Source of the DNA: an uncultured Elusimicrobiales bacterium | GTDB lineage: Bacteria > Elusimicrobiota > Elusimicrobia > Elusimicrobiales > Elusimicrobiaceae | Assembly: GCA_910576915.1 (NCBI GenBank) | Contig: CAJTJT010000001.1 | Coordinates: 148,634-212,633, forward strand | DNA: 64,000 nucleotides | Reading direction: 5' to 3' | Shown here: positions 1 to 64,000 of the stretch, in pieces | How the letters are laid out: every line of letters starts with the position of its first letter | How positions within the stretch are numbered: the stretch's first letter is position 1 | Made by a program: the position numbers and the translations under genes | The notes under the pieces: model-generated | What the model was told of the DNA's origin: nothing | Databases searched by the model: none | What the model saw: the letters and a program-made list of their open reading frames with translations, nothing else

Positions 1-1
1 T

Positions 2-583
2 TTCCTGTACAAGCATTTTTCCGTCAGTCTGTTTAACGGCGCGCAGGTGCGCGCGGAACAACCGGCCGACGTTTCGGCCCCCGCAGAAGAGACGCTGCCT
101 GTGGTTGACGTAGAAACCGTAATGCCGATTGAAACCACTTCCGTGGCCGCCGCTCCCGCGGAGGCGAAACCCGAAAAAGTGCAGCCCGCCGCGCCGAAAG
201 AAAAACCTGCGGCCGAACCCGTGGAAGTGCCTTTGACGGCGCTTATCCCCGCCGAACCCGCCAAAGCGGAAGAACCGAAAGCGGAGCCCGAAGAGAAACC
301 CGCCGCCGAAGCCAAAAAAAGCGTGATTGTGGCCGTGAATCCCAAGAGCTCCAAATACCGCCGCGTAACGTTCCGCTGGTTTGGCGAAGGCAAAAAAGTT
401 TCCATCGTAAGCGGGTTTACCATGTCCAAACCCCAGCCGCTTAAAAAGAAAAACGGTTATTGGGAAACGACGCTTTCCATCGCGCCCGGGACGTATAAGT
501 TCTTATACATTGTCGACGGCGTGAATACGCGGGACCCGTACGCCGAAGAAAAAGACGGCCGTTCCGTGTTAATCGTTGAATAA
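2..583 (+). CDS. 5'-truncated surface/secreted protein: Pro/Ala/Glu/Lys-rich linker plus C-terminal CBM48 / AMPK-beta-like glycogen-binding domain
   Basis: The reading frame stays open to the window edge. The C-terminal motif VTFRWFGEGKKVSIVSGF...GYWETTLSIAPGTYKFLYIVDGVNTRDPYAEE is typical of CBM48/AMPK1_CBM. Confidence 0.6.
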   Translation, partial: FLYKHFSVSLFNGAQVRAEQPADVSAPAEETLPVVDVETVMPIETTSVAAAPAEAKPEKVQPAAPKEKPAAEPVEVPLTALIPAEPAKAEEPKAEPEEKPAAEAKKSVIVAVNPKSSKYRRVTFRWFGEGKKVSIVSGFTMSKPQPLKKKNGYWETTLSIAPGTYKFLYIVDGVNTRDPYAEEKDGRSVLIVE

Positions 584-604
584 ATTTAATGTAAAACTAC
601 AAAG

Positions 605-633
605 AGCCCCGTTCGTAAGAGCGGGGTTTTTTT
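605..633 (+). terminator. Rho-independent terminator
   Basis: Stem CCCCG/CGGGG followed by a T7 run, directly after the stop at 583. Confidence 0.7.
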
Positions 634-645
634 AAAGGTGCCCGT

Positions 646-1287
646 ATGAAACAAAAACCAAATCCCCTTACGCTGTTCCCCGTGCACGGCTGTAAAACGG
701 TGACGTATGTAAAACCGGCGGTAAAAAATCCGAACATTATCGTAGGCGAGTTTACGTATTTTGGCGATACGGATTTTGAAAAACACGTTACGCACCATTA
801 TGATTTTTACGGAGATAAATTAATTATCGGCAAATTCTGCCAAATTGCCGCCGGAGTTAATTTTATTATGAACGGCGCCAACCACCAAATGAACGCCGTA
901 TCCACATTCCCTTTTTATATTTTTGAGGGTTGGGAACAGCCCGTGCCGCCGCTGGCGCAAATGCCTTACAAAGGCGATACCGTGGTGGGAAACGACGTGT
1001 GGATCGGCCAGAACGCCACTATTTTGGCGGGCGTTCACATCGGAGACGGAGCGATTATCGGCGCAAACAGCGTAGTGGGGAGCGACGTTCCCGCCTATAC
1101 GGTCGTTGTCGGCAATCCGGCGCGGCCGGTGCGGAAACGGTTTGACGAAGAACTGACGGGGTTGCTCCTGAAATTGCGTTGGTGGGATAAAAGCGTGGAG
1201 GAAATCAACGCGCTGATTCCCGTCCTCTCTTGTAGTGATTTGGGCAAAGTAAAACAGGAAATAAAAAAATTGCTTGAAGCAAATTAA
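646..1287 (+). CDS. vat: Vat-family streptogramin A O-acetyltransferase (xenobiotic acetyltransferase, hexapeptide repeat)
   Basis: Near-colinear resemblance to Vat(D): HYDFYGDKLIIGKFCQIAAGVNFIMNGANHQMNAVSTFPF, KGDTVVGNDVWIGQNATILAGVHIGDGAIIGANSVV, GNPARPVRKRFD, LRWWD. Confidence 0.85.
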   Translation: MKQKPNPLTLFPVHGCKTVTYVKPAVKNPNIIVGEFTYFGDTDFEKHVTHHYDFYGDKLIIGKFCQIAAGVNFIMNGANHQMNAVSTFPFYIFEGWEQPVPPLAQMPYKGDTVVGNDVWIGQNATILAGVHIGDGAIIGANSVVGSDVPAYTVVVGNPARPVRKRFDEELTGLLLKLRWWDKSVEEINALIPVLSCSDLGKVKQEIKKLLEAN

Positions 1288-1328
1288 AACCCCCCGGCAT
1301 AGCTGAGAGAGCGACTTTACATTTACAG

Positions 1329-1359
1329 CCCCTTCGCAAGTGTTTGCGGAGGGGTTTTT
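1329..1359 (+). terminator. Rho-independent terminator after vat
   Basis: Hairpin CCCCTTCGCAAG..TTTGCGGAGGGG followed by TTTTT. Confidence 0.65.
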
Positions 1360-1470
1360 ATATTGTGCAAATTATCAAATGCTGTGCGCCGCACCTTCCA
1401 GGCCAGCCCCTGCGAGCCGCATCCTGCGGACCGCCTCCTGCCCCTGGCAAGTGTTGTTACGTGGCTATGT

Positions 1471-1540
1471 GACATGTCCGAAACAGTGTGGCTTAAACGA
1501 GTCTAATGAGGGCGGTGGGTAAGGGAGGGACGGCTCGGTC
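1471..1540 (+). repeat. 70-nt upstream module, copy A (GACATGTCC..AACAGTGTGGCTTAAAC.AGTCTAATG..GCGGTGGGTAAGGG..GGCGGCTCG)
   Basis: About 85-90% identical to 1683-1752 and 28023-28092. Here it is followed by TTGCAG-N16-TATATT rather than the poly-T promoter. Confidence 0.8.
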
Positions 1541-1682
1541 TTGCAGACTGGCGAATACCCCCTATATTGTTCCCTTCTAACTAAAAGCTACCGTCTATTA
1601 CTAAACTCCGGCCAGGCCGGAATGCCTGCCCCCGACAAGACCCTGCGGGCGGCTATACGGGGCTCGCCTGTTCGTAGGTAGC

Positions 1683-1752
1683 GACATGTCTTAAATAGTG
1701 TGGCTTAAACTAGTCTAATGGGGGCGGTGGGTAAGGGCGGGGCGGCTCGCCC
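1683..1752 (+). repeat. 70-nt upstream module, copy B
   Basis: Same module as copy A, abutting the poly-T promoter at 1754. Confidence 0.8.
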
Positions 1753-1753
1753 C

Positions 1754-1781
1754 TTGACCCGTTTTTTTTTTTTGATAATAT
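1754..1781 (+). promoter_or_regulatory. Poly-T-spacer promoter (TTGACC-CG-T12-GA-TAATAT, extended -10 TGn)
   Basis: -35 TTGACC at 1754-1759, T12 at 1762-1773, TGaTAATAT at 1773-1781. One of six near-identical copies in the window. Confidence 0.7.
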
Positions 1782-1814
1782 GGGGATAATTCTGAGTAAA
1801 GGGGGATATATCCT

Positions 1815-2381
1815 ATGTATAAAAATGCCGTCATTCTGAATTTATTTCAGAATCCAGCCGTTAATAAAACAGAATCTTCTGCATGGATGCTGAAACAAGT
1901 TCAGCATGACAATAAGCACAAAGGCTTTACACTTATTGAGTTGTTGGTTGTCGTATTAATCATCGGTATATTATCAGCCGTGGCGCTACCGCAATATGAA
2001 ATTGCGGTAATGAAGAGTAAAATGAATTCTCTTTTGCCCGTCATGCGTGCCATCAAAGACGCTAACGAAGTGTATTATATGGCAAACGGCGTATATGTGG
2101 ATGATTTGAACCAACTGGATGTTTCGATAGACGGATTGGATACTGCCAACAAAGTCGCCGGGAGGTTGGATTTTTCAAATAACACTTGGATAGATCAATA
2201 TGCGGGAAGCGACTGTCCTACCGGAAACTGTAAGGTTTTAGGCGGGCTGGGGGTCTTCTCCCAGTCTAATACCAAGTGTTACATCTCCATTTATTATGAT
2301 CATTCGGTCCGGCCTGGAAGGGTGGAGTGTGGCGGGGGACATCCTAAATGTGCCCGCGTGTGTAAAAGTTTGGGGTTTTAG
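1815..2381 (+). CDS. Type IV pilin-like protein (prepilin-type N-terminal cleavage/methylation domain)
   Basis: KGFTLIELLVVVLIIGILSAVALPQYE motif. A GGGGGA Shine-Dalgarno lies 9 nt before ATG1815. ATG1887 is an alternative in-frame start. The unusually long leader is encoded by two palindromic repeat elements. Confidence 0.85.
   Translation: MYKNAVILNLFQNPAVNKTESSAWMLKQVQHDNKHKGFTLIELLVVVLIIGILSAVALPQYEIAVMKSKMNSLLPVMRAIKDANEVYYMANGVYVDDLNQLDVSIDGLDTANKVAGRLDFSNNTWIDQYAGSDCPTGNCKVLGGLGVFSQSNTKCYISIYYDHSVRPGRVECGGGHPKCARVCKSLGF
1829..1910. repeat. Two GTCAT..ATGAC-type palindromic elements inside the pilin 5' region
   Basis: Inverted repeats ATTCTGAA/TTCAGAAT (1833-1853) and ATGCTGAA/TTCAGCAT (1887-1907). 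They belong to the same family as 4390-4646 and 31760-31850. Confidence 0.75.
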
Positions 2382-2401
2382 AAATTTTTGACGTTCCCGA
2401 A

Positions 2402-2941
2402 TTACAGGGCCGTTCCTTTTTTGGGGACAAAGAAGTTAGCCATATTTACGCCTTCGTGCGCGAGCAGCTGGATTTTTAAGTTAATGCCGCCCGCATAGCC
2501 CGTCAAATTTCCATTCGCGCCGACTACCCGGTGGCAGGGAATAATAACCGAAATCGGGTTATGCCCCACTGCGCCGCCGACCGCCTGCGAGGACATTTTG
2601 GCAAGCCCTTTTTCTTTGGCGATTTTGTTGGCAATATCCCCGTACGTAATCACTTGTCCGTAAGGAATTTCCCGCAGGATTTTCCATACGGCTTGCCGGA
2701 ACGCGCCGCCTGCGGGCGCAAGCGGAAGCTCCGCAATATCCGGCCGCGCACCTTGAAAATAGCGGTCCAGCCAGGTTTTGGTTTGGCGGAAAATATCCAA
2801 ATCTTCTTTTTCTTGCACGCGGCCGTAAAGGGTGCTTTCAAAATACTTTTGGCCGTCAATCCACAGCCCGGCGAGGTTTTTGCCGTCGCTGACGAGCGTC
2901 ATGTTACCCAAAGGAGATTTGTAAAAGGTTTTATAGTACAT
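2402..2941 (-). CDS. ogt: Methylated-DNA--protein-cysteine methyltransferase
   Basis: Active-site motif IIPCHRVVGANG, and typical size. Confidence 0.9.
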   Translation of the reverse strand: MYYKTFYKSPLGNMTLVSDGKNLAGLWIDGQKYFESTLYGRVQEKEDLDIFRQTKTWLDRYFQGARPDIAELPLAPAGGAFRQAVWKILREIPYGQVITYGDIANKIAKEKGLAKMSSQAVGGAVGHNPISVIIPCHRVVGANGNLTGYAGGINLKIQLLAHEGVNMANFFVPKKGTAL

Positions 2942-2942
2942 A

Positions 2943-3587
2943 TTATTTCCTTGTGTTGGCGGGAGCGTAGTCTTTCATTCCGCTCACCGCGCCACCCGCC
3001 ACCGCCCAAAAATAGAGGCTTGCTGTTGAACAATACGGGCTGAAGCGTTTGCGGTATTTTTCAAAAAGGGGTTTTGTTATTTTTCTGTGGTGGTAGAGCA
3101 TGCGCAGGCCCCTCTGTATTCCGAGGTCTTGATAACTGAGGATATTGGGTCTTTCCATGCAGAACAGTAAAATCATTTCCGCAGTCCATACGCCTATTCC
3201 CGCCAGGGCGGAGAGTTCTTTGACGGCTTCTTCATCCGTTTTGTTCCAAATGCCGTTTAGGTCAAATTTGCCGTTTTGGATTTTTTGGGCAAATGCAGTT
3301 ATGTATCCGGCTTTTTTAAACGTCATGCCAAAGGATTGAAGTTTAGTCTCTCCGGCTTTCAATACTTCTTGCGGGGAGAGTTTTGGCAAATCGTCAGTAA
3401 GTTTTTTCCAAACGGCGGCCTGGGCTTTTGCGGAAATTTGTTGTCCGACGATATGATGAATGACGGAGGAAAATAAGTCTTTATCCGTCGGCCTTTGGAT
3501 ATATCCCACCCGGTCTATAATGGAGGCAAGTTTTTTACATTTGCCTTTTAGGTAGCTGATTTCTTTTTGACCGTACGTAAAATACAT
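2943..3587 (-). CDS. alkA: DNA-3-methyladenine glycosylase II (HhH-GPD family)
   Basis: HhH-GPD-like LSALAGIGVWTAEMILLF...D motif. The gene is adjacent to ogt with a 1-nt gap. Confidence 0.8.
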   Translation of the reverse strand: MYFTYGQKEISYLKGKCKKLASIIDRVGYIQRPTDKDLFSSVIHHIVGQQISAKAQAAVWKKLTDDLPKLSPQEVLKAGETKLQSFGMTFKKAGYITAFAQKIQNGKFDLNGIWNKTDEEAVKELSALAGIGVWTAEMILLFCMERPNILSYQDLGIQRGLRMLYHHRKITKPLFEKYRKRFSPYCSTASLYFWAVAGGAVSGMKDYAPANTRK

Positions 3588-3692
3588 TTTTCGCCTCCTG
3601 GGGAAATGTTATGCCGGGGCCGTACCAGCAAGAACGGCCCCGGTGAGGTTACGACTAATCGCCCCAGGTTTCGGCGCCCGGGACGGCAGGAT

Positions 3693-4301
3693 TTAACAAT
3701 TAAAACTGCGTTTGATGATGCTTCTTACAATGCCTTCCACGTGGAAAGACGTTTTATCCGCCACAATCGGGTTATAGGACGGGTTTTCAGACTGCAAGAT
3801 AACGTTTTCTCCGTCCTGCGTAAAGCGTTTGACCATTACTTCCCCGTTATTGACGCAGACCACCACGTCTTTGTTTTTCGGCTGGCGGCTTTGTTCTACA
3901 ATCAGCCAGTCGTGCGGCGCAATCAACCGTTCCATAGAATCGCCTTTGGCTTCCACCATGAAGCCTTTGCACGCGGGGAAATACACCATGCTTGGGTCCA
4001 CGGGCACGATGCGGGTGGGTTCCCCGTCCAAAATCGTTCCTTCCGGCCCGCATTTGGCCATGCCGTACATTTTAAGATAAATGACGTTGCGCTCCGGGTC
4101 TTTCAAAATAATATAGTCGCGCGGATTGGCGGGGTTGCGTTTCAGATAGCCTTTCTTTTCCAACTGTTTGATATGGTGGAACACCACGCTTTTGCCGCTT
4201 ACGTTTAAGCGGTCGGCCAGTTCTTCCATCGTCAGCGGGTCCGAGATGTTTGTTTTTAAAATTTCCAACAATTCTTCTTGTTTGGGGTGAAGGGCTTTCA
4301 T
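3693..4301 (-). CDS. lexA: LexA-type SOS repressor (wHTH + S24 peptidase)
   Basis: N-terminal wHTH (MEELADRLNVSGKSVVFHHIKQLEKKGYLKR), the S24 serine motif GDSM, and the Lys motif VMVKRF. Confidence 0.85.
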   Translation of the reverse strand: MKALHPKQEELLEILKTNISDPLTMEELADRLNVSGKSVVFHHIKQLEKKGYLKRNPANPRDYIILKDPERNVIYLKMYGMAKCGPEGTILDGEPTRIVPVDPSMVYFPACKGFMVEAKGDSMERLIAPHDWLIVEQSRQPKNKDVVVCVNNGEVMVKRFTQDGENVILQSENPSYNPIVADKTSFHVEGIVRSIIKRSFNC

Positions 4302-4328
4302 ACCGCGCTCCTTTAAACTTTTTATATC

Positions 4329-4348
4329 GTTCTATACTTTGTTCTATA
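4329..4348 (-). promoter_or_regulatory. Candidate LexA operator: direct repeat GTTCTATA-N4-GTTCTATA (TATAGAAC on the lexA strand)
   Basis: Two identical octamers at 4329-4336 and 4341-4348, about 30-45 nt upstream of the lexA start, overlapping its presumptive promoter. Confidence 0.35.
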
Positions 4349-4389
4349 ATTTTTTGAGAAAAATGTAAAGGGGTTTTTGATACCATCAG

Positions 4390-4646
4390 TCATCCCGTAG
4401 TATTTGGCAGTCTGCAGGGTTCAGGGGAGCTCGTTGTTATTAATTAGGTCATCCTGAATGGACGTTGTTCAGGATCTACTGATTTTAAGAAAAAAGGGAG
4501 ATCCCGAGCAGAAACACCTCGGGATGACTGTTAAATAACAACAGATTCCCGAACGCTGCGCGCCACTTACACGCTTGGGAATGACGTGAGTGCAATCCGT
4601 CGACAGCTTGTATCAAAAGGGAAGCAAAAAGTGCCGTCATTCTGAA
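4390..4646. repeat. Cluster of GTCAT..ATGAC palindromic (REP/MITE-like) elements
   Basis: Complete units at 4448-4476, 4500-4528 and 4545-4585, plus half-units at 4390 and 4636. Confidence 0.75.
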
Positions 4647-4679
4647 AAAATAAGGCCCCTGTTCTTACGCAGGGGCCTT
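4645..4679 (-). terminator. Rho-independent terminator of the gal operon
   Basis: Stem AAGGCCCCT/AGGGGCCTT, followed on the minus strand by a T6 run. Confidence 0.75.
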
Positions 4680-4684
4680 GGCTT

Positions 4685-6190
4685 TTACAACTTTTTAATA
4701 AACCTTCCAAACGCTTCTTTGCCCTCGGGCGTGCGTTTGTAAATGCCCGCGTATTCCAATACTTTGGCGAATACTTTGCCCACCTCCGCGCGCAGGATTT
4801 CGGCTGCGTTATCCTTGGTAAACGTATGTTTTGTAAGGAGTTCTTCCGCCCAGTCCGCGTGTTTTTTTAGCGTTTCGCTCTTACGTATGGCCGCCATATC
4901 TTTTTTGACGAGTAGCGGCGCAAGGTCCGCCAGTTCCTTTGCCAGCCGCGCGGGCAAAACCGCGAGCCCCATTACTTCGATGAGGCCGATGTTTTCCTTT
5001 TTAATATGGTGAACTTCGGCGTGCGGGTGGAAAATGCCGAGCGGGAATTCTTCCGTCGTGCGGTTGTTGCGGAGCACAAGGTCCAGCTCGAACGCTTTTC
5101 CGCGCCGCCGTGCAATCGGTGTTACCGTGTTGTGCGGCGTATCTTTCGTCTTGGCTAAAATGTCCGCTTTCGGGTCGCTGTAAGCGCGCCATTTTTTAAG
5201 GATATAGTCGGCGGCTTCTATCAAATCTTTCTTGCTCCCGTTTAAGCGGATGACGCTCATCGGCCATTTGACGAGGCCGGCTTTCACGCGCGGGAATTTC
5301 GCCATTTTGAATACGGTTTCCACGGGGGCCTTTTCCATGGCGAACACGTATCGGCCTCCCTGGAAATGGTCGTGCGTTAAAATGGAGCCGCCCACAATCG
5401 GCAAATCGGCGTTGGAGCCGATAAAATAATGCGGCAGAAAATCCACAAAATTTAAAAGGCGCGCAAAACTTTTTTTGGTCAGTTTCATCGGCTCGTGCTT
5501 GCCGGAAAGGAAAATACAGTGCTCGTTGTAATATACGTAGGGGGAATACTGCAAATACCACGGTTCGCCGTCTTTTAACAAATCAAGCGGAACAAGGCGC
5601 AGGTTTTGGCGCGCGGGGTGATTAATCCGCCCCGCATACCCTTCGTTTTCTTTGCATAAAAGGCACGACGGGTAGGAGGACTCTTTGACGCTGAGCGCGG
5701 CGGCGATGTCTTTCGGGTCCTTTTCCGGTTTGGACATATTGATGGTAACGTCTAAATTCCCGTACGGGGTGCGGGCTTTCCAGGCCAGGTTTTTGGCGAC
5801 GCGTTCTGTGCGGATGTAGTCGAGGGCGCATGCGTCGTGATAAAATTTATCCGTCGCCGTTTTGGGGGATTTTTTATGGATGCGGAAAAATTCGTCCGAA
5901 ACTTCGGACGGGCGCGGCGCAAATACGCCCATCAGTTTGGTGTCAAACAAATCCCGCTGGGTGACGGTATCGGGCGAAATGAGGCCTTGTTTGGCGGCCC
6001 AGTCGCAGATGTTTTTTAAAATTTCGCACGGATACGCGGGCGTTTTGCCTTTAAATCCGCTGGGGGTATAGTCGGACAAGTGCAAAATTTCCAGCAGACG
6101 GTTGACGGCCCAGGCGCGGTCGCGCGCGGGCAGGAGTTTTTCGTTCACGGCATAAGAAACCAACTGGTCAATCAGTAAATTGATGTCCAT
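4685..6190 (-). CDS. galT: Galactose-1-phosphate uridylyltransferase, family 2 (long form)
   Basis: Motifs NMSKPEKDPKDI, NHPARQN, YSPYVYYNEHCIF, GSNADLPIVGGSILTHDHFQGG and HIKKENIGLIEVMGLA. The start was set at MDINLL (AGGAGA Shine-Dalgarno) rather than the ORF-track start at 6229. Confidence 0.9.
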   Translation of the reverse strand: MDINLLIDQLVSYAVNEKLLPARDRAWAVNRLLEILHLSDYTPSGFKGKTPAYPCEILKNICDWAAKQGLISPDTVTQRDLFDTKLMGVFAPRPSEVSDEFFRIHKKSPKTATDKFYHDACALDYIRTERVAKNLAWKARTPYGNLDVTINMSKPEKDPKDIAAALSVKESSYPSCLLCKENEGYAGRINHPARQNLRLVPLDLLKDGEPWYLQYSPYVYYNEHCIFLSGKHEPMKLTKKSFARLLNFVDFLPHYFIGSNADLPIVGGSILTHDHFQGGRYVFAMEKAPVETVFKMAKFPRVKAGLVKWPMSVIRLNGSKKDLIEAADYILKKWRAYSDPKADILAKTKDTPHNTVTPIARRRGKAFELDLVLRNNRTTEEFPLGIFHPHAEVHHIKKENIGLIEVMGLAVLPARLAKELADLAPLLVKKDMAAIRKSETLKKHADWAEELLTKHTFTKDNAAEILRAEVGKVFAKVLEYAGIYKRTPEGKEAFGRFIKKL

Positions 6191-6198
6191 AGACTCTC

Positions 6199-7173
6199 CT
6201 AAAATTTGCGGTGTTGTTCCCAATTCCATGCCGTTTCGATAATGCGTGTGAGGTTGTATTCCGGCTTCCAGCCCAGCACTTTTTGCGCCTTCGTGCTGTC
6301 TGCCACCAGTACGGCCGGGTCGCCCGCGCGGCGCGGCGCAACTTCCACTTTAAAATCAATCCCCGTAATTTTTTTTGCTTCGTTAACGAGTTCCGCCACG
6401 GAAAAACCGTTTCCGCTGCCGAGGTTAAAGCGTTCGCTTACGTTGTCTTTAAACATTTTTTCCAACGCAAGGATATGCGCGCGCGCCAAATCGTTAACGT
6501 GTACGTAATCGCGCACGCAGGTGCCGTCGTGGGTGGGGTAGTCATTCCCAAACATTTTAATGGACGGACGTTTTCCGGCGGCCGCTTGCAGGACGATGGG
6601 GATTAAATGCGTTTCCGGGTCGTGCGATTCGCCGATGTTGCCCGAATCGTCCGCGCCGCTGGCGTTAAAGTAGCGTAAGGCGGTGGATTTTAAACCGTAG
6701 GCCGTATCAAAATCCGAGAGCATTTTTTCCACCATCAACTTGGTGTTGCCGTACGGGTTAATGGGCCGCTGGGGGTGGGTTTCGTCGATTTTTTCTTTGA
6801 CGGGTTCGCCGAACGTGGCGGCGGTGGAGGAGAACACAAAGTATTTGACGTTATTTTCCACCATAGCGTCCAAGAGGTTTAGCACCTTGGCGACGTTGTT
6901 GTGGTAGTATTTGGACGGTTCTTTGACGCTTTCTCCCACCTCGATAAACGCGGCGAAGTGCATTACGGCGTCGATGTGATGTTTTTTAAACACTTCGGCA
7001 AGGCGCGCTTTGTCGCCCAAGTCGCCCAGTTCAAAGGGATAGTCTTTTACGGCTTCGCGGTGGCCTTTGGAAAGGTTGTCAAATACGACGGGATTATAGC
7101 CCTTTTCGGCCAGCATTTTGACGGTGTGGGAGCCGATGTAGCCGGCCCCGCCTATGACTAAAATATTCTTCAT
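6199..7173 (-). CDS. galE: UDP-glucose 4-epimerase
   Basis: MKNILVIGGAGYIGSH Rossmann start with a GAGGAAAAAATG RBS. SDR Y..K-type body. Confidence 0.9.
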   Translation of the reverse strand: MKNILVIGGAGYIGSHTVKMLAEKGYNPVVFDNLSKGHREAVKDYPFELGDLGDKARLAEVFKKHHIDAVMHFAAFIEVGESVKEPSKYYHNNVAKVLNLLDAMVENNVKYFVFSSTAATFGEPVKEKIDETHPQRPINPYGNTKLMVEKMLSDFDTAYGLKSTALRYFNASGADDSGNIGESHDPETHLIPIVLQAAAGKRPSIKMFGNDYPTHDGTCVRDYVHVNDLARAHILALEKMFKDNVSERFNLGSGNGFSVAELVNEAKKITGIDFKVEVAPRRAGDPAVLVADSTKAQKVLGWKPEYNLTRIIETAWNWEQHRKF

Positions 7174-7391
7174 TTTTTCCTCGCAATAAATGTTAAATAT
7201 GGGTTCTTCCAAATTTGGCGTCAATTTTATTTTTTATTCACTTGCGTACCGAGAGTCACTCCGTTCCCGTTCTTCCGTGTACGCGGCGTTCATAAGAAAA
7301 TAAAATTTACATACGCTTCGCTTCCTTACAGGTCCAAATTTGAAAGAAATATTAGTTTGCTTTGTAAAAATTCCGGCAACTTAAAAGCGAA

Positions 7392-8564
7392 TTAATACCT
7401 CTTGTCCATTTGGCGCGCAGGGCCGCCCGCTGACGCAATGTAAAAATCTGCCTTGAGGCCCGTCTTTTCGGGATAAATGCGGTTGATGGCGTCCATTAAC
7501 GGCTTGACGGCTTCATCCTTGACTAACGCCACCGCACAGCCGCCGAAGCCGCCGCCCGTAATGCGCGCGCCCAATACGCCCTCTACGTTCCAAGCCGTTT
7601 CGGCGATGATGTCCAGTTCCGGCGCGCTCGTTTCGTAATCGTCGCGCAGGGAAACGTGGGACTCGTTCATCAGCTTGCCAAAGGTTGCCAGATCGCCTTT
7701 TTTAAGCGCGGCCGACGCTTGCAGTGTGCGCTGGTTTTCGTACACGGCGTGTTTGGCGCGGCGGCGTTCCACTTCGCTCGTAATCAGGTGTTTGTTTTGT
7801 TCAAATTGTTCAATGGAAAGTTCGCCCAAAGATTTAACGGGGAGTTTCTGCTGCAGCTCTTTTAACGCGTGTTCACATTCTTTGCGCCGCGTGTTGTATT
7901 CGGACGTGACGAGCGCGTGTTTTTTATTGCTGTTGATGATAACGATAGACACGCCGCGCAGGTTAAGCGGTACGTACTCATAATCCAGGGTGTTGCAGTC
8001 GAGCAGGATGGCGTGGTCCTCTTTGCCCATGCCGCTTGCGAACTGGTCCATAATGCCGCAGTTCATGCCGACGAATTTGTTTTCGTCTTCCTGCGCCATT
8101 TTGACGAGTTCCACCTGCGGAATATGCAAATTAAACGCCTTGTTCATGGCTACCGCCGTGGCCAGTTCAATAGACGCCGAGGACGAAAGCCCCGCACCGT
8201 TCGGGATATCGCCCCAGAACAACAGCTCAAAGCCGTGGTCCAGTTTATACCCGTGGTTTTGGATGGTTTTAATCATGCCGAGGGGGTAGTTGGCCCAGTC
8301 CTGTTCTTTTTTGTATTCGATATTGTTTAAATCGGCTTCGATAACGCCTTTTTCCGGCAGATTTAAGGAGTGCAGGCGGATTTTGTCGTCGTCGCGTTTG
8401 CAGAATACGCAGTGCGTGCCGAAAGAAAGCGCGCAGGGGAATACGTGGCCGCCGTTATAGTCCGTATGCTCGCCGATGAGGTTCACGCGCCCCGGGGCGA
8501 AAAAATATAGTTTTTCTTTTTGGAACACTTCATTAAATTTGCTGCGTAATGCTTGTTGGTTCAT
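7392..8564 (-). CDS. galK: Galactokinase
   Basis: Signature GRVNLIGEHTDYNGG, GHMP motif PNGAGLSSSAS, and C-terminal ARITGGGFGGC. Confidence 0.92.
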   Translation of the reverse strand: MNQQALRSKFNEVFQKEKLYFFAPGRVNLIGEHTDYNGGHVFPCALSFGTHCVFCKRDDDKIRLHSLNLPEKGVIEADLNNIEYKKEQDWANYPLGMIKTIQNHGYKLDHGFELLFWGDIPNGAGLSSSASIELATAVAMNKAFNLHIPQVELVKMAQEDENKFVGMNCGIMDQFASGMGKEDHAILLDCNTLDYEYVPLNLRGVSIVIINSNKKHALVTSEYNTRRKECEHALKELQQKLPVKSLGELSIEQFEQNKHLITSEVERRRAKHAVYENQRTLQASAALKKGDLATFGKLMNESHVSLRDDYETSAPELDIIAETAWNVEGVLGARITGGGFGGCAVALVKDEAVKPLMDAINRIYPEKTGLKADFYIASAGGPARQMDKRY

Positions 8565-8598
8565 ATTAAATCTCCTTCCGGGCGTGCCGGAGAAAAAA

Positions 8599-9537
8599 TC
8601 AGCGGACGGTCATTTTCAGCGTCCAGGTATATTTAGCGTGCGGGGGGATGACGGCGGCGCGGCGGATTTTGTCGGCCACGTACAAATCGTCGTACACGCC
8701 CGTGCACGGTTCCAAAGCGATGTTGTAATCCCCGCGGTAGCCGCCCTGCGTTTTCCAAACGCCCAAGTACGGCACTTTGTCGGCGGGATATTCGTAAATT
8801 AATTGTTCGCCCGTATCCGTGTGTTCCACGCCGCACCAGCCGGCGGTGTTGGGGGAGGTAAAGTAAAATTTTTCGCAGTTTTGGGCGGTAACGGGTTCCG
8901 TGGCGGCCAAATCAAACGGGAGGCCGGTTACGTCCACCGTCATGGGATAATTGTGTCGCGTGCCCCACGGCCCCAGGCGGCGGGTGGAGTGTTCCACCGT
9001 CATCACTTCGGTTAAATTGCCGGGGATTAAAAGCCGCGTTGCGGGCGAACAGGTGAGTAAACAGTGCGGTGTCCAAATAAATTTAAACGGTTCGTCCGCG
9101 GTGTTTTCGGCTTCGTATTCGAACAAAATTTCGTTGTTTTTAAGCGTAACCGTGCGGGATAACACGTACGGGAAGCGCTCGCTCCTGACGACGGATTTTA
9201 CGCTTTTCCCGTCCGGCCCGAACGCCGCGCTCCACTGCATGGCCCACACTTCGCCGTGGTCAGGCACCGGGAGGTTTTTCCACGGGCCGTCCGGGTACGG
9301 GCAGGCGTCTATGGACGGGAACACTTCGTCAAACCCGCTGGAATCGTAGGCGGAAAAAGGCGCGCCGTAAGGCGGAATTTCCAGCGTTTCTTTGGATGAT
9401 TGAAACAAAAATTCCCGCCCGGTTTTTTTGGAAACCAGGCTGGCCAGTTTGCAGGCGTAGTCGGGCAGAAAAGTCAGGCGCAGAAAATCATTTTCCAGTA
9501 CCTGCGCTTTAAGGCCTTTGTACTGCGTGTCGGGCAT
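8599..9537 (-). CDS. Aldose 1-epimerase (galactose mutarotase-like) family protein
   Basis: DHGEVW and ALEPCTG motifs in the positions expected for mutarotase-fold enzymes. First gene of the gal cluster. The start was set at MPDTQ to avoid overlap with cdd. Confidence 0.6.
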   Translation of the reverse strand: MPDTQYKGLKAQVLENDFLRLTFLPDYACKLASLVSKKTGREFLFQSSKETLEIPPYGAPFSAYDSSGFDEVFPSIDACPYPDGPWKNLPVPDHGEVWAMQWSAAFGPDGKSVKSVVRSERFPYVLSRTVTLKNNEILFEYEAENTADEPFKFIWTPHCLLTCSPATRLLIPGNLTEVMTVEHSTRRLGPWGTRHNYPMTVDVTGLPFDLAATEPVTAQNCEKFYFTSPNTAGWCGVEHTDTGEQLIYEYPADKVPYLGVWKTQGGYRGDYNIALEPCTGVYDDLYVADKIRRAAVIPPHAKYTWTLKMTVR

Positions 9538-9550
9538 GCGGAAGACCCCC

Positions 9551-9985
9551 TTATTTTTCTGAAAATTTATCAAATGGGAACGGCATTAATTCTTGCAGCT
9601 GTTTGGTGTACACGGTCCGTTTTGGGCCGTCTAACACCGCGATGTAAACGGGCGCGTCGGGCGCGATAAATTCGCTCATCACCTGGCGGCACGCGCCGCA
9701 GGGCGAGTTAAAATCCAGCCCCGGCAGCTTTTGTGTGATAAGCGCCAGTGCGCGAAACTTGCGTTTGCCCGCACCGACGGCGGCAAAAATGGCGTTGCGC
9801 TCGGCGCAGACCGTCAGCCCGTAGGAAGCGTTTTCGATATTGGTGCCCGTAAAAATGCTTCCGTCTTCGGTCAGTACGGCGGCCCCCACTTTAAATTTGG
9901 AGTAGGGGGAATACGAATTTTCGCGCGCCTGTTGGGCCGCGTCCAGTAATTTTTCCTGCTCTTCTTTCGTCAGTGGTGTGTTCAT
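9551..9985 (-). CDS. cdd: Cytidine deaminase
   Basis: Zinc motifs CAERNAI and PCGACRQ. Confidence 0.9.
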   Translation of the reverse strand: MNTPLTKEEQEKLLDAAQQARENSYSPYSKFKVGAAVLTEDGSIFTGTNIENASYGLTVCAERNAIFAAVGAGKRKFRALALITQKLPGLDFNSPCGACRQVMSEFIAPDAPVYIAVLDGPKRTVYTKQLQELMPFPFDKFSEK

Positions 9986-10077
9986 ACTTTTATTCTATAA
10001 TAAAAGAGCGAAAAGTCAACCCCGGCCCGTTCGCGCGCGTACGGGAAAAAGGGTTATGCGTTTTGTTATAATAAATT

Positions 10078-10677
10078 ATGAAAAAATGGATTTTACTGGC
10101 CGCGCTGGCTGCCGGCGCATGGTATTTTATGAAAGGTTCCCCCGAAGTTAAAAATCTGCATAACCCCTATACCGCCATCGTGGCGTTTGGGGACAGCTTA
10201 ACCGCCGGATACGGCGCGCCGAAAGGGGCCTCGTACCCGGACGTTTTAGCCCAAAAACTGGGCCGCCCGGTGGTGAATTTGGGGTTATCCGGCGATACGG
10301 CGGTAAACGCGCCGAACCGCCTGCCGGACGTGCTGGCCCAAAACCCGCACATGGTGCTTATTGAATTCGGCGCGAACGATTTTATGCGCAGTTTACCCTT
10401 GGAAGATGCCGTGGCGGCCGTGGCCCGGGTAGTGGACGAGGTGCAGGCGGCAGGCGCCGTAGCCGTGATTGTGGATACGGGCGGCCCCGGGATGGGGGCA
10501 TATACCAAGGCGTATGAAAAAATGGCCAAAGAGAAACAGGCGGTTTTCGTGCCCGGGATTGTGAAAGGGATTTTTCACGACCGGAGGTATAAGTCCGACA
10601 TGATTCATCCCAACGCCGCCGGATATGAAAAAGTGGCCGAGAAAGTATATAAAGAAATTAAACCGTATTTAAAGTGA
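10078..10677 (+). CDS. SGNH/GDSL hydrolase (TesA-like arylesterase) with N-terminal signal/anchor
   Basis: Motifs FGDSLTAGYG, GANDF and DMIHPN. Confidence 0.8.
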   Translation: MKKWILLAALAAGAWYFMKGSPEVKNLHNPYTAIVAFGDSLTAGYGAPKGASYPDVLAQKLGRPVVNLGLSGDTAVNAPNRLPDVLAQNPHMVLIEFGANDFMRSLPLEDAVAAVARVVDEVQAAGAVAVIVDTGGPGMGAYTKAYEKMAKEKQAVFVPGIVKGIFHDRRYKSDMIHPNAAGYEKVAEKVYKEIKPYLK

Positions 10678-10682
10678 TAACA

Positions 10683-10709
10683 AAGCGGAAGAAAAATCTT
10701 CCGCTTTTT
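10683..10709. terminator. Bidirectional terminator hairpin
   Basis: AAGCGGAAG/CTTCCGCTT flanked by A and T runs, between convergent genes. Confidence 0.7.
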
Positions 10710-11403
10710 AATATTCCCGGTGTGAATTTAAAAGCATTTCTTCGTTATGTGTCCAATAATACCACAGCGAATAAACTGCCATCACTAAACAGAAGGCGGC
10801 AACGGCGTAAAAAATCTGGCCGATAATCAGGTCGTAATCCAACAGCCCGATGGGTTGTAAAATATAATGCCAGTCCCCTTTGACCTCGCCCGGGGCGTAG
10901 TTTGTCATCATATCGGAAGATGTGAGGGGGAGCTGGCTCGCGCGCGCGTCGGAAACGTAGCGCGCCGCGTCGTACCAGGTGGTGCCGCACCAATATAACA
11001 GCGGGGGCAGTACCAAACGCCCTCCCTGCAGCTGCAGAAAAAACAATATGCCTACGGTCGGTACAAGCGTTTCTACGCCGTTTCCGGCCAGCGTGGTCAG
11101 CCAACTGGCCACGGGATAACATTCCCGCGCTCCCAGTGTTTCGCACCCGCCGGAAAACATGTAAGCTCCCATAAATGCGATTTTGCCGACGATATTATGC
11201 GCAAATTCGTGAATCAGGTAATTGGGAAAATAAATAAAAATATTTTCTTGCAGCGTTTTTAAAAATCCTTCTCCCTGCCAGTGAAACACGCACCATACCG
11301 CCGCCAGCGCGCACAAAACCCGCCAAAAATTCCATTTAAAAAACAGGAAACTCTGGCGGTGCGGATCCAGCCGGGAAATAATTTCTTGAATAAATTGAAT
11401 CAT
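10708..11403 (-). CDS. Integral membrane protein with HExxH motif (putative membrane metalloprotease)
   Basis: Multiple hydrophobic segments and LIHEFAHNIVG. Confidence 0.45.
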   Translation of the reverse strand: MIQFIQEIISRLDPHRQSFLFFKWNFWRVLCALAAVWCVFHWQGEGFLKTLQENIFIYFPNYLIHEFAHNIVGKIAFMGAYMFSGGCETLGARECYPVASWLTTLAGNGVETLVPTVGILFFLQLQGGRLVLPPLLYWCGTTWYDAARYVSDARASQLPLTSSDMMTNYAPGEVKGDWHYILQPIGLLDYDLIIGQIFYAVAAFCLVMAVYSLWYYWTHNEEMLLNSHREY

Positions 11404-12137
11404 TTTAAGTATTTAATGCGTCCGTGATATTTCTTTTCCAGTTTGGCGTTGTGTTCATCCCCGCCCGCATTACTGCTTTTGTAAACGGGCAGTTCAAGGC
11501 CTTTTTCCGCCAGTATTTCCGCCGCGCGCACGAGTACCGCGTGAAATAAACACGAAGCGGCGACGCTGGAAACCGGTCCCGTCTGAACGCCGGCCGTTAC
11601 CAAGGCGGTTTCGTTGGCACTGCAGCAGTTATCAAGCGTTAAGTCGGCCGCGTCTTTTAACAAAAGGCCGCTGGAGTGGCGGGATTTGCTTTGTGTGTGC
11701 GCTCCTGCGGCGGTAACGGCCACCGTTTTTACGCCCTGCTTTTTGGCGTATAAAATGGCGTCCACACCCGCCGGGTTCCGGCCGGAATTGGAAAAAACAA
11801 ACAGGATGTCCTGCGGGTTCAGTTCGTGGCGCGCGAGGACGGCGTTTGCGTAGCCTTCCAAGCGTTCGAAAGCGGTCCCGGCCAAGGCTCCGCATTGGAA
11901 CATCAGCCCCGGGTCCAGTATCGCATTAACGGCGGCAAAACAGCCGCTTCGGTGGAAGGGCTCCAGGGCCGCGCTGGCGCTGTGGCCGCAGCCAAACGTA
12001 TGAATGACGCCGCCTTTTTCAAGCGTGTCTGCCGTCAGCCGGGCGGCCGTTTCCATCCGGGCGGATTGGGTTTTTTCGATTTTGGACAGCACCTCCTCCA
12101 CCGCGGAGAAATAAGCGTTTTTAAAGGTATGGGTCAT
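11400..12137 (-). CDS. SIS (sugar isomerase) domain protein, UPF0309-like
   Basis: GGVIHTFGCGHSASAALE and FVFSNSGRNPAGVD motifs. The start was trimmed to MTHTFKN, leaving a divergent intergenic region before 12196. Confidence 0.65.
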   Translation of the reverse strand: MTHTFKNAYFSAVEEVLSKIEKTQSARMETAARLTADTLEKGGVIHTFGCGHSASAALEPFHRSGCFAAVNAILDPGLMFQCGALAGTAFERLEGYANAVLARHELNPQDILFVFSNSGRNPAGVDAILYAKKQGVKTVAVTAAGAHTQSKSRHSSGLLLKDAADLTLDNCCSANETALVTAGVQTGPVSSVAASCLFHAVLVRAAEILAEKGLELPVYKSSNAGGDEHNAKLEKKYHGRIKYLK

Positions 12138-12195
12138 AGCTTTATTATACTCTAATCCGGGCGCGCCGTACGGCCGGATTTTGTAGAATACCCAT

Positions 12196-14202
12196 ATGAA
12201 GATTTTTCGTTTATTTCTATTGCTTTTGGCGGCGGCGGGGCTGGCCGCCTGCTCCCATTCCACGCGTAAGACGGATATGCTCCGCAGTGTGGCTACCCAC
12301 CGGGCGGACCCGGCGGCGGCGTTTGTTTCCGGCGGTAAATTGTTTATTCGCTACGCCTGGGAAAATGAACCGTTTTATTTTACGTCGGATTTAAAAGAAA
12401 CCGGGAAGGATGAAGCGTTATTATCACTCCGCGGCGTAAAAAAAGGGGACGGGTTCCCGGATAAACAGCCGGTGGCCATTGTCGGCCGGGAGTGGGGGGA
12501 AGTAATCAAGCAGACGCTCCTCCCGTTGGTGCCGGAACATGAAAACCAGGGACTGATTATCTTTTTAAATACGCAGGAAACCATGCTCTTGCGCCGGGCG
12601 GACGGATCGGCGGACTTAATTTTGCTTAAAGACGCGCCGGGCGAGGTGGAAATTGTCGGTAAATTGGACGCGGAGCAATTTGCCCGCCTGGCTTATGAAC
12701 AGCTTAAAAAAATGACGGCGGTTTCCGGCACGTCTTACACGCGGTTTTTACTGCGCCTGGACAATGTGCCCATGTCCCCTTACGTATATGTGGATACGCA
12801 AAACGATTTGGGCATGCGGCTTGTGTTGCCGGATTATTATGAAGTAAAAAAAGAGATGACCTCGCTGGGGTTTTCCGCTTCGTTTATTTATTCCTTTTTT
12901 ATCAAAAGCCACTTGTGGGGCGCTGTAAAAGCGCCGTTTACTACGTCGCACCGATTGTTTGCGGCGGGAACTTCCAGCGTGTATACGATGTTTCCTCCGC
13001 ACGTGGGCGATTTGGACGAAGTGCCTCCGCTTAATTTGTCGGGCGAAGAAATGGACTTGAGCGATTTTAATAAATGGCTCGACAAACATATCAGCAAACA
13101 AAATTACAAAGCGAGCGTAACGCTTTTAATTGACGGGCAGGAGTTCTTCCCGCATTTTATGCTGGCGATGCAGCGCGCGCAGGAGAGCATTTTTACAAGC
13201 GTGTATATTTTTATGGCGGACCCGTACGGCTTGTCTATTGCCGACGTGATGAAAAAGCGCGCCGCCGAAGGAATTGACGTGCGCGTAGTGGTGGATGAAC
13301 TCAATACCGTGCTTAATTCGGGCAAGAACCCGGAATTAAAACCGGCGGAAGACTTTGTAATGCCTAAATATATTACGTCGTATATCCGCAAAAAATCCCG
13401 CGCCAAAGCGCGCACGCATTTAAACCCGTGGAGCACGTTTGACCACAGCAAAGTGTATATTATCGACCGCAAACTGGCCTACACGGGCGGAATGAACATT
13501 GGTGAAGAATACCGCTATACGTGGCACGATATGATGGTGGCGCTGGAAGGGCCCGTGGTCGGGCGGCTTGTAAAGAACTTCTATCAGAATTGGTCTTTCA
13601 CCGGGTGGGGAGGCGACTGGGCCGCCGGGTATCGCAAGCTGTTCAGCAAAAAACAGCGTGAAGTAAACCGCGCCGCGCCCGGCATGATTGACGTGCGGCT
13701 GATGTACACCAAACCCAACGATTCCGAAATTTTTAACGCCCAGCGCGAGGCCATCCGCCGCGCCAAAAAACGCATTTATATCGAAAACGCATATTTTTCC
13801 GACGACCGCATTGTAAAAGAGTTAATCGCCGCACGCGGACGCGGGGTGGACGTGCGCGTGATTCTGCCCGGCAAAAACGACGTGGGTATTATGGATAAAA
13901 ACAACCGTTTTATGGCCAACAAACTTTTTAAAAACGGCGTGCGCGTGTATTTTTATAACGGGATGAGCCACGTCAAAGCCGCCGTGTATGACGGCTGGGC
14001 GGTGGTGGGCTCGGCCAATTTCGACAAAATGAGCCTGTACGTCAACAAAGAAATGAGCCTGGGAATTTCCGACCCGGCGTTTGTGAGCGAACTGACGGAA
14101 CGGCTGTTTGAAAAGGATTTCGAAAACTCCGAGGAAATGACGGAGCCCATGGAACTGGCCTGGACGTACTTTTTAATTAACGGCCTGACCAACCAATTAT
14201 AA
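12196..14202 (+). CDS. Phospholipase D / cardiolipin synthase-like lipoprotein (two HKD motifs) with an unknown ~300-aa N-terminal domain
   Basis: Lipobox LAAC. HKD motifs HSKVYIID...GGMNIG and HVKAAVYD...GSANFD. Confidence 0.8.
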   Translation: MKIFRLFLLLLAAAGLAACSHSTRKTDMLRSVATHRADPAAAFVSGGKLFIRYAWENEPFYFTSDLKETGKDEALLSLRGVKKGDGFPDKQPVAIVGREWGEVIKQTLLPLVPEHENQGLIIFLNTQETMLLRRADGSADLILLKDAPGEVEIVGKLDAEQFARLAYEQLKKMTAVSGTSYTRFLLRLDNVPMSPYVYVDTQNDLGMRLVLPDYYEVKKEMTSLGFSASFIYSFFIKSHLWGAVKAPFTTSHRLFAAGTSSVYTMFPPHVGDLDEVPPLNLSGEEMDLSDFNKWLDKHISKQNYKASVTLLIDGQEFFPHFMLAMQRAQESIFTSVYIFMADPYGLSIADVMKKRAAEGIDVRVVVDELNTVLNSGKNPELKPAEDFVMPKYITSYIRKKSRAKARTHLNPWSTFDHSKVYIIDRKLAYTGGMNIGEEYRYTWHDMMVALEGPVVGRLVKNFYQNWSFTGWGGDWAAGYRKLFSKKQREVNRAAPGMIDVRLMYTKPNDSEIFNAQREAIRRAKKRIYIENAYFSDDRIVKELIAARGRGVDVRVILPGKNDVGIMDKNNRFMANKLFKNGVRVYFYNGMSHVKAAVYDGWAVVGSANFDKMSLYVNKEMSLGISDPAFVSELTERLFEKDFENSEEMTEPMELAWTYFLINGLTNQL

Positions 14203-14297
14203 ATACGGAAATTTTTTGAACCCGGGCGCGAACAGCGGCCCGGGTCTTTTTATGCAAAAGAACCCCCGGTGGGGCCGGGGGCTGTTTTAGTTCTAAA

Positions 14298-15584
14298 TTA
14301 TTTTTTCAGCGGTTCCAGTTCGCGTTCGTAACCTTCCGCCGCTACCACGCGGGCTTTGAAAATACTTCCCGTTTCCACCGGTTTTGTAAACGTTACTTTG
14401 CCGTCAATATCCGGCGCGTCTTTGTAGGTGCGGCCGAAATCGGGTCCGTCGGCAATCGCTTCTAAGGTGGTGCCGAGTAAGCGTTTGTTAATACGGTCGA
14501 TGACGCGGCTTTGCGTTTCCACAAGCGCGGCGGAGCGTTCCGCTTTTACTTCCTGCGCGATTTGTTCCATATCGTAGGCGGCGGTGCCGGGTTCACGGAA
14601 GTATTCAAATACGCCCATGTTGTCAAACTCGTATTCCTGAATGAATTTTTGAAGTTCCTTAAAATCCGCTTCCGTTTCGCCGGGGAAGCCGACGATAAAA
14701 TTCGTGCGTAAGGAAATATCCGGCACTTCGGTTTTGAGCATGTCCAGCGTGGCGCGGATTTGCGCCGCGTCACAATGGCGGTTCATGCGTTTTAACACCG
14801 GGTCGGCGATGTGCTGGAGGGGAATGTCGATATAATGGAAAATTTTGTCCGTCCCCGCCATCAGCCGCGCGAGCTCTTTGGTTACGCGGTGCGGGTAGCC
14901 GTACATAATGCGCAGACGCCCCAAACCGTCGATTTTAAGCAGTTTCTCCAAGAGTTCCACCAGCTGCGGCTTGCCGTACAAATCCATGCCGTAGGACGTG
15001 GTATCCTGCGCAATAAGCGAAATTTCTTTCACGCCGTTTTGCGTCATCAGTTCGGCTTCGCGCAGTACGTCTTCCATCGGTTTGGAGCGGTACACGCCGC
15101 GGATGAACGGAATCGTGCAATAGGCGCAGCGGTTGTTGCATCCGTCCGCTACTTTCAGATAGGCGGTGTGCGGGGCGGTTAAACTCATTTTATACTCCGG
15201 CAGATAAAGGGATTTCGGCAAAGGTTCCAAAATAACGCCCTGGTGGGTGAGGGTTTCTTCGATGGTTTCCTGCGCGGAAATGGAAAACAGCGTGTCAATT
15301 CCCGGGAATTCTTTGGCCACAGCTTCTTTAAAACGTTCGACCAGGCATCCCGTCACGGCTACTTTTTTGACGACACCCGCCTTTTTTTGCGCTAACGCCC
15401 AGCGGATTTCTTCTTTGGCTTCCTGCACGGCGGAGTCGATAAACCCGCAGGTATTAACGATGATTTCGTCCGCTTCTTCGGGGTTAAAAACCATCTCGTG
15501 GCCGTTGGCCAGGAGGCGTGCGGAAAATTCCTCACTGTTGGTTAAGTTTTTGGGGCATCCCAGGCTGATTAAGTAAAATTTCAT
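14298..15584 (-). CDS. rimO: Ribosomal protein S12 methylthiotransferase
   Basis: N-terminal LGCPKN, radical-SAM motif CNNRCAYC, C-terminal TRAM-like region, 428 aa. Confidence 0.85.
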   Translation of the reverse strand: MKFYLISLGCPKNLTNSEEFSARLLANGHEMVFNPEEADEIIVNTCGFIDSAVQEAKEEIRWALAQKKAGVVKKVAVTGCLVERFKEAVAKEFPGIDTLFSISAQETIEETLTHQGVILEPLPKSLYLPEYKMSLTAPHTAYLKVADGCNNRCAYCTIPFIRGVYRSKPMEDVLREAELMTQNGVKEISLIAQDTTSYGMDLYGKPQLVELLEKLLKIDGLGRLRIMYGYPHRVTKELARLMAGTDKIFHYIDIPLQHIADPVLKRMNRHCDAAQIRATLDMLKTEVPDISLRTNFIVGFPGETEADFKELQKFIQEYEFDNMGVFEYFREPGTAAYDMEQIAQEVKAERSAALVETQSRVIDRINKRLLGTTLEAIADGPDFGRTYKDAPDIDGKVTFTKPVETGSIFKARVVAAEGYERELEPLKK

Positions 15585-15592
15585 AAGTTCCT

Positions 15593-16978
15593 CTATACCG
15601 CCACGTCTTCGGTTTTAACGGGCTTGTCGTCTTCGTCTTCGTCGTCTTTGTCATGCGCCAAAAGGGCCATGCCAAACGTTACAACGCCGATGCGTCCCAC
15701 AATCATCGTGGCGATGATGATTAGTTTGCCCAGCGCGGATAACTGGGAAGTAATCCCCGTAGAAAGCCCCGCCGTACCCAGCGCGGCGGAAGATTCAAAC
15801 ACGAGGCCGATAAACGGCAAGTCTTCCGTCCAGGTCAGCAAAAATACACTGACAAACAAAAAGAATGCGTATACCAAAAACATGGAGGTGGCCGCATACA
15901 AACGCAGCAGCGGCAGGCGGCGGCCCAAAAATTCCACGCGCGTGTTCAAACGCAGGCGGTTGTACATAATGGCGAGCATACTGCAAAAAGTGGTGGTTTT
16001 CATACCGCCCGCCGTGCCGGAGGGGGAACCGCCTATGTTCATTAACAGAACTAAAATAAGCAGCGAACACGAGGATAATCCGCCCACGTTGACGGTATTA
16101 AAACCCGCCGTCGTCATCGCGCTGACGGACTGGAAGAACGCTTCCAAAAGCGTAATGCCCGGTGTGGTTACAAACAGTGTAAACGTGCCAAAAGCCACCA
16201 TGCCGGCCGTGGCGAGGACGATAATTTTGGTGGTAAACGAGATTTGTTTGGTTTTGCGGCGGATAAAATTAAATACGTCCGTCACCACGATAAAACCCAT
16301 CGCGCCGGAAAGAGCCAGGCAGGAAATGACGATGTTCATCGTCTTGCTGTCGGCAAAGGTTTCCATGCTGTTGGGCCACAGCGAAAAACCCGCCGTACAA
16401 AACGCCGAAACGCTGTGGAATATACCGTACCAGGCGGCGTCGAAAATCCCGAAATCGTGATGGCGGAAATAGTTGAACAAAAATACCGCGCCAATCAGTT
16501 CCGCAATCACGGTAAACCCGACGGCGGCCCATAAAAAGTCCGACAGTTTTAATGTTTTGGGTAAAGACACTTCGGCATTTAAATTTTCCTGCTGGTATTT
16601 GCGCAGGCGGTGCCGCTCGGAAAATGATAAATAGACAAACGAGGAGAACGTCATGTACCCCACCCCGCCGATTTGGATGAGGATAAGAACCACCAGTTTG
16701 CCCAAAAAAGTGTAGGAATCGGCGAAATTGACGCTGTTCAGCCCGGTGGTGGAAACGGCCGCGGCGGAGGTGAACAGGTTATCCAGCAGGGATACGTCCG
16801 TCGTGTTCATAAACGGCAGGGAAAGAGCAATCCACCCCAAAAACGTATAAGCCAAAATGGTCTGCGCGATGTTTTGGTGCGGCGTCAAATGCACCAAAAA
16901 CAGCGTATATTTTTTAAAGGAAATTTTAATAAATTCTTTCGTTTTGGCGTATGCTTCGCGCCAGTTTATTTTTGCCAT
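15593..16978 (-). CDS. trkH: TrkH/KtrB-family potassium transporter
   Basis: Polytopic membrane protein with repeated pore-loop TTGL/TAGF/TTAGF/GTAGL motifs. Confidence 0.8.
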   Translation of the reverse strand: MAKINWREAYAKTKEFIKISFKKYTLFLVHLTPHQNIAQTILAYTFLGWIALSLPFMNTTDVSLLDNLFTSAAAVSTTGLNSVNFADSYTFLGKLVVLILIQIGGVGYMTFSSFVYLSFSERHRLRKYQQENLNAEVSLPKTLKLSDFLWAAVGFTVIAELIGAVFLFNYFRHHDFGIFDAAWYGIFHSVSAFCTAGFSLWPNSMETFADSKTMNIVISCLALSGAMGFIVVTDVFNFIRRKTKQISFTTKIIVLATAGMVAFGTFTLFVTTPGITLLEAFFQSVSAMTTAGFNTVNVGGLSSCSLLILVLLMNIGGSPSGTAGGMKTTTFCSMLAIMYNRLRLNTRVEFLGRRLPLLRLYAATSMFLVYAFFLFVSVFLLTWTEDLPFIGLVFESSAALGTAGLSTGITSQLSALGKLIIIATMIVGRIGVVTFGMALLAHDKDDEDEDDKPVKTEDVAV

Positions 16979-17028
16979 ATACCCTTATTATATAAATTTG
17001 CCCGCTTGCGTCCAACGCGCCGCGGGTA

Positions 17029-17832
17029 TCAGTCGGCGCGTTGCAGTACGTAATAAGCGGGTTCTTGTCCGCGGAAAATATAATCGCCGCTTTTCCATTC
17101 AAAGAACATATATTCTTTGCCGTCAATTCTTTTAATGGTATAGGCGGAAGCTGTTTTATCTCCGTGGTGCAGGACGTAGCCTTTTGTCCAGGTAATGGCG
17201 GGGGACATGGGTGTTTTGCCTTTGGGCAGGAACGTGAGGGTTTTCAGGTATAAATCGCCGCGCCAGTATTTTTTACCGGGAGTAAAATCTTCCGGTGTAA
17301 ATACAAAGTCCACGGTTTGCCATTGGCCTAACACTTTTTTGTCATTTTTAAAAGCCAGGTTTAGGTTGTCTTCCCGGATGCCGGAAGTCTTTTTTAAAAC
17401 ATAATACTGGGGTTCCATGTTCAGGCACAGATAGTCGCCGCTTTTCCATTGTAAAAATAAGTAGGTATCCCCGCCGATTTCTTTGATTTCGTACGCTTGG
17501 TCGGTCCGGTCCCCGCGGTGCAGAACATGTCCTTTCGTCCACGTTTCAGGGCTGCCGGCGATTTTGCCGTTTGGCAGGAAAACCATTTCTTTTAAGAAAA
17601 GATCCCGGCTGACGGTTCTAGGCGCGGCGGGGTCAAAATCTTGCGGAGTCGGGACGAAGTCTACCGATTCCCAGCGCCCGAGCAGGGCCGGATCGTTTTC
17701 AAACGGCAGGTTTACGTTGTCATGCCGTTCGTGGGTTTTCTTCCCGGGGAAAACAGCACGGCAGTCTATCGCCGCGGCAGAAACAGAAAACGCGGCCAGT
17801 GTTAAAACAATGAGTGAAAGACGTTTTATCAT
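17029..17832 (-). CDS. Secreted protein made of two tandem homologous ~110-aa domains, function unknown
   Basis: Signal peptide. Internal duplication: NLPFENDPALLGRWESVDFVPTPQDF...WTKGHVLHRGDRTDQAYEIK...WKSGDY...YYVLKK versus NLAFKNDKKVLGQWQTVDFVFTPEDF...WTKGYVLHHGDKTASAYTIK...WKSGDY...YYVLQR. Confidence 0.6.
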   Translation of the reverse strand: MIKRLSLIVLTLAAFSVSAAAIDCRAVFPGKKTHERHDNVNLPFENDPALLGRWESVDFVPTPQDFDPAAPRTVSRDLFLKEMVFLPNGKIAGSPETWTKGHVLHRGDRTDQAYEIKEIGGDTYLFLQWKSGDYLCLNMEPQYYVLKKTSGIREDNLNLAFKNDKKVLGQWQTVDFVFTPEDFTPGKKYWRGDLYLKTLTFLPKGKTPMSPAITWTKGYVLHHGDKTASAYTIKRIDGKEYMFFEWKSGDYIFRGQEPAYYVLQRAD

Positions 17833-17857
17833 AATGATTCTCCTTTTATTATTCTTA

Positions 17858-18166
17858 TTACCGGAACGGAACGTAATTTGCGTGGTACTCTAATCCGCGC
17901 GGACCCGCTTCGCCAAAGCGTTGGTTTTCATTATCGGCGGCCCAAACGGTTTTTGCTGTCATGGGTTGGTACTCCGGGCGGAACGAATGTATCGTTGTCC
18001 ATACGGCGGCCAGCAAAAAGCAGGCGGCGGCGACGGCCCAGCGGGGGGAAATGCGTCTTGTCCCGGTATGCTGGGCGGCGCAGGAGAGTTTATTCCATAC
18101 CCGTTCCTGGGCGCCGGGCAGCGGCGTAAAACCCGTTTGGAGTTGTTTCTCAGCAGGGTGCGTCAT
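17858..18166 (-). CDS. Putative anti-sigma factor (single TM)
   Basis: Overlaps the stop of the upstream ECF sigma gene. Has a central hydrophobic helix AVAAACFLLAAVW. Confidence 0.5.
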   Translation of the reverse strand: MTHPAEKQLQTGFTPLPGAQERVWNKLSCAAQHTGTRRISPRWAVAAACFLLAAVWTTIHSFRPEYQPMTAKTVWAADNENQRFGEAGPRGLEYHANYVPFR

Positions 18167-18659
18167 CGTTCATCTCCAGTAATTTTTTTAATTTTTGAAC
18201 GGCCCTGTGCAGGATAACGCCTGCATGGCTTTGTGTAAGGCCTGTAACGGCTGCAATTTCACGCTGTTTTAATCCCTGGTAATAATGCAGGTTGACCAGC
18301 TCTTTTTCTTTGTCTGATAATTGCGAAAGCGCCTGGTGCAGCCGTCTTTCATCTTCGGACTTTTCCAGTAAATCTTCGCTTGCGTCCCGGGAAGAGAGCG
18401 TTTCCTCCTGTTCCTGAGTGAAAGAAAAGAACTGCCGGATTTTTTTACGTCTGAAATAATCTGTCGTCGCGCTGCCGGCCAGGATAAACGTCCAGGCTTC
18501 CAGCGGGGCTTTTTGCGGGTCAAAGCTGTCAAAACGCGTATATAATTTTTCAAAGATATATGCCGTTAAATCCTCGGCTTCCTGCGGGCCGGAGGCACGG
18601 TAGCGGGCATAGTTGTATATGCGCGTAAAGAAAGTTTGGTAATACTCCGCAAAATTCAT
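18150..18659 (-). CDS. ECF-type RNA polymerase sigma-70 factor
   Basis: Region 2 (FTRIYNYARYR...AEDLTAYIFEKLY) and region 4 HTH (LKQREIAAVTGLTQSHAGVILHRAVQKL). Confidence 0.85.
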   Translation of the reverse strand: MNFAEYYQTFFTRIYNYARYRASGPQEAEDLTAYIFEKLYTRFDSFDPQKAPLEAWTFILAGSATTDYFRRKKIRQFFSFTQEQEETLSSRDASEDLLEKSEDERRLHQALSQLSDKEKELVNLHYYQGLKQREIAAVTGLTQSHAGVILHRAVQKLKKLLEMNDDAPC

Positions 18660-18767
18660 ACAGGGTCCCTTTTAGGTCCGTCATCAGTTAATACGCAGGA
18701 ATTTTTAAAATATTACAAAATTATAAAAAATCCCCGGTCCAACGGGCCGGGGATAGATCAAAAACAC

Positions 18768-19166
18768 TTATTTTACGTTGACCGTTACTTTTACGTCCGG
18801 GTGGAGCGTTTGGTGTACGGGGCAGGCGTTGACGGCGGAAAGGTACAGCTTTTTCTGCGCGTCGGTAAAATGCGCGGGGAACGTAACGTCCAATACAAAC
18901 TCGGCCACGCGGCGCGGTTTGTCGGCCATGATTTTATCGATGGAAATTTGGGTTCCTTCGAAGTTTTCTTTGCGTACGGCGGCCATTTTGCCCATAATCG
19001 TCAGCACGCACGAGGCGAAGGCCGAGGCCAGTAAATCGGTGGGGGAAAAACGGCGCCCTTTGCCGCCGTTGTCGGGCGGAAGGTCGGTTTCCAGGACGGA
19101 GCCGGTCGGGCCGTGGACGAGTTTCGTTTCGCCGTCGCCCGTATAAGTGCAGGAAATGGTGGTCAT
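18768..19166 (-). CDS. OsmC/Ohr-family peroxiredoxin-like protein
   Basis: OsmC-like pattern PTDLLASAFASCVLT...NACPVHQTL. The start was set at MTTISC with a GGAGA RBS. Confidence 0.75.
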   Translation of the reverse strand: MTTISCTYTGDGETKLVHGPTGSVLETDLPPDNGGKGRRFSPTDLLASAFASCVLTIMGKMAAVRKENFEGTQISIDKIMADKPRRVAEFVLDVTFPAHFTDAQKKLYLSAVNACPVHQTLHPDVKVTVNVK

Positions 19167-19257
19167 ATAAAATTCTCCTTGTTCAAATTTATTCATATTA
19201 TACTTTTTCCGGCGGGGCAAAACAAAACGCCCGGCTGTCGGAGCCGGGCGTTGAAAG

Positions 19258-20226
19258 TCAGCTGATGTCCGCCAGCCGCGTGAACAGTTCTTTTTGTTCT
19301 CTGGTCAGCGTGCGCGGGACGTCCACCGTCAGCGTAACGTACAAACTGCCTTTTGCGCTGAGGCCTTTGCCGCTTAATTTGAGTTTTTTGCCGTTGTGCG
19401 TTCCGGCGGGTACTTTTACTTTGACGGGGCCGTCGAGTGTGGGCACGAAAATCGTGCCGCCCAGGGCCGCCGTCCACGGCATAATAGTCACGGGGACGTG
19501 TAAATCTTCCCCTTCCAAACGGAACATGGCGTGCGGGCGGATTTTTACGATTAAATACAAATCGCCGTTGCCGCGCCGGGTGGGATTGCCCATGCCTTTT
19601 AATTTGATTTTTTTGCCTTCGCCCACGCCCGCCGGGAATTTAACCGTTACGGTGCGTCCGCTGGGCAGCGTCAGCTGCATGTTGCCGCCGCGGTGGGCGT
19701 CTTCCAGGTTAAGGGCGAGTTCGGCTTCCACGTCGCCCGCCGCCTGGCCCGAAGCCGCGCTGCGGCCGAAGTTCTGCCCGAATCCGGCAAAACCGCCTCC
19801 GCCCATGCCGCCGAAAATGCTTTGGAAAAAATCGCTGAAATCCGCGCCGCCTCCGCCGGAGGAAAACCCCTGCGCTCCGCCAAAGCCGCCGAAATCCTGC
19901 CCGCCGCCGTAGGAGTATTGCTGATATTGCTGGTACGGGTTGGCTCCGCCGGCGCGCGTGCGGGACGAAGCGCCCCCGCCGCGGGCGTAATCCTGGTAGC
20001 CTTGCTGGCCGACTTGGTCGTAGATGGTGCGTTTTTGTTTATCGGACAGGACGGTGTAAGCCTCGTTGATGTCCTTAAATTTTTCGGTCATTTTGGCTTT
20101 TTCCGAATCCGGGTGCATGTCCGGGTGGTACTTGCGCGCCATGCTTTTGAACGCTTTTTTGATTTCCGCGTCCGAGGCGTTTTTGCTTACGCCTAAAATT
20201 TTATAATAGTCTTTATAATCAGCCAT
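19258..20226 (-). CDS. cbpA: DnaJ-class co-chaperone lacking the zinc finger (CbpA-like)
   Basis: J domain [31 protein letters not shown], a G/F-rich linker, and a DnaJ C-terminal domain with no CxxCxGxG repeats. Confidence 0.8.
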
Positions 20227-20277
20227 AGAATCCCCCTTTACAGTTATCATTTTATATAATTTCCCATAGGATGCAAC

Positions 20278-21519
20278 ATGCTAAAAATAACTAAAAAATC
20301 CAATCAAACGCCCCTGCGGCTGATTTTGGCGACGGAGGCTTTGTCCTCTTTAACCAACCAGTTTATGCAGCTTTTGCTGCCGTGGTATGTGTTATCCGCC
20401 ACCGGCAGTGTGCTGTGGACGGGCTTTGTGGGGTTTTGTGCGCTTTTGCCCAATATCTTTTCGGCCGTGTTCGGCGCGCGGTTTATCGAAAAAATCGGCC
20501 GCTCCAAAGCCATGCTTTCGTGCGAAGTAATCCAGCTCATGCTGCTTGCTTCCGTGCCGGTGCTGATTCTGTGGGGGAAAGATTATCCGTGGTTGGTGGG
20601 CGCGATTATTTTCGCCAGTTCCGTGTTTGACGCGCCCGGCGAACTGGCGCGGACCGCGCTGTCGCCCACGTTTTCGCGCTATGCGGGCGTGCCGCTTTCC
20701 AAAACTACGGGGCTGGTGGAGGCGTTCGACGGGATTATGTCCGTCGCCGGCCCGGTGCTGTGCGGGCTGATTATTGCGTGCTGCGGATTGTTTTCCGCCT
20801 GGATTTGGTGCGTTTCGTTTTGCGTGGTGATTGTGGTGCTTTGCATGATTGTGTTTTCGCACCGTAAGCCCCGCCAGTTGCGCGCGGTGCCGTCGTACGG
20901 GGAAGTGTGGCGGGCCGTCCGCGCCGACCGTATGCTGTGGCTGCCTGTTCTGTTTACCGTGCCGACGTTTATTTTGGGGCAGTCTTGGGAGCTTATTTTA
21001 TTGCCGACGTATATTTATGAGCATGGGTTTTCGTCGATGTATTTAGGTTTTTTGGGCGCGGCGTTTGGGCTGGGAGCGTTTGCCGGGGCGTTAATGTTTG
21101 CGGCGCGCGCTGATAAATTTACGTTTTTTAAACTGCTGACCTTTAACTATTTGGGATATTTTTTATCCGTTGCCGTGCTTTATTTTTGCCTTCCCGTGTG
21201 GACGGTTTTGGGAGCGACGGCGTTATGCGGCCTGCCGTTTGGGGCTTTCGGCGCGATGATGACAAGCGTGATTTTGCTGCGCACCCCGGTGGAGCGGCGC
21301 AGTAAAACACTGGGGTTATACGCCGCGCTTACGTATGCGGTGGAAAGCGTGTGTGTGCTAGGGTTGGCTGCGTGGATTTACAAGGGCGGTTTGGAGCAAA
21401 TGTTGGAAGGGCTATTGTTTTTATTTGCTATACTAGTTATGATAAGTGTTTTTGTGCGGCGCAAAGAAGATTTTTGGGAAGTTTTGTCGTCGGAGCAAAA
21501 GAAAATATTTACAAAATAA
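20278..21519 (+). CDS. MFS transporter
   Basis: About 12 hydrophobic segments and typical MFS size. No specific family was recognised. Confidence 0.6.
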
Positions 21520-21566
21520 AAATTATTTCATAAAATAAATAGGTAGCAAGAATAAAACAGATTTAT

Positions 21567-21641
21567 TCGCCCTTAGCTCAATGGTGGAGCGACCGGCTGT
21601 TAACCGGTAGGTTGAAGGTTCGAGTCCTTCAGGGCGAGCCA
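21567..21641 (+). tRNA. tRNA-Asn (GTT), CCA encoded
   Basis: Cloverleaf read by hand: acceptor TCGCCCT/AGGGCGA, D arm GCTC-AATGGTG-GAGC, anticodon arm ACCGG-CTGTTAA-CCGGT, T arm GAAGG-TTCGAGT-CCTTC. Confidence 0.9.
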
Positions 21642-21649
21642 TTTAAAAA

Positions 21650-21673
21650 GCACCCAAACGGGTGCTTTTTTTA
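21650..21673 (+). terminator. Terminator after tRNA-Asn
   Basis: GCACCC/GGGTGC stem plus a T7 run. Confidence 0.75.
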
Positions 21674-21791
21674 TGGATACTTTGCAGAACGTCCCGGGCG
21701 TAGCCTCGGGCTATTTTATGCCCCCGGGGCCTAGTGGCGCATAGGTCTTTGGGCTCTGGCGCGGCGGGCTAAAATCTGCCACAATAACTAT

Positions 21792-22832
21792 ATGCGTGTT
21801 TTCCAATTTTTATTTTTACTCTTGTTTTTTCATCTTGCGTGCGGGGCCTCCTATGCTCAGGGCGGCTTGGTGCGCGGGGCAAAAAATATTATGTCGATTC
21901 AGGCCATTCAGCTCGCGCGGCAGTCTTTTGTGCAGGGGCAGCTGTTAAACCAAGTGTCCCGCGGGTTGGTGCAAATTTCCCGCCCCGGCGCGTCGGAGGT
22001 GCTGGGAACGGGGTTTATTTTCAGTTCCCGTCAGCGTTTGTGGGTGGCGATGCCATACCATATCGGCGGAGTGACCGGCTCGCGGCGTGTAATCCGTTTT
22101 ACGGGGGAAAATCATCAGCTGGTAGAGCGCGAAATCAGCATCGTTGCAAACGGCAACGCCGGGTGGCACGCACCGGATGTTTCGCTGGCGGAGTTCCCGC
22201 CGCAGGACGCTCCGCTGGTGCAGCCGCTGTCTATCGGTACGCCGCTGTTAAATCAAACGGCGTATTCGTTCGGATATGTTTCCGGGCGTACTTCCGGGGT
22301 GGAGGGAATTTTGCCGATGGAGCGTTATCTCTTTAATGCGGAAGGCTTTGGGCTGATGGCGGACCGCCGTATCCCGGGGGAAGATGCTGCAAATCCGTTT
22401 AATATCAGCGGTTACTGCGGGGCTCCCGTCGTCCAGTGGGTAGACGGAAAATGGCGCGCCGTGGGGCTGCATACCGGCAGTTGTGTAACGGAAAAGGGTC
22501 ATACGCGGAGTTTTGCCGTCAATTTGCCCCGGGTGCTGCCGCTTTTACTCAACCGTTATTTAAAAAATGGTTCCGGGTTTTCGCGTGATTTATCGTTCAG
22601 AGGCTGGCTGATTGGAAAGCTGCTTCCTTCTGAAAAAGTGCATGCCGTAGAAGTGTTGCGCGGCGGGGAAAGAATTTTTATCCAACTTTTGCGTAATTAT
22701 CCCAATCCGTATTCCGATGAACATTCCGAGTTGGCATTGGGGAATTTTGAACTGCTGTCCGGGGATGAAATCCGTTTTGAAATCCGCAATAACCAACGGG
22801 AAGTGCGTTTTTTATCCCACAAACTGCCGTAA
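21792..22832 (+). CDS. Secreted trypsin-fold peptidase-like protein with Cys in the nucleophile position
   Basis: Signal peptide. GTGFIF...MPYHIGG (His region) and ISGYCGAPVV where trypsin-like enzymes carry GxSGGP. Confidence 0.5.
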   Translation: MRVFQFLFLLLFFHLACGASYAQGGLVRGAKNIMSIQAIQLARQSFVQGQLLNQVSRGLVQISRPGASEVLGTGFIFSSRQRLWVAMPYHIGGVTGSRRVIRFTGENHQLVEREISIVANGNAGWHAPDVSLAEFPPQDAPLVQPLSIGTPLLNQTAYSFGYVSGRTSGVEGILPMERYLFNAEGFGLMADRRIPGEDAANPFNISGYCGAPVVQWVDGKWRAVGLHTGSCVTEKGHTRSFAVNLPRVLPLLLNRYLKNGSGFSRDLSFRGWLIGKLLPSEKVHAVEVLRGGERIFIQLLRNYPNPYSDEHSELALGNFELLSGDEIRFEIRNNQREVRFLSHKLP

Positions 22833-22910
22833 CCGTCTAATATAAAAAAATCGTTGCCGTGGAACAAGAAGACCCTTATTCTAACAGTACCGAAGAGGGG
22901 GAATATAACT

Positions 22911-23297
22911 ATGGCAATAATTAAAACAACGTTAGGAAAAAATTTAGATACCGTGGGCGTGTTGGTGGATTCCGCCGCGCGCGTGAAAACCGCGTATGTG
23001 GACCCGCGTAACGACATGAACCCGGGCGAACTATTATGCGCCGCGCTGGGCGCGTGCATGATGACGAAGCTGGGATTTGTGGCTTCCAAACGCGGGGAAG
23101 ACGTAAGCGGAACGGAAGTGACGGTGGAGCCGTCGTTCGACGAGAAACACACCCGCGTAACGGGGATTAAAATTGAGTTTAAGTTCCCGGAATCGTTTAA
23201 AAACGAGCATAAGGCTTTTTATGCGCAGGCGGCGCAGGATTGCCCGGTGCATAATAGCCTGCGGGAAGACATCGCCTTTAATGTGAGTGTTAAATAA
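22911..23297 (+). CDS. OsmC-family protein
   Basis: NPGELLCAALGACMMT...DCPVHNSL. The start was set at MAIIKT with a GAGGGGG RBS. Confidence 0.75.
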   Translation: MAIIKTTLGKNLDTVGVLVDSAARVKTAYVDPRNDMNPGELLCAALGACMMTKLGFVASKRGEDVSGTEVTVEPSFDEKHTRVTGIKIEFKFPESFKNEHKAFYAQAAQDCPVHNSLREDIAFNVSVK

Positions 23298-23379
23298 CGG
23301 CTGATGTTAACTTGCGTTTTACGCATAAGGAACGGAAAGGATTTTTCCGTTCCTTATGTCTTTTAAGGGGCAACAATTT
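23296..23379 (+). repeat. 84-nt direct repeat, copy 1 (contains a 15-bp hairpin CATAAGGAACGGAAA/TTTCCGTTCCTTATG + TCTTTT)
   Basis: 83/84 identical to 23526-23609. The hairpin probably also terminates the OsmC gene. Confidence 0.85.
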
Positions 23380-23525
23380 TCCACATTTGGCTAACTTTGC
23401 GCCGATTTTGGCCTTATGTAATTACCACTACGCTGCGGCCAAACTTATGGCGCAAATTTCGCGCAAATCTGAAAAATCAGCCAATGTAGCGCAATGTCAT
23501 TTTGCCTTACACGGCGTTGAATTAT

Positions 23526-23609
23526 AACGGCTGGTGTTAACTTGCGTTTTACGCATAAGGAACGGAAAGGATTTTTCCGTTCCTTATGTCTTTTAAGGGG
23601 CAACAATTT
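23526..23609 (+). repeat. 84-nt direct repeat, copy 2
   Basis: Same sequence as copy 1, 230 nt downstream. Confidence 0.85.
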
Positions 23610-23621
23610 GCCAAATTCTAA

Positions 23622-23888
23622 GCCGTGCCAACCCCTTATAATGCTCCGTGCGTTTGTGCTTGCCAGCCGCACAGACAAGGCGTAAAAACGTAGGCGGTGT
23701 AATCACCGTCAAGTTTTTATAACACAGGTCTGAGTGGCTGGCAAGCCAAACCCAGCGTGCCGCTGTGCCCTTGGGCTAATGTTTTATTTTTTTGCTTGTG
23801 CTTGCCATAGCAAACCCTGCGCAAAAGAAATAAAACCTCGCCTGCAAGGTCAAAGCGGCGCACGGGCAAGATAAGGGGTTGACACGGC
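23622..23888. repeat. 267-bp nested-palindrome element bounded by 18-bp inverted repeats (MITE-like or structured RNA)
   Basis: Complementary arms: 23622-23639 / 23871-23888 (17/18), 23646-23652 / 23859-23865, 23656-23676 / 23728-23746, 23781-23795 / 23821-23836. Confidence 0.6.
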
Positions 23889-23994
23889 TACTTGTGCGTG
23901 CCTTGGGCTTGACGTGCCATGCAGGCACGCTGTGCGGCGGCGCACCGCGTCCCGGCATGACGGCTTTTGTTTCTCCTGTCGCGCCCATATATAC

Positions 23995-24024
23995 AAAAAA
24001 ACGGCCCCGCGGGAGCAGGGCCGT
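23995..24024 (-). terminator. Terminator of the NfeD-SPFH operon
   Basis: ACGGCCC/GGGCCGT stem followed by T7 on the minus strand. Confidence 0.7.
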
Positions 24025-24042
24025 TGTGTGACAGTTTAAATG

Positions 24043-25065
24043 TTATTTGCCGGTGACGGCCGCGGCTCCGCCCGTCAAATCCTTAATGGCGGCGACGGCG
24101 CCCAACACGTTGCTGGCTTCGTAAGGCATATAGATAACTTTGTTATCTTTGCCTTCCGTCATTTTTGTCAGCGCTTCAATGTATTTGAGCGAAATCATGT
24201 AGCTGGCCGGGTTAGAGGACTGCGCCACCGTTCCCGCCACGATTTTGACGGATTCCGCTTCCGCGTTGGCTACTTTGATTTTGGCTTCCGCCACACCTTC
24301 CGCCTGCAAAATGGCGGCCTGTTTCATACCTTCGGCTTTTTTGATTTCGGATTCGCGCACGGCTTCCGCTTTCAAAATTTGGGCCGTTTTGGTACCTTCG
24401 GCTTCCGTCACCATGGCGCGGCGGTCGCGCTCGGCTTTCATCTGTTTTTCCATGGCTTCGCGGATAGCGGCGGGGGGAATGATGTCCTGCAGTTCCACGC
24501 GGTTTACTTTTACGCCCCATTTATTGGAGGCGTCATCCAAAATCACCTGCAGTTTGCCGTTGATGATTTCGCGCGAGGTAAGCGTCTGGTCCAGGTCCAT
24601 TTCGCCGATGATGTTTCTGAGCGTGGTCTGCGTCAGTTTTTCAATGGCGGTCGGCAGCGATTCCACCTGATAGGCCGCTTTTAACGGGTCCGTAATCTGG
24701 AAGTACAAAAGCGCGTTGATTTCGATGCCTACGTTATCTTTGGTGATTACACTCTGGCGCGGGAAATCGTACACCGTTTCGCGCATGTCGATGGTGTCGC
24801 GCATTTCCATATACGGTACGGAACGCGTGCGGCCGGTGCCGTCCATGTATTCGCGGCTGTTGCGCCATTCCATCAAGTGCGGTTTATCCATCAGCGGGAT
24901 AATCCAGTTAATGCCCGGTTGTAATACTTCCAGGTATTTGCCGAAGCGTTCAATAATCATCACCTGCGCCTGTTTTACGACGATAATACCCTTGGCGATA
25001 ATGACGATGACGAAAAACACGAACGCGGCCAAAAAAACAAGTCCCATTTCTCCTAATCCTTCCAT
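24043..25065 (-). CDS. SPFH/band-7 (stomatin-like) protein
   Basis: N-terminal TM, an SPFH core (VVKQAQVMIIERFGKY...TKDNV...), and a coiled-coil A/E/K-rich C-terminus. Confidence 0.85.
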   Translation of the reverse strand: MEGLGEMGLVFLAAFVFFVIVIIAKGIIVVKQAQVMIIERFGKYLEVLQPGINWIIPLMDKPHLMEWRNSREYMDGTGRTRSVPYMEMRDTIDMRETVYDFPRQSVITKDNVGIEINALLYFQITDPLKAAYQVESLPTAIEKLTQTTLRNIIGEMDLDQTLTSREIINGKLQVILDDASNKWGVKVNRVELQDIIPPAAIREAMEKQMKAERDRRAMVTEAEGTKTAQILKAEAVRESEIKKAEGMKQAAILQAEGVAEAKIKVANAEAESVKIVAGTVAQSSNPASYMISLKYIEALTKMTEGKDNKVIYMPYEASNVLGAVAAIKDLTGGAAAVTGK

Positions 25066-25109
25066 GTTGTTCCTCCGTTATAAATTGCGCCCGGGGGCGC
25101 GTTTGCAAA

Positions 25110-25538
25110 TCAGTTTTTGGGGTGGACGGTTAATGTTACGCCGTCTAATTTTTCCACTACGCACACGGTGCCCGCGGAGAGCGGTTCTTTGGCGGTGGCT
25201 TTCCAGCTTTCGCCGTTTACTTTTACGCGGCCCGTGTCCTGCACCGGGTCAATGGCGGTTTCCACCACGCATTCCTGCCCGACGACGGCTTCCGCCGGCG
25301 TTTTGATATGTTTGGATTTGCCGTACAAATGTTTCAGCGCAAACGGACGGATTCCCGCCCAGCAGACGGCGGCCACCAACGCAAATGCGCCCACCTGCGG
25401 CCAAACTCCGAGGCCGAACCAGGCCGTACCCGCCGCACCCAGTGCGCCGATTCCCAGGCACGCCAGCGAAAATTCCATGGAAAACATCTCGCCGATAAAA
25501 CATCCCACGGCGATGATTAAATACATGTAATAGTTCAT
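25110..25538 (-). CDS. NfeD-family membrane protein
   Basis: Hydrophobic N-terminal half plus a C-terminal OB-like tail (GRVKVNGESWKA...). Classic partner directly upstream of an SPFH gene. Confidence 0.75.
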   Translation of the reverse strand: MNYYMYLIIAVGCFIGEMFSMEFSLACLGIGALGAAGTAWFGLGVWPQVGAFALVAAVCWAGIRPFALKHLYGKSKHIKTPAEAVVGQECVVETAIDPVQDTGRVKVNGESWKATAKEPLSAGTVCVVEKLDGVTLTVHPKN

Positions 25539-25550
25539 GCGTCCTCCAAA

Positions 25551-26396
25551 TTAATTTTTGATAATTTCCAGATATTCCCGCAGATATTTTAAGCGCCGTT
25601 CGTCGCGCAGTTTGTTAAGCACGTAAATCATGTTGGCGATAAAACGCCGTACGATTAAGCGGGAGGAAAGGGGGGATAAAAATTCGTCGGTCCATTCAAT
25701 CTGGCGCGCGCGGATGTAGCCGCGGCAGTCCTCTTCCGACAGGAGTTTGCCGTTATCCAACGGGTCGATAAACAGTGATTCCCGGCGGTGTAGCCCGCGC
25801 AAATGCACTAAAACCCGGCCCGCCAAATCCACCAGGTTTACGTCCAGCCCGTAGCGTTGGCCGACGGTTACGTACAGGCAGGCGGCGCAGAGGCTGGAGC
25901 CGCGTTTTTTACGCAGAAAGCGGGCAAAAGAGATGTCTTTCACGTCCAGGTTGGACGGCAAGGTTTGAAATCCGCATACTCGGAAAAAATAGTGGCTTAA
26001 AATGCCCGCGATTTCCGCATGGTTTTTGGCGTTTAAAAGCGCCGGGCGGAGTTCGCGCGCCATCGCATCCAGCGGGGCGGCCACGTCTTTGCGGCCGGCG
26101 GCGGGAGCGGTAAACTTGGAAAGAAGGGTAAGGCCTTCTTCTAAATCCGGGTTGATTTTGGCGGCAAAACGCGCCAGCGCGGCGGCCAAATCTTCCCAGC
26201 AGATTTCTTCCAGGGTGTGGACGACGGGCAGCGGCGCGGAGGTTTTAAATTCTTCCAAAAGCGCACTTTGCACGCGCACCGGATCCGCCTTAATGGCGGC
26301 GGCCAGTTCGCGCTTGAGCACCGGGCCGTAAGCGTCCGACTCGGTCTGCAACAGTTTGATAAGCGCTTTTACGCGGTCGTTTCCCTGGGTTACCAT
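25551..26396 (-). CDS. SirB1/YchA-like transglutaminase-family protein
   Basis: FLRKKRGSSLCAACLYVTVGQRYGLDVNLVDLAGRVLVHL...FIDPLDNGKLLSEEDC resembles the SirB1 N-terminal domain. The start was trimmed to MVTQGN. Confidence 0.5.
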   Translation of the reverse strand: MVTQGNDRVKALIKLLQTESDAYGPVLKRELAAAIKADPVRVQSALLEEFKTSAPLPVVHTLEEICWEDLAAALARFAAKINPDLEEGLTLLSKFTAPAAGRKDVAAPLDAMARELRPALLNAKNHAEIAGILSHYFFRVCGFQTLPSNLDVKDISFARFLRKKRGSSLCAACLYVTVGQRYGLDVNLVDLAGRVLVHLRGLHRRESLFIDPLDNGKLLSEEDCRGYIRARQIEWTDEFLSPLSSRLIVRRFIANMIYVLNKLRDERRLKYLREYLEIIKN

Positions 26397-26611
26397 ATAG
26401 AAAGGGTAGCATATTAACGGGGCAAACGCCACTGTTTTTTGACGGAGGGAAATACAAACTGTTACCCGGCTGTTTTGGTGGCTTTTTATTCGTGGCGGCC
26501 AGATTTCGGCGGGGGCAGAAGGTCGCCCATTGGACGGGTTATTTGGTTTCGGCATGACGTTAACAGTGTGTTTTTTCTAATCAGAGGAACGGGGAACCCC
26601 GCCTCTGGGCC

Positions 26612-26639
26612 TTGACCCGTTTTTTTTTTTTGATAAATT
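26612..26639 (+). promoter_or_regulatory. Poly-T-spacer promoter (TTGACC-CG-T12-GA-TAAATT)
   Basis: Same architecture as 1754. The -10 ends 6 nt before ATG26646, so the mRNA is possibly leaderless. Confidence 0.65.
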
Positions 26640-26645
26640 TTACGT

Positions 26646-27164
26646 ATGAAAAAAATATCAAAAAAATGTACGGTAAAAAAGGCCGGATTTACGCTTATAG
26701 AGCTATTGGTGGTTGTTTTAATCATCGGAATACTGGCGGCGGTGGCACTGCCGCAGTACGAAGCTGCGGTGCTGAAAGCGCGGGTTCAACAGCAATTGCT
26801 AATTTTACATACTGTAGCACGCGGACAGGAAATGTTTTATTTGGCTAACGGGCGTTATTCTACCTCTTTTGAAGAATTGGATATAGAGCTTCCCGTACCT
26901 GAGCGAAAACAAATCATTGACTTAAATCCTCATTATTTTTATAAAAACTTTTATTGTTCTTTGGATGTTTTCCACAGCGGTGGGGTGCAATCCACGTCCG
27001 CGTCCTGCGCGTTGCCCGGTTGGGATACTATGTTTTTGAGTTATGCCGGGGTGAACGGAGGGAAAAATCTGTTATCTTGTTCTATGCGCCAGCCGTTGTT
27101 GGTTCGTACCTTGAAGAGTTTGGGTTTTACCGAGCGTGCAGGCAGGCTGATCATGGAGTTTTAG
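26646..27164 (+). CDS. Type IV pilin-like protein
   Basis: MKKISKKCTVKKAGFTLIELLVVVLIIGILAAVALPQYEA. Confidence 0.85.
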   Translation: MKKISKKCTVKKAGFTLIELLVVVLIIGILAAVALPQYEAAVLKARVQQQLLILHTVARGQEMFYLANGRYSTSFEELDIELPVPERKQIIDLNPHYFYKNFYCSLDVFHSGGVQSTSASCALPGWDTMFLSYAGVNGGKNLLSCSMRQPLLVRTLKSLGFTERAGRLIMEF

Positions 27165-27175
27165 CGAGAAAGCGT

Positions 27176-27211
27176 TAAAAAACCGGAGCCGTTTTCGGCC
27201 CCGGTTTTTTT
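27176..27211. terminator. Bidirectional terminator
   Basis: ACCGGAGCCG/CGGCCCCGGT stem flanked by A5 and T7 runs, between convergent genes. Confidence 0.7.
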
Positions 27212-27224
27212 ATGGTGAAAAGGA

Positions 27225-27860
27225 CTATTTAATGTCTTTTTCGTTGGCGGTGATGGAGAGCACCACGCGGCGGTTTTGCGCACGGCCTTCGGCGGTGGCA
27301 TTGGAGGCAATCGGGTTCGAGGAACCGTAGCCGACGTAGGTGATGCTTAAGGTTTTAAGACCGCTTCCCAGGAGGAAATCGTACACGGCTTTGGCGCGCT
27401 GGGTGGAGAGTTTGTTGTTGATGGCGTCGGAGCCGGTAGAGTCGGTATACCCTTGTACGACGATGCGGTTTTTGGGGTATTTTTTGAGCACTCTGTTAAG
27501 GTCGGTCAGCGTTTGCATGGAAGCGGCGGAAAGTTCCGCGCTGCCGGTGGCAAACAAAATATCGTTTTTCAAGTAAACCTGAATGCCGTTAGCGGATTTT
27601 ACCACTTCGGCGATAGCGGCGAGTTCTTTGGCTTGTTTGTCATAATAGTTACCCAAGGCTCCGCCAGCGGCCAAACCGGCCAAAGCACCGGCGATAGCGC
27701 CGTGTTCGCTTTTGTGGCCCGTATTGTTGGCGATGATAGCTCCGGCGGCCGCGCCTACAGCGGCGCCGCCCGCGGCTCCCCAGGCGGTGCGTTTGCCGGG
27801 GGTGGTGCAGGCCGTCGTCAGTAAAGCGCAGGCCGTGCAAAGTAAAATTACTTTTTTCAT
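27225..27860 (-). CDS. OmpA-family lipoprotein with glycine-zipper region
   Basis: Lipobox LLTTAC, a GAAGGAAVGAAAGAI glycine zipper, and a C-terminal OmpA domain (GYTDSTGS...N..LS..RA..V, NRRV). Confidence 0.85.
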   Translation of the reverse strand: MKKVILLCTACALLTTACTTPGKRTAWGAAGGAAVGAAAGAIIANNTGHKSEHGAIAGALAGLAAGGALGNYYDKQAKELAAIAEVVKSANGIQVYLKNDILFATGSAELSAASMQTLTDLNRVLKKYPKNRIVVQGYTDSTGSDAINNKLSTQRAKAVYDFLLGSGLKTLSITYVGYGSSNPIASNATAEGRAQNRRVVLSITANEKDIK

Positions 27861-28022
27861 GATGTGCGTTTCTCCTTGTTAAAAATTGGATAAATATATT
27901 TTACTTTTTTCCTGTTTTGAACGGAAGCGTTTGTTTGGACGTTCTTTGCGGGGAAAATTTTTGTCGTAGTTATTTTGGGGGCTGTTGCTTTTTGTCGACC
28001 CAAAAAGTCGTGCATTTGCTGG

Positions 28023-28092
28023 CGACATGTCCTAAACAGTGTGGCTTTACTAGTCTAATGAGCGCGGTGGGTAAGGGATGGGCGGCTCGCCC
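28023..28092 (+). repeat. 70-nt upstream module, copy C
   Basis: Matches 1471-1540 and 1683-1752. Confidence 0.8.
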
Positions 28093-28093
28093 C

Positions 28094-28123
28094 TTGACTC
28101 GTTTTTTTTTTTTTTGATACAGT
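28094..28123 (+). promoter_or_regulatory. Poly-T-spacer promoter (TTGACT-CG-T14-GA-TACAGT)
   Basis: T14 at 28102-28115. Followed by GGGG, as in the other copies. Confidence 0.65.
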
Positions 28124-28208
28124 GGGGAAAACGGTCTGATGGCGCTTTTTTCCCTATCTTATGTTTTTTTCTGTTGTAAAGCCCGTATAGGCCGTTTTAG
28201 GAGGTATT

Positions 28209-29225
28209 ATGAAACGGTTTTATCTGTTTGTATTGCTGCCTTTTATTTCATTGCCCGTGCTGGCCGCAACAAAAAACAAAATCAGCATGGTAACGTATTT
28301 CCCGGTTCCGTATGTAGCTTATTCCCAGGTGAATACAACGGACCAAATGGATATCGGCTTAACAAATACATGTGATATGAAATTAGGCTGTTCGGAAGAG
28401 TCTGCCACGTTAAATGCTACTCGGGTAAATTTAAAGGGAGGCAAATTAAACTTGGACGGCGGCCGCGGGATAAAAGGCTATACGCTTAGTTTGGGTAGCG
28501 GAAGCGTCGACGGCAGAATCTCGTTCCAAAATGTACGTATCCAAACGGGTAACATGGAAAGCGTAAACGCGCAAGATATGAAAGTGTCCGCGCTTAAACT
28601 GTTTGGAAAGACTTTTCCCTCCTGCAAAGAGAAAGACCCTTCGGGACAAATGCAGTGGGCGAGCTTAAAACTCAAAGGTGCGTCCTCGAATGAACTTTAT
28701 TTGGCGTGCGGCGGTTTAGGAGAATCAACCGAGCCCGAAGAAGACTGTTCGGTCCGTTCCTATAAATTGGCGAACAAAAGCAAATGCTGCCCGGGAACGC
28801 CTACAAGTGACGGCGATTGCTGGCTGGCTCCTTCTTACGAATGGGGGGCGAAAAAGAACTTTTCCGGCACATTTACGGTTACATTTTTCGTAGATCCTAT
28901 TCAAACATGTTATGATGCCGCTCACACCAATCCAAACGTATATCGGAAAGTTTTGCCTAGAGAAGCGCAGTGGCCTGTCATGAACTGCGGGGAACGCAAT
29001 AATGCAAATAAACCGTCGTTGTCGTGCGGCCCTACGCATACGCCGGACGGGGTTGTTTTTCCAACATGTTACTATACGGTTGACGTGCCCGCAACACTCG
29101 GGCATGATTATGATATTTACCATACGGGATGTAAAAAACTTTCTGACACCGAATGCGAGTGTACCGCCAGCCGCTGGCCGGGGCATGAGTGTGTGGAAAA
29201 AACCGCTCAAAAAAACGGGTGGTAA
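28209..29225 (+). CDS. Secreted cysteine-rich protein, function unknown
   Basis: Signal peptide MKRFYLFVLLPFISLPVLA. About 20 Cys are concentrated in the C-terminal half. AGGAGG RBS. Confidence 0.7.
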   Translation: MKRFYLFVLLPFISLPVLAATKNKISMVTYFPVPYVAYSQVNTTDQMDIGLTNTCDMKLGCSEESATLNATRVNLKGGKLNLDGGRGIKGYTLSLGSGSVDGRISFQNVRIQTGNMESVNAQDMKVSALKLFGKTFPSCKEKDPSGQMQWASLKLKGASSNELYLACGGLGESTEPEEDCSVRSYKLANKSKCCPGTPTSDGDCWLAPSYEWGAKKNFSGTFTVTFFVDPIQTCYDAAHTNPNVYRKVLPREAQWPVMNCGERNNANKPSLSCGPTHTPDGVVFPTCYYTVDVPATLGHDYDIYHTGCKKLSDTECECTASRWPGHECVEKTAQKNGW

Positions 29226-29372
29226 AATTCTGCTTGCGTGACAAAAAGCGGCTCCAAAGGCCGCTTTTTGTTATATGGGGGTGCCCGGGCGCGGGCTTCG
29301 GTTTTTGCCGGGGATATTTTTTTATTTGCGCGTGAAAAAACTTGTTATAATAAAATACGAGGATTTCTGTTT

Positions 29373-30230
29373 ATGACCGAACAACGTATCAATATCATGG
29401 AGCCGGAAGTTGCCGCGGCAAAACCCGCGGGTGCGGAAAAGCCGCAGGTGGTATACGCGACGGTGACGGAACGTTTCGTCGCTTTGTTGATTGATTATGG
29501 CGTGGTGTTTATCCCTGCGCAGCTGATTGCCGCGCTGGTGATTAAATTGTTGGGTCCCAGCCTGGAACTGGGGGGCATTATCGCCATTTTGGCCGGTATT
29601 AACGGTGCGTTTATTTTGTACGAAACCATTTTATCCAGCGGCGACCGCGTGACCCTCGGCAAGAGCCTGGTGGGCATCGCCGTGGTAAAAAAAGATTTAA
29701 GCGGTCCGCTTTCCATCCCGCAGGCGTTTGTGCGCGCGGTTGGTTATTACATCAGCGCGGCGCTTTTTATGTGCGGGTTTTTGTTGGCGTTTTTTGATGA
29801 CCGCCACCGTGCCCTGCAGGATTTTTTAAGCGGCAGCGTGGTGGTGCAGATTCGCGAAAAATCGTGGGTGGAACGCACCGTCGTGCGGTTTTTGGGCGGC
29901 GTGCTTTTGACCGCTTTTGCGTGGACGGCGTACTCGCAGTTTTTTGGCGGCGGGTCGCTGATTCAAAAGTATTACGTCGACCAGGCGCGCAAACACTTGG
30001 TAAAAATCGCGCTTTTGGAAGAAGCCCACTACACGCGTTATGGGCGGTATACCAACGATTTGCTGCGCTTATCTCTCCTGTCTGGGGACCCGGTTCAATT
30101 CCAGCGCGATACGCAAAAAGTGCTTTCGCCCAAAGGTTTTAAAATCGGCGTGAACGGGGAGCGGTACAAACTCAGCGCCGTGGCGCGGGACGAAAAAAAG
30201 ACTACCGTCTATTACGCTCCGGGCGAATAA
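29373..30230 (+). CDS. RDD-family membrane protein with C-terminal pilin-like extracytoplasmic domain
   Basis: RDD core (ERFVALLIDY...DRVTLGK...FFDDRHRALQDFLSGSVVV). After the last TM comes YYVDQARKHLVKIALLEEAHYTRYGRYTNDL, which is pilin-shaft-like. Confidence 0.65.
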   Translation: MTEQRINIMEPEVAAAKPAGAEKPQVVYATVTERFVALLIDYGVVFIPAQLIAALVIKLLGPSLELGGIIAILAGINGAFILYETILSSGDRVTLGKSLVGIAVVKKDLSGPLSIPQAFVRAVGYYISAALFMCGFLLAFFDDRHRALQDFLSGSVVVQIREKSWVERTVVRFLGGVLLTAFAWTAYSQFFGGGSLIQKYYVDQARKHLVKIALLEEAHYTRYGRYTNDLLRLSLLSGDPVQFQRDTQKVLSPKGFKIGVNGERYKLSAVARDEKKTTVYYAPGE

Positions 30231-30243
30231 CATTTAGGTTCAT

Positions 30244-30277
30244 AAAAAATCCTCCGCTTTGGCGGAGGATTTTTTTT
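30244..30277. terminator. Bidirectional terminator between convergent RDD genes
   Basis: ATCCTCCGC/GCGGAGGAT stem flanked by A6 and T8 runs. Confidence 0.8.
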
Positions 30278-30280
30278 CGG

Positions 30281-31120
30281 TTATTTAGCCCCTGTAAACG
30301 AAGCGCATAGTTCCCGGCCGGGTGCGGTGTCGGACTGGCAGGTTACCGGCCCGCCGTCAAACGAGTAATACAGCGAATACAAAATATCCATTCCATTCGA
30401 GCGCGCCTGCGCCGTTACGCCGCCCGGTTCCAGCACCAGTTCGTACCCTTTACAGCAAAGTTTTTGCGGATTGATTTTTTTACATCCGTTATATTCACCC
30501 TGCCATTCGCGCGGGTCTGCCCCCGGCAAAGACGCATCCTTTTGCTGTTGGCGCGCGGCCTGGCCCAAAGACGTCAGCATGCGTGAAAGCTGAATATGGC
30601 GTTCCGTGCGCTGGTATTGCGGCAGCGCCACCAGCCCCAGGAGCATGGTTACAAACGCAAGCGCCAGCAAAATGGAAACCACGGTAATCAGCGTGAGCGA
30701 GGCTTCTTCCGCTTCTTCTTCCTCGTCCAGGTCCGGGTTGAAGTCGGCGTTTTTGACGATGACCGCGCTGTGGCTGACGCGGTCGTGCAGCGTCCGTTTT
30801 TTCTTGTCAAACGCGGCGATAAAAAAGCCGAAATAAAACGTAATGTTCGTAATCAGTTTGGATAAAATGCGCTCCGTGGCCTGCCAAAACGTCAGGCGGC
30901 GGCCGCGGCGGTCCACCACTTTTATGTTCATGATGATTTTGCCTAAACTCGCTTGCAGCGGCGAGCTTTCGAGTAGCGCATAATACAGCCAAATGATTAC
31001 CAAAAGCACCAGCGGAACAGTGGCCCCGCTGAGCATTTGGGACAGAATCCAAAAAATCACGGCAAATACGGCCGCATCAATTAAGAAAGCGAAAAAACGC
31101 TTCCATACACTTGCATACAT
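30281..31120 (-). CDS. RDD-family membrane protein fused to a pilin-like module
   Basis: RDD core (KRFFAFLIDA...LGK...AFDKKKRTLHDRVSHSAVI) and an acidic linker. Then SLTLITVVSILLALAFVTMLLGLVALPQYQRTE, with a C-terminal ...ELCASFTGAK like the ...CKSLGF/CKSISGK ends of the local pilins. Confidence 0.7.
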   Translation of the reverse strand: MYASVWKRFFAFLIDAAVFAVIFWILSQMLSGATVPLVLLVIIWLYYALLESSPLQASLGKIIMNIKVVDRRGRRLTFWQATERILSKLITNITFYFGFFIAAFDKKKRTLHDRVSHSAVIVKNADFNPDLDEEEEAEEASLTLITVVSILLALAFVTMLLGLVALPQYQRTERHIQLSRMLTSLGQAARQQQKDASLPGADPREWQGEYNGCKKINPQKLCCKGYELVLEPGGVTAQARSNGMDILYSLYYSFDGGPVTCQSDTAPGRELCASFTGAK

Positions 31121-31207
31121 AACGCACCCCCCTTTGGCGTAGTTGTATATAGATAGTATAGGCGCGGGGTAAAAAACGGCAAGGGTAAAAATTGAGTAGA
31201 AGGGGCG

Positions 31208-31690
31208 TCAGCGGCAGAGGGGGACAGGGACGGCTCCGGCGGCTTTTAAGAGGTCGTTGGGGTTCATTTTAATTTGCAGGCCGCGGATGCCCGCGCTGAT
31301 GTAAATGTAGTCCCATAAAATACAGTCTTCGTGGATAAAGGTGGGGAAATGCTTTTTCATGCCCAAAGGGGAACATCCGCCGCGGATGTAGCCTGTCAGC
31401 GGGAACAGTTCTTTTACATGCAGCATTTCGCACGATTTGTTGCCGCTTGCGCGTGCGGCGGCTTTTAAATCCAACTCCGCCGCCCCGGGAATGACGCACA
31501 CAAAAAGCCCCGTTTTATCCCCGCGCAAAACAAGGGTTTTGTATACCTGGTCGATGTTTTCGCCCAAACTGCTGGCCACGTGCGCGGCGCTTAAATCTTC
31601 CTCGTCCACTTGATACGGGATGAGTTCGTACGGGATGTTAAGTTCGTCCAGCCGTCGTGCGGCGTTTGTTTTGTGGATTTTTTCCTTCAT
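31208..31690 (-). CDS. ybaK: Cys-tRNA(Pro)/Cys-tRNA(Cys) deacylase
   Basis: YbaK-type pattern (TNAARRLDELNIPYE...KTLV...GYIRGGCSPLG). Confidence 0.8.
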   Translation of the reverse strand: MKEKIHKTNAARRLDELNIPYELIPYQVDEEDLSAAHVASSLGENIDQVYKTLVLRGDKTGLFVCVIPGAAELDLKAAARASGNKSCEMLHVKELFPLTGYIRGGCSPLGMKKHFPTFIHEDCILWDYIYISAGIRGLQIKMNPNDLLKAAGAVPVPLCR

Positions 31691-31728
31691 ATTTAAATTA
31701 TAGAATTTTTGGCGGTGCGGCGTGCCCC

Positions 31729-31756
31729 TTGACCCGTTTTTTTTTTTTGATAATAT
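31729..31756 (+). promoter_or_regulatory. Poly-T-spacer promoter (TTGACC-CG-T12-GA-TAATAT)
   Basis: T12 at 31737-31748. Confidence 0.7.
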
Positions 31757-31759
31757 AGG

Positions 31760-31850
31760 GTCATTCCGAGAGGTTTTTGCTCGGAATCTTCCGCATACGG
31801 TTTATTTGCTTAAAAGCGGTAGCTCCTGAGCAGAAACTTCTCAGGATGAC
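31760..31850. repeat. Two GTCAT..ATGAC palindromic elements in the pilin 5' UTR
   Basis: Units at 31760-31788 and 31823-31850, lying between the promoter and the GGAGG RBS. Confidence 0.75.
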
Positions 31851-31871
31851 TTTTTTAATGGAGGAAATAAA

Positions 31872-32363
31872 ATGAAAGGGTTTACGTTAATTGAGCTGTT
31901 GGTAGTCGTATTAATTATCGGCATTTTGTCTTCGGTGGCGTTGCCGCAGTATACCAAAGCGGTGGAAAAGGCCCGGGCATCGGAGGCGCGGGTAATTCTG
32001 AAAAAAATGTCGGATAATATAGATTTGTGTTTACTGAATACGGGTATTTATTCTGAATGTATGAACAAAGATATTGTATTCGAGGGATTTGAAAATTATT
32101 CTGGAACAAGCCTTGCTTTCTCTACTAATAATTTCTCCTATACATGGCTATTTTTCCCTATGGCTACGAGAAAAGGAGGAGATTATCGTTTGAGTGCTGT
32201 TTCTGCCTCTTTGTATCCGCAGATTAAAGGTGGAATAACGTTGCCGGAGGCGGGGGTGTATTGTCAGGGACTAACTGCTAAGGGCGAAGAAATTTGCAAA
32301 TCAATAAGCGGAAAAACCTCTATTCCGTTAGGAGAGAGCGGTAATCATACCTATCCTTTATAA
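31872..32363 (+). CDS. Type IV pilin-like protein
   Basis: [30 protein letters not shown]. Confidence 0.9.
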   Translation: [163 protein letters not shown]

Positions 32364-32399
32364 AAAAAACTCCCCGGGTTAATGCCCGGGGAATTTTAT
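32363..32399. terminator. Bidirectional terminator (pilin / uvrA)
   Basis: TCCCCGGG/CCCGGGGA stem flanked by an A8 run and a T-rich run. Confidence 0.7.
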
Positions 32400-32400
32400 T

Positions 32401-35373
32401 TTACTTCTTTTTAATTTGTTTCTTTTTGGCGGGCTTTTTGGCGTCCGCTTTTTTTGCGCCCGCGGCGGCCGGTTTGGGTTTGTCTTCTTTGCGCGCGGCC
32501 AGCGTAACGCCTTGCGCTTTCATAAACGCGTCCATTTCGTCCAGTTCCTTTTTAAGGTACTTGCCCGTATACGAGCCGGGGCACGCGGCTACCTTGCGCG
32601 GCGTGCCTTCGCAGACGATTTGGCCGCCTTTGTCGCCGCCTTCGGGGCCAAGGTCAATCAGCCAGTCGGCCGTTTTGATAACGTCCAGGTTATGCTCGAT
32701 AATCAGCACTGTGTTGCCCTTATCGGCCAGGCCGTGAAGCACCTGGAGCAGTTTGTCGATATCGGCAAAGTGGAGGCCCGTGGTGGGTTCGTCCAAAATA
32801 TAGAGCGTTTTGCCCGTGCCTTTGCGCGAAAGTTCGTCCGCCAGTTTGACGCGCTGCGCTTCGCCGCCCGAAAGCGTGGTGGCCGCCTGGCCGAGTTTGA
32901 TGTACCCGAGGCCCACGTCGTTAAGCGTTTTTAAATAGCGTTTGATTTTGGGAATCGCGTCAAAAAATTCCAGCGCCTGCGATACGCTCATATCCAGCAC
33001 TTCGGCGATGTTTTTGCCTTTGAATTTTACCTGCAGCGTGTCCTCGTTAAAGCGGTTGCCGTGGCATTCTTCGCATTTGACGTAAATGTCGGGCAGAAAC
33101 TGCATTTGAATTTTTAAAATCCCGTCGCCCTGGCATTTTTCGCACCGTCCGCCTTTAACGTTAAACGAAAACCGCCCGGGTTTGTAACCGCGCCGTTTGG
33201 CTTCGGGCATTTCGGCGAATAAATCGCGGATGTGCGAGAACACGCCCGTATACGTGGCCGGGTTGCTGCGCGGCGTTTTGCCGATGGGGCTTTGGTCGAC
33301 GATAATCACTTTGTCGATATTGTCGAGGCCCGTGATGATTTTATGTTCGCCGGGCGTGTCTTTGGCGTTGTAAAATTTCCGTGCCAAGGCGCGGTACAAA
33401 ATTTGGTGGATGAGCGTACTCTTGCCGGAGCCGGATACGCCCGTTACGCACACGAATTTGCCGAGCGGGATTTTAACGTCGATATCCTTTAAGTTAAACT
33501 GTTTGGCACCCTGGATTTCCAGGTATTTGCCGTTGCCTTTGCGCGGCATGGCGGGGGGGAGAATCATCTTCCGTCCGTTTAGGTACGACGCGGTGAGCGA
33601 GTTCTTGTCTTTCAAAAAGTCCGCCGTGTTTGCCGCCGCCACGATGTTGCCCCCGTGTTCGCCCGCCGCGGGGCCGAGTTCCACCACGTAATCGGCCGCC
33701 AGGATGGTGTCTTTGTCGTGCTCGACGATGATAAGCGTGTTGTCCAAATCCCGCAGGTTTTTGAGGGTTTCAATCAGGCGGTCGTTGTCGCGCGAGTGAA
33801 GGCCGATGGTCGGCTCGTCCAGCACGTACAGTACGCCCGTTAAGCCGGAGCCGATTTGCGTGGCCAGGTGGATACGCTGGGCTTCGCCGCCGGATAAGGT
33901 TTGGCTCATGCGGTTAAGCGTCAGGTACGAAAGACCCACGCTGTTTAAAAAGCCCAGGCGCGCGTTGATTTCTTTGAGTACGTCTTTGGCGATGATTTTT
34001 TCGCGGTCGGTTAACTGTAATTGTTTGAAAAATTCCACCGCCGCCGAAACCTGCATGGCCGTAATTTCGTTGATGTTTTTTCCGTTGACGAGCACCGCCA
34101 AGGCTTCGGGTTTTAAGCGCGCGCCGCGGCAGACGGGGCAGGTGACTTCGTGCATAAAGCGGTTGTAGACTTCTTCTTTCACAAAATCGCTTTCGCTTTC
34201 GGAGTGGCGTCTTTGCAGGTTGGTAATTACGCCTTCAAACTCCTGTTCTCCGCCGGAAATGAGCGACGTGTAACTTGCGCCGCCCGTGCCGTAGAGCAGT
34301 AAATCGCGCTGCGCTTTGGGCAGTTCCCGCCACGGCGTATTCATATTGATTTTGTTGCGGCGGCAGACCTGGCGCAGAATGTCGTAATAGTATTCGCTCC
34401 ACGAGTTTTTCCAGCGGTGGGTTCTGGTCGTGACCGGGTTATCCCACGCGGCGATGGCGCCTTCGTTAATGGAAATGGTCGGGTTTGGCACCACCAGATT
34501 TTCCGCCACTTCGATTTTAACGCCTAACCCGTTACATTCGGGGCACGCGCCGTAAGGCGAGTTGAACGAAAACAACCGCGGTTCCAGTTCGCTAAACCCA
34601 ATCCCGCAATGCGCGCAGGCGTTGCTTTCGCTGTACGTAAAATCGACGGGATTTTTTCCCTCCGTTTCCAAAATGTGCACCAGGCCCTGCGCGTATTTTA
34701 ACGCGGCTTCCAAACTTTCCACCAAGCGTTCGCGGTCGAATTCGTCCACGTAAATTTCGTCCACGACGAGTTCAATGGTGTGCTTTTTGTAGCGTTCCAA
34801 CGCGGGGGTATGGTCTAAAGATATAATTTGGCCGTTTACGCGCGCTTTGACGTAGCCCTCTTTTTTAAATTTTGCGAAAAGTTCCTCGTACGTGCCCGCG
34901 CGGCCCCGTACGACGGGGGATAAAATATAGAGCGTTTTATCCGCAAATTTTTTCAAAATGTCCTGCGCGATGCCCTGCACGCTCCACGCTTCCACTTCGC
35001 GCCCGCATTGGGGGCAGTGGCGGTGACCGATACGCGCAAACAACAGGCGCAGGTAATCGTAAATTTCCGTAACGGTGGCTACCGTGGAGCGCGGATTTTT
35101 GGAGGGGTTGCGCTGTTCGATGGAAATGGCGGGGGATAAACCCTCGATATGTTCCACGTCCGGCTTTTCCATTAAATCCAAAAACTGGCGCGCATAAGCG
35201 GACATGCTTTCCACATATCTGCGCTGCCCTTCGGCGTAAATAGTGTCGAACGCCAGCGAACTTTTGCCGGAGCCGGAAAGCCCCGTTACTACTACCATTT
35301 TGTCTTTGGGAAGTTCTACGGTAATGTTTTTTAAATTGTGGCCCTTGGCCCCGATAACTTTAATGCTCTTCAT
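32401..35373 (-). CDS. uvrA: Excinuclease ABC subunit A with a Lys/Ala/Pro-rich basic C-terminal tail
   Basis: Two ABC modules ([27 protein letters not shown] twice) and zinc modules ([26 protein letters not shown]). The start was set at MKSIKVIGA. Confidence 0.95.
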
Positions 35374-35486
35374 AAATTTAACCTTTCTAAGGAAACGAAC
35401 ACCCACGCGGGTATAGCTGGAGCGCGGGTGTTTTTTATATAAATAAATTATATAATTTATATAACTTATTTTCCCGGAGTGGGCGT

Positions 35487-36545
35487 GTGAAAAAACCGCT
35501 TAAATATTTATTTTATTCGCTCGGTGTTATTCTTTCCGTAGGCGTTATTGCCTTTATGGTGTACCAGGCCAAGGACAGTTTTGTAAAAATTTGGCAGAGC
35601 GTACAGACCGGGTTTTTGTTTCTTTCCATTCTTTCTTCCGCTTTGATTTACGTGGCGATGGGGCTTAGCCTGTATGAAGTGCTGCGCGTGATGGGCCGCC
35701 GCATAAGCAAAGGCGCGGCCATAGGTATTGCGCTGGTGTCTACGACGGTAAACTATGTGGTGTCCTCGTTCGGCGCAAGCGGATTTGCCCTGCGCGCACA
35801 TCTTTTAAACCGCCGCCGCGTACCGTTCGGCACGTGCGTAACGGCCAGTATCGTAATTACCGTTCTCTTGTATTTTGTGCTGGCCATTATCATCTTGCAG
35901 GGCTCGGTGCTGATGCTTTTTAATTCGTCGGCCACCACCATGCAGTTATTAAAAAATTTCTCGCTTATTTTGGTGATGTGCGCCGTGTGCGTGGTGGTAA
36001 CCGCGTTTTTGTTTAACGATGAATGGCGTTCCAAATGGCTGCGTAAAACGTTCCGTTTGATGAATAAAGTGCTGTATCACATGTTCCGCGCGTTAATCCC
36101 CAAAGGGAAATACGACGATTTTATGGACCAGCTGGACGAAGGCATCGACCTTATCCATAAAAAGAAAAACAAAATGACGGGCGCGATTGTATACGTCTGC
36201 GCCGACTGGCTGTTTACGATTTTGGTTTTGTATTTTGCGTTCCGCGCCGTGGGCGTGCATATTTCTTCCGGCGTGCTGGTGGCCGGGTTTGCCGTCGGTA
36301 TGGTAACGACGCTTATTCCGCTGCTCCCCGGCGGCCTGGGGGCCATGGAACTGGCCATGACGGCTGTTTACGCCCAAATGGGCATCGACTGGGATGCCGC
36401 TTTAATGGCCACGCTTATCTACCGCGTAGTGTATTACATTTTGCCCGGAATCGTGAGCATTTTTATTTACTGGGGCTTGCAGCTTTCGTCTTCTCCCGTC
36501 AAGCCTAAACGCCCGAAAGGAGCCTTGTATGAAAGAAAGAATTAA
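35487..36545 (+). CDS. Lysylphosphatidylglycerol-synthase-TM-like (flippase-like, UPF0104) membrane protein
   Basis: About 8 TM segments and an LIPLLPGGLGAMELAM motif near the C-terminus. GTG start. Confidence 0.6.
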   Translation: MKKPLKYLFYSLGVILSVGVIAFMVYQAKDSFVKIWQSVQTGFLFLSILSSALIYVAMGLSLYEVLRVMGRRISKGAAIGIALVSTTVNYVVSSFGASGFALRAHLLNRRRVPFGTCVTASIVITVLLYFVLAIIILQGSVLMLFNSSATTMQLLKNFSLILVMCAVCVVVTAFLFNDEWRSKWLRKTFRLMNKVLYHMFRALIPKGKYDDFMDQLDEGIDLIHKKKNKMTGAIVYVCADWLFTILVLYFAFRAVGVHISSGVLVAGFAVGMVTTLIPLLPGGLGAMELAMTAVYAQMGIDWDAALMATLIYRVVYYILPGIVSIFIYWGLQLSSSPVKPKRPKGALYERKN

Positions 36546-37044
36546 CGAACTGGTGCCTAAAACCAGCCCGTCCTGTTTTATCCATAAAACGGCCGTTATC
36601 ATCGGCGACGTGACGATTGGGGACAATGTGTCCGTCTGGCCCTGCGCCGTGCTGCGCGGGGACATTGCGTCTATTGCCGTGGGGGAGAACTCCAACATTC
36701 AGGAAAACGCGTGCGTGCACGTTAATTACGGCTGCCCGGCCGTTATCGGCAAGGGCGTAAGCGTCGGGCACGGGGCGGTGGTGCACGGCAGTAAAATCGG
36801 CGACAACTGCTTAATCGGTATGAACGCCGTGGTAATGGAAAGCGAAATCGGCCCCAACTGCATTATCGGCGCGGGGGCGGTGGTTCCGGCGGGGAAAAAT
36901 ATCCCCGCGGGCTCTTTGGTAATGGGCGTTCCCGCCAAAGTGGTACGCCAACTGGAAGAAGACGAAGTAAACGGCATTATCAAAAATGCGCGCGAATACG
37001 CGTCCGCCGTGCGTCTGTACAAAGACCATTGCGAAGAAATTTAA
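36529..37044 (+). CDS. Gamma-class carbonic anhydrase-like / hexapeptide-repeat protein
   Basis: Left-handed beta-helix repeats and the pattern VWPCAVLRGD...IGENSNIQENACVH. Confidence 0.8.
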   Translation: MKERINELVPKTSPSCFIHKTAVIIGDVTIGDNVSVWPCAVLRGDIASIAVGENSNIQENACVHVNYGCPAVIGKGVSVGHGAVVHGSKIGDNCLIGMNAVVMESEIGPNCIIGAGAVVPAGKNIPAGSLVMGVPAKVVRQLEEDEVNGIIKNAREYASAVRLYKDHCEEI

Positions 37045-37045
37045 T

Positions 37046-37411
37046 ATGAAAAAAGTGGTGCTGATTGAAGATTCCAAAGTGCTCGGCCAGGCCCTTTCCG
37101 GCGCGTTAAAAGTGGAAGGGGTGGAAGTGTTTTGGGCCGAAAACGGCGTGGCGGGCGTAAGCCTTGCCAAACAGGTGAAGCCGGACCTTATTCTACTGGA
37201 TTTAATGCTGCCCAAACTCAGCGGTTTTGAAGTGTGCAAACTGTTAAAAACCGACAACGCCACCTGGCGGATTCCCATTGTAATTATGTCCACGCTGTCG
37301 GACCCGGAATCGCGCGACCGCGCCATGGAAGCCGGAGCCGACCATTTTATCCCCAAACCGTACGACCTGGCCTCTACGATGGCCGAAATCAAAAAACATT
37401 TAAAATTATAA
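37046..37411 (+). CDS. Single-domain response regulator (CheY-like receiver)
   Basis: MKKVVLIEDS...PDLILLDLMLPKLSG...IPIVIMS...KP. Confidence 0.85.
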   Translation: MKKVVLIEDSKVLGQALSGALKVEGVEVFWAENGVAGVSLAKQVKPDLILLDLMLPKLSGFEVCKLLKTDNATWRIPIVIMSTLSDPESRDRAMEAGADHFIPKPYDLASTMAEIKKHLKL

Positions 37412-37421
37412 GGAGAGTTCC

Positions 37422-38516
37422 ATGCCTTCAGCCAAAAAAACGACGAAAACCTCCGCCCCCAAACCGGATTTGGCGGAAATTGAAGTTTTGTTAGAAGATA
37501 ACCGCCCCTCGGACGCGCTTAAAAAATTAACCGCCGCGCGCACGAAAAACGCTTCCGCCTGGTTTTTAACCGGCGAAGCGCAGCGGCAGCTCGGTTCGTT
37601 TGAAGATGCCCTTAAAAGCTACGCCAAGGCGTTGGGCGTGGCCGAAGAAGCCGAAACGCGCATGGACGTACTTTTAGCTATGGCCGCCTGCTACCGCACG
37701 CTCGGGCACTCTTCCGCCGCGTACGAACTGGCCGAAGACGCATTAAAAATGGCGCAGGAACTGGAATACGACGAATTTATCGTGCGCGCCATGCAGGAAA
37801 TGGGGATGGCGCTGCGCGCATGGGGACGTTTGGAAGAAGCCCTCGATTTATTGGACGCCGTTTTATCCGCCTATACCCAGCAGAAAGATTACGCCGGCAT
37901 GAGTTTTATTTGTTGGGCCAAAGGCGGCATTTTCCGTCTGCAGGGCCATTTTGAAGAAGGCATTGCCCAGTTTAAAAAAGCCATTACCCTGGCCCAAAAA
38001 GCGGGGGACGACATCAGCGTGGCCTACGGACACTGCGGGCTGGCCGGTATCAGCCGCATTTGCGGGAAAATCGACGACTGCGTGAAAAATTACCGGTTGG
38101 CGGAAAAAATCTTCCGCAAAAGCGAAGATTTGTTCGGCAAAGCCTATACCAACTGCGGGATGGCCAATGGCTTGCGCCAGCAGGGCAAGTACGATGTTGC
38201 GCTGCGTCATTATAACGTGGCCGACAAATTATATTCCGCCATTAACGATACGGTGGATCTCGGGTTTGTGAAATGGGGCCGCGCCGATATTTTAAAACGC
38301 AAAAATAAAATGGCCGCCGCGCTGAAAGATTTGGAAGAAGCCAAAGCCTTATTTGATAATTCCGACGAAACCCGCGGGCAGATTTTAACCAAACTGTCCT
38401 TGGCGCAGGTGCTGTACGCGATGGGCCGCACGGACGAAGCTGAGGAACTTTACGACGCAGGCGTCAAACAGGCGCGCGCCGAAGGTTTGCATACGTATTT
38501 GGAAAGCTATACTTGA
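37422..38516 (+). CDS. Tetratricopeptide-repeat protein
   Basis: Repeated A..Y..AL...G....A motifs throughout. Confidence 0.7.
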   Translation: MPSAKKTTKTSAPKPDLAEIEVLLEDNRPSDALKKLTAARTKNASAWFLTGEAQRQLGSFEDALKSYAKALGVAEEAETRMDVLLAMAACYRTLGHSSAAYELAEDALKMAQELEYDEFIVRAMQEMGMALRAWGRLEEALDLLDAVLSAYTQQKDYAGMSFICWAKGGIFRLQGHFEEGIAQFKKAITLAQKAGDDISVAYGHCGLAGISRICGKIDDCVKNYRLAEKIFRKSEDLFGKAYTNCGMANGLRQQGKYDVALRHYNVADKLYSAINDTVDLGFVKWGRADILKRKNKMAAALKDLEEAKALFDNSDETRGQILTKLSLAQVLYAMGRTDEAEELYDAGVKQARAEGLHTYLESYT

Positions 38517-38542
38517 TAAACCTTATAAAGTAAAAATATACA

Positions 38543-38579
38543 ACGGATAAGCATTTTTGCTTATCCGTTTTTTTTTTTT
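38543..38579 (+). terminator. Terminator after the TPR gene
   Basis: ACGGATAAGCA/TGCTTATCCGT stem plus a T12 run. Confidence 0.8.
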
Positions 38580-38584
38580 AATAA

Positions 38585-38835
38585 GTCATCCCGTTTATGT
38601 CTTTACGAAATGACAGCTTTGTTTAGTTGTTGCCGTTTATGCAGGCCTTAACCCGTCTATAAAATCCGTTCCGTACGGAGAAAGCATTTTATTTGTCCGA
38701 GCCATAGGCGAGTTGTAAAATGCGCCGTACGGAACTGGATTTTATGGGTGTGGCCTGCGAGTTTTTTGCTTACTTTTTGTCGATACAAAAAGTAAGGTTG
38801 TCTTTTGCTTCTTTTCGAAAGAAAAAGAAGGAATC
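38585..38835. repeat. Composite island of modular palindromic repeats
   Basis: Modules: GTCAT..ATGAC 38585-38614; a 38-nt block at 38626-38663; ATAAAATCCGTTCCGTACGG...CCGTACGGAACTGGATTTTAT; TACTTTTTGTCGATACAAAAAGTA; CTTCTTTTCGAAAGAAAAAGAAG. The same modules occur in inverted order at 58541-58835. Confidence 0.8.
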
Positions 38836-38845
38836 TATATAGGGC

Positions 38846-38873
38846 TTGATTTGTTTTTTTTTTTTGATACAGT
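38846..38873 (+). promoter_or_regulatory. Poly-T-spacer promoter (TTGATT-TG-T12-GA-TACAGT)
   Basis: T12 at 38854-38865. The -10 region GATACAGTGGGG is identical to the copy at 28116. Confidence 0.65.
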
Positions 38874-38959
38874 GGGGATTATTACGTCCATATACCCCCG
38901 TACTGTCTTGCTTTGAAAGGGTTTTCTAAGGGGCTGTTTGGACGCATAAGGAGCCCATT

Positions 38960-40081
38960 ATGAAGAAACTTATCCCGCTGTTACTATTTTTATCAGCCTG
39001 CAGTATTTCTTATGCTGAAAGCATGAAGTTTATCACGGTGTTATCCAGCCCCGTCGGAACGTTTAACAAGCTGGAAGCGGTGGACCCTACTTCTCCCGCC
39101 TACGGTAAGACCGTAAACTTTTGTACGAATATCGGTACGCAAGGTGTGGTGGAGTTAAAAGGCACCAAACCTGCGGCATTAAGCACGGTAGTATTATCCA
39201 ATAATACAACGCTTGGCAAAACGGACGAAGGGAAGTTTTCGTTAAATAACATTACGCTTAAACAAGGCGGAAGTATCAAGGGCGGACGGCTGTTTGGGAA
39301 TACTTTTACCGTAAATAACGCGGCATCCGGCAAGGCCAGTAATTTATACGGCAATACGCTTACGGTAGCGGGGGCGAAAACGAAGACTTTGGATGTAAAC
39401 AGCGGAGCGTCGAAAATTAACGGCCCCGGAGATTCTACGGGAAAGGAAGAGATGGTATGGAGCAACCAGTATCAGGATGACGACGCGTGCAAATCGGGTT
39501 CTGCCTGTGCCAAACAGTATTTATTGAAAGAGAAAGGGGCGGCTCCAGTCGGCTGCCCGGACGGACAGTATGAAAGTAACGGCGTTTGTTGCCCAGTTGG
39601 ACAATTGTCTAAAGATGGAAAAACTTGTGTATATGCTTATAAGCCGGAACGGGTAAATGTAGGGATTTTGGTCGCTTGTCATTCGTCCGCGTTTGAGGAT
39701 TTGGGGGCCGCCGGAGCATCTGTGTCAATTATAGATAATAATACTTGCCGCCGTCCATATTCTGTCCCGTTAAGTTACTTCGTCGGAGGGAAACTTCCTA
39801 GTGTGGCTGCAGGCGGAGGATGCGAAGCGCATCATGCATATTATAATCGCGGAAAATGGTGGGAAGGTGGTGAACACCAGGGGTATAGTCTTGGGCGGTG
39901 CAATACCTCTATAAGCGACCAAGAATTTTGCGATTCCCGTTGCACGGGTGCAACGTGCACGGCTAAGTGTATTATCAGCGAAACATATCCGGATACTTGC
40001 GGACGCTATAAATGCAGCAACGGCAGACATTGTGATAACTCTTCGGGAAGCGGCGTTATGCTGCGCTGTGTGAGGGAATAA
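38960..40081 (+). CDS. Secreted cysteine-rich protein, function unknown
   Basis: Signal/lipobox-like MKKLIPLLLFLSACS. A Gly/Asn/Thr-rich N-terminal half and about 28 Cys in the C-terminal half. AGGAG RBS. Confidence 0.7.
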   Translation: MKKLIPLLLFLSACSISYAESMKFITVLSSPVGTFNKLEAVDPTSPAYGKTVNFCTNIGTQGVVELKGTKPAALSTVVLSNNTTLGKTDEGKFSLNNITLKQGGSIKGGRLFGNTFTVNNAASGKASNLYGNTLTVAGAKTKTLDVNSGASKINGPGDSTGKEEMVWSNQYQDDDACKSGSACAKQYLLKEKGAAPVGCPDGQYESNGVCCPVGQLSKDGKTCVYAYKPERVNVGILVACHSSAFEDLGAAGASVSIIDNNTCRRPYSVPLSYFVGGKLPSVAAGGGCEAHHAYYNRGKWWEGGEHQGYSLGRCNTSISDQEFCDSRCTGATCTAKCIISETYPDTCGRYKCSNGRHCDNSSGSGVMLRCVRE

Positions 40082-40101
40082 GAAATAAATTTCAGCAAAT
40101 C

Positions 40102-40137
40102 AAACGCCCCGGTTCTTAGTGAAGCCGGGGCGTTTTA
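40102..40137. terminator. Bidirectional terminator
   Basis: AACGCCCCGG/CCGGGGCGTT stem followed by TTTT. Confidence 0.75.
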
Positions 40138-40154
40138 ATGTAAAACCAAAAGCG

Positions 40155-40532
40155 TTAGCTGTTGTGTTTTTCGGTAGAGTGCTGGCAGTTGACGCAGTAG
40201 CGCGCAAAAGGCAGCGCTTTAATGCGTTTTTTGGGAATCGGCTGGCGGCAGTATTCGCACGTGCCGTAAATGCCTTTGTCAATTTTGCGCAGCGCCGCTT
40301 CGATTTGTTCAATCGTGTTGTGGGCGTTGCCGGAAAGTTCAAATAAAATTTCTTTGTCCAAGCTGCGGGAAGCGTCGTCAATCGGGTCGCCCACTTCGGC
40401 TTCGGGCATATCCATGTTCTTTTTGTCTTTTAAGCGCGCGGCGGCTTCTTCTTTCTGCTGGAGCAAATGTTCTTTAATTTCTTTTAGTTCCGCCGCGGTG
40501 AGCGCTTCTTTGTTAGCTTTTTTGATAACCAT
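40155..40532 (-). CDS. dksA: DksA/TraR-family C4 zinc-finger regulator
   Basis: CEYCRQPI...ARYCVNCQ plus an N-terminal coiled coil. Confidence 0.85.
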   Translation of the reverse strand: MVIKKANKEALTAAELKEIKEHLLQQKEEAAARLKDKKNMDMPEAEVGDPIDDASRSLDKEILFELSGNAHNTIEQIEAALRKIDKGIYGTCEYCRQPIPKKRIKALPFARYCVNCQHSTEKHNS

Positions 40533-40701
40533 GTAAAAATCCTCTGGGTCGGTAAAATCGGCGCGCAGGCGCCTTGCGCCAAACGCTGTTTGATTAGTTT
40601 AGCAAAGTACGATTTCTTTTTCAACCCCCGCCAATCGGGACAACCGCCTTTTGAATTGTTATAATAAAATGAGATTTGTTTTCTTGGAGAAACATCACTT
40701 T

Positions 40702-42483
40702 ATGAAAAATATCCTTACCCGTCCGATCAGTGAACTGATTACAGAGAACCCGCTGGTTGCAAATTACAAAAAAATGTGGCCGTTTATTAAGCCTTATTGG
40801 TTCCGCGCTTTGTTAGGGCTTGTTCTGGCTTTGCCCGTGGGTGCGTTGGACTCCGTCATCGCGCTGTTTATGAAGTCGTTTACGGATGACGTGCTGGTAG
40901 ACAAAGACGCGCTGATGGCCGCGTATATCCCGGTTCTTATTGTAGGTTTTGTGCTGGTGCAGAGTGTTTTAACGTACTTGGTAAAGTATTTAAATACGTG
41001 GGTGGGCAGCAAAATTACGCTTTCCGTACGTAAAAAACTGTTTAAAAAATTGCTGACGATGCACAGCGGGTATTTTGATACCACCGATTCCGGCTATGTG
41101 CTCATGCGTTATAACAACGACGCGGACACCGCCTGTAACGGCCTTATTAAAAACCTGCGCATGATTGTTACGCGCGTTTTCTCTTCCATCACGCTGATTG
41201 GGGTGCTGCTGTATAACTCCTGGCAGCTTACGTTTATCGCCGTCGGCGCGTTTGCCGTAGCCGGCGGGCTGATTTTTGTCGTGCGCCGCAAATTGGAAGA
41301 GCTGGTTCGCAATACGATTGTGGTCGGCTCCGTGGCTATGCGCGCTTATAACGAAACGTTTAACGGTAACCGTACCGTTGCCGCCTATAATCTGCAGGAA
41401 GACCAGGAACGCCGCTTTGACCGCCTGATGGACAAAGTGTTCGACTTAAACATGGGCATGGTGAAGCGCACGGGATGGCTGTCGCCCGTGATGCACTTTA
41501 TCGTGTCGCTCGGCCTGGCCCTCGTGTTCTGGCAGAGCAGCTCCATGATTGTTAAAGGCACCATTACCAGCGGTAACTTTACGTCGTTCGTGGCCGCTTT
41601 GCTGATGTTGTATACGCCCGTTAAAAGCATGGGGGACAATTACGTCGATATCAAGCAGGCGTTTTTATCCATTGACCGTATTTTTGAGATTTTCTCCCTT
41701 AAAACCGCGATTGAAGATAAAAAAGACTCCCGCACGCTTCCCGGCGTTAAAAAAGACATCCGCTTCGAAAAAGTGTGGTTTTCGTACAAGCCGGATGTGT
41801 TTGTGCTGAAGGATTTTAATCTGACCGTTCCCGTAGGAAGCACGGTGGCGCTGGTGGGGAATTCCGGCGGCGGGAAGTCTACCGTCGTCAGCTTGCTGCC
41901 GCGCTTTTACGATGTAACCAAAGGACGCGTTTTAATTGACGGGGAAAACATCAAAGACTTTACGTTAAAATCGCTGCGCGATAATATTGCCGTGGTGTTC
42001 CAGGATAACTTTTTGTTCTCGGGCACGCTGCGCGATAACATCCTAATCGGCCGTCCGGGCGCAACGGAAGAAGATTTGAAAGAAGCCGTTAAAAACGCCC
42101 ATTTGCAGGATTTTATATCTACGCTTAAAGACGGGCTGGATACCGAAATCGGCGAGCGCGGTATGACGCTTTCCGGCGGTCAGCGTCAGCGTGTGGCGAT
42201 TGCCCGCGCGTTTATCCGCGATGCGGATGTGGTTATTTTGGACGAAGCCACCAGCGCGCTGGATAACAAGTCCGAAGCTGTGGTGCAAAAGGCGCTTGAT
42301 AACCTGATGAAGAACCGCACGGTATTTGTGATTGCGCACCGTCTGTCTACGGTTATCAATGCCGATAAAATCGTGGTGCTTAACGAAGGCCGCGTGGTGG
42401 AAGAAGGCACGCATGAAGAACTGCTGAAAATTGAGAACGGCGCGTATGCGGCGTTGTACAACGCGCAGTTTAAAAAGAAATAA
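40702..42483 (+). CDS. ABC transporter, fused permease/ATPase (MsbA-like lipid exporter)
   Basis: Six-TM domain. Walker A GNSGGGKST, signature LSGGQRQR, Walker B VVILDEATSALD. The start is uncertain (40651, 40669 or 40702). Confidence 0.85.
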   Translation: MKNILTRPISELITENPLVANYKKMWPFIKPYWFRALLGLVLALPVGALDSVIALFMKSFTDDVLVDKDALMAAYIPVLIVGFVLVQSVLTYLVKYLNTWVGSKITLSVRKKLFKKLLTMHSGYFDTTDSGYVLMRYNNDADTACNGLIKNLRMIVTRVFSSITLIGVLLYNSWQLTFIAVGAFAVAGGLIFVVRRKLEELVRNTIVVGSVAMRAYNETFNGNRTVAAYNLQEDQERRFDRLMDKVFDLNMGMVKRTGWLSPVMHFIVSLGLALVFWQSSSMIVKGTITSGNFTSFVAALLMLYTPVKSMGDNYVDIKQAFLSIDRIFEIFSLKTAIEDKKDSRTLPGVKKDIRFEKVWFSYKPDVFVLKDFNLTVPVGSTVALVGNSGGGKSTVVSLLPRFYDVTKGRVLIDGENIKDFTLKSLRDNIAVVFQDNFLFSGTLRDNILIGRPGATEEDLKEAVKNAHLQDFISTLKDGLDTEIGERGMTLSGGQRQRVAIARAFIRDADVVILDEATSALDNKSEAVVQKALDNLMKNRTVFVIAHRLSTVINADKIVVLNEGRVVEEGTHEELLKIENGAYAALYNAQFKKK

Positions 42484-42508
42484 AAGAAATACGGTTTAGA
42501 GCAGGTAA

Positions 42509-42542
42509 ACGGGTAAGAGTAGTTTTCTTACCCGTTTTTTTA
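42509..42542 (+). terminator. Terminator after the ABC transporter
   Basis: ACGGGTAAGA/TCTTACCCGT stem plus a T7 run. Confidence 0.75.
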
Positions 42543-42605
42543 TATAGAAATTTCTGCCTGTGCCGAGCCTGGCCTTTCGGCTGGTAAGGGGTGGTGCGCT
42601 AGGGC

Positions 42606-42632
42606 TTGATTTGTTTTTTTTTTTGATAACAT
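42606..42632 (+). promoter_or_regulatory. Poly-T-spacer promoter (TTGATT-TG-T11-GA-TAACAT)
   Basis: T11 at 42614-42624. A partial GGTAAGGGG upstream module sits at about 42583. Confidence 0.65.
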
Positions 42633-42741
42633 AGGGGAAAGTTTAAAGTTCGGCCTTTTTTGCTGTTTGCGGAAGGGTATTTTTTTTATATAAAAATGAC
42701 ACAAGTAAAGCAATTTGCCGAACCATAAAAAGGAGATTTCT

Positions 42742-43203
42742 ATGAAAGGGTTTACGCTTATTGAGTTATTGGTTGTGGTTTTAATTATTGGAATTTTATC
42801 AGCTGTTGCGTTACCGCAATATCAAAAGGCCGTGGCAAAAGCTCGTTATACGGAAGCCAAACAAACGCTTAAAAGTTTGATGGAAGCTACCCAGCTATAT
42901 ATCTTAGCCAATGGAGATGTCCCGTCGGATATTAATGATTTGGACATTACTCCTCCGTCTTCCAATCATTTTACATACAGTTTTTATAGGTGTATAAATT
43001 CAGCCGGGCAGATGGGGTGCAACTTGCGGGCCAGACCGACGAAGGAAGGGTGGCCGGATTTGCATACGGAAACTGAAAAATACGATTTGCAGGCGCCGTT
43101 GTACAACAGATACGTGTTGGCCTTTTGGGAGTTTGATAAGTGTGGTCAGTGGGGGGCAACGAAAGAATTAATGCCCTGGGGCGAGTATAAGTGTGCATTG
43201 TGA
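42742..43203 (+). CDS. Type IV pilin-like protein
   Basis: MKGFTLIELLVVVLIIGILSAVALPQYQKA with an AAGGAG RBS. The ORF-track start at 42715 is judged too early. Confidence 0.9.
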   Translation: MKGFTLIELLVVVLIIGILSAVALPQYQKAVAKARYTEAKQTLKSLMEATQLYILANGDVPSDINDLDITPPSSNHFTYSFYRCINSAGQMGCNLRARPTKEGWPDLHTETEKYDLQAPLYNRYVLAFWEFDKCGQWGATKELMPWGEYKCAL

Positions 43204-43207
43204 GTAT

Positions 43208-43604
43208 TAAAAAAGCGTCCTCCGCATTTATTCAACGCGGAGGACTATTTAGTTTCTGCCATTGCTATCTCTCATATCCCGCAGGCGGGTAAGCTACAGT
43301 TAAGAATTTTGTTGTGCTGCACGCTGCCTGAAAGCCGGTTGCCCCGGCCCACGTCTTCAGGTGCTCCCAGCCGTCCTCAGACGGAGGGCCCAAAGCTTGT
43401 GAACCGTCAGTACCGCAACCCAACCAACCTGCCGCGCCGTACTTAAACAAAGAACTCTTATTTTCTGCCGCCCTCCGCACTTCGCGCCGCGTTCTTCACG
43501 CCTGCGTGCCGCACGGAGCGGAACAGTTTCACCCAAACACGCCGTATCCTTGCGGAAGTCCGGCGCGCCCGGGGGCGTTTTCTGTACGTCCTCCCCACCG
43601 GGGT
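43208..43604 (-). ncRNA. Candidate ~400-nt non-coding RNA of unknown family
   Basis: The region is bounded by a minus-strand promoter (43611-43638) and a hairpin at 43217-43245 whose U-run (43208-43216) is on the minus strand. There is no SD-preceded ORF. Several short GC stems are capped by UGAG/GCAA/GAAG loops when read on the minus strand. Confidence 0.4.
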
Positions 43605-43610
43605 ATGGAT

Positions 43611-43638
43611 AGTATAATGGTTTTTTAACTAAAATCAA
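43611..43638 (-). promoter_or_regulatory. Sigma70-type promoter TTGATT-N16-TATACT (minus strand)
   Basis: -35 is the complement of 43633-43638 and -10 is the complement of 43611-43616. It lies just downstream of the repressor stop codon. Confidence 0.5.
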
Positions 43639-43653
43639 GGGGTATTCTGTTTT

Positions 43654-44325
43654 TTAGAATACGTTGGTTATTTTCTGCACGGCCGTGCCCAACGGCGTAA
43701 TGGCGGCGGGCGGAAGCCGTTTGTCTAATGTTCCGTCGGGAAAGAACAGCAATATTTGGCCGTTTTCCGTCCGTACACGCTTTAATTGCAGCGTTCCTTC
43801 GGCCTGCAAAAGCATGATTTGCCCTTCTTCCAAAACAGCGGAAGGGCGGATAAGGTATAAATCTTCGCGTCCGCGTGCGCGGGCATAAGCGTCCGCCACC
43901 AGGCATTTGCCTCCTTGGGCGGCGCGCCGGGGGAATGTCCACCATTCGGCCACGTCGCTTTCTTCGTACTGCGGAAACCGGGCGGATACGGTGTGTAAAA
44001 GCGGGATGGAAACGCTGTTGCCTTCCGTGGCTAAAATGTCAGCACTGTAAGCGTTTGAAGCGTCTTGCGCGTCGCGCAAAGCGGCGGTGCGGGGCGCGGT
44101 TTCCGGGTAGGTGGTAAGCGGCGGAAACAGGCGCATGACGTCGAACGGGTCCATCGCAAATAATTGCGCCATACGGGCCAGGTATCCTTTGGAGGGGCGG
44201 CGTTTGCCGGTTGTCCATAAGGCGACGGTGGCGGTAGACACTTGCAAAATTTTTGCTAACTTTGCTTGCGCTCCGCGCAGGATTCCTCCGTTCCATCTTT
44301 CAAGTTGTTTTTCAAATTTGTTCAT
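43654..44325 (-). CDS. Phage CI-like repressor (XRE HTH + S24-like C-terminal domain)
   Basis: HTH AKLAKILQVSTATVALWTTGKRRPS. C-terminal LexA/CI-like beta domain (IPLLHTVSA...LIRPSAVLEEGQIMLL...LKRV). No GDSM-type serine motif was seen. The start was trimmed to MNKFEK. Confidence 0.65.
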   Translation of the reverse strand: MNKFEKQLERWNGGILRGAQAKLAKILQVSTATVALWTTGKRRPSKGYLARMAQLFAMDPFDVMRLFPPLTTYPETAPRTAALRDAQDASNAYSADILATEGNSVSIPLLHTVSARFPQYEESDVAEWWTFPRRAAQGGKCLVADAYARARGREDLYLIRPSAVLEEGQIMLLQAEGTLQLKRVRTENGQILLFFPDGTLDKRLPPAAITPLGTAVQKITNVF

Positions 44326-44374
44326 AGAATATATATCCCGTATTGGAATTTGTCCCGCCAGGGCCAAAAAATAC

Positions 44375-44404
44375 TTGACAAACGCTAACAATACTTACTA
44401 TACT
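44375..44404 (+). promoter_or_regulatory. Strong promoter P0: TTGACA-N18-TATACT, divergent from the repressor gene
   Basis: Perfect -35. The TTGACAAA core is shared with P1 and P2. Confidence 0.6.
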
Positions 44405-44514
44405 AGCTATGTGAAGAGCGGTATCGGCCGCTGTTCATCTTACCGGCGTACTGGGGTATCTTCTGCTTTACAGCTCAGAAAACCAAACACGGAGGGGTTT
44501 ATCCTTTAAACCTG

Positions 44515-44534
44515 CGCCGCGCCTGCGGCGTTTT
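44515..44534 (+). terminator. Candidate attenuator/terminator ~110 nt downstream of P0
   Basis: CGCCGC-GCCT-GCGGCG hairpin followed by TTTT. Confidence 0.4.
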
Positions 44535-44846
44535 GGCTCCGTTGCGCCCAAAACTGCATAATTCTGCCAGGAACTATGTAGTTTATTGTAGCAAATAAAA
44601 AGCCGTTTGGGTTAGCAAAGTTAACGCTTTGGCGCGATTCTCCCACGTGAAAAGGGTTTTTGAACACGCAAGCGTACTTTGCGCCCAACGGCCGGAGCAA
44701 ATATGCGGTTAATGGCTGCGGCAGATATCCTGTTAACTTTGCTGGCCCTTGGATTTGGGTGCGAGTTATATATTTTTTGGCGTAAATAAATTGAAAACAG
44801 GCCGGAACTCCGTTTGTGCGGGGAATAAATAATCTATAATATATAA

Positions 44847-46238
44847 ATGAAATCCGGATTTTCGATTAACATTTACGGCCTGATATTTGCCATCATGCTT
44901 GTCATGGCCGCGCTGACGTATCTGCTCCCCGCCGGCCAATATAATACCGTTGAAAAAGACGGACGCACCTATACCGTGGCGGGTTCTTATCACCATGTGG
45001 ACGCCAATCCCCAGGGCCTCGGCGCCGTGCTTACCGCGCCCGCCAAAGGATTTAGGGACTGTGCCGATATTATCGTGTTTATTTTTATTACGGGGGCGGT
45101 ATTTACCATTTTGGAACGTACCGGCACCGTAAACGCCGTTATTTTGGGCACGAGCTATCTGTTTTCCCGCAAAGAAAAACTGAAGAAGTTTTTTATTCCC
45201 GTTTCCATGATTTTGTTCTCGCTGGGCGGGGCGGTGTTTGGCATGGAAGAGGAAACGCTGATTTTTATTCCGCTTTTTATCCCGCTGGCGCTTTCGCTCG
45301 GATATGATACCGCCGTCGGTGTGAGTATCCCTTTCTTGGGCGCCTGGGTGGGGTTTGGCGCGGCGTTTATGAACCCGTTTACGGTGGGGATTTCGCAGGG
45401 AATCGCCCAGCTGCCGCTGTATTCCGGCCTGGGGTACCGCCTGTTTGTATGGGCGTTTTGTACGGCGGTGGTGATTGGGTTTGTGTCGTGGTACGGGGAA
45501 AAAGTGCGTAAAAATCCGCAGGAAAGCATTACGTACGAAGCCGACTTGGAACGCCGTAAAACGCTGCATTTAAACGTGCTCGAAAAGCCCGAATTTAAAA
45601 CTTCCCATATCCTGATTTCCGTCGTGTTTGCGCTTGGGATGGCGGTGCTGGTGTACGGCGTGGCCGTTTTCCACTGGTATATTGTGGAAATTTCCGGCCT
45701 GTTCCTGGGCGTGGGTTTAATCTGCGCCATCATCGGCCGCTTGAAACTCAACCAAACCACTGATGCTATTGTGGACGGCGCGCGCAGTATGGTGAGCGTT
45801 TCCGTCATGCTGGCGTTGGCGCGGGCGATTGTGGTAATCGCTTCCGACGGGCGGATTTTGGATACCGTTTTGCACTCGATTGCGGGCGGTATCGGCCAGC
45901 TTCACCCGTTAATGGCTGCCGAGGGGATGTTTTGGGCTCACTCGTTTATCAACTTTTTTGTGGCGTCCGGCTCCGGCCAGGCCGTGCTGACCATGCCCGT
46001 TATGATTCCGCTTTCGGACTTAATCGGCGTCAGCCCGCAGCTTTCCATTCTTGCCTACCAATTTGGCGAAGGGTGGACGAATGCCGTCATTCCCACCGCT
46101 CCCGTCACCATGGCCGCTATCGGCATGGCGGGTATTCCGTGGCTGAAATGGGCGCGCTGGAACGTGCCGCTTCAAATTGTGCTGGCCGTTTTATCCATGC
46201 TGCTGCTTATTCCGCCGTATCTGCTGAACTGGAAATAA
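44847..46238 (+). CDS. yfcC: YfcC-family (DcuC-like) transporter
   Basis: Strong colinear resemblance to E. coli YfcC: ILFSLGGAVFGMEEE, FMNPFTVGISQGIA, FFVASGSGQAVLTMPVMIPLSDLIGV, LAYQFGEGW. Confidence 0.85.
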   Translation: MKSGFSINIYGLIFAIMLVMAALTYLLPAGQYNTVEKDGRTYTVAGSYHHVDANPQGLGAVLTAPAKGFRDCADIIVFIFITGAVFTILERTGTVNAVILGTSYLFSRKEKLKKFFIPVSMILFSLGGAVFGMEEETLIFIPLFIPLALSLGYDTAVGVSIPFLGAWVGFGAAFMNPFTVGISQGIAQLPLYSGLGYRLFVWAFCTAVVIGFVSWYGEKVRKNPQESITYEADLERRKTLHLNVLEKPEFKTSHILISVVFALGMAVLVYGVAVFHWYIVEISGLFLGVGLICAIIGRLKLNQTTDAIVDGARSMVSVSVMLALARAIVVIASDGRILDTVLHSIAGGIGQLHPLMAAEGMFWAHSFINFFVASGSGQAVLTMPVMIPLSDLIGVSPQLSILAYQFGEGWTNAVIPTAPVTMAAIGMAGIPWLKWARWNVPLQIVLAVLSMLLLIPPYLLNWK

Positions 46239-46256
46239 ACTTCTCTAACCTTAGAG

Positions 46257-46282
46257 GGGCCCCTTTCCGGGGCCCTTTTTTT
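46257..46282 (+). terminator. Terminator after yfcC
   Basis: GGGCCCC/GGGGCCC stem plus a T7 run. Confidence 0.8.
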
Positions 46283-46597
46283 ATGAATAATTCCGCTAAA
46301 ATAGACTTGGAAAACGGGATTTTTTTCCGTGCCGCCCGGCTACAGGTGCGCATAGACGCGTGCCGGGGCGAGCTGTTCTGCGCCGTGCCGGACGCGCGGC
46401 TGCAGGTGATGTTATGCGTATATAATGCGTTTTTTGCGGAAGAAAACCGGCGGTTGTGCGGGGATGACGCGGCGGAGTGGCGGTACTGGTGGATTCTCTA
46501 TAAAAAACAGGCCGCCGCAGACGGGGGGATGCTGCCCGGTGCGGTGTTTCGGCCGGATTTGCGGGCGGAGCTTGCCTGGCTATGTTTTAAAAAATAG
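46283..46597 (+). CDS. Doubtful 104-aa ORF ending exactly at the -35 of the late promoter
   Basis: ATG-to-TAG ORF (MNNSAKIDLENG...) with no SD and no recognisable motif. The region also carries the 12-mers CGGCTACAGGTG and CGGCTGCAGGTG 60 nt apart, so it may be regulatory DNA instead. Confidence 0.25.
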   Translation: MNNSAKIDLENGIFFRAARLQVRIDACRGELFCAVPDARLQVMLCVYNAFFAEENRRLCGDDAAEWRYWWILYKKQAAADGGMLPGAVFRPDLRAELAWLCFKK

Positions 46598-46627
46598 TTG
46601 ACAAATAATTATTTTATATGCTATAAT
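46598..46627 (+). promoter_or_regulatory. Phage promoter P1: TTGACA-N18-(TGc)TATAAT
   Basis: Consensus -35 and -10 with an extended -10. The ~40-nt core is shared with P2 (TTGACAAATAA.TTATTTTAT). Confidence 0.7.
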
Positions 46628-46636
46628 AAATATATA

Positions 46637-46673
46637 ATTACAAAACGCAATTTACGCGCTTTGTAATTTTTTT
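46637..46673 (+). terminator. Terminator-like hairpin immediately downstream of P1
   Basis: ATTACAAAACGC / GCGCTTTGTAAT (11/12 bp) plus a T6 run, starting about 3 nt after the predicted TSS. Confidence 0.5.
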
Positions 46674-46763
46674 ATCCCGCCTTTTTTCTCTCTTTATTTT
46701 CCGAATATATACACGCGTTTAAAGCGCGTTGCCGTTGTTTATACCGTATTCGGAGTTTTATTC

Positions 46764-47213
46764 ATGCCTATTCATAAAAAAACCGCTCTTTCCAAGGCGG
46801 AGGGCTGTGTCGCCAAAAAAGCGCCGCCGCTTCGTTACCGACCGGAATTTTGCGAACGGTTGCTGGCATTCTTTGATGTGCCCGCCTTCCGCGTAACCGA
46901 AGTAATGAAGCGCGACGGGTCCGTTTCCCTGGTGGAAACCGCCGCCGAACTGCCCACGTTCGCGGCATTTGCCAAATCCCTGGGAACAACATGCGCCGTG
47001 CTGGACGAGTGGGAAAAAAAGCATCCCGCTTTCCGGGAAGCGGCCCAAAAAGCGCGCGATTTGCAAAGTAATATCCTCATCCAAAACAGTCTGCGCGGGA
47101 ACTATTCCGCGTCGTTTGCCGTGTTTACGGCAAAAAACCTTTTGGGTTGGCGGGACGGCAAAGACGACCCTTCTTCCGCAGGGCCGCTGGTGGTGCGCTG
47201 GGAGGATAAATGA
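46764..47213 (+). CDS. terS: Terminase small subunit
   Basis: Typical pattern FAAFAKSLGTTCAVLDEWEKKHPAFREAAQKARDL...N...ASFAVFTAKNLLGWRD. A 4-nt ATGA overlap with terL. Confidence 0.7.
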   Translation: MPIHKKTALSKAEGCVAKKAPPLRYRPEFCERLLAFFDVPAFRVTEVMKRDGSVSLVETAAELPTFAAFAKSLGTTCAVLDEWEKKHPAFREAAQKARDLQSNILIQNSLRGNYSASFAVFTAKNLLGWRDGKDDPSSAGPLVVRWEDK

Positions 47214-48520
47214 AGTCTTCTTCCGTTGTGATTCCGTATCACCCCCGCCCGGCGCAGGCACAGATTCACCCTCAGCTGGAAACGCACCGCTTTTGCGTAC
47301 TCGTTACCCACCGCCAGCTGGGCAAGACGGTTTGCGCCGTCAATCATCTGCTGAAAAAAGCGCTTCAAAATACAAAATCCCATCCGCGCTATTTTTATAT
47401 TGCGCCTCTTTTAAAACAGGCCAAAATGATTGCCTGGGATTATTTAAAACGTTTTTCCGCGCCGCTGCCCGGGGTCAGCGTGCACGAGAGCGAACTGTGC
47501 GTCCGTCTGCCCGGCGGTGCGCGTATTTGGGTGACCGGGGCCGACAACCCCGATGCTTTGCGCGGTACGTACGCCGACGGCGTGGTGCTGGACGAATATG
47601 CCCAAATCAAGCCGGACGTATTTACCGAAATCGTCCGACCCATGCTCCTTTCGCGCGAAGGCTGGGCCGTTTTTATGGGCACCCCAAAAGGGCAAAACGC
47701 GTTTTACGAACTTTTCAACCGCGCCCGCAAAGCCGCCCAAACGGAGCCGGGCGTGTGGTGGGTGGGGGTATTCCGTGCCGACGAATCGGGCGTAATCGCT
47801 CCGGCGGAACTGGAACGGCTGCGCCGGGAAACACCGTCCCACGTGTTCCGGCAGGAATATCTGTGCGATTTTACCGCCAGTGCGGAAAATATCTTAATTC
47901 CCATTGACCAAGTGTCCGCCGCCTGTACCCGGCGTTACGCGTCCGGCGAACTGGGCGGCGCGCCGAAAATTATCGGTGTGGACCCGGCCCGCTTTGGCGA
48001 CGATCGGAGCGTTATTTTTATGCGCCGCGGACTGCAGGCCTATCCGCCGCTGGTGTTTGCCAAAATGGACAACATGGCTTTGGCCGCCGCGGTGGCGGGG
48101 CAGATTGAATCGTTCCGGCCCGATGCGGTATTTGTCGACGCCGGATGCGGGGGCGGCGTAATCGACCGTTTGCGCCAGCTGGGGTTTAGCGTAACGGAAG
48201 TTCCGTTCGGCGGGGCGCCTTCCCGCCCGGGCCAGTACGCCAATAAACGCGCCGAAATGTGGGGGGAAATGGCCCGCTGGATTACCGCCGGCGGCGCGCT
48301 GCCGGATGACGGCGCGCTGAAAGCCGATTTGTGCCAGGTGTGCTATGATTACGACGCCGTCGGCCGCTTGCGCCTGGAACCCAAAGAGAAAATAAAAGAA
48401 CGGTGCGGCAAAAGCCCGGATTTGGCCGATGCGCTCGCGCTTACGTTTGCGTCGCCCGTCCGTCCGCGCGCTTTAGGCGGCCGCGGCGAATTTGCCCGTA
48501 GCGATTACGAGGTAATATAG
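47210..48520 (+). CDS. terL: Terminase large subunit
   Basis: Walker A-like VTHRQLGKT, Walker B VVLDEYA, and the nuclease-domain motif IGVDPARFGDDRSV. Confidence 0.8.
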   Translation: MKSSSVVIPYHPRPAQAQIHPQLETHRFCVLVTHRQLGKTVCAVNHLLKKALQNTKSHPRYFYIAPLLKQAKMIAWDYLKRFSAPLPGVSVHESELCVRLPGGARIWVTGADNPDALRGTYADGVVLDEYAQIKPDVFTEIVRPMLLSREGWAVFMGTPKGQNAFYELFNRARKAAQTEPGVWWVGVFRADESGVIAPAELERLRRETPSHVFRQEYLCDFTASAENILIPIDQVSAACTRRYASGELGGAPKIIGVDPARFGDDRSVIFMRRGLQAYPPLVFAKMDNMALAAAVAGQIESFRPDAVFVDAGCGGGVIDRLRQLGFSVTEVPFGGAPSRPGQYANKRAEMWGEMARWITAGGALPDDGALKADLCQVCYDYDAVGRLRLEPKEKIKERCGKSPDLADALALTFASPVRPRALGGRGEFARSDYEVI

Positions 48521-48521
48521 G

Positions 48522-48563
48522 CCTTTTGGTCCCCAAAACGGGACCAAAGGACCCTGTTTTTTT
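48522..48563 (+). terminator. Terminator after terL
   Basis: CCTTTTGGTCCC/GGGACCAAAGG stem, with a T7 run shortly after. Confidence 0.65.
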
Positions 48564-48613
48564 CCGTTTTAAAACGCTACCATACGGATATACCGTGTAA
48601 AGGAGTTTTTCGT

Positions 48614-49729
48614 ATGAAGAAGCGTTTGGGTATGGCCGTTTTGGTTTTGTTGCTGGCGTGTTCGTGGGCGCAGGCGCAAAAGAATGTAATCAAACTGGGG
48701 CGGAATGTGTCCCGCGGCGTGGCGCGCGCCACGGAACAACAGTTTTTAAAATCGGTTCCCGCCCGTACGCTTTCCCTATACGGGCCCGAACTGCGCGCGC
48801 TGGTAGCTTTCAACCGCTTACCGGCAAACGCCTTCCCGAAACTGGCCCGCCGGAACGATTTATTAACGCATCAGGCAGTGAATTTGTTTGTGGCGCAGGA
48901 AAAATTATTTTTGGAACAAGCTCCTTTGTTGGTGGAAAAGATTGAAAGCCGCGTATACAACCGCGTGCCTTATGCAGCGTTACTGCCGAAAGATGCGGAA
49001 GTGCTGTATATCGGCGAGATTCACGGCGTACCGCGCGTGCAGCAGGAAATTGTTACGTTGGTGAAATCGCTTCGGACCGTATATCCCGGCCGGAACATTT
49101 ACTTGGCCGCCGAAGGGGTGCCCGCCGCGTTTGATTTGGACTACTCGACCGACGATTTGATTCATACCCGAGAAGCCCTCCTGGAACGCTTGCACGAAGC
49201 CGCCGAACTGGCGGATATGGAGATGACCGAACTGCTAGCCTCCTCCTCCGTGGTGCTGGCGGCGGTGGAAGCCGGTATTCCCGTTTTGGGGCTTGAAAGC
49301 GAAGGGGCTCTTTGCCGGCTGGCTACCCCCAAAGGGCGCGAAATGCCTACCGAAGAAGAATACCAGCAGGTGGTAACGTCTTTGGCGGGGATGGAATTCC
49401 GCAACCGGGGTTTTGCCAAAGGTATTAACGTGTTGCGCAAGGCGGACCCGGACGCGCTGATTGTGGTGTATGGCGGCATTGACCATTTGGCTTATCACCA
49501 GCTTTCTTCCGTGCCCGCGCTGGTGGGCGGAAAATCTTTTGTCGTACAGGTGACGGTTCCCGCCGCGCTGGCCGAATCGAACCTGTTGTTTCGGTATTTT
49601 AAAGAGCCGGAAGATATCCGCCGCGCGTTTAAGGCGTCGCCCGACGCCAAACTGGCCGAATACTGGAAAGAACCTACCTCTTTTAACCAACTGCTCGGTA
49701 ACGATTTGACCGTTATTGTACACGAATAA
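48614..49729 (+). CDS. Secreted ChaN/Tiki/TraB-superfamily-like protein (cargo gene)
   Basis: Signal peptide. VLYIGEIHGVPRVQQE and YGGIDHLAY motifs. Has its own RBS and terminator. Confidence 0.45.
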   Translation: MKKRLGMAVLVLLLACSWAQAQKNVIKLGRNVSRGVARATEQQFLKSVPARTLSLYGPELRALVAFNRLPANAFPKLARRNDLLTHQAVNLFVAQEKLFLEQAPLLVEKIESRVYNRVPYAALLPKDAEVLYIGEIHGVPRVQQEIVTLVKSLRTVYPGRNIYLAAEGVPAAFDLDYSTDDLIHTREALLERLHEAAELADMEMTELLASSSVVLAAVEAGIPVLGLESEGALCRLATPKGREMPTEEEYQQVVTSLAGMEFRNRGFAKGINVLRKADPDALIVVYGGIDHLAYHQLSSVPALVGGKSFVVQVTVPAALAESNLLFRYFKEPEDIRRAFKASPDAKLAEYWKEPTSFNQLLGNDLTVIVHE

Positions 49730-49754
49730 CTTACCCGTTTGTTTGCATCTTACG

Positions 49755-49786
49755 TGCGCCCCGGGTAAAACCGGGGCGCGTTTATT
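49755..49786 (+). terminator. Terminator after the ChaN-like gene
   Basis: GCGCCCCGG/CCGGGGCGC stem followed by GTTTATTT. Confidence 0.65.
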
Positions 49787-49869
49787 TCCGCCGTCCGTTT
49801 TATAATTTTTTGTTGCTTAAAATTCAAAATTCCGCATACGCTTTTTTTCGTCGGAAAATTAAAAAATGC

Positions 49870-49899
49870 TTGACAAATAAATTTATTTTATGATATAAT
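49870..49899 (+). promoter_or_regulatory. Phage promoter P2: TTGACA-N18-(TGa)TATAAT
   Basis: Paralog of P1. Its transcript would run about 415 nt before reaching the portal start codon. Confidence 0.7.
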
Positions 49900-50059
49900 T
49901 AAAAAATAGAAACACTCCTCACGCAGTACCTTTTATTCCTTTCTTAATTTTCTTTTATTTCCCGTTTTGCAAGCGAATTTTTCGTCGGCGTTTTTATCTT
50001 TTTATATAACTGCATAAAAAAAGCCGCCTCTTGCGAAGCGGCTTCTTAAAATTACTTCT

Positions 50060-50242
50060 CTACCCGGCCGGCGTAAATGCCGGAACCGCCACCAAAATAC
50101 CTATCAAAAGTACCGTCAGCAGAATAGCCAGCGTCAGTGCCGATTTTTTACTCCCCTGCGGAAACACCTTGCGGGTAATAATATAAAACCCCGGAACCGC
50201 CAACAGTACTACAAAAAATAAAATCACAATTACGCTTATCAT
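50060..50242 (-). CDS. Small two-TM membrane protein (60 aa), holin-sized
   Basis: Strong AAGGAGGG RBS, two hydrophobic helices, and its own minus-strand terminator (50017-50045). It lies antisense inside the P2-portal leader. Confidence 0.6.
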   Translation of the reverse strand: MISVIVILFFVVLLAVPGFYIITRKVFPQGSKKSALTLAILLTVLLIGILVAVPAFTPAG

Positions 50243-50314
50243 AATTACCCTCCTTTCTTATATCCTACCGTTTTTTGCTCCTTATACCGCTTCTCTTTTG
50301 CATTAGACCGTTTT

Positions 50315-51829
50315 ATGAAACAAAACCACACCGATTATATGCGTCTTTACGACGAAATGAAAAACGAGCGCGCCACCTGGCTGCCCGTTTGGAAAGACCT
50401 CAGCGCTTATCTGGCGCCCACGCGCGGATTTTTTGACGGGCAAACGCCCAATCACGGCCGCCGCGTCGACCACAAAACCCTCCTGGATTCGGACCCGTGC
50501 CTGGCCGTGGAAGTGCTGTGCGCGGGGATGATGTCCGGCCTGACGAGCCCTTCGCGCGGCTGGTTTGATTTGTCCCTCTCGCCCGAAGAACTGATGGAAC
50601 TGCCCGGCGCGCGGGAATGGGTGTTCGATGTAAAAAAACGGTTGGAAGACGTGTTCGCCAAAAGCAACGTATACGGCGTTTTGCACGGGTTTTATCAGGA
50701 AATTGCCGTATTCGGCACCGCCGCGTTTTTGTTGGAAGAAGACCGCGAAAAAGGCATCCGCTGCCGTCCGTTTACCATCGGGGAATACTGTTTGGGTACG
50801 GACGCCGCAGGCCGCGTAAACCGCTTCGGCCGCGAGTTTTTTATGACGGCCGAACAATTAAAAGAAACGTTCGGCGAAAGCGTCCTTCCGCCCGCCGTGC
50901 GCCGTGCGTGCGAATCCGGCCAAATGGGTACGTGGCATAAAGTGTTCCACCTGATTATGCCCAACCCGGTCCACGACCCTGCCAAACGGGATAACCGCCA
51001 TATGCCTTTTACCAGCGTTCATTTTATGGAAGGGGGACATATTCTGCGCCAAAGCGGCTACAGAGAGTTCCCCGTTATCGCCGCGCGCTGGGAAGTGAAA
51101 AACGCTTCCGACTCCTACGGACGCGGACCCGGCTGGAAGTGCCTGGGCGATGTGAAAATGCTTCAAAAAATGCAGAAAACGAAACTCGTCGCGCTCGACA
51201 AAAGCACCAACCCGCCGATGATGGTTTCTTCCGGCGTGCAGGGCGAAGTAAACCTGCTGCCCGGCGGTATCACCCGCTATAACGGCACGACGGACGCCGC
51301 CGTAAAGCCCGCCTATCTCGTCCAGCCGGATTTGAACGCGCTGGAAGCGTCCATCGCGCAGGTGCGTTCCACCATCCGCGCCCAGTTTTTTGCCGATGTG
51401 TTTCTCTCGCTCTCCGGCCAAAATTATGCCAATATGACCGCCGCCGAAGTGGCCGAACGCCGCCAGGAAAAAATGCTGGTGCTGGGGCCCGTGCTCGAGC
51501 GGCTTAAAAATGAACTGCTGGACCCGCTGATCGACCGCGCGTTTAACTTGCTGGCACGCCAGGGCCTCTTGCCGCCCGCGCCGCAAAGCGTGCAGGGGCT
51601 GGAAATGAAAGTGGAATACGTATCCATGATTGCGCAGGCGCAAAAGGCCGCCGGGCTTTCCGCCTTAACCCAGGGGTTAGCCTATGCTGCCAACATGGCT
51701 TCCGTACGGCCCGAGGTGCTCGAACGCGTGGATTACGACTGCGCCCTCGAAGAAGGCTTAAAAGCGCTTGGCGTGGCTCCCGCCCTGTTAAAAAGCGCGG
51801 AAGAAACGGGTAAGCAGGAGCCGGTTTAG
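50315..51829 (+). CDS. Phage portal (head-to-tail connector) protein
   Basis: Size and position after terL and before scaffold/capsid. The N-terminal pattern ...ERATWLPVWKDLSAYLAPTRG resembles podoviral connector proteins (from recollection). Confidence 0.65.
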   Translation: MKQNHTDYMRLYDEMKNERATWLPVWKDLSAYLAPTRGFFDGQTPNHGRRVDHKTLLDSDPCLAVEVLCAGMMSGLTSPSRGWFDLSLSPEELMELPGAREWVFDVKKRLEDVFAKSNVYGVLHGFYQEIAVFGTAAFLLEEDREKGIRCRPFTIGEYCLGTDAAGRVNRFGREFFMTAEQLKETFGESVLPPAVRRACESGQMGTWHKVFHLIMPNPVHDPAKRDNRHMPFTSVHFMEGGHILRQSGYREFPVIAARWEVKNASDSYGRGPGWKCLGDVKMLQKMQKTKLVALDKSTNPPMMVSSGVQGEVNLLPGGITRYNGTTDAAVKPAYLVQPDLNALEASIAQVRSTIRAQFFADVFLSLSGQNYANMTAAEVAERRQEKMLVLGPVLERLKNELLDPLIDRAFNLLARQGLLPPAPQSVQGLEMKVEYVSMIAQAQKAAGLSALTQGLAYAANMASVRPEVLERVDYDCALEEGLKALGVAPALLKSAEETGKQEPV

Positions 51830-51949
51830 GGAAATAAAGAGAACAAGCCCGCGTGCGGACGCGTCCTTATAAGCGTTACGGTCCGGCGCGGCGGCGGGGA
51901 AGAATCTTCCGGCGGAGTCTTCTCCGTTTAAAACAACAAAAGCAAAAGG

Positions 51950-51989
51950 GCCGGGGCAGGCGTCTAAAATTACCGAACGCTGCCCCGGC
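51950..51989 (+). other. Perfect 10-bp GC-rich hairpin in the portal-downstream gap
   Basis: GCCGGGGCAG ... CTGCCCCGGC with a 20-nt loop. Confidence 0.6.
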
Positions 51990-52036
51990 GGGAGAGCGGA
52001 ACGGGGCCGGAACCGGGCCGCTTTCCAATATAATTT

Positions 52037-52345
52037 ATGAATGAAAAACAACTCCACAAACGAAACGCCTGCGATTTGCAGGCCGTCTTAAAAACCGTAC
52101 AGGGCCGCCGCGTATTATGGCGTTTGCTGCAGGCCTGCCAGGTGCGCCGCCACGCTTTTGTGCCCGGCGACGCATACGCCACCGCGTTCCAGTGCGGGCA
52201 GCAGAGCATCGGTTTTTTGCTGCTGTCGGAAATAGAAGACGCCGCCCCCGGCGCCTACGCGCAGATGCGGGGGGAATATCTGTCGGAAATTACGTCCCGG
52301 CAGAACGAAATCAACCGTAAAAACGAGGAGAATACCCATGAGTGA
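52037..52345 (+). CDS. Small phage protein between portal and scaffold (Bbp19-like position)
   Basis: 102-aa ORF with an 8-nt overlap with the scaffold gene. The family assignment is from recollection only. Confidence 0.45.
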   Translation: MNEKQLHKRNACDLQAVLKTVQGRRVLWRLLQACQVRRHAFVPGDAYATAFQCGQQSIGFLLLSEIEDAAPGAYAQMRGEYLSEITSRQNEINRKNEENTHE

Positions 52346-52940
52346 CGCCGTACAACCCGTGCAGGAAACTGCCGAAAACACCCTTTTAAACGCCCCGTCC
52401 GCCCCGGCGCAAACCGCCGGAGAGGAGAGTTCCCCGATTGCACCAACGGGAAATCAACCGCAAATGCGGACGGATCCCCGCCAAGACCCGCCGTCTTACG
52501 ACGGCCTGACCCCGCCCGAAGGGGTTTCTTTCGAGCCCGAAACGCTGGAAGCGTTTAAAACACTGGCGCGCGAAATTAACCTAACGGAGGAACAGGCCCA
52601 AAAGCTGGTGGAGTATGAAGGCTCCCTTGCCGCCCGCGGCCAAGCGGACGCGCAGGAAGAAAAACGCCAAACGCTGGAACGCTGGGCGCAGCAAACCCGT
52701 ACGTTATATGGGGCGAAACTGGAGGAGGAACTCTCGTTCGCGCTGCGTGCCGCGGATACGTTCGGCGGCCCGGACTTCCGCGCCCTTTTGGAAGACACGG
52801 GGCTTGGCAACCATCCCGTTATCATCCGTACGTTAAGCGGAGTGGGCAGAGCAATCGGCGAGGACGCGTTCCCCGGCGGCAAACCCGCCGCCCCCAGGGA
52901 CAAAACCTTCGCCGAAGCGTTGTACGGAAAAACCAATTAA
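52338..52940 (+). CDS. Scaffolding protein
   Basis: Position directly before the capsid gene. Acidic, helical, E/A/Q-rich composition. GAGGAG RBS. Confidence 0.6.
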   Translation: MSDAVQPVQETAENTLLNAPSAPAQTAGEESSPIAPTGNQPQMRTDPRQDPPSYDGLTPPEGVSFEPETLEAFKTLAREINLTEEQAQKLVEYEGSLAARGQADAQEEKRQTLERWAQQTRTLYGAKLEEELSFALRAADTFGGPDFRALLEDTGLGNHPVIIRTLSGVGRAIGEDAFPGGKPAAPRDKTFAEALYGKTN

Positions 52941-52953
52941 TTAAGGAGAATAT

Positions 52954-53931
52954 ATGGCAATCATTGCAGATAAACAATACAGTTTGGTGGACTACGCCAA
53001 ACAGTTCGACCCCTCCGGCCAGGAACTGGCCATCGCCGAGGTGCTCAGCCAGTCCAACGAAATCATCGCCGACGCGCTGGTGACCGAAAGCTCTTTGGAC
53101 AGCGGCCACGAATACGCCGTGCGCACCGGCATCCCGGAAGGAACCTGGCGCCGCGCTTACCAAGGCATCGAGCCCGCCAAAGCCACGACCAAAGTGGTGG
53201 TGGAATCGTACGGTACGTTGTCCGCCTACAGCGTGGTGGATAAACTGGTGGCTGAAAAAGGCGGCCATACCGAAGCCGTACGCACCGGCCAGTCCAAGGC
53301 GATTATCGCCGGGATGTCCAACACCATGGCTTCGAACTTAATCTACGGCAACGTGGGCAAAAACCCGGAACGCTTTACCGGCCTGGCCGCCCGCTATTGC
53401 GAACTGTCGGGCGCGGAATCTTCCCGCAACGTCATTGACGCGGGCAGTACTGCCGAAGGGCAGAACTCGTCCATTTACCTCGTTGTGTGGGATACCGATA
53501 AGGTGTTTACCTTCTTCCCGAAAGGCTCCAAAGCGGGTATCCAGCGCGTGGACCACGGCCTCGTCAACCATATTGACGCGGACGGCAACGAATACCCCGC
53601 CTATAAGGAGTATTTCGAATGGAAACTGGGCCTTGCCGTGCAGGACTGGCGTTTTGCCGGACGCATTTGCAACATTAACGTCAAAAACGTTCCGTCCAAC
53701 CTGATTGACCAAATGTGCGAATTGGAAGAACGCATCCAAAGCCTTTCCATGGGCCGCCCCGTGTGGTATATGAACCGCACCGTCAAAGCCGCTTTGAGAA
53801 AGCTGACCAGCAACAAAACCAACGTACAGTACACGCCGGACCAGGTAACGTCCCGCCCGCTGATGACGTTTAACGAAATCCCGGTGCACGTGTGTGATGC
53901 CATCGTCGACACCGAAGCCCTGGTGAAATAG
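52954..53931 (+). CDS. Major capsid protein
   Basis: 325 aa, AAGGAG RBS, synteny (scaffold then capsid), and a composition typical of HK97-fold podoviral capsid proteins. Confidence 0.7.
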   Translation: MAIIADKQYSLVDYAKQFDPSGQELAIAEVLSQSNEIIADALVTESSLDSGHEYAVRTGIPEGTWRRAYQGIEPAKATTKVVVESYGTLSAYSVVDKLVAEKGGHTEAVRTGQSKAIIAGMSNTMASNLIYGNVGKNPERFTGLAARYCELSGAESSRNVIDAGSTAEGQNSSIYLVVWDTDKVFTFFPKGSKAGIQRVDHGLVNHIDADGNEYPAYKEYFEWKLGLAVQDWRFAGRICNINVKNVPSNLIDQMCELEERIQSLSMGRPVWYMNRTVKAALRKLTSNKTNVQYTPDQVTSRPLMTFNEIPVHVCDAIVDTEALVK

Positions 53932-53939
53932 GAGGAACC

Positions 53940-54326
53940 ATGTTATTAGACCAAAATGCCGTTCTGTCCGACGGACAGGAAATTACCGCTTCCGCCGCGT
54001 CCCAAAACGTGATTGATTTGGGCGCCGCCGGAAACGCCGTTCCCGGGGCCTTGTTCGCCGTTTGCCGCGTGGATGAAGCCTTTGCCGGGCTGACCGGGCT
54101 GAGCGTCAGCTTGCAAACTTCCGCCGCGTCCGCTTTTACCGCTCCCGCGGAATTGGCTTCCGTTACCTTGGCGGCGGCCGAACTGGGCGCGGACGGCAAA
54201 ATCGTGTTTGCCGCGGCCGTGCCCGCGGGGTTGCAGCGTTATTTGCGCGCTTACTACACCGTAACGGGAACCGCTACTGCCGGGAAGATTTCCTTCTTCC
54301 TTACGGATGCGGTGGATATGAAATAA
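53940..54326 (+). CDS. Small capsid-associated (decoration/cement-like) protein
   Basis: 128 aa, Ala/Gly-rich, immediately after the capsid gene with an AGGAGG RBS. The C-terminal LRAYYTVTG...G pattern recalls BPP-1 Bbp16-type proteins (recollection). Confidence 0.45.
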   Translation: MLLDQNAVLSDGQEITASAASQNVIDLGAAGNAVPGALFAVCRVDEAFAGLTGLSVSLQTSAASAFTAPAELASVTLAAAELGADGKIVFAAAVPAGLQRYLRAYYTVTGTATAGKISFFLTDAVDMK

Positions 54327-54369
54327 GCCGCCTGTTTGGGTAATTACCGGAACGGACGGTTTATGTAAA

Positions 54370-54940
54370 ACGGGGGCGGGTTCTTTCTTTTTGGTGCGTT
54401 AACCTGCAAACGGAAAGGAACCCGTTTCCCGGGTGTTTTTGAACCTTGTTTATAAAAAACGAGGGGTAAAAAAACGATTTTGGGAATGTTGGTGTATGCA
54501 AAAACAAAAAAGATTTAAATTTGGGGTGTTTTTGCTTAAAACAAGCCATTTTTGGGGAATAATACCGCTTTTGGGGCGGAGTGAACCCCGGCTGGGGGAG
54601 AAGCGGCAGTGCCGGGGGATTGTTATTCTGCCCAAATAAGCCGGAGCGAGCTCCGGTTGGGGGAAGCAGAAAAAAAGCAACGTTGAAGGTAATGTGCTGG
54701 GGTGAGGCCCGGCTGGGGGGCTGAAGGACCGGGGGATGAGATACGCTTTCTGTGCTTTCTAAGCTGGAGGGCTCCTGGGGAGCGAACTGAGGAAATTCGT
54801 AAAAGAGAGGCTTGGCGGTTTTAGAAAATAAGGTTCATTGGTTTTCCCTCCGGGTTGTTGGGCAGATGATTACTCGGACTGCAAAGGTGATTGGGGCAGT
54901 GTCAGAATCCGGGAAGCTCGGTACAAAACAGGGGTTCTGT
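54370..54940 (+). other. Non-coding, plus-strand G-run-rich segment with degenerate ~120-nt repeat
   Basis: No ORF. At least a dozen G4-G6 runs are on the plus strand. CCCGGCTGGGGG occurs at 54587 and 54708, and CCGGGGGAT at 54612 and 54729. Confidence 0.7.
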
Positions 54941-54941
54941 T

Positions 54942-55331
54942 GATAAAAAATAATAAAAATATATTATTAAAGCGAATGGGTTAAAGGAAAAGAAACTGAA
55001 GTGTTTGTTAAAAAAATAAAGTTGATGTTTTTATAATTTATTTTTTATAAATTTATATTTAAAAATAAAAATAATTAAAATATAAGTACTTTTAAAAATA
55101 GATATAAAATTTTGTTATAAAACTGGGCTGAAAAATTATCTTTATTTTGCAAAGTTTATAATTTAAATTTATATATAAAAATATAAATATATAAAAAATA
55201 ATTTAAATTAAAATTATTTATTGTTTTTATTAAAACAAATTTTTAATTTTTAACAAATTAATAGTGCTAAATTTTATTTTTAAAATAAATATAAAAAATA
55301 AAAATACTTAAAAAATAAATAAAATAAAAAA
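54942..55331. other. Extreme AT-rich block (~8% GC by hand count over 55021-55320)
   Basis: A 390-nt run of A/T with many TATAAT/TTGCAA-like strings, directly upstream of the gp11-like gene. Confidence 0.85.
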
Positions 55332-55342
55332 GGAGTTTAAAA

Positions 55343-55930
55343 ATGATATCAAAAATTACAGTTTGTAATTTGGCTTTGGCCCAATTGGGGCAGGCTCCGA
55401 TTTCTTCTTTGGACCAAGAAGATGAAAAGGCCCGGCGGCTTAATTTGTTTTACGAGCCTGTGCGTGATGAAGTCCTGCGTACCCATAATTGGGCGTTTGC
55501 GGGTGTGTGCGAGCCGCTGGCGTTGCTGGCAAAAGAACCGGACGCGGAAGGCTCCTTTATCTATAAATATCCGGCCGAGGCGTTATTTATCCGGCGTATC
55601 TTTCTGCCGCAGGCGCCGCAGCAGTCTTTGCCCTTTAAAGAACGTTTCCGCAGCGATTTGCACTGCCGCACGTTAAGCGTGGCCGGCCGGACGGCCCATG
55701 CGGAATATACGCGCCGTATTACGGATGAAAACTTGTTCGATCCGGCGTTTGTTAAGTCTTTCTCTCTGGCGCTGGCGTGCGATTTGGCCGTCGCGCTGAC
55801 GGGCGACGCCCAGCTGGCCGCCCAAATTTTGCAAAAATATACGCTTAGTTTGGACGAAGCGCGCCGCAGCAATATGACGGAAAACTTCCTGCGCGCGCCG
55901 TCCGAGGATGCGTTTAGCGGGGTGCGTTAA
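55343..55930 (+). CDS. Tail tubular protein A / adaptor (T7 gp11-like)
   Basis: 195 aa. N-terminal pattern I..CNLALAQLGQAPISSLDQEDEKARRLNLFYEPVRDEVLRTHNWAFA is typical of this family (recollection), and the synteny fits. Confidence 0.55.
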   Translation: MISKITVCNLALAQLGQAPISSLDQEDEKARRLNLFYEPVRDEVLRTHNWAFAGVCEPLALLAKEPDAEGSFIYKYPAEALFIRRIFLPQAPQQSLPFKERFRSDLHCRTLSVAGRTAHAEYTRRITDENLFDPAFVKSFSLALACDLAVALTGDAQLAAQILQKYTLSLDEARRSNMTENFLRAPSEDAFSGVR

Positions 55931-58539
55931 TGCTTTTACACCATCTGCAGCCTTCTTTTGCGGGGGGCGAAATCAGCCCCTCGCTCTACGCCCGCGTAGA
56001 CAGCGCGGCTTACGGCTCCTGGCTTAAAACCGCCCGGAACTTTTACGTGCACCCGCAGGGCGGGGCTTCCAACCGGCCCGGTACGGCTTTTATGGGAGAA
56101 GCCAAGTACGACGGGAAAGCCTGCCGCATCCTGCCTTTTGTATTGGGGGAAGAGGAGTCCTACGTGCTGGAACTGGGGGAAAAATACATGCGCGTGTACA
56201 CTTCGGCCGGGCGTTTGCTGAATGCGGACGGTTCGGTTTATGAAATCGCCACGCCGTACGGCGCGCACGAGCTTTCTTCCTTAAATTCCACCCAGTACGA
56301 CCAGACCCTTTTTCTGACGCACCCTTCTTATCCGCCCAAACGCTTGGTGCGCCTGGAAAGCGGCCGCTTTGAATTTAGCGATTTGCCGGTAAAATACGGC
56401 CCTTTTAAAATGGCCAATACACAGGCCGACAAACGGCTGCGCGTTACGCTCCATCAGGAAACGGTAATGACGGAGGGCGCCAGCGCGCGCGTTTCGTTTT
56501 TGCCGGTGTCGGAAGCGGGCTGTTTTGTGGTGGGGTATTTTAACGGGACCCGTTTTTTTGTGGGGCACGACTACGGGTTTGACGCGGGGTTTTTTACGTC
56601 CGAATTTAACCGTGTGTTTGGCTCTTCGGGCTTCCGGGCGGTCTGTCTGGGCGGTGTGATTACCATTACTTCCCCCAAGGATACCGGGGGCGACTGGAGC
56701 GGGCAGCCGTTAACGCTGGAGTACCGTATTGCGTTTACGCGGCCGCCGGTGTCGACGGTGGTCTATACGCTTACCGGGGGCACCAACACGGGGGAACAAA
56801 TCGTGCAGGGGGAAGACACCTATCTCCTGGAAAGTGATTTCGATTTGTTCACCTCCGACTATGTCGGCGGCGCGTTCAGCCTCACCCACCGCGTGGAAAG
56901 CCAGTGCGTGACGGGGACGCTGGGGTATGATGGCGTTTCCCTGTCCGTTAAAACCGGGTCGGACTGGCGGCTGCGGACCTCGGGTAATTGGACGGGGCAG
57001 CTGGTGCTGGAAAAATCGGAAGACAACGGGGCCAGCTGGGAAAAAGTGACGTTTTTCTCCCGCGCATCCGGGGATGCGGCGCCCACTTCCGTAGGGAATT
57101 TAGAAGATACCGGCGCGCTTATTTGGCTGCGCGTGCGCGCGGTGAACGTAACGGGCGAAGTGGGGTATGAACTTCAGGCCGAAAGTTTTTTGCAGGAAGG
57201 CGTCGTGCGCATTACGGATGTGGCCGGCCCGCGGCAGGCGGTGGTGCAAATTGAGCGTTACCTGGGCGGGGAGGATTGGACCTCGGACTGGGCGGAAGGT
57301 TCATTCAGCCCTAAATCGGGCTATCCTTCGTGCGTGTTCTTTTATCAGGACCGTTTGGGCCTTGCCGGAACCCGGGCCGAAGCGCAGACGATTTGGTTCT
57401 CCAAAACCGGCGAACACGGTCATTTCGGGCATATGCGCGGCGCGCTGGAAGATTCGGACAGTTTTTGCGTGAATTTGTCCGGTAAAAAGCTGAACGCCAT
57501 CCACTCCGTAGCCGTTGCGGGGAAACTGCTGGTATTTACGGCCGGAAGCGAATGGACGGTTTCCAGCTCCGGCACGCTGACCCCGTATAACGTGCAAATC
57601 GAACAGCAAAGCGAACGCGGCGCGAGCCGTGCGCTCCCGGTGATGGTGGGCAATAAGGCGCTGTTTGTGCAGGCGCGCGGCGGGGCGTTAAGGGATTTTT
57701 ATTACGATTACAACTCCGCCTCCTATACCGGGAGCGATTTGACCCTCTGCGCCAAACACCTGTTTTTTAACCAGGAGATTCGGGAAGTCTGCTACCAGCA
57801 GGAGCCGGACAACTTGGTGTGGTGCGTACTGTCGGGCGGGGAAATCGCCACGCTTACGTATTTGGCCGAGGAAAACCTGTGCGCGTGGACGCATCACACG
57901 ACGCAGGGGTTTTTCCGCAGTGTGTGCACGATTCCCAACCGGGGGTATGACGAAGTTTGGTTCGCCGTCGAGCGCAACGGGAAGTATTTTATCGAAAAAT
58001 TATTACAGCGTTTATCGAGTAAAGAGCCGCAGGACCAGGTATTTTTGGATGCGTCGGTGTCGCGCAAGGCGGATACGGCGTTTACGGAACTGGGCGGCCT
58101 GGAACATTTAGAAGGGCGCGAAGTGGGCGTGCTGGCGGACGGGAGCCCGGTTTCGGGGCTGGTTGTAACCAACGGGAAAATAACGCTGCCGCGCCCGATG
58201 ACGTGCGTGCATGCGGGGCTTACGTACGAGGCGGAACTTCAAACGCTGCCCGCCGCTCTTGCGGACAACAGCGGTACGTTGCAGGACCGCAAGCGCAGGT
58301 TGGTGTCGGTAACGCTTAAAATGTCGGACAGCCGCGGCGGCCGAGCCGGAACGGACGAAACGCAACTGGACGAACTAATCCAGCGTTCCAGCGAGCCGTT
58401 TAACTCTCCCATCGCGCTTAAAACGGGGGATTATACGCTGACTGCGGCCGGTACGCACGGGCTGATGCCGTCGGTTATTTTCCGCCAGACGGAGCCGCTG
58501 CCGGTTACCCTCTTGGCCGTTATCAGCCGGATTGTATAA
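55930..58539 (+). CDS. Tail tubular protein B / nozzle (T7 gp12-like)
   Basis: 869 aa, start overlapping the stop of the previous gene. N-terminal FAGGEISPSLYARVD...Y...L...RNF.V.PQGG..NRPG pattern. Confidence 0.5.
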   Translation: MLLHHLQPSFAGGEISPSLYARVDSAAYGSWLKTARNFYVHPQGGASNRPGTAFMGEAKYDGKACRILPFVLGEEESYVLELGEKYMRVYTSAGRLLNADGSVYEIATPYGAHELSSLNSTQYDQTLFLTHPSYPPKRLVRLESGRFEFSDLPVKYGPFKMANTQADKRLRVTLHQETVMTEGASARVSFLPVSEAGCFVVGYFNGTRFFVGHDYGFDAGFFTSEFNRVFGSSGFRAVCLGGVITITSPKDTGGDWSGQPLTLEYRIAFTRPPVSTVVYTLTGGTNTGEQIVQGEDTYLLESDFDLFTSDYVGGAFSLTHRVESQCVTGTLGYDGVSLSVKTGSDWRLRTSGNWTGQLVLEKSEDNGASWEKVTFFSRASGDAAPTSVGNLEDTGALIWLRVRAVNVTGEVGYELQAESFLQEGVVRITDVAGPRQAVVQIERYLGGEDWTSDWAEGSFSPKSGYPSCVFFYQDRLGLAGTRAEAQTIWFSKTGEHGHFGHMRGALEDSDSFCVNLSGKKLNAIHSVAVAGKLLVFTAGSEWTVSSSGTLTPYNVQIEQQSERGASRALPVMVGNKALFVQARGGALRDFYYDYNSASYTGSDLTLCAKHLFFNQEIREVCYQQEPDNLVWCVLSGGEIATLTYLAEENLCAWTHHTTQGFFRSVCTIPNRGYDEVWFAVERNGKYFIEKLLQRLSSKEPQDQVFLDASVSRKADTAFTELGGLEHLEGREVGVLADGSPVSGLVVTNGKITLPRPMTCVHAGLTYEAELQTLPAALADNSGTLQDRKRRLVSVTLKMSDSRGGRAGTDETQLDELIQRSSEPFNSPIALKTGDYTLTAAGTHGLMPSVIFRQTEPLPVTLLAVISRIV

Positions 58540-58540
58540 G

Positions 58541-58835
58541 AGTATTCTTCTTTTTCTTTCGAAAAGAAGTATTAAATTTACTTTTTGCGTCGACAAAAAG
58601 TAACAAAAATATTCTTTTTTACTTTTTCTGGCAGCAGAAAAAGTAAACAAAAAGACTGCCCGCCCGGGTCCTATAAAAAGCAGTCCGAAACGGGGCGTTT
58701 TACAACTCGCTACGCTCAAACAAATAAAACGCCTTTTCCGTTTCGAACGCTTTTTATAAACAGGACGAAGGGCGGGAAAAATAGAGTGGACTTTATAGAC
58801 GGGTTAAGGCCTGCATAAACGGCAACAACAATAGC
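58541..58835. repeat. Composite island of modular palindromic repeats (inverted relative to 38585-38835)
   Basis: 58793-58830 is the perfect reverse complement of 38626-38663. The FLSTQK-type TACTTTTTGCGTCGACAAAAAGTA and TTCTTTCGAAAAGAAG modules are also shared. Confidence 0.85.
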
Positions 58836-58910
58836 GGAACAGATGTGTAAACGGGCAATAAAAAAGGGCATCCGTTTTAGGCGGAAGCCCTGTAAAAACT
58901 GCGTAAGGAT

Positions 58911-59642
58911 TTAATCTCGGGCGGTAAAACGCAGGCTTTGTACCGTTTGTTCGGGCACCGTCGAATTTCCGTCTTTGGCAACTTCCAGGATGCCGAAGTA
59001 GTATACATATTTGCCGTCTTCGGCCGCCATCAGCCATACCGGGATGCTTTCGCCTTGGTTGCTGTAAACGGTGCCGGAAGCGTACAGGGCGGGGCGGCCG
59101 TCCACAGAAGTGCGGTTGATTTCGCTTACTTCCAAGCGGCGGTCTTTATTGGCTTTGAGGCCCTGTTCCAATGCTTTTACAGAGGTTTGGTCCGGCTCGT
59201 TTTCCAAACGTACGAGGGCCGCCAGGGTGACGGGCCCTTCGATGTTTTTACCGGCGTTATCTTTTTTAAAGACGTTGGTGTCGATACCCAGTTTTACGTC
59301 CGCGCCGTTAAAGTGCATCCAGTCGGAAAAGTCCATCCCGTTAAATACCGTCACCTGAAAGCCGTATTCCGGGTCCGTATACACGGTTTGGCCGTACACG
59401 GGCTGCGGGTTGGCCTGCACGCGTTCCATAATGCCGGAAAAGGGCTTCATTACTTTGTAAACGCCCCATACTGCGCCGCCGATAGCGGCCCCGCAGAAAA
59501 GCACGGTGCACACGCCCGCCAAAATAAGCGGCCATTTGTTGCTTTGTTTTTTAATAATCATCCAAATTACTTTGAAGATTAAGAAGAACACCGCGTATAC
59601 CACTGCCGCGGCGATTAACAGCAAGAGAATGAGTCCTGTCAT
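58911..59642 (-). CDS. Membrane-anchored protein (two N-terminal TM helices + ~170-aa external domain), cargo in reverse orientation
   Basis: Hydrophobic N-terminus LILLLLIAAAVVYAVFFLIF / WPLILAGVCTVLFCGAAIGGAVW. It is on the opposite strand from the phage operon. Confidence 0.6.
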   Translation of the reverse strand: MTGLILLLLIAAAVVYAVFFLIFKVIWMIIKKQSNKWPLILAGVCTVLFCGAAIGGAVWGVYKVMKPFSGIMERVQANPQPVYGQTVYTDPEYGFQVTVFNGMDFSDWMHFNGADVKLGIDTNVFKKDNAGKNIEGPVTLAALVRLENEPDQTSVKALEQGLKANKDRRLEVSEINRTSVDGRPALYASGTVYSNQGESIPVWLMAAEDGKYVYYFGILEVAKDGNSTVPEQTVQSLRFTARD

Positions 59643-59684
59643 AAACGCTCCTTAATTTAAATCTATCTCTTATTCTATATTTTT

Positions 59685-60179
59685 ATGACGTTTTTGTATT
59701 GCAAACATCAAATTATTCTCCGTCCCGCGCGCCCGGGCGACGGTAAAAAACTGGCCCCTTTGCTGCGCGCGGAAGACTGGGCGGAGCTGGCGGCTTCGCA
59801 CCCGGGTGAAAACCCTGCGGATTTATTGGAATCTTTTATCCGCCGCTCGCGCGAGAGCTTTTTTGTTTTGCGTTGCGGCTGTCCCGCCGCGTTGTTTGGC
59901 GTAAGTGCGCCGGGCTGGTTTTCTCTCCGGGCGTGTGTGTGGTTTTTGACGGGGGACGAAGCCGCCAAAATGCCCGTTTCGCTGGTGCGTATCGGGCGGG
60001 CGGCGGTAACGCGTTTTTTAACGTTGTACCCCGAACTTTACAATTTTACGGACGAACGTTACCCGGCCGCTTTACGGTTTATCAAACGCTTGGGCGGACG
60101 GTTTGACGGGTCGTCCAAAACCTGCGGCGACGTACGGTTTCTGTATTTTACTTTTAGGAGGAACTCATGGGAGGAATAG
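59685..60179 (+). CDS. Phage protein, possibly acetyltransferase-fold internal virion protein
   Basis: ILRPARPGD...start and ...FTDERYPAALRFIKRLGGRFDG resemble GNAT-like phage proteins in the gp13 position. No SD. Confidence 0.35.
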   Translation: MTFLYCKHQIILRPARPGDGKKLAPLLRAEDWAELAASHPGENPADLLESFIRRSRESFFVLRCGCPAALFGVSAPGWFSLRACVWFLTGDEAAKMPVSLVRIGRAAVTRFLTLYPELYNFTDERYPAALRFIKRLGGRFDGSSKTCGDVRFLYFTFRRNSWEE

Positions 60180-60655
60180 TAAGCAGTGCGGGCGGAAAAG
60201 TCTCTTCCGCGCTGTCCACGTTCGGAAGCCAAAAATCCGGGCGCGATTATTACCGCGCGCTGGCGTCGGACGCGGACTATCAGGCGCAAGCCGCCGCGGA
60301 CGCGGCGCAGCGGCAGGGGACGTATTTATTTAAATCCGCCGCCGAACGGAGCCGCGATTTGTATGCCGGGTACCGTCAAACGGTGTCCGCGCAGAAAACG
60401 GCGATGGCGGCTTCGGGACTGACGAACAATTCGTCCACGGTTCAAAACATTTTGAAAAACACGCGTTTAAGCGCGCTGATGGACCAGGAAACGCTGCGCG
60501 CCAACTTAAATGACGCGCTGTACGAAAACGATAAGTCCGCCGCGGAGCGCATCCGCGCGCTGAACATTACGGCGGGCCAGTACCGGCGCATGGCCAAGAA
60601 TTCTTTTTCACCGTGGACGGTGGGCGGGACGTGGCTGTCCTGGCTGAACAGTTAG
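60167..60655 (+). CDS. Internal virion protein (gp14-like position)
   Basis: AGGAGG RBS. Ala/Gln-rich helical protein with a hydrophobic C-terminal WTVGGTWLSWL. Confidence 0.4.
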   Translation: MGGIVSSAGGKVSSALSTFGSQKSGRDYYRALASDADYQAQAAADAAQRQGTYLFKSAAERSRDLYAGYRQTVSAQKTAMAASGLTNNSSTVQNILKNTRLSALMDQETLRANLNDALYENDKSAAERIRALNITAGQYRRMAKNSFSPWTVGGTWLSWLNS

Positions 60656-60663
60656 GGGGAACG

Positions 60664-62079
60664 ATGCCGATTATTCCAACAATAACCAAACGGGAATTTA
60701 TCAAAACGCCGGGCGTGGACGCTTCCGTCCCCGCGCCCGCGCGCCTGGCCGCCGCGTACGAAAACAATTTAAGCCGCTTCGGCACGTTAATCCCTGCGGC
60801 GATTCGTGCGGCTTCTAAGGTAAACGCGGGGATTACGTCCGCAGGCGTGAGCGTTTCCGCACGCCCGCCGGCAGGCGAAAACCTGCGTTATCCCGGCGGG
60901 ACAACCGAGAATGTGAAAGCGGAAGAACGCGCACAGGCCGATAAGGATTTAACTGTGCGCACGGCCCTGGTGGACGCCGTCCGGCAGGACGCGGGTGCGA
61001 AAGGCGTACAGGCGCTGGAAACCGCCGCCGTAAAAAACTTTACGCCCGAAACGGCTTCCGGCCCCGCGGCGCGGGATTATGCCGTGCTTCACCGGGCGGC
61101 GCGGGAGGAGCAGGCCGCTTCCGCTTCCGTCCGGGCGCGCGCGTCCGCCGATACGGAAAAAACACTGCTCCGGCAGGTAGGGGCGCTGGTGCGTTCGCCG
61201 GAAGCGTTGGACGAGTATCTCTCCGGCCAGGTGGCCGCGTATGAAGAACGGTTGCGCGGAAACGGGGAAAGTGAATCCTCGGTTAAGGCCAACGCCCGGG
61301 CCGTGCGGGCGCAAACGGTGGAAGAAAACGTATGCCGTTCCCTTTCCTGCGGCGATTGGCGCGCGGCGGAAGCGACGCTTTCCAAACATGGGGGTAAACT
61401 TCCCGAGGCGGCCCGCCAAACCTGCGCGGCCAAAACGCGCGCTCTGTTCGCGCGCAGTCAGGCGGAAAAACTGTGGGAAGAGGGACGGCTGGAAACGGGG
61501 GGCTCTGCCGGGCAAATCCGCCGTTATGCGCTGGAACATATAGCGGAGCCGGATGCGGAACTGGGCGCGGCGATGCGTCAGACGGTGGAAGCGCTTTCCC
61601 GCCGGGAAGGCGCGCGGGAGCATGCTCTGGCCGCGCAAACGCTGGCTTCGGCGGCGCGTCTGCCGTCGGCCGACGCGCTCGGCGTGCTGGACGGCGCGCC
61701 CGGTCTGGACGCGGAGGAACTTGCCCAGGCGCGTCAGGCGGCGCTGTTTTTCGACGGTGACAACACCCGCTCGGACGCGGCGCAGTTTGTAGCCTGTTAT
61801 TTTGGCGGCACGCAAAAAGAGCATGCGCGTTTATTAAAACGGGAGAAAATTTCCGCGCGGGATTATGTCCGGCTGGAAGCCTCCCGCCACGCCCGCCAAA
61901 GCGGCGACAGCCGTCGCGCGCAGGAACTGCTCTGCCGCGGGATAGACGTATGGATGCAAAAGAAGGGTTTTTCGGCGCAGGATTCGTACGCGGCGCAGTA
62001 TGCGGTGTTAACGGCGGACGCGCCCGGCGATTCCCTCGGGGACGTATGGAAACAAATCAAAAATTTATTGGACGTGTAG
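60664..62079 (+). CDS. Internal virion / ejection protein (Ala/Arg-rich)
   Basis: GGGGGA RBS before MPIIPT. Assigned from synteny between the gp14-like gene and the tail fiber. Confidence 0.4.
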   Translation: MPIIPTITKREFIKTPGVDASVPAPARLAAAYENNLSRFGTLIPAAIRAASKVNAGITSAGVSVSARPPAGENLRYPGGTTENVKAEERAQADKDLTVRTALVDAVRQDAGAKGVQALETAAVKNFTPETASGPAARDYAVLHRAAREEQAASASVRARASADTEKTLLRQVGALVRSPEALDEYLSGQVAAYEERLRGNGESESSVKANARAVRAQTVEENVCRSLSCGDWRAAEATLSKHGGKLPEAARQTCAAKTRALFARSQAEKLWEEGRLETGGSAGQIRRYALEHIAEPDAELGAAMRQTVEALSRREGAREHALAAQTLASAARLPSADALGVLDGAPGLDAEELAQARQAALFFDGDNTRSDAAQFVACYFGGTQKEHARLLKREKISARDYVRLEASRHARQSGDSRRAQELLCRGIDVWMQKKGFSAQDSYAAQYAVLTADAPGDSLGDVWKQIKNLLDV

Positions 62080-62088
62080 GAGATTAAT

Positions 62089-63783
62089 ATGACGGTTTCA
62101 ATGCAAGTCAGCAAACGCATTTACGCGGGAAACGGCGTTACGCGCCGGTGGGAGGTGGACTTCCCGCTTGCTTCCCCGCAGGACGTACGGGTGTACGTTA
62201 CTTCTCCCGCGGGTGCAGAAACGGAACTGGCGGAAGATTTTGAACTTAATGCCGCCGGGACGGAGTTGGAATATCCCACGCTTTCCAGCGGCAAACCGCC
62301 GCTGGCGGAAGGATGGAGCTTAACCTTGGAACGCCATACGCCGCTGACGCAGGAAATTGACCTCTTGCGCCAGGGCGAATTGGACGCGGAAGTGCTGGAA
62401 AGCGGTTACGACAAACTGACGCTTATGGTGCAGGAACTGAACGAAAAAGTTTCCCGCAGTATCAAGTATCCCGTTTCCAGCATCGTGGATAATTTGGAAA
62501 CGGACAGTTTTTTACGCAACATTCTGTCTATCAAACAGGATGCGTTAAATGCGTCTTCGGCGGCGGTGTCTTCCGCCCAACAGGCGCAGGCCAGCGCGTC
62601 GAGCGCCCAGCAGACGGCGCAGAGTGCGCTGGCGGCGATTGCTTCTTCCAAAGACTCCGCGCAGAGCGACATCGCGGCCAGCGGGGCGGCGGTGGAAAAC
62701 ACGCTCCAAACATATGTGTCCGCCGCGCAGAACGAAGCCGAAACGGCGCGCTATTATGCGGAGCGGAGCATCGGTAAAACCGTGGGGGAAGTGTATTATT
62801 CCCAAAGCTCCGCGGAAACGGACAACCCCGGCGCGCTGCCTCTTTTTACGGGGGAAACAATCACCTCGGCGGATACGCTGTACCCGGATTTTTACGCGTG
62901 GCTTCAAAATCACTCCGGCCTGACGTGTACCGCCGCCGAGTACGCGGCCGCCCTTAGCATGTATGGCGAATGCCCCAAATATGTGCTGGCGGACGGAAAT
63001 TTACGCTTGCCGCTTTTTAAACACTCTATTAAAGCCGCCAATACGGAAGACGGCATCACGCAGGGCGCGGCGGGCGGTTTTACCGGCGTGCCGGATTATT
63101 CCGCCGGATATACCATCACCAGCGGTACGGCTTTGACGGAGGACGCCCTGGTGACGTGTACCGGCAGCCCCGGCGGATACAGCACAATCAATATAACCGT
63201 GGACGGAAAAGAAGTCTATCGGGGCGGCGTTTCGGAAAATACGGCTCGTCCCCGGGCCGGCAATATTTATGCGGCTAAAGGAAGTGTGATTAGCACTGGC
63301 CAGGGCACTCTGACCGTTTATCCGTTAAAAGCCCGTCAGTCGGGATATGTAACCCTGTACCCGTGGGTATGTGCGTATAACGCGGCGGTTCCGGCCAGTA
63401 CGGCCCAGGCAGCCCAGTTTCAGGCAGCATTATCGGGCAAGGTGGATGTACCGTCCGGCAAGACGCAGGCCGATGTCGATTTTGTAGTGGAAAGCTATTC
63501 CGACGCTTCTGGTAACTGGTACCGCCAATACAAAAGCGGCTGGGTTGCTCAGGGGGGTATTAAAACGAATTCGGCTGATAGTGATGTGATTACTTTTCTG
63601 AAACCTTACGCTGATACTAATTATAAGTTTTGGTCGTCTTGTAAGGTATCTAGCAGTGATAATCAGCCAAGGACATTTGCAGAAATTCTTGGAACAAGAA
63701 CCCCAACCGGCATAACTATAAAATCGCTGCCTTATTTAGCGGAAACCAAAGGCGATTGGTTTGCAATAGGACAAGGAGAATAA
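62089..63783 (+). CDS. Tail fiber protein
   Basis: N-terminal adaptor-like region, a central A/S/Q-rich coiled segment (SAAVSSAQQAQASASSAQQTAQSALAAIASS), and a C-terminal ...WYRQYKSGWVAQGG...VITF..PY... domain common in fiber tips. Confidence 0.7.
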   Translation: MTVSMQVSKRIYAGNGVTRRWEVDFPLASPQDVRVYVTSPAGAETELAEDFELNAAGTELEYPTLSSGKPPLAEGWSLTLERHTPLTQEIDLLRQGELDAEVLESGYDKLTLMVQELNEKVSRSIKYPVSSIVDNLETDSFLRNILSIKQDALNASSAAVSSAQQAQASASSAQQTAQSALAAIASSKDSAQSDIAASGAAVENTLQTYVSAAQNEAETARYYAERSIGKTVGEVYYSQSSAETDNPGALPLFTGETITSADTLYPDFYAWLQNHSGLTCTAAEYAAALSMYGECPKYVLADGNLRLPLFKHSIKAANTEDGITQGAAGGFTGVPDYSAGYTITSGTALTEDALVTCTGSPGGYSTINITVDGKEVYRGGVSENTARPRAGNIYAAKGSVISTGQGTLTVYPLKARQSGYVTLYPWVCAYNAAVPASTAQAAQFQAALSGKVDVPSGKTQADVDFVVESYSDASGNWYRQYKSGWVAQGGIKTNSADSDVITFLKPYADTNYKFWSSCKVSSSDNQPRTFAEILGTRTPTGITIKSLPYLAETKGDWFAIGQGE

Positions 63784-63786
63784 CAT

Positions 63787-64000
63787 ATGTTTGAAATCGG
63801 ACAAACAATAACAAAAGCAACTTACACGGCGGCCGCGGTGTGGTGCAACCAACACGGCGCGCATATTGAAAAACAAAACGGGACGTATATCATCGTGGGG
63901 AACGCGCCCGTGCCGGAAGCGACGGACGAAGAAAAAGTGGCCGCGCTGGAAAACGCCTACGGGCTTCCGCGTGCCGTGCGTACGGGACTAATTGCATTGC
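63787..64000 (+). CDS. Hypothetical phage protein, 3'-truncated by the window end
   Basis: AAGGAG RBS. The frame MFEIGQTITKATYTAAAVWCNQHGAHIEKQNGTYIIVG... stays open to the end of the window. Confidence 0.5.
   Translation, partial: MFEIGQTITKATYTAAAVWCNQHGAHIEKQNGTYIIVGNAPVPEATDEEKVAALENAYGLPRAVRTGLIAL

Follow-up and report, generated by a model that had tools for sequence, protein, structure and literature searches.

Poly-T promoter spacers upstream of pilin-like and secreted Cys-rich protein genes: candidate slipped-strand contingency loci in gut Elusimicrobiaceae

In the vlp genes of Mycoplasma hyorhinis, as well as in maa2 of M. arthritidis and vmm of M. mycoides, insertions and deletions in the promoter spacer switch transcription ON or OFF (PMC2268961). 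The vlp genes form a surface-protein multigene family in which, to judge from the titles cited in PMC11868660, each gene has its own tract and expression is combinatorial. Similarly, small indels set high or low expression at the poly-C tracts of Bordetella pertussis fim2 and fim3 and at the promoter tract of Neisseria meningitidis porA (PMC2562373). In Helicobacter pylori the poly-T tract of sabA, most commonly T13–T17 (T14–T19 in a second strain collection), differs in length from strain to strain and adjusts the adhesin promoter through slipped-strand mispairing (PMC4081817). The T-tract located directly upstream of the -10 in vpma of Mycoplasma agalactiae has no role in variation, and expression is varied by Xer1-mediated inversion (PMC2268961). 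For the phylum Elusimicrobiota, no report of slipped-strand phase or volume variation was found in the literature.

Elusimicrobia of the gut, almost none of them cultured, are common in livestock and in non-industrialised human populations, and their genomes hold an unusually large number of pilin-like genes. The 64-kb stretch of an uncultured Elusimicrobiales genome analysed here (the window) contains six matches to CTTGAYYYG-Tn-GATAnnnT, all on the + strand, where 0.00 were expected (pattern search, 100 shuffles). A first-pass annotation, made from the letters alone, had placed six promoter copies at 1754, 26612, 28094, 31729, 38846 and 42606, with hand-counted tracts of T12, T12, T14, T12, T12 and T11, respectively; all were located and the counts proved exact. 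Its description of the 3' part, GATA(A/C)nnT followed by (A/G)GGG in five copies with the 26612 copy diverging past GATAAATT, was likewise borne out. With the -35 taken as TTGACY and the -10 as TAnnnT, the spacers are 16, 16, 18, 16, 16 and 15 nt in position order (modal length 16), which is the range of 15–18 nt that had been proposed. The -35 is either TTGACY or TTGATT, the -10 TAnnnT is invariant at T, A and T, the TG of the extended -10 is made up of the final T of the tract and the G that follows it, and a discriminator, usually GGG, lies 3' of the extended -10 TGnTAnnnT. Judged against a TTGACA-like -35, TGn and a TAnnnT -10 with a spacer of 16–18, the element in its modal state has all the sequence hallmarks of a sigma70-type extended -10 promoter and reads as such a promoter with a spacer almost entirely of T. 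Three of the six copies have a divergent gene upstream, which means that the element must there start a transcript and not end one. The tract is an uninterrupted T11–T14 in all six copies, where an uninterrupted homopolymer of about 8 or more was taken as slippage-competent, and the only runs of nine or more identical bases in the window are the six promoter sites and the T12 of an ordinary terminator at 38568.

The genes behind these promoters are of the surface or host-interaction type, i.e., four N_methyl prepilins and two Cys-rich proteins with a signal peptide. All four pilin-like products match Pfam N_methyl (PF07963) above cut-off and have a class III signal peptide with the N-methylation motif G/FTLIELL, and the two Cys-rich products have signal-peptide-like N-termini and many Cys; a Pfam search of the latter two gave no match. 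Copy 1 (1753..1785, + strand) reads C-TTGACC (-35 at 1754–1759), CG, T12 (1762–1773), GA, TAATAT (-10 at 1776–1781) and GGGG, its tract is T12 in assembly ERZ17757468 too, and it precedes a prepilin-like gene (1815..2381, +; N_methyl 8.3e-10) with a long leader, MYKNAV...KG/FTLIELL, of which the MYKNAV start is kept in related species and the leader is structured. Copy 2, of class A (26611..26639, +), reads TTGACC, T12 (26620–26631; T12 in two other assemblies as well) and TG-A-TAAATT. The ATG of its prepilin gene (26646..27164, +; MKKISKKCTVKKAG/FTLIELL; N_methyl 5e-08) lies only 6 nt past the -10, and the mRNA is probably leaderless; the public assembly collection lists the exact protein in 217 blocks. 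Copy 3 (28093..28127, +) reads TTGACT, T14 (28102–28115; T13 in three other assemblies), TG-A-TACAGT and GGGG. It precedes a secreted Cys-rich protein (28209..29225, +) of an Elusimicrobia-only multigene family with a conserved N-terminal and a variable C-terminal half, for which structure prediction was uninformative. Copy 4 (31728..31760, +), with TTGACC, T12 (31737–31748), TG-A-TAATAT and AGGG, shows no difference in ERZ17758674 and is followed by a prepilin gene (31872..32363, +; MKG/FTLIELL; N_methyl 1.1e-06). Copy 5 (38845..38877, +), with TTGATT, T12 (38854–38865; T12 in two other assemblies), TG-A-TACAGT and GGGG, precedes a secreted Cys-rich protein of a second family (38960..40081, +), homologues of which stand behind the same promoter type in other species. 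Copy 6 (42605..42636, +), with TTGATT, T11 (42614–42624), TG-A-TAACAT and AGGGG, has T12 in GCA_948842625.1 and T11 in ERZ17758674. Its prepilin gene (42742..43203, +; MKG/FTLIELL; N_methyl 6.7e-07) was given the start at the ATG preceded by GGAG (alternative start 42715), and the public assembly collection lists its exact 153-aa product in 245 blocks. Among the larger annotated ORFs of the window there are no pilus assembly genes (PilB/C/D/M-Q or Gsp), in agreement with the first-pass annotation.

The vlp precedent invoked there, a homopolymer between -35 and -10 whose indels act as an ON/OFF switch, is sound (PMC2268961), and the present loci resemble it in the predicted position of the homopolymer and in having a separate tract for each gene of the family. 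However, the vlp products are lipoproteins of a wall-less pathogen, whereas here they are type IV pilin-like proteins, the T12-centred tract is conserved across a family of gut commensals, the promoter also has a GGG discriminator behind an extended -10, and switching is a prediction. With fim2/fim3 and porA the loci share a promoter homopolymer at genes for fimbrial subunits or surface proteins, dispersed over several sites (PMC2562373). Those tracts are poly-C or poly-G and number two or three loci per genome, whereas here they are poly-T with at least 6–9 loci per genome. The fim promoters also require the activator BvgA. The poly-T of sabA is of similar length, but it lies upstream of, and adjoining, the -35 and shifts the phase of UP-like elements against the core promoter (PMC4081817). 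A rheostat of this type does not fit the position, as the tract here is downstream of the -35, inside the predicted spacer, and changes the -35/-10 spacing directly. The vpma promoters share a T-tract immediately 5' of the -10 of a surface-protein gene; what sets the present loci apart is that clones are polymorphic in tract length and that no recombinase-based system was seen.

The six copies described in the first-pass annotation stand, but the family is not peculiar to the window and extends to more than 100 loci in related genomes. A scan of one genome per species gave at least 111 stretches with the motif, and the matches listed came almost all from MAGs of gut Elusimicrobia(ceae); judged by its architecture, it represents a promoter class shared across the gut Elusimicrobiaceae as a family. 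The gene association holds in these genomes too. Among the matches listed that had enough downstream sequence, a prepilin ORF lies within 260 nt downstream in 79 of 95 copies, and many or most of the remaining 16 stand before homologues of the window's two Cys-rich genes. The boxes fit a promoter by sequence and are conserved in 136 copies. The tract is T12 in 89 of 136 copies (65%), with a range of T8–T14, across species that are only 75–91% identical, which indicates strong stabilising selection; this centring argues for constraint on the tract itself. In the fetched sequences 139 copies have an uninterrupted T tract and 7 an interrupted one, and of the 143 long homopolymers in 961 kb (at least 10 nt for A/T, at least 8 nt for G/C) 129 sit in this promoter context.

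Comparison with related genomes, proposed when the family was first described, revealed that tract length varies both within a clone (0 SNPs) and within a second species. Against ERZ17758674, ERZ17757468 and GCA_948842625.1 the window has 0 mismatches over about 29 kb, and the sole indels across this distance are T14/T13 at 28093 and T11/T12 at 42605; T13 at 28093 is also found in a fourth sample. In a second human-gut species, where some contigs are at 1.5–4x coverage, one locus reads T9, T9, T10, T11, T12 and T12 across samples with flanks that are 96–99% identical, and copies L123 (T12) and L132 (T11) have 1600 nt of flanking sequence 100% identical. Two recent paralogues in L094 differ solely by T12/T10 and one extra T in an upstream T-run. 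Architecture, clade-wide link with these gene families, tract purity and length polymorphism in clones and species can all be read directly from the DNA.

These data fit slipped-strand phase or volume variation of the vlp, fim or porA kind. The reading we favour, with a probability of roughly 0.6, is that each element is a housekeeping-sigma (sigma70-type) promoter whose slipping poly-T spacer gives heritable and reversible expression variation gene by gene, and that these are contingency loci of the gut Elusimicrobiaceae. The poly-T run on the non-template strand would fill nearly the whole spacer, and a run of 11–14 T would slip at replication, shifting the -35/-10 distance one base at a time, far faster than substitutions arise and independently for each gene. 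T12–T13, giving a spacer of 16–17 bp, would be the active state, and with shorter or longer tracts the promoter would be weakened or silenced. Every one of these genes is likely to carry a mutational switch of its own, for on/off or for volume, and the outcome would be that the set of pilin-like subunits and Cys-rich secreted proteins of each cell varies heritably and reversibly. That the element is a promoter in use, that output follows tract length and that the switch is both adaptive and reversible is the part that we infer.

It is also conceivable, although unlikely, that the poly-T has a fixed structural function in a strong promoter dedicated to pilin genes, where it could serve as a rigid overwound A-tract spacer, an RNA polymerase contact or a regulator site, and that length changes are tolerated noise or mildly deleterious slippage. 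The narrow length range in many species, the T always found on the sense strand, a -35, TG, -10 and GGG that are near-optimal as in a constitutive high-output promoter, and the documented absence of a role in variation for the vpma T-tract (PMC2268961) would all agree with this. On the other hand, neither T-richness nor spacing needs a tract of such purity; T10 or shorter, i.e., a spacer of 14 bp or less, occurs in 15% of all copies and 31% of class A copies, which is hard to square with a fixed requirement; and clones with 0 SNPs differ in length. Two further observations concern the tract as such. Stabilising selection on T12 would also be explained by a purely structural role, which counts against a switch. 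The tract base is never A, G or C, and as mutability alone needs no such bias this also counts against a switch. Extended -10 promoters can function without a -35, and spacer length may therefore matter less than assumed.

About a quarter of the copies carry a conserved upstream element of ~100 nt, module M, the hairpin of which gives the T-run a terminator-like context. It is present at three of the six window copies (one of them weak). Module M adjoins promoter 1 (1665..1757, +), where the GC hairpin and outer helix end 1 nt 5' of the T-tract, promoter 3 (28002..28097, +) and, as the weak copy, promoter 2 (26533..26615, +; nhmmer E = 1.4e-05); a second, upstream copy (1443..1538, +) is followed by a conserved block B (1539–1600). 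The 28002–28097 copy is 100% identical in a strain with a 96% identical downstream protein. The 3' hairpin shows compensatory changes, both sides being altered in 19, 15 and 10 sequences at its three pairs, and an outer helix (GAG/CTC or GGG/CCC) closes 1–2 nt before the T-run in 15 of 24 module-M copies; at L013, L033 and L097 perfect long stems end at the tract. It is tempting, but decidedly speculative, to see in the T12 run a dual role within a copied cassette. It would be both the U-tail of a module M hairpin terminator (co-varying stem, GNRA-like loops) insulating from upstream transcription and the hypermutable spacer of a promoter restarting ~20 nt later, with extra layers (one class having leaderless mRNAs with a palindromic operator, another having structured leaders), and it would drive combinatorial pilus composition across the gut Elusimicrobia family.

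That the element serves chiefly as an intrinsic terminator or insulator, in which a GC hairpin including the TTGAC region and a U-tract stop upstream transcription and the promoter boxes are secondary or the functions overlap, is very improbable. Module M and its stems are what such an element would offer, and T on the sense strand is a terminator requirement, but hairpins next to the tract were found in 38 of 106 copies against about 46 in shuffled controls, i.e., no enrichment over all copies, and a terminator scan of five window copies flagged none. Nor would it account for the divergent upstream genes, for the -35 and TGnTAnnnT boxes kept at fixed spacing in copies without a hairpin, or for module M copies away from promoters, which often have no T-run after the hairpin. 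Taken as a GC-rich hairpin closing 0–2 nt ahead of a U-run, 3' of a co-directional transcription unit, an intrinsic terminator does not describe the copies as a whole; its features are confined to the module-M subset (15/24).

Homopolymers are error-prone in sequencing. The possibility that the length differences are sequencing or assembly artefacts and the tracts stable has nevertheless little to recommend it, since, although the differences in the window's own clone are of single bases and several second-species contigs are thinly covered, independent assemblies concur (T13 at 28093 in three, T11 at 42605 in two), the T12 terminator at 38568 and T8/A8 runs are constant in the same comparisons, and the second species differs by 2–3 bases (T9 versus T12).

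Mucosal pathogens vary their adhesins stochastically and gene by gene. If slippage does tune these spacers, these commensals would vary their pilus or pseudopilus subunits, and the secreted proteins that go with them, in the same manner, and the range of repeat-driven phase variation would grow by a new phylum and by the promoters of type IV pilin genes. The signature TTGAC-N3-T(9-14)-GnTAnnnT could be used to list the variable surface repertoire of any genome in the Elusimicrobiaceae and would permit the ON/OFF state to be read straight from metagenomic reads. As a practical warning, assemblies and expression inferences at these loci hinge on homopolymer accuracy.

Copy 2, at 26612, falls in a class with probably leaderless mRNAs, in which a palindrome spans the -10 and the start codon. 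Class A copies, with the ATG 6 nt past the -10, have no Shine-Dalgarno sequence, which fits a transcription start at the ATG.

The window contains six occurrences of CTTGAYYYG with a run of nine or more T residues directly after it, all on the + strand, against 0.00 matches expected from shuffled sequence. The tract lengths counted by hand in the first-pass annotation are exact (T12 at 1754, 26612, 31729 and 38846, T14 at 28094, and T11 at 42606), and in all six copies GATAnnnT lies directly 3' of the T-run. As had also been noted, (A/G)GGG follows in five of the six copies; the copy at 26612 instead reads on as GATAAATTTTACGTATG. In view of the contacts made by sigma region 1.2, a GGG after the -10 is a favourable discriminator. 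Taken as a promoter, each copy consists of a -35 (TTGACY or TTGATT), a spacer in which two bases precede the T-run and GA follows it, and a -10 (TAnnnT), with the TG of an extended -10 formed by the final T of the run and the adjoining G. The spacer measures 15 nt with T11, 16 nt with T12 and 18 nt with T14, i.e., the range of 15–18 nt given earlier is right, and judged by sequence the repeat fits between the -35 and the -10 in the window copies. Three of the six copies have a divergent upstream gene (25551–26555, 27225–27860 and 31208–31690, - strand), and the element must therefore start a transcript there. Over window 1–46000 GC skew is almost always positive, and the six promoters and their genes share the + strand. 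These genes are probably co-oriented with replication, and the direction of slippage could thereby be biased.

Four of the downstream genes are prepilin-like as proposed, all with the Pfam N_methyl domain (1815–2381, 26646–27164, 31872–32363 and 42742–43203). The other two (28209–29225 and 38960–40081) encode the predicted secreted Cys-rich proteins, with signal-peptide-like N-termini and Cys-rich C-terminal halves; neither product has a Pfam match and their mutual similarity is not significant by BLASTP. Surface or secreted products are those typical of phase-variable loci, and the rest of the region consists of housekeeping genes, e.g., galT, galK, uvrA, dnaJ, trkH and an ABC exporter, with no pilus machinery among the window ORFs scanned, in agreement with the first-pass annotation. 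For the 28209 family 75 relatives can be detected, the named ones all from Elusimicrobia, with several paralogues per genome, in which the N-terminal half is conserved and the Cys-rich C-terminal half variable. No relative turned up when JGI metagenomes were searched at the protein level with the 28209 product, and an AlphaFold2 model of the family (33-sequence alignment) was unusable at a mean pLDDT of 44. The window further contains a prophage-like block of higher G+C (approximately 46700–64000), with genes for a large terminase (47210–48520), a podovirus-type portal (50315–51829), a major capsid protein GP7 (52954–53931) and a nozzle protein (55930–58539).

The T-tract promoter is a class common to the whole family Elusimicrobiaceae and is dedicated to pilin-type genes and two families of secreted protein. 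A scan for CTTGAYYYG-T8-N(0-8)-GATA in one genome per species gave at least 111 stretches, and nearly all of those listed belong to MAGs classified as Elusimicrobia, Elusimicrobiales or Elusimicrobiaceae, or to bins that have no label or clearly a wrong one and share Elusimicrobia-type gene content. Among the matches listed the MAG sources are human, chicken, ruminant and reindeer guts, the nearest representative is CAMECJ01 (about 91% identical to the window), and about 10 scattered matches fall in other phyla, where a rough estimate predicts about 20 by chance. The relation to CAMECJ01 places the source organism among the gut species of Elusimicrobiaceae. An apparent excess of copies at contig ends, which would have pointed to assembly breaks, is accounted for by the fixed 8-kb blocks in which the loci are delivered. 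A prepilin ORF (G↓FTLIELL) is found no more than 260 nt downstream in 79 of the 95 listed copies with enough downstream sequence, and many of the remaining 16 are upstream of homologues of the two Cys-rich proteins. In the reverse test, starting from pilin ORFs, the strict motif was present upstream in 72 of 100 and a slight variant in 8 more; the variants (e.g., GTTGAC, or GCTA or GGTA for GATA) retain TTGA, the T-run, TG and TAnnnT. Single genomes carry at least 6–9 loci, and in the public assembly collection 217 blocks list the 172-aa pilin encoded at 26646–27164. Three contigs labelled as other phyla carry an Elusimicrobia-type promoter (L003, L055 from UQJU01, 'Spirochaetes UMGS352', and L071 from CAVKWQ01, 'Muribaculaceae'), the last, where downstream sequence is available, with prepilin genes too; these contigs are probably mislabelled or misbinned. 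Searches of the literature gave no paper that deals with Elusimicrobia promoters or with phase variation in this group.

Among 136 copies the tract was T8 in 1, T9 in 10, T10 in 9, T11 in 17, T12 in 89, T13 in 9 and T14 in 1. T12, corresponding to a 16-bp spacer, is strongly preferred, also at orthologous loci of species 75–91% identical, and tracts of at most T10, which leave a spacer of 14 bp or less, account for 15% of all copies and 31% of class A, the commonest class, in which the pilin ATG lies 6 nt after the -10. The tract is pure T in 139 copies and interrupted in 7, a repeat purity typical of phase-variable loci. Within the clone, the window was compared with three other assemblies and one diverged strain, window proteins being listed in 54–245 blocks of the collection. 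Aligned with the window over 6520 and 4798 nt, two ENA assemblies (L001 and L002) show 0 mismatches and a single gap, T13 for T14 at 28093, and a third assembly (L116, GCA_948842625.1) matches the window over 9122 nt with 0 mismatches and a single gap, T12 for T11 at 42605; L115, L134 and L135 are 100% identical to the window including the tracts. As judged from these alignments, tract length is the first feature to diverge between near-identical assemblies. In the diverged fourth sample the 28209 protein is 96% identical (L136:326–1342) and the 320 nt upstream differ only by T13 and one T7/T8, which suggests that the protein is changing faster than its control region. At one locus of a second human-gut species, found by metagenome scan, six samples had T12, T12, T11, T10, T9 and T9, with flanks 96–99% identical for the pairs compared and very low coverage of some contigs; here L123 (T12) and L132 (T11) are 100% identical over 1600 nt of flanking sequence, and L125 is the sample with T10. 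A paralogue pair in L094 has T12 and T10, with identical 30-nt downstream flanks and 40-nt upstream flanks whose sole difference is a T-run longer by a single T. The tracts are thus polymorphic between assemblies, samples and paralogues, and the invariance across strains that the first-pass annotation regarded as incompatible with its proposal is not what is found; lengths differ between strains, as is characteristic of phase-variable loci.

With a probability of roughly 0.6, the tract is a switch or rheostat that works by slippage in the promoter spacer. Replication slippage would add or remove one T and shift the distance between -35 and -10 by one base, and the promoter would weaken or recover with the change in spacer, for each gene independently. 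Copies with T10 or shorter would be in keeping with loci sampled while switched off or low. A-tract DNA has a tighter helical repeat, about 10.0 bp per turn, and the preference of T12 over T13 may reflect this twist, as a 16-bp T-rich spacer would rotate like a longer mixed one; the region upstream of tRNA-Asn contained no clear promoter that could have shown which spacer the clade prefers. Of the phase-variable promoter originally proposed, the architecture, the gene link and the tract polymorphism stand, and the step from tract length to expression is one that we infer. The promoters would match known spacer-type phase-variable promoters in working principle: indels in the -35/-10 spacer switch vlp, maa2 and vmm ON or OFF (PMC2268961), and poly-C tracts of the fim2/fim3 promoters and the porA promoter tracts work likewise (PMC2562373). 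The T-tract of H. pylori sabA is similar in sequence but is located upstream of the -35 and re-phases UP-like elements (PMC4081817), and with this difference in position and mode it is an analogue and not the same device. The finding is real and clade-wide and the mechanism itself familiar; it stands out by the many loci per genome, the conservation across a bacterial family and the link to type IV pilin-like genes, and existing reads allow a direct test.

It is possible, though rather unlikely, that the tract is instead a fixed structural element in which slippage is incidental. The strong T12 mode indicates stabilising selection, for which a purely structural role would account as well. Three further points weigh against a switch: promoters with an extended -10 can work even when the -35 is lost, the sense strand uses T only, and a T-tract next to the -10 of the M. 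agalactiae vpma promoter was shown to have no role in variation (PMC2268961). On the other side are the tract differences between assemblies that otherwise match without a mismatch.

That the tract functions mainly as a terminator is very improbable; the question arises with module M, a conserved upstream element. Module M is about 100 nt long and abuts the -35 in roughly one copy in four, sometimes in tandem. In the window it is found at 1665–1757 (promoter at 1754), 28002–28097 (promoter at 28094) and, weakly, 26533–26615 (promoter at 26612), with an extra tandem copy further upstream at 1443–1538 followed by a conserved block B (1539–1600). The consensus is ...GCGACAT..AAACAGTGTGGCnTAAACnAnTC..ACGGGCATAGAGTGGGGAG-hairpin-CTTG, and the 50 copies detected by nhmmer in the fetched sequences always have the orientation of the gene. 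Its 3' hairpin, the only part supported by RNAalifold, varies in sequence with pairing kept (e.g., GGGGCG/CGCCCC, CCCAG/CTGGG and GGCCAG/CTGGCC), both sides of three predicted pairs being changed in 19, 15 and 10 sequences. Of the 24 copies that abut a promoter, 15 have an outer helix (GAG with CTC or GGG with CCC, per the three bases after TTGA) that closes 1–2 nt before the T-run, and in this subset the T-run therefore resembles a terminator U-tail as well. However, when all copies are considered, hairpins ending beside the tract are not commoner than after shuffling (38 of 106, with about 46 in the controls), a terminator scan flags none of the five window copies covered, and the upstream genes are divergent at two M-type window copies. 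Rfam has no family for module M or the leaders, tRNA-Asn being its only match in the window, and module M has no obvious promoter of its own. It is treated here as an accessory, which may be an insulator, and not as a rival to the promoter reading. A canonical intrinsic terminator is located at 38542–38579, where a 12-bp stem (AACGGATAAGCA/TGCTTATCCGTT) after the stop of gene 37422–38516 is directly followed by T12 at 38568, the same in two other assemblies. This T12 and the six promoter tracts are the only runs of at least nine identical bases in the 64-kb window, and in the fetched sequence (961 kb) 129 of the 143 long homopolymer runs belong to the T-tract promoter context. It is just as improbable that the tract-length differences are an artefact, for which the very low coverage of some second-species contigs speaks, while the T12 of the terminator and T8/A8 runs show no change in same-clone comparisons.

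Class A reads GATAAATTTTGnnTATGAnCAAAATTTATC, with the copy at 26612 as a diverged member, and as its ATG is so close to the -10 and lacks a Shine-Dalgarno sequence a leaderless mRNA is predicted. In class A an inverted repeat of 11 bp (GATAAATTTTG/CAAAATTTATC), a possible operator, extends across the -10 and the first codons (MNKIYQK); it is present at many loci (e.g., L050:3935–3990) and, in an imperfect version, in the window copy (26632–26660). Leaders in the remaining classes measure about 25–115 nt. In the leader of gene 1815 (1829–1912) the related palindromes TCATTCTGAATTTATTTCAGAAT and ATGCTGAAACAAGTTCAGCAT are able to pair mutually, and its folding is better than that of shuffled sequence (z = -3.2). 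Pilin-gene leaders of other species contain similar hairpins (GTCATCCTGAAC..TCAGGATC); if translated, the leader hairpins would give odd 'VILNLFQNP' or 'CHPELVSGS' stretches.

Follow-up and report, generated by a model that had tools for sequence, protein, structure and literature searches.

An RDD-domain membrane protein with a predicted pilin module lacking a prepilin cleavage site in Elusimicrobiaceae

Type IV pilins are defined by a cleavable class III signal peptide and, to our knowledge, all that has been learned about them presumes processing followed by extraction from the membrane. The RDD family is very large and almost uncharacterised. In prepilins Gly-1 is absolutely critical for processing, and mutants of Glu5 cannot homopolymerise but can still co-assemble with wild-type subunits (PMC4471445). 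PilA2 of Legionella pneumophila has a role independent of PilD and PilT, and thus sets a precedent for a pilin with a physiological role while it is unprocessed and unassembled in the membrane (PMC13170364). The Sulfolobus bindosome proteins, which are sugar-binding proteins with class III signal peptides, mix pilin and non-pilin parts (PMC4471445). Among RDD proteins, that of Halobacillus andaensis is a 178-aa stand-alone Na+(Li+,K+)/H+ antiporter, the functional residues of which are R124, R129, D154 and D158 (PMC5996927).

The gene described here, gene A, is, as judged from its sequence, an RDD domain joined to a complete type IV pilin (alpha1 and a disulfide-bonded head) that has no prepilin cleavage site. 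PilA2 is a normal, cleavable major pilin, whereas the membrane retention of A would be hard-wired by gene fusion. The bindosome proteins resemble A in their mixed composition but consist of a pilin N-terminus with a foreign head; gene A is reversed, having a foreign N-terminus followed by a pilin helix and head. A and the neighbouring RDD protein B share with the Halobacillus protein the match to the family model and a conserved Arg and two Asp residues. Unlike it, they each have an additional TM helix and a predicted extracytoplasmic domain of 95-115 residues.

Layout of the locus and the RDD domains

The window, that is the whole stretch of 64,000 nucleotides that was analysed, contains the following features around gene A.

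29373..30230, plus strand: gene B (family B), an ORF for an RDD protein of 285 aa that has an extra TM helix and ends in a highly conserved domain of 95 aa
30244..30277, no strand: bidirectional intrinsic terminator common to the convergent genes A and B (direct sequence reading)
30281..31120, minus strand: gene A, an ORF for a 279-aa predicted RDD-pilin chimera (family A)
31155..31182, minus strand: candidate sigma-70-type promoter of gene A, TTGCCG-16-TATACT (consensus match only)
31208..31690, minus strand: ybaK-like tRNA-editing gene, a conserved neighbour upstream of A (Pfam tRNA_edit, E 2.3e-22; synteny in 43 genomes)
31872..32363, plus strand: true prepilin gene beyond ybaK (N_methyl and TIGR02532 matches)

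The earlier note described a convergent pair of genes each beginning with an RDD domain. Both ORFs are indeed real and convergent and both open with a match to PF06271; the peptides quoted in support were all located by sequence check at the positions given for them. Although the ORF of gene B opens at GTG 29238, the start is placed at ATG 29373, because the public gene call (identical at 285/285 residues) and 66 homologues begin there. The terminator reads AAAAAATCCTCCGC-TTTG-GCGGAGGATTTTTTTT and has a perfect 8-bp GC-rich stem flanked by A6 on one side and T8 on the other.

The candidate promoter of gene A lies within the spacer between ybaK and A and differs from the poly-T pilin promoter, an example of which precedes the true prepilin gene at 31728-31752. 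The notion that A or B belongs to the poly-T promoter regulon did not survive: none of the six poly-T promoters of the window precedes either gene, and co-regulation of A and B with these promoters was rejected.

In 43 Elusimicrobiales genomes gene A is situated downstream of uvrA-(pilin)-ybaK; in about 26 of these, uvrA and ybaK flank a pilin gene. The window's own species is the only one in which gene B adjoins A, and in one other genome a single pilin gene separates the two; the usual place of B is after sulfatase-LemA-M48. The two genes, treated as a unit in the earlier note, are thus neighbours incidentally, and an operon-like pair is ruled out by the synteny over the 43 genomes. From this gene order A and B do not appear to form a functional pair, and their convergent adjacency probably arose recently in the lineage. 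Both are located outside the pilus machinery clusters.

The RDD domain of A (residues 2-116; 30773..31117, minus strand) matches PF06271 with an E value of 6.5e-25 and 88.5 bits, and that of B (residues 28-154) with 6.5e-19 and 69 bits, both far above the gathering score of 24.1 bits. The model is matched by all members of both families (35/35 and 66/66). The conserved residues that mark the family are present in A and B: TM1 has an Arg at its start and an Asp in its middle, and another Asp follows the last hydrophobic segment. In the alignment of family A, R8, D15 and H112 are invariant and D113 is nearly so (at least 90%); in that of family B, R34, D41 and D150 are invariant. Hydropathy shows two clear TM helices in the RDD domain of A, along with a shorter hydrophobic stretch at 88-104.

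The C-terminal module of gene A

Downstream of the RDD domain, the protein encoded by gene A is divided as follows.

30701..30748, minus strand: residues 125-140, a conserved F-N/D-P-D motif and an acidic linker, predicted to be cytoplasmic (column counts)
30623..30700, minus strand: residues 141-166, the fourth TM helix (TM4), putative equivalent of pilin alpha1-N (translation, conservation, hhalign and HMM register)
30284..30622, minus strand: residues 167-279, PQYQ, alpha1-C and putative pilin head (translation, head-only hhalign, HMM)

That this module is pilin-like had been proposed from the letters of the sequence, and three kinds of comparison place the resemblance far beyond chance. 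BLASTP of A against two local pilins gave E values of 4e-5 and 5e-5, the second alignment, with the prepilin of 31872..32363, spanning the whole length and including the C-terminal Cys-x10-Cys. A profile HMM built from the C-terminal 153 residues of A and searched against 1.84 billion proteins recovered true prepilins over their whole mature length (E 5e-9 and 5.5e-8), and 54 of its 75 matches carry the G/A|FTLIEL motif, aligned across profile positions 24-148. With hhalign, the whole module aligned to 51 pilins at E 1.2e-22; when the TM helix and LPQYQ were left off, the head by itself still gave 1e-14 (probability 98.4%). A head-only HMM matched unselected pilins of the window and locus at E 1e-6 to 1e-4. 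When the PDB was searched with a sequence profile, A matched type IV pilins best, and did so in the same register (8tob, 0.035; PilE, 0.66-0.96), but these matches were marginal and restricted to alpha1.

The module shares with type IV pilins of the local ALPQYQ family the alpha1-N helix, the equivalent of Pro22 followed by QY, alpha1-C, the beta region and a Cys-x10-Cys "D-region". The head has four conserved cysteines, C213, C223, C261 and C272, and the last two align with the Cys pair that forms the D-region disulfide in pilins. In the AlphaFold2 model a 65-residue helix (132-196), which contains the whole of TM4, leads into six strands, and the protein ends in another helix (pLDDT 91-96). 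In pilins a hydrophobic alpha1-N of roughly 21 residues continues into alpha1-C to make a helix of about 50 residues; A has this layout too, and the predicted succession of a long helix and then strands is that of pilins as well.

The order of secondary-structure elements fits the pilin lollipop in the models of both A and B; Foldseek searches of the PDB with the two full-length models found no pilin for either. The best match was unrelated for A (E 0.22) and, for B, was to the TM domains of Pex2/10/12. Because A, demonstrably a pilin homologue by sequence, was missed too, this null result is regarded as uninformative rather than as a refutation. The test of the pilin fold thus came out divided, the profile searches being decisive for A and the structure search bringing up no pilin. 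The Foldseek result and the Pfam and NCBIfam pilin-head families, none of which reaches threshold on A, might be taken to favour the absence of any pilin relationship, the ALPQYQ and hydrophobic similarity having arisen by compositional chance. Such an explanation is extremely improbable; for A it is excluded by the head-only hhalign alignment and by the HMM matches over the full pilin length.

Family A has about 90 homologues, some full-length and some partial, nearly all of them from Elusimicrobiaceae and annotated just as "RDD family protein"; MAGs labelled Elusimicrobium also have an ortholog. Full-length copies with an intact reading frame are found in about 40 species-level genomes at 48-98% identity. 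Pairwise identity across the family is 0.42 in the head and 0.73 in the RDD part. The much greater conservation of the RDD part, together with the antiporter activity reported for one RDD protein (PMC5996927) and the loss of the head in one clade that kept the gene, would suit a function centred on RDD, for example cation/proton exchange, with the pilin supplying an extra TM helix and a dispensable, slowly decaying passenger head. This is unlikely, since the head is intact in those 40 or so species, keeps its four cysteines and has a confidently predicted fold. Moreover, RDD and pilin have been joined independently in Xanthomonadales, where the Pilin domain is recognised at Pfam level, and pilin modules are also found on Zn-ribbon and TM2 anchors. 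At this level of identity and with the frame kept open in so many species, the head of A appears to be under selection.

The signals that define prepilins are missing. Type IV pilins have a short leader, Gly-1, Phe1, Glu5 and the N_methyl motif, whereas in A the RDD domain and linker place about 140 residues ahead of the pilin helix, compared with the short hydrophilic leader of 6-26 aa in prepilins. The linker occupies the place of the leader, is strongly acidic (family averages of 6.7 for D+E and 0.1 for K+R) and has no Gly-1, which is missing from B too. Column counts in 34 family members bear out the earlier observation that the G|F site and Glu5 are absent: any Gly in the linker or at the start of the TM helix occurs in just 3/34, there is no acidic residue inside TM4, and an Asp is found at the boundary position 141 in 8/34. 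With the proline aligned to P22, the Glu5 position is occupied by I or V. N_methyl (PF07963) and TIGR02532 match neither A nor B, whereas the pilins nearby give E values of 5e-8 to 1e-6. Without leader, Gly-1, Phe1 and Glu5 there is thus no cleavage site for prepilin peptidase, and by the defining criteria A would not be a substrate of that enzyme (PMC4471445). Being anchored by several helices, it should not be extracted and polymerised as a normal pilin subunit.

Two readings of the sequence around the start of TM4 were rejected. Cleavage at a cryptic prepilin site has the lack of a conserved Gly against it. The "SLTLITVV" segment does not serve well as a vestigial "GFTLIELL", its register being four residues off when the proline is aligned to P22; in the register found by hhalign and the HMM, module position 24/25 corresponds to pilin residue 6/7.

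The C-terminal module of gene B

Gene B represents a separate RDD family with an overall layout like that of A: RDD domain, extra TM helix, long helix and small alpha/beta domain. The family has 279 homologues, all of Elusimicrobiaceae type. The part that corresponds to the A module is as follows.

29883..30227, plus strand: residues 171-285, comprising a TM helix and a long helix, then a small alpha/beta domain in which the motif YTNDLLRLSLLSGDPVQFQRD is invariant

The AlphaFold2 model has helices at 165-192 and 194-223 (pLDDT 90-94), and the A and B modules are colinear (hhalign of A1 against A2). Aligned to pilins, the B module gave E values of 1.4e-4 to 2.8e-4. For the head alone the hhalign score was 26.7 (E 1.4e-4, probability 52%), while the highest score in 120 column shuffles was 17.8. 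Of the 51 pilin heads, 18 scored against B beyond the 1% quantile obtained with 1020 composition-matched shuffles, in a single register throughout. The similarity is weak and lies in the first half of the head only, being limited to the pilin alpha1-C helix, the YGxYTxDL loop and the first strand; B has no Cys. Pfam ComP_DUS matches below threshold occur in 5/66 members of family B and have no counterpart in A.

BLASTP of B against a local pilin gave no match, a search of 5.8 billion proteins with the B module found its own family and no pilin, and PDB profile searches with B found no match. These results would favour chance similarity, which is possible for B; however, the shuffle controls oppose pure chance. 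The pilin-like character that the earlier note gave to the end of B thus stands above the shuffle controls but below database significance. The B module is probably, though not provably, a much more diverged derivative of a pilin.

Topology, possible roles and relatives of gene A

The charge distribution of A, its hydropathy and a comparison with a relative point to cytoplasmic RDD loops and a periplasmic head. Loop 1-2 contains on average no K+R residues, compared with 8.2 for loop 2-3 and 2.0 for the N-terminus; a further 5.3 come after the third hydrophobic segment, which itself is below the TM hydropathy threshold. In the relative P0228, in which a Zn-ribbon and a TM helix precede the pilin, the TM helix unambiguously runs from inside to outside. 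A published hydropathy analysis described RDD as a three-TMS protein (PMC5996927); three true RDD spans would place the head of A in the cytoplasm.

TM4 has a conserved polar stripe (T143, T146, S149, A153, F156 and V157), which suggests packing against membrane helices. The best explanation, of moderate confidence, is that A is an uncleavable inner-membrane RDD-pilin with a periplasmic tethered binding head, and that B, from a separate RDD family, is not its partner. A would remain in the inner membrane with its RDD loops facing the cytoplasm. Its alpha1-N equivalent might pack against other helices in the membrane, the simplest candidates being those of its own RDD domain. The oxidised head, with two conserved Cys pairs, would be exposed to the periplasm as a tethered binding domain.

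In sortase pili, basal pilins anchor the fibres. By analogy, A might dock through alpha1 beneath a growing type IV pilus or pseudopilus; being unable to leave the membrane, it would stop elongation and anchor the fibre. This role is rather improbable. The complete pilin layout is retained, with the proline equivalent to P22 in 34/34 members followed by QY, the genomes that carry these genes encode a prepilin peptidase, a T2SSE ATPase and many pilins, and the co-assembly of Glu5 mutants with wild-type subunits is in agreement with it (PMC4471445). However, A has no Glu5 to pair with the N-terminus of the preceding subunit, and over its first 20 residues the helix has departed from FTLIELLVV and acquired the T/T/S/A polar stripe. 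The housekeeping uvrA-ybaK context outside the machinery clusters, the lack of a poly-T promoter and the existence of a headless clade also argue against it.

In that clade, from the ruminant gut, RDD, TM4 and LPQYQ are kept and the head is lost, while the uvrA-linked position is unchanged. The function of the protein, whatever it is, thus does not depend on the head. What the clade retains is exactly the part required if A acted as an intramembrane mimic or sensor of pilins, its alpha1-like TM helix and LPQYQ binding pilins or their partners and so reporting on or buffering the pilin pool. Such a role would be analogous to that of PilS, which reportedly senses PilA within the membrane (Kilmury and Burrows, 2016). 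The phylum has an unusually large pilin repertoire, as does this organism, and P167, Y169, F156, V157 and S149 are invariant in family A. Nevertheless a sensing role is quite improbable, as no signalling output is known for RDD, the operon has no regulator, and packing on its own RDD helices would explain the conserved polar face equally well.

As a conserved family in which a whole pilin appears hard-wired to a polytopic anchor, A suggests that pilin heads serve as fixed periplasmic domains too, and would link the RDD family concretely to the well-studied pilin system. Contact of the tethered pilin with the pilus base or with the pilin pool would provide a handle on the control of filament length, anchoring or pilin homeostasis. 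If the protein contacts neither, it would be a clean example of domain exaptation.

Pilin modules are found on related anchors elsewhere. GYF_2, RDD and a Pfam-level Pilin domain are combined in Xanthomonadales/Arenimonas (P0095). RDD-pilin proteins with a canonical GILAAIAMPQYF are P0225, P0226, P0229, P0232, P0283 and P0289, and the Zn-ribbon fusion P0228 is accompanied by one with Zn-ribbon and TM2 (P0276). They are built on the plan of A, the leader being replaced by an N-terminal domain, cytoplasmic or in the membrane, ahead of a TM helix and pilin head. Their alpha1, unlike that of A, is much closer to the canonical one, and many have a "KKG-C" junction; the alpha1-N of the window's A is the most degenerate among these fusions. 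The relatives are named "RDD family protein" or "hypothetical" in the databases. Literature searches on RDD with pilin, RDD with Pex and non-cleavable pilin-like proteins found nothing relevant and no paper describing an RDD domain with an uncleavable pilin, so that this architecture, which the earlier note did not recognise from described systems, is apparently undescribed. A tentative and doubtful extension is that "anchored pilins" of Elusimicrobiota and Xanthomonadales, with RDD, TM2 or Zn-ribbon in place of the leader, may form an unrecognised class acting from the inner membrane, as a filament stop or anchor or as a sensor or buffer of the pilin pool coupled to RDD. In the predicted models, the RDD fold may resemble the TM domain of the Pex2/10/12 retrotranslocon.

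The RDD-pilin chimera of gene A

Genes A and B are convergent, their open reading frames lying 50 bp apart. By the names of its homologues, the source is a gut bacterium of the Elusimicrobiales / Candidatus Avelusimicrobium type.

Features of the gene pair
29373-30230, plus strand: gene B, 285 codons
30244-30277: perfect bidirectional terminator between the two genes
30281-31120, minus strand: gene A, 279 codons

The peptides quoted in the earlier note are all found in the window translation. Both products open with an RDD domain, as had been proposed (Pfam; residues 2-116 of A, E 6.5e-25; residues 28-154 of B, E 6.5e-19), and the Arg, Asp and Asp residues of the RDD family are kept in families A and B.

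Gene A encodes an RDD-pilin chimera lacking a prepilin processing site. In pairwise BLASTP its C-terminal 150 residues match two window pilins (E 4e-5 and 5e-5), and the alignment with the neighbouring pilin, 31872-32363 (E 5e-5), extends to the C-terminal Cys-x10-Cys. A module profile, A3 (A residues 127-279, 25 family members), was searched by HMMER against 1.84 billion representative proteins, giving 75 matches at E<1e-3, with best library-wide E values of 5e-9 and 5.5e-8. The prepilin motif G/A|FTLIEL occurs in 54 of the 75, with three further near-variants; these prepilins align to profile positions 24-148, corresponding to the mature pilin from about residue 7 to the C-terminus. When the module was aligned with 51 mature pilins using hhalign, the probability was 99.5% (E 1.2e-22, 129 columns), and after removal of the transmembrane (TM) helix and PQYQ from module and pilins alike it was still 98.4% (E 1e-14, 106 columns). 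An HMM of the head alone found pilins that had not been selected by the search, among nine from the window and loci, at 1e-6, 1.9e-5 and 9.7e-5. Judged by these sequence comparisons, gene A contains a genuine pilin module, as the earlier note had supposed.

In the AlphaFold model of A a single 65-residue helix (132-196) is followed by six strands and a C-terminal helix (pLDDT 91-96). Four cysteines are conserved in the family (C213, C223, C261 and C272), the last two aligning in hhalign with the D-region Cys pair of pilins.

Of the two kinds of search proposed in the earlier note, profile searching bore out the pilin module of A, and structure searching gave it no support. Against PDB sequences, type IV pilins were four of the top five matches to the A profile. 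They share the same register, but the matches are marginal and do not extend beyond alpha1 (8tob, 0.035; PilE of gonococcus and meningococcus, 0.66-0.96). Foldseek searches of the PDB with the full-length models returned a pilin for neither A nor B, the top match of A being an unrelated protein (E 0.22). As A was missed although its sequence homology to pilins is secure, this negative result is taken as uninformative. For B the leading matches were TM domains from Pex2, Pex10 and Pex12 (7t92 chains A/B/C; probability 0.97-0.99, E 0.013-0.023, 205-253 columns), which presumably mirror the RDD fold. These proteins are peroxisomal RING peroxins, and Pfam Pex2_Pex12 matches two family A members weakly; a literature search for an RDD-Pex connection found no paper.

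Processing signals, topology and proposed role of A

Three features define a type IV pilin: a leader 6-26 residues long with a terminal Gly, a hydrophobic stretch of about 21 residues, and Glu5; processing depends absolutely on Gly-1, and homopolymerisation is impossible for Glu5 mutants (Berry and Pelicic, PMC4471445). The pilin helix of family A starts about 140 residues into the protein, a Gly of any kind occurs around the junction in only 3 of 34 members, none of the 34 has an acidic residue within the helix, and N_methyl and TIGR02532 HMM scans of A gave no match. Thus A, though derived from a pilin, does not belong to the class III signal peptide proteins, bearing out the suggestion that its module lacks the G|F site and Glu5. 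One face of the helix forms a conserved stripe (T143, T146, S149, A153, F156 and V157), and the Pro22 equivalent and the subsequent QY are kept (P167 and Y169 in 34/34).

Averaged over family A, the N-terminus carries 2.0 Lys and Arg residues, loop 1-2 carries 0 and loop 2-3 carries 8.2, while 5.3 follow the third hydrophobic segment. This segment (88-104) falls below the TM hydropathy threshold, which TM1, TM2 and TM4 exceed. Charge and hydropathy suggest two RDD spans and an interfacial or re-entrant segment, placing the linker in the cytoplasm, TM4 in-to-out like prepilins, and the head in the periplasm, in agreement with the conserved Cys pairs. RDD has been predicted as a three-TMS protein (PMC5996927), which would give A the opposite topology.

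With the topology preferred here, A would be retained in the inner membrane and its periplasmic head would serve as a tethered binding domain, the alpha1-N equivalent probably packing against the RDD helices. Legionella PilA2, whose role is independent of processing and piliation (PMC13170364), provides a precedent. Three rival readings, each unlikely and with little between them, are that the head is simply a passenger, that A is an anchor or terminator, and that it senses the pilin pool. The anatomy of A, as read from its sequence, is well established; the chimera is a variant on known kinds, namely pilin-like proteins and the RDD family.

Gene B, gene neighbourhoods and promoters

The C-terminal module of B is modelled as a TM helix, a long helix, two short helices and three strands (AlphaFold, pLDDT 90-94). 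It contains the invariant motif YTNDLLRLSLLSGDPVQFQRD and is better conserved than the RDD domain of B (pairwise identity 0.69 vs 0.63). Its hhalign match to pilins (E 2.8e-4; head only, E 1.4e-4, probability 52%) takes in the YGxYTxDL loop as well as alpha1-C and the first strand, and has the register to be expected past the TM helix. The head-only score of 26.7 compares with a maximum of 17.8 among 120 column shuffles. Scored with an HMM of the head alone, 18 of the 51 pilin heads surpassed the 1% quantile obtained from 1020 shuffles, and eight surpassed the shuffle maximum. ComP_DUS (Pfam) gives sub-threshold matches in 5 of 66 family members. The family profiles A1 and A2 are colinear via TM4, alpha1-C and the first strands (hhalign, E 4.8e-19, mainly RDD-driven); the B module against the A module alone is not significant. 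PDB profile searches with B gave no match, and a search of 5.8 billion proteins with its module returned family B alone, without pilins. The pilin likeness proposed for the B C-terminus stands above the shuffle controls but below significance in database searching. B probably derives from a pilin by divergence, although this is not demonstrated.

The two genes had been regarded as a pair. Among 43 Elusimicrobiales genomes, A nearly always follows uvrA-(opposite-strand pilin)-ybaK, and B adjoins it only in the window, L009 and L010 (98% identical, same species), so that adjacency is limited to the window species; in L012 one pilin gene separates them. The idea of a pair is not supported by these neighbourhoods. 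Elsewhere B follows sulfatase (LTA-synthase-like)-LemA-peptidase M48, a setting that hints at membrane or envelope maintenance rather than pili.

Loci with family B genes 3' of sulfatase-LemA-M48
L005, 8447-10876
L006, 5888-10867

A link of either gene to the poly-T regulon was not borne out: the window has six copies of the promoter CTTGACCCG-T12-GATA (chance expectation zero), and none lies ahead of A or B. The element reads CTTGA(C/T)..G-T11-14-GATA(A)TAT, in which poly-T forms the spacer between a -35 TTGAC and a -10, and precedes four prepilin genes and two genes for Cys-rich secreted proteins. The first of the latter had no match in Pfam or NCBIfam; the second has a lipobox-like LSAC.

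Promoters and secreted proteins
1753, 26611, 28093, 31728, 38845 and 42605, all plus strand: poly-T promoter-like element
28209-29225, plus strand: signal-peptide protein, 338 aa, Cys-rich C-terminal half, behind a poly-T promoter
38960-40081, plus strand: signal-peptide protein, 373 aa, Cys-rich C-terminal half, behind a poly-T promoter
TTGCCG-16-TATACT: candidate promoter of A

Anchored pilins in other genomes

In a ruminant-gut clade (Elusimicrobiaceae of sheep, roe deer and buffalo) the A orthologues have 178-184 residues and the identical uvrA-linked position, directly after uvrA, with ybaK missing too. They stop about 15 residues past LPQYQ, with RDD and TM4 retained and the head lost.

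Relatives of A
L007, 6001-6555: head-less orthologue
L046, L048 and L050 (match 4001-4525): head-less orthologues
L088/L089, 8001-9188: Xanthomonadales GYF_2+RDD+Pilin gene between smg and topA, in the conserved dprA-smg-topA locus

RDD proteins with a pilin module and the canonical GILAAIAMPQYF helix occur in other Elusimicrobiaceae (P0225, P0226, P0229, P0232, P0283 and P0289). The Xanthomonadales protein matches PF00114 at 30.6 bits, over the cut-off, and its gene, like A (uvrA, with fmt near), has genes for housekeeping and DNA metabolism around it rather than pilus genes. The pilin module also follows a Zn-ribbon in P0228 (ComP_DUS over cut-off) and a Zn-ribbon+TM2 in P0276. This variety of anchors shows that replacement of the pilin leader by a cytoplasmic or membrane domain is a recurrent invention. 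The only names given to these proteins in databases are 'RDD family protein' and 'hypothetical', and a literature search for the RDD+pilin architecture found no paper.

A 'G-C' starts the pilin TM helix in P0225, P0226, P0229, P0232, P0276, P0095 and P0092, which come from different lineages and have different anchors (e.g. EKKGCAIAAVV, TKKGCLIALF, PSGCLVAVV). Prepilins have KKG|F at this point, whereas A has no 'G-C'. The 'G-C' may be a peptidase site, a lipidation site or neither. In P0087 (195 aa, JGI, 1.3-kb contig) a non-RDD N-terminal segment, …YISFSYYVYSGDWIRFEYEKDG…, precedes a family A pilin module; it could come from a different partner in the fusion, or be an artefact of assembly or of a frameshift.

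What the first reader, a model, noticed from the sequence alone, without database searches (positions are those of the whole stretch)
43208..43638. Promoter- and terminator-bounded ~400-nt non-coding transcription unit next to the phage repressor
A 450-nt gap between the pilin gene and the CI-like repressor has no SD-preceded ORF. On the minus strand it shows a good promoter (TTGATT-N16-TATACT, 43638-43611) placed right after the repressor stop. At its far end is a hairpin (43217-43245) whose U-run is on the minus strand (GCUUUUUUAAUA). Read on that strand, the interior has several short GC stems capped by GNRA-like or UGAG loops (CCGUC-UGAG-GACGG, GCCGG-GGCAA-CCGGC, GCG-UGAAGAA-CGC). There is also a possible long-range pairing of CGCAGGCG with CGCCUGCG about 230 nt apart. 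I compared it from memory with the RNase P, tmRNA, SRP and 6S hallmarks and it does not fit any of them. It could be a prophage-border regulatory RNA, an att-region relic, or a new structured RNA.
Basis: partly seen in the sequence, partly recalled or inferred. Interest (0 to 1): 0.7.

Follow-up and report, generated by a model that had tools for sequence, protein, structure and literature searches.

The report
Conserved structured RNA with terminal mini-ORF
The gap holds a real, previously undescribed ~400-nucleotide folded RNA gene, found in nearly all gut and rumen Elusimicrobiaceae right after the same regulator gene. It ends in a tiny five-to-six-codon reading frame whose stop codon sits in the terminator hairpin, which suggests the RNA works together with ribosomes.

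Summary
On the minus strand, a promoter (TTGATT-N16-TATACT, 43638-43611) and an intrinsic terminator (stem 43245-43217, U-run 43214-43209) bound a ~398-nt unit with no long ORF.

It is a genuine RNA gene. Homologs of 376-428 nt lie directly downstream of the same XRE-HTH/S24-like regulator in 80 of 83 fetched loci and in 7 of 7 true metagenome hits. The -35 and -10 boxes are nearly invariant.

The consensus fold has 76 pairs, 52 of them with compensatory changes. 94.8% of cells are paired, against about 43% when partners are slid. A second clade, folded separately, gives the same topology.

Rfam 15, ARAGORN, a phage database and IMG/VR give no match.

The organism is an Elusimicrobiaceae bacterium. 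The "phage repressor" is a conserved chromosomal regulator that apparently lacks the S24 catalytic serine. The prophage-border and att-relic readings are therefore not supported.

One new feature: every homolog carries an invariant ATG and a 5-6 codon mini-ORF (window MAETK, 43262-43245). An SD-like box precedes it in two of the three clades. There are about 45 different peptides, and TGA, TAG and TAA are all used. The stop abuts or overlaps the base of the terminator stem.

Function is unknown. The best guess is a stand-alone structured RNA whose 3' tail engages ribosomes.

The parts
43633..43638 (-). -35 box TTGATT of the RNA's own promoter (preceded by a conserved CCCC)
   Evidence: CTTGAT is nearly invariant in 57 aligned homologs.
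43611..43616 (-). -10 box TATACT
   Evidence: It is nearly invariant while the spacer sequence is not conserved, as expected for a promoter.
43209..43606 (-). Predicted transcript (RNA-1), about 398 nt. The 5' end is inferred 5-7 nt after the -10 box; the 3' end is in the U-run.
   Evidence: Full-length homologs of 376-428 nt in 80/83 loci. The TSS is not mapped experimentally.
43586..43606 (-). 5' strand of the closing helix P1 (it can alternatively form a local CCCC/GGGG hairpin)
   Evidence: Cognate duplexes between the 5' end and the pre-SD segment average -14.1 kcal/mol, against -10.3 for non-cognate pairs over 20 permutations. The window's MFE structure also has this helix.
43578..43585 (-). 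ACAG of helix H1 plus the first CAGAAAA junction motif
   Evidence: H1 pairs with CUGU at 43299-43296; 95.7% of cells are paired and the outer pair covaries.
43532..43573 (-). P2 hairpin
   Evidence: helix 2, 5 pairs, all with compensatory changes. The equivalent helix is seen in group B.
43465..43526 (-). Domain II. It is closed by AACUG (43526-43524) pairing with the CAG of the second GCAGAAAA motif (43467-43465). It contains the GCG-UGAAGAA-CGC hairpin (43506-43485).
   Evidence: helix 3; closing helix 92% paired; its fourth pair is CG/UG/UA.
43301..43460 (-). Domain III, helices H4-H11. It is closed by UAAGAG..UUUG pairing with CAAA.UUCUUA and includes the CCGUC-UGAG-GACGG hairpin (43388-43367).
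   Evidence: helices 4-11 are 87-99% paired and most pairs have compensatory changes. In group B the closing helix has a different sequence (AAAUGUUCC/GGAACAUUU) at the same place.
43273..43299 (-). CUGU of H1 plus the 3' strand of P1, ending directly at the SD-like box
43269..43273 (-). SD-like purine box GAGAG, 6 nt before the ATG
   Evidence: Group A has AAGAGAG and group B has GAAGGAAAA at the same place. It is weaker or absent in the most divergent clade.
43245..43262 (-). Mini-ORF ATG GCA GAA ACT AAA TAG (MAETK)
   Evidence: In 77/77 homologs the ATG is invariant, the ORF has 5 or 6 codons, and the stop is TGA (32), TAG (25) or TAA (17). There are about 45 distinct peptides. The segment is predicted to be mostly unpaired: 0.65-0.70, against 0.33 for the body.
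43209..43245 (-). Intrinsic terminator: a 12-bp stem at 43245-43217, then GC and the U-run at 43214-43209. The G of the TAG stop is the first stem base. It also serves the convergent pilin gene.
   Evidence: Helix 12 has 14 pairs, 9 of them with compensatory changes. The median hairpin energy across homologs is -23 kcal/mol.
43654..44325 (-). Upstream gene that is always linked to the RNA: an XRE-HTH plus S24-like (LexA-fold) regulator, 223 aa

Best explanation
SHOWN: this is an independent, lineage-specific gene for a ~400-nt highly structured RNA, here called RNA-1. It has its own conserved sigma-70-type promoter and ends at an intrinsic terminator.

The fold is a long closing helix (P1/H1) between the 5' end and the segment just before the SD-like box. 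This helix encloses a four-way junction with A-rich joining strands, marked by the motif series CAGAAAA...AACUG...CAGAAAA...AACUG. From the junction spring a hairpin (P2), domain II and a large domain III.

Outside the closed body lies a ~30-nt open tail. It carries an SD-like box, an invariant AUG, 5-6 codons of variable sequence, and a stop codon embedded in the base of the terminator stem.

INFERRED: the body is the functional part of a trans-acting or ribonucleoprotein RNA. The tail is a ribosome-docking mini-cistron. A ribosome that initiates there fits between P1 and the hairpin, but to reach the stop codon it must melt the terminator hairpin. Translation of the mini-ORF would therefore couple the fate of the RNA to ribosome availability or activity. 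During synthesis the choice is between termination and read-through. In the finished RNA, translation would expose the 3' end. The RNA could equally use the tail to tether its body to ribosomes.

The strict linkage to the XRE/S24-like regulator gene suggests co-transcription or a shared regulatory circuit.
For: - Conservation and linkage.
- Promoter.
- Structure: 76 pairs, 52 with compensatory changes. 94.8% of cells are paired, against 84.7% in shuffles (0/500) and 41-45% with slid partners.
- An independent clade gives 77 pairs, 49 with compensatory changes, and the same topology.
- P1. Domain II closure.
- Non-coding: no conserved long ORF.
- Mini-ORF: 77/77 homologs, three different stop codons, about 45 peptides, only 5 or 6 codons. 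The stop overlaps the stem by 2 nt in 46 of 74.
- The tail is predicted accessible.
- The downstream gene varies, and in about 25 species it is convergent, so the RNA is kept without any gene to regulate.
- No known family matches.
Against: - There are no expression data. The TSS, the 3' end and translation of the mini-ORF are all inferred.
- The SD-like box is weak in group A (GAGAG) and not obvious in the most divergent clade.
- In about 20 species a co-directional gene starts only 30-100 nt after the terminator. That fits a leader/attenuator role at least there.
- Nothing identifies a target, a ligand or a protein partner.
- The mechanism proposed for the tail has only a remembered precedent (the E. 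coli ampC attenuator), which was not checked here.
Confidence: 0.45

Rival explanations
1. It is a cis-acting leader with a ribosome-dependent attenuator. The structured body senses a signal and sets access to the SD and AUG. Translation of the mini-ORF across the terminator's 5' arm prevents termination and lets transcription run into the next gene.
For: The short ORF abuts the terminator in all homologs. In group B yggS, and in other clades dksA-like, hydF or a 528-aa gene, start 20-100 nt after the terminator with little room for a promoter of their own. A pyrimidine box (GUUCUUUG in group A, GUUCCUUG in group B) is complementary to the SD-like box of the same group.
Against: The downstream gene differs between clades. 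In the window's clade (about 25 species) it is convergent, yet the RNA, the mini-ORF and the terminator are fully kept. No conserved antiterminator was found: the GCGGAGG copy upstream exists only in the window's closest relatives. The tail is predicted open rather than sequestered. The SD/anti-SD complementarity has no informative covariation within a clade.
Confidence: 0.22
2. It is a partner RNA or 3'-UTR element of the XRE/S24-like regulator. It is co-transcribed with the regulator and binds, titrates or otherwise controls it, or controls the regulator's mRNA. It thereby feeds into control of the divergent transporter operon.
For: The RNA is immediately downstream of this gene in 80/83 loci and in 7/7 metagenome hits, while both outer neighbours vary. 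No convincing terminator lies between the regulator's stop codon and the RNA. The regulator appears to lack the catalytic serine, so it may need another way of being inactivated.
Against: The RNA has its own strong conserved promoter. Nothing tested here shows binding. This reading does not explain the mini-ORF.
Confidence: 0.12
3. It is a strongly diverged copy of a universal RNA (RNase P RNA, tmRNA, 6S RNA or SRP RNA) that the covariance models miss.
For: The size (~400 nt), the strong promoter and the presence in every member of the family would fit a housekeeping RNA. One paper reports that no SRP RNA was detected in Elusimicrobium minutum (PMC4779614).
Against: No Rfam hit even at E<=10 with permissive filters. 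ARAGORN is negative. No conserved RNase P, tmRNA or SRP signature sequences were seen by eye. The 3' end is a terminator hairpin, not a tRNA-like end. An SD plus AUG mini-ORF is foreign to all four RNAs.
Confidence: 0.03
4. It is a prophage-border RNA, an att relic or a decayed protein gene, as the first reader offered as alternatives.
For: Terminase and portal genes lie about 3 kb away, beyond the transporter gene.
Against: No phage or IMG/VR homolog was found. The locus is conserved across about 80 species with chromosomal neighbours. Stop-free stretches differ in frame and position between homologs, and the helices covary.
Confidence: 0.02

Closest known systems
Orphan large structured bacterial RNAs (OLE, raiA, ROOL, GOLLD)
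   Same: It is several hundred nucleotides long, has many covarying helices, is restricted to one lineage, has a conserved genomic neighbourhood and has no known function.
   Different: It matches none of their Rfam models. It is confined to Elusimicrobiaceae. It carries a conserved translatable-looking mini-cistron fused to its terminator. To my knowledge this is not a feature of those RNAs.
E. coli ampC (frd) attenuator, cited from memory (Jaurin et al. 1981) and not verified here
   Same: A ribosome-binding site with a start codon and a stop codon lies directly before a terminator hairpin. Ribosome binding is thought to interfere with the hairpin, making read-through depend on ribosome availability.
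   Different: The ampC element is a short leader before a defined gene. Here a 340-nt conserved structured body precedes the mini-cistron, and there is no constant downstream gene.
Leader-peptide attenuators (trp, pyrBI, erm and cat leaders; mgtA leader with mgtL)
   Same: A short upstream ORF is placed next to a terminator inside a long structured RNA.
   Different: The peptide has no regulatory codons or conserved stalling motif (about 45 different sequences). No alternative antiterminator was found. No conserved regulated gene follows.
tmRNA and dual-function sRNAs (RNAIII, SgrS, SR1)
   Same: It is a structured RNA that also presents a short reading frame to ribosomes.
   Different: It has no tRNA-like domain and no ARAGORN or Rfam hit. 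Unlike the tmRNA frame, this one has an SD-like box and an AUG. The 5-6 residue product is too short and too variable to be a functional protein like those of dual-function sRNAs.

Membership tests
Any Rfam 15 family (4227 models, including RNase P, tmRNA, 6S, SRP, OLE, GOLLD, ROOL, raiA, HEARO, riboswitches and T-box) | The covariance-model score reaches the family's gathering threshold. | tested here: not met
   The only window hit is a tRNA at 21567-21638. At E<=10 with permissive filters there is one chance-level plus-strand hit inside 43208-43638 (bxd_5, 15.3 bits, E=1.6) and nothing on the minus strand.
tmRNA | A tRNA-like domain formed by the 5' and 3' ends, and a tag reading frame without an SD or AUG. 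| tested here: not met
   ARAGORN finds only tRNA-Asn in the window. The RNA's 3' end is a terminator hairpin, and the frame starts with an SD-like box and an AUG.
Leader-peptide transcription attenuator | A short ORF is placed immediately upstream of, or overlapping, an intrinsic terminator. | tested here: met
   A 5-6 codon ORF whose stop abuts or overlaps the base of the terminator stem is present in 77/77 homologs.
Leader-peptide transcription attenuator | A conserved alternative antiterminator pairing competes with the terminator. | tested here: inconclusive
   No conserved upstream copy of the terminator's 3' arm was seen in the alignments. The search was not exhaustive.
Leader-peptide transcription attenuator | A defined co-directional downstream gene is under its control. 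| tested here: not met
   The downstream gene is a convergent ABC exporter or pilin in the window's clade, and yggS, dksA-like, hydF or another gene elsewhere.
Prophage immunity region (CI-type repressor with adjacent regulatory RNA) | The repressor and RNA lie inside a mobile prophage, with homologs in phage genomes. | tested here: not met
   No phage or IMG/VR homolog of the RNA was found. The regulator is syntenic with chromosomal genes across about 80 species.
LexA/CI self-cleaving S24 repressors (the neighbouring gene) | A catalytic Ser (G-x-S-M motif) and Lys dyad. | tested here: inconclusive
   The profile aligns to the LexA C-terminal domain at E = 0.003-0.008. The segment holding LexA Ser119 falls in a gap or variable stretch, and the family consensus there is GAKYLV. 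A KR matching LexA Lys156 is present. The Pfam S24 hit is below the cut-off.
Structured non-coding RNA (generic) | Secondary structure is conserved through compensatory base changes, beyond the controls. | tested here: met
   52 of 76 pairs have compensatory changes, against 30.5 +/- 2.7 in shuffles (0/500) and 15-24 with slid partners. 94.8% of cells are paired. A second clade replicates this.

The most novel reading that the evidence does not exclude
RNA-1 is a new class of ribosome-engaging regulatory RNA. A large folded body is fused to an obligatory 5-6 codon cistron whose stop codon lies inside the RNA's own terminator or 3'-protective hairpin. Each round of translation melts that hairpin. 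This sets the RNA's 3'-end formation, stability or read-through, so the cell reads out free-ribosome or translation capacity through the level of a trans-acting RNA. Alternatively, the tail uses the ribosome as a docking site for the body.
Probability: 0.3. Interest if true: 0.8.

Novelty: new variant of a known kind. Interest (0 to 1): 0.66.

Why it matters
Large, ornate bacterial RNAs outside the universal set are rare, and each has eventually pointed to unexpected biology. This one has unusually clean comparative support: about 85 homologs and two clades that give the same fold independently.

It also has a feature I did not find described. Rfam has no match, and five full-text searches plus term look-ups in four papers turned up nothing. 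That feature is an invariant start codon and a 5-6 codon frame that ends inside the terminator stem, kept even where there is no downstream gene.

If the mini-cistron is translated, the locus offers a simple, testable system for how ribosome traffic can control the fate of a non-coding RNA.

It also adds annotation to Elusimicrobiaceae, a poorly studied gut and rumen lineage. A second, equally conserved structured RNA sits on the other side of the same regulator.

Tried and rejected
- Rfam at the gathering threshold and at E<=10: no relevant hit.
- ARAGORN: no tmRNA.
- Self-BLAST of the window: the element is single copy.
- Coding test: the longest stop-free stretches differ in frame and position between homologs. 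The longer ones on the opposite strand reflect its low content of stop triplets, not a conserved frame.
- Prophage origin: 23 IMG/VR pattern matches were all chance by profile nhmmer, and there is no blastn match in 50,697 phage records.
All 7 have the regulator upstream, so the scan says little about total distribution.
- Hammerhead-like CUGAAGA and GAAAC strings in the window are not conserved in the alignments. CsrA-type GGA loops are likewise not conserved.
- An upstream GCGGAGG copy, considered as an antiterminator, occurs only in the window's nearest relatives.
- Loop-to-strand pairing of CGAAGAGC with GUUCUUUG is 97% paired but almost invariant, so it cannot be tested.
- Base-pairing between RNA-1 (GGCAGAA) and the loop of the second RNA (UUCUGCC) does not covary in the L074/L078 clade, so I treated it as chance.
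- Literature searches for Elusimicrobia structured or non-coding RNAs found nothing relevant. A search for the ampC attenuator found no usable open paper.

Full report
**1. What is in the window**

Between a type IV pilin-like gene (42742-43203, plus strand; N_methyl motif) and a 223-aa regulator gene (43654-44325, minus strand) lies a 450-nt gap. The regulator has an HTH_3 domain and a weak Peptidase_S24 match.

On the minus strand the scan finds TTGATT-N16-TATACT at 43638-43611. It also finds a 12-bp terminator-like hairpin at 43245-43217 followed by GCTTTTTT.

The minus strand folds well below shuffled controls: -173 kcal/mol, z = -4.9, against z = -3.0 for the plus strand. Rfam gives no hit at the gathering score. 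At E<=10 nothing relevant appears: one chance-level plus-strand hit (bxd_5, E = 1.6) and nothing on the minus strand. ARAGORN finds no tmRNA. The element is single copy in the window.

**2. Organism and neighbour**

The regulator has hundreds of homologs, the few named ones labelled LexA family or Elusimicrobiaceae.

A scan of one genome per species with a profile of the regulator returned 80 loci. Most are titled as Elusimicrobiaceae or other Elusimicrobia MAGs, and some as uncultured bacteria. Four bins carry other names.

The regulator is therefore a conserved chromosomal gene of this family. Its divergent neighbour in distant members is the same YfcC/DcuC-type transporter.

Aligned to the E. 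coli LexA C-terminal domain (E = 0.003-0.008), the stretch holding the catalytic Ser119 (G-M-S-M) falls in a gap or variable segment, where the family consensus is GAKYLV. A KR matching Lys156 is kept. I infer that it may not be a self-cleaving SOS or CI-type repressor. This is inference only.

**3. The gap is a conserved element**

In near-identical strains the 450 nt are 100% identical, while the pilin gene beyond the terminator is replaced by another pilin in one of them.

The window sequence alone finds full-length matches directly after the regulator gene in 59 loci. A profile finds them in 80 of the 83 loci then held. One of the three misses ends at the contig edge.

Seven were true homologs, and all seven have the regulator immediately upstream on the same strand.

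The gene beyond the RNA varies:

| Clade | Gene after the RNA |
|---|---|
| Window's clade | Convergent ABC exporter, with or without a pilin |
| A second clade (group B) | Co-directional yggS |
| Others | dksA-like, hydF or a 528-aa gene |

Linkage is thus to the regulator only.

**4. It is non-coding and structured**

No long ORF is conserved. The longest stop-free stretches differ in frame and position between homologs.

In an alignment of 29 group-A homologs (A3), RNAalifold predicts 76 pairs, 52 of them with compensatory changes. Counting on that structure gives the following:

| Measure | Observed | Column shuffles | 3' partner slid by 1-3 columns |
|---|---|---|---|
| Cells forming a standard pair | 94.8% | 84.7% (0/500 reach the observed value) | 41-45% |
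| Pairs with compensatory changes | 52 | 30.5 +/- 2.7 (0/500) | 15-24 |

A separate alignment of 20 group-B homologs gives 77 pairs, 49 with compensatory changes, and the same topology. This holds even where the sequences differ. The helix closing domain III is UAAGAG/UUCUUA in group A and AAAUGUUCC/GGAACAUUU in group B.

**5. Anatomy (window coordinates, minus strand)**

- **Promoter:** -35 box at 43638-43633 and -10 box at 43616-43611. Both are nearly invariant and the spacer is free. The 5' end is inferred near 43606.
- **Closing helix P1/H1:** the first ~20 nt pair with the ~20 nt just before the SD-like box. Cognate duplexes average -14.1 kcal/mol against -10.3 for non-cognate pairs. The ACAG/CUGU core is 95.7% paired.
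- **Four-way junction:** it lies inside the closing helix, and its joining strands are A-rich. They carry the repeated motifs CAGAAAA...AACUG...CAGAAAA...AACUG. CAG-1 pairs with CUG-2, and CUG-1 pairs with CAG-2.
- **Arms of the junction:** P2 (43573-43532), domain II (43526-43465, with the GAAGA-loop hairpin) and domain III (43460-43301, eight helices including the UGAGG-loop hairpin).
The other two are not conserved.

**6. The unexpected part: the 3' tail**

After P1 come an SD-like purine box (window GAGAG at 43273-43269; AAGAGAG in group A; GAAGGAAAA in group B) and 6-9 nt of spacer. Then follow an ATG, 5 or 6 codons, and a stop that abuts or overlaps the base of the terminator stem. In the window the frame is ATG GCA GAA ACT AAA TAG at 43262-43245, and the G of TAG is the first stem base.

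This arrangement is present in all 77 homologs examined:

- The ATG is invariant.
- The stops are TGA (32), TAG (25) and TAA (17), and never a sense codon.
- There are about 45 distinct peptides, with no conserved motif beyond a preference for E, K or N at positions 2-3.
- Only two ORF lengths occur, 5 and 6 codons.

The pattern fits selection for a start, a length and a stop position, not for a peptide. I take it as strong, though indirect, evidence of translation. In the most divergent clade the SD-like box is not evident.

In partition-function folds of about 50 homologs, the SD, AUG and ORF positions are unpaired with probability 0.50, 0.70 and 0.65. The body averages 0.33. The tail is therefore an open ~30-nt window between two stable structures, about one ribosome footprint long.

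**7. How it most likely works**

Shown: this is a stand-alone, promoter-to-terminator RNA gene with a conserved complex fold and a conserved mini-cistron.

Inferred:

- A ribosome can initiate between P1 and the hairpin, but to place the stop codon in the A site it must unwind the 5' arm of the terminator.
- During transcription this would favour read-through.
- On the finished RNA it would transiently strip the 3'-protective hairpin.
- Either way, the fate of the RNA becomes a function of ribosome availability. Alternatively, the tail simply tethers the body to ribosomes.

The remembered precedent is the E. coli ampC attenuator, where a ribosome site with AUG-UAA sits before a terminator. I could not verify it in the library.

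The main rival is a classical leader/attenuator. It is attractive for the roughly 20 species in which the next gene starts 30-100 nt after the terminator. It is contradicted as a general explanation because about 25 species have no co-directional gene and still keep everything.

A role tied to the regulator is suggested only by the strict linkage. That role could be co-transcription, a 3'-UTR element or a decoy.

**8. What it is not**

- It is not a prophage-border RNA or an att relic. No phage or IMG/VR homologs exist, and the synteny is chromosomal.
- It is not a pseudogene.
- It is not a member of any Rfam family.
- The literature searches found no description of it.

**9. Verdict**

Novelty: a new RNA family of the "orphan large structured RNA" kind. 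Its distinctive added feature is a conserved mini-cistron fused to the terminator. The function remains a hypothesis that simple experiments can test.

Noticed in passing
window 44374-44600 (+ strand): There is a second conserved structured RNA on the other side of the regulator. Its promoter, CTTGACAAAYGCTAACAATACTTACTATACTA, is 90-100% invariant at most positions, most of the spacer included, in 68 sequences (67 of 78 loci plus the window). That suggests an operator inside the promoter. The ~195-nt transcript that follows has 52 predicted pairs, 33 with compensatory changes, in 25 homologs. It forms a 5' hairpin, a long-range helix, a three-way junction and a 3' hairpin with the conserved loop AAUUCUGCCAGGAAC. 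It has no Rfam hit. It may be a riboswitch-like leader of the transporter operon or a separate sRNA.
   Followed up: partly
window 44590-44846 (+ strand): Between the second RNA and the YfcC/DcuC-type transporter gene (44847-46238) lie repeated boxes, TTGTAGCAAAT and GGTTAGCAAAG, that resemble part of the divergent promoter's spacer. There is also a 28-codon hydrophobic small ORF (44703-44789, MRLMAAADILLTLLALGFGCELYIFWRK) with a GGAG SD. A small gene is also called at this place in a distant relative (L084).
   Followed up: no
window 43654-44325 (- strand): The regulator family (XRE HTH plus an S24-like fold) seems to lack the catalytic-serine motif of LexA and CI (family consensus GAKYLV where LexA has G-M-S-M). 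It scores below the Pfam S24 cut-off and matches no NCBIfam model.
   Followed up: partly
window 42742-43203 (+) versus L001 7125-7640: In a strain whose regulator and RNA are identical to the window's, the convergent pilin gene just beyond the shared terminator is replaced by a different pilin (171 aa instead of 153 aa). In many species there is no pilin there at all. This looks like a variable pilin cassette site.
   Followed up: no
window 46764-51829 (+ strand): Phage-like genes follow the transporter: small terminase-like, large terminase (Terminase_6N), a 371-aa protein and a T7-type portal (Head-tail_con). A terminase pair sits next to the same transporter in a relative whose regulator is only 48% identical (L086), but not in another (L084). 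It is unclear whether this is a prophage remnant or a domesticated element.
   Followed up: no
window 43177-43205 region and RNA-1 box 43448-43455: Within RNA-1, the pyrimidine box GUUCUUUG (GUUCCUUG in group B) is complementary both to the GAAGAG hairpin loop and to the SD-like box of the same clade. This could be a pseudoknot or a way of sequestering the SD. The bases are almost invariant within a clade, so covariation cannot decide.
   Followed up: partly
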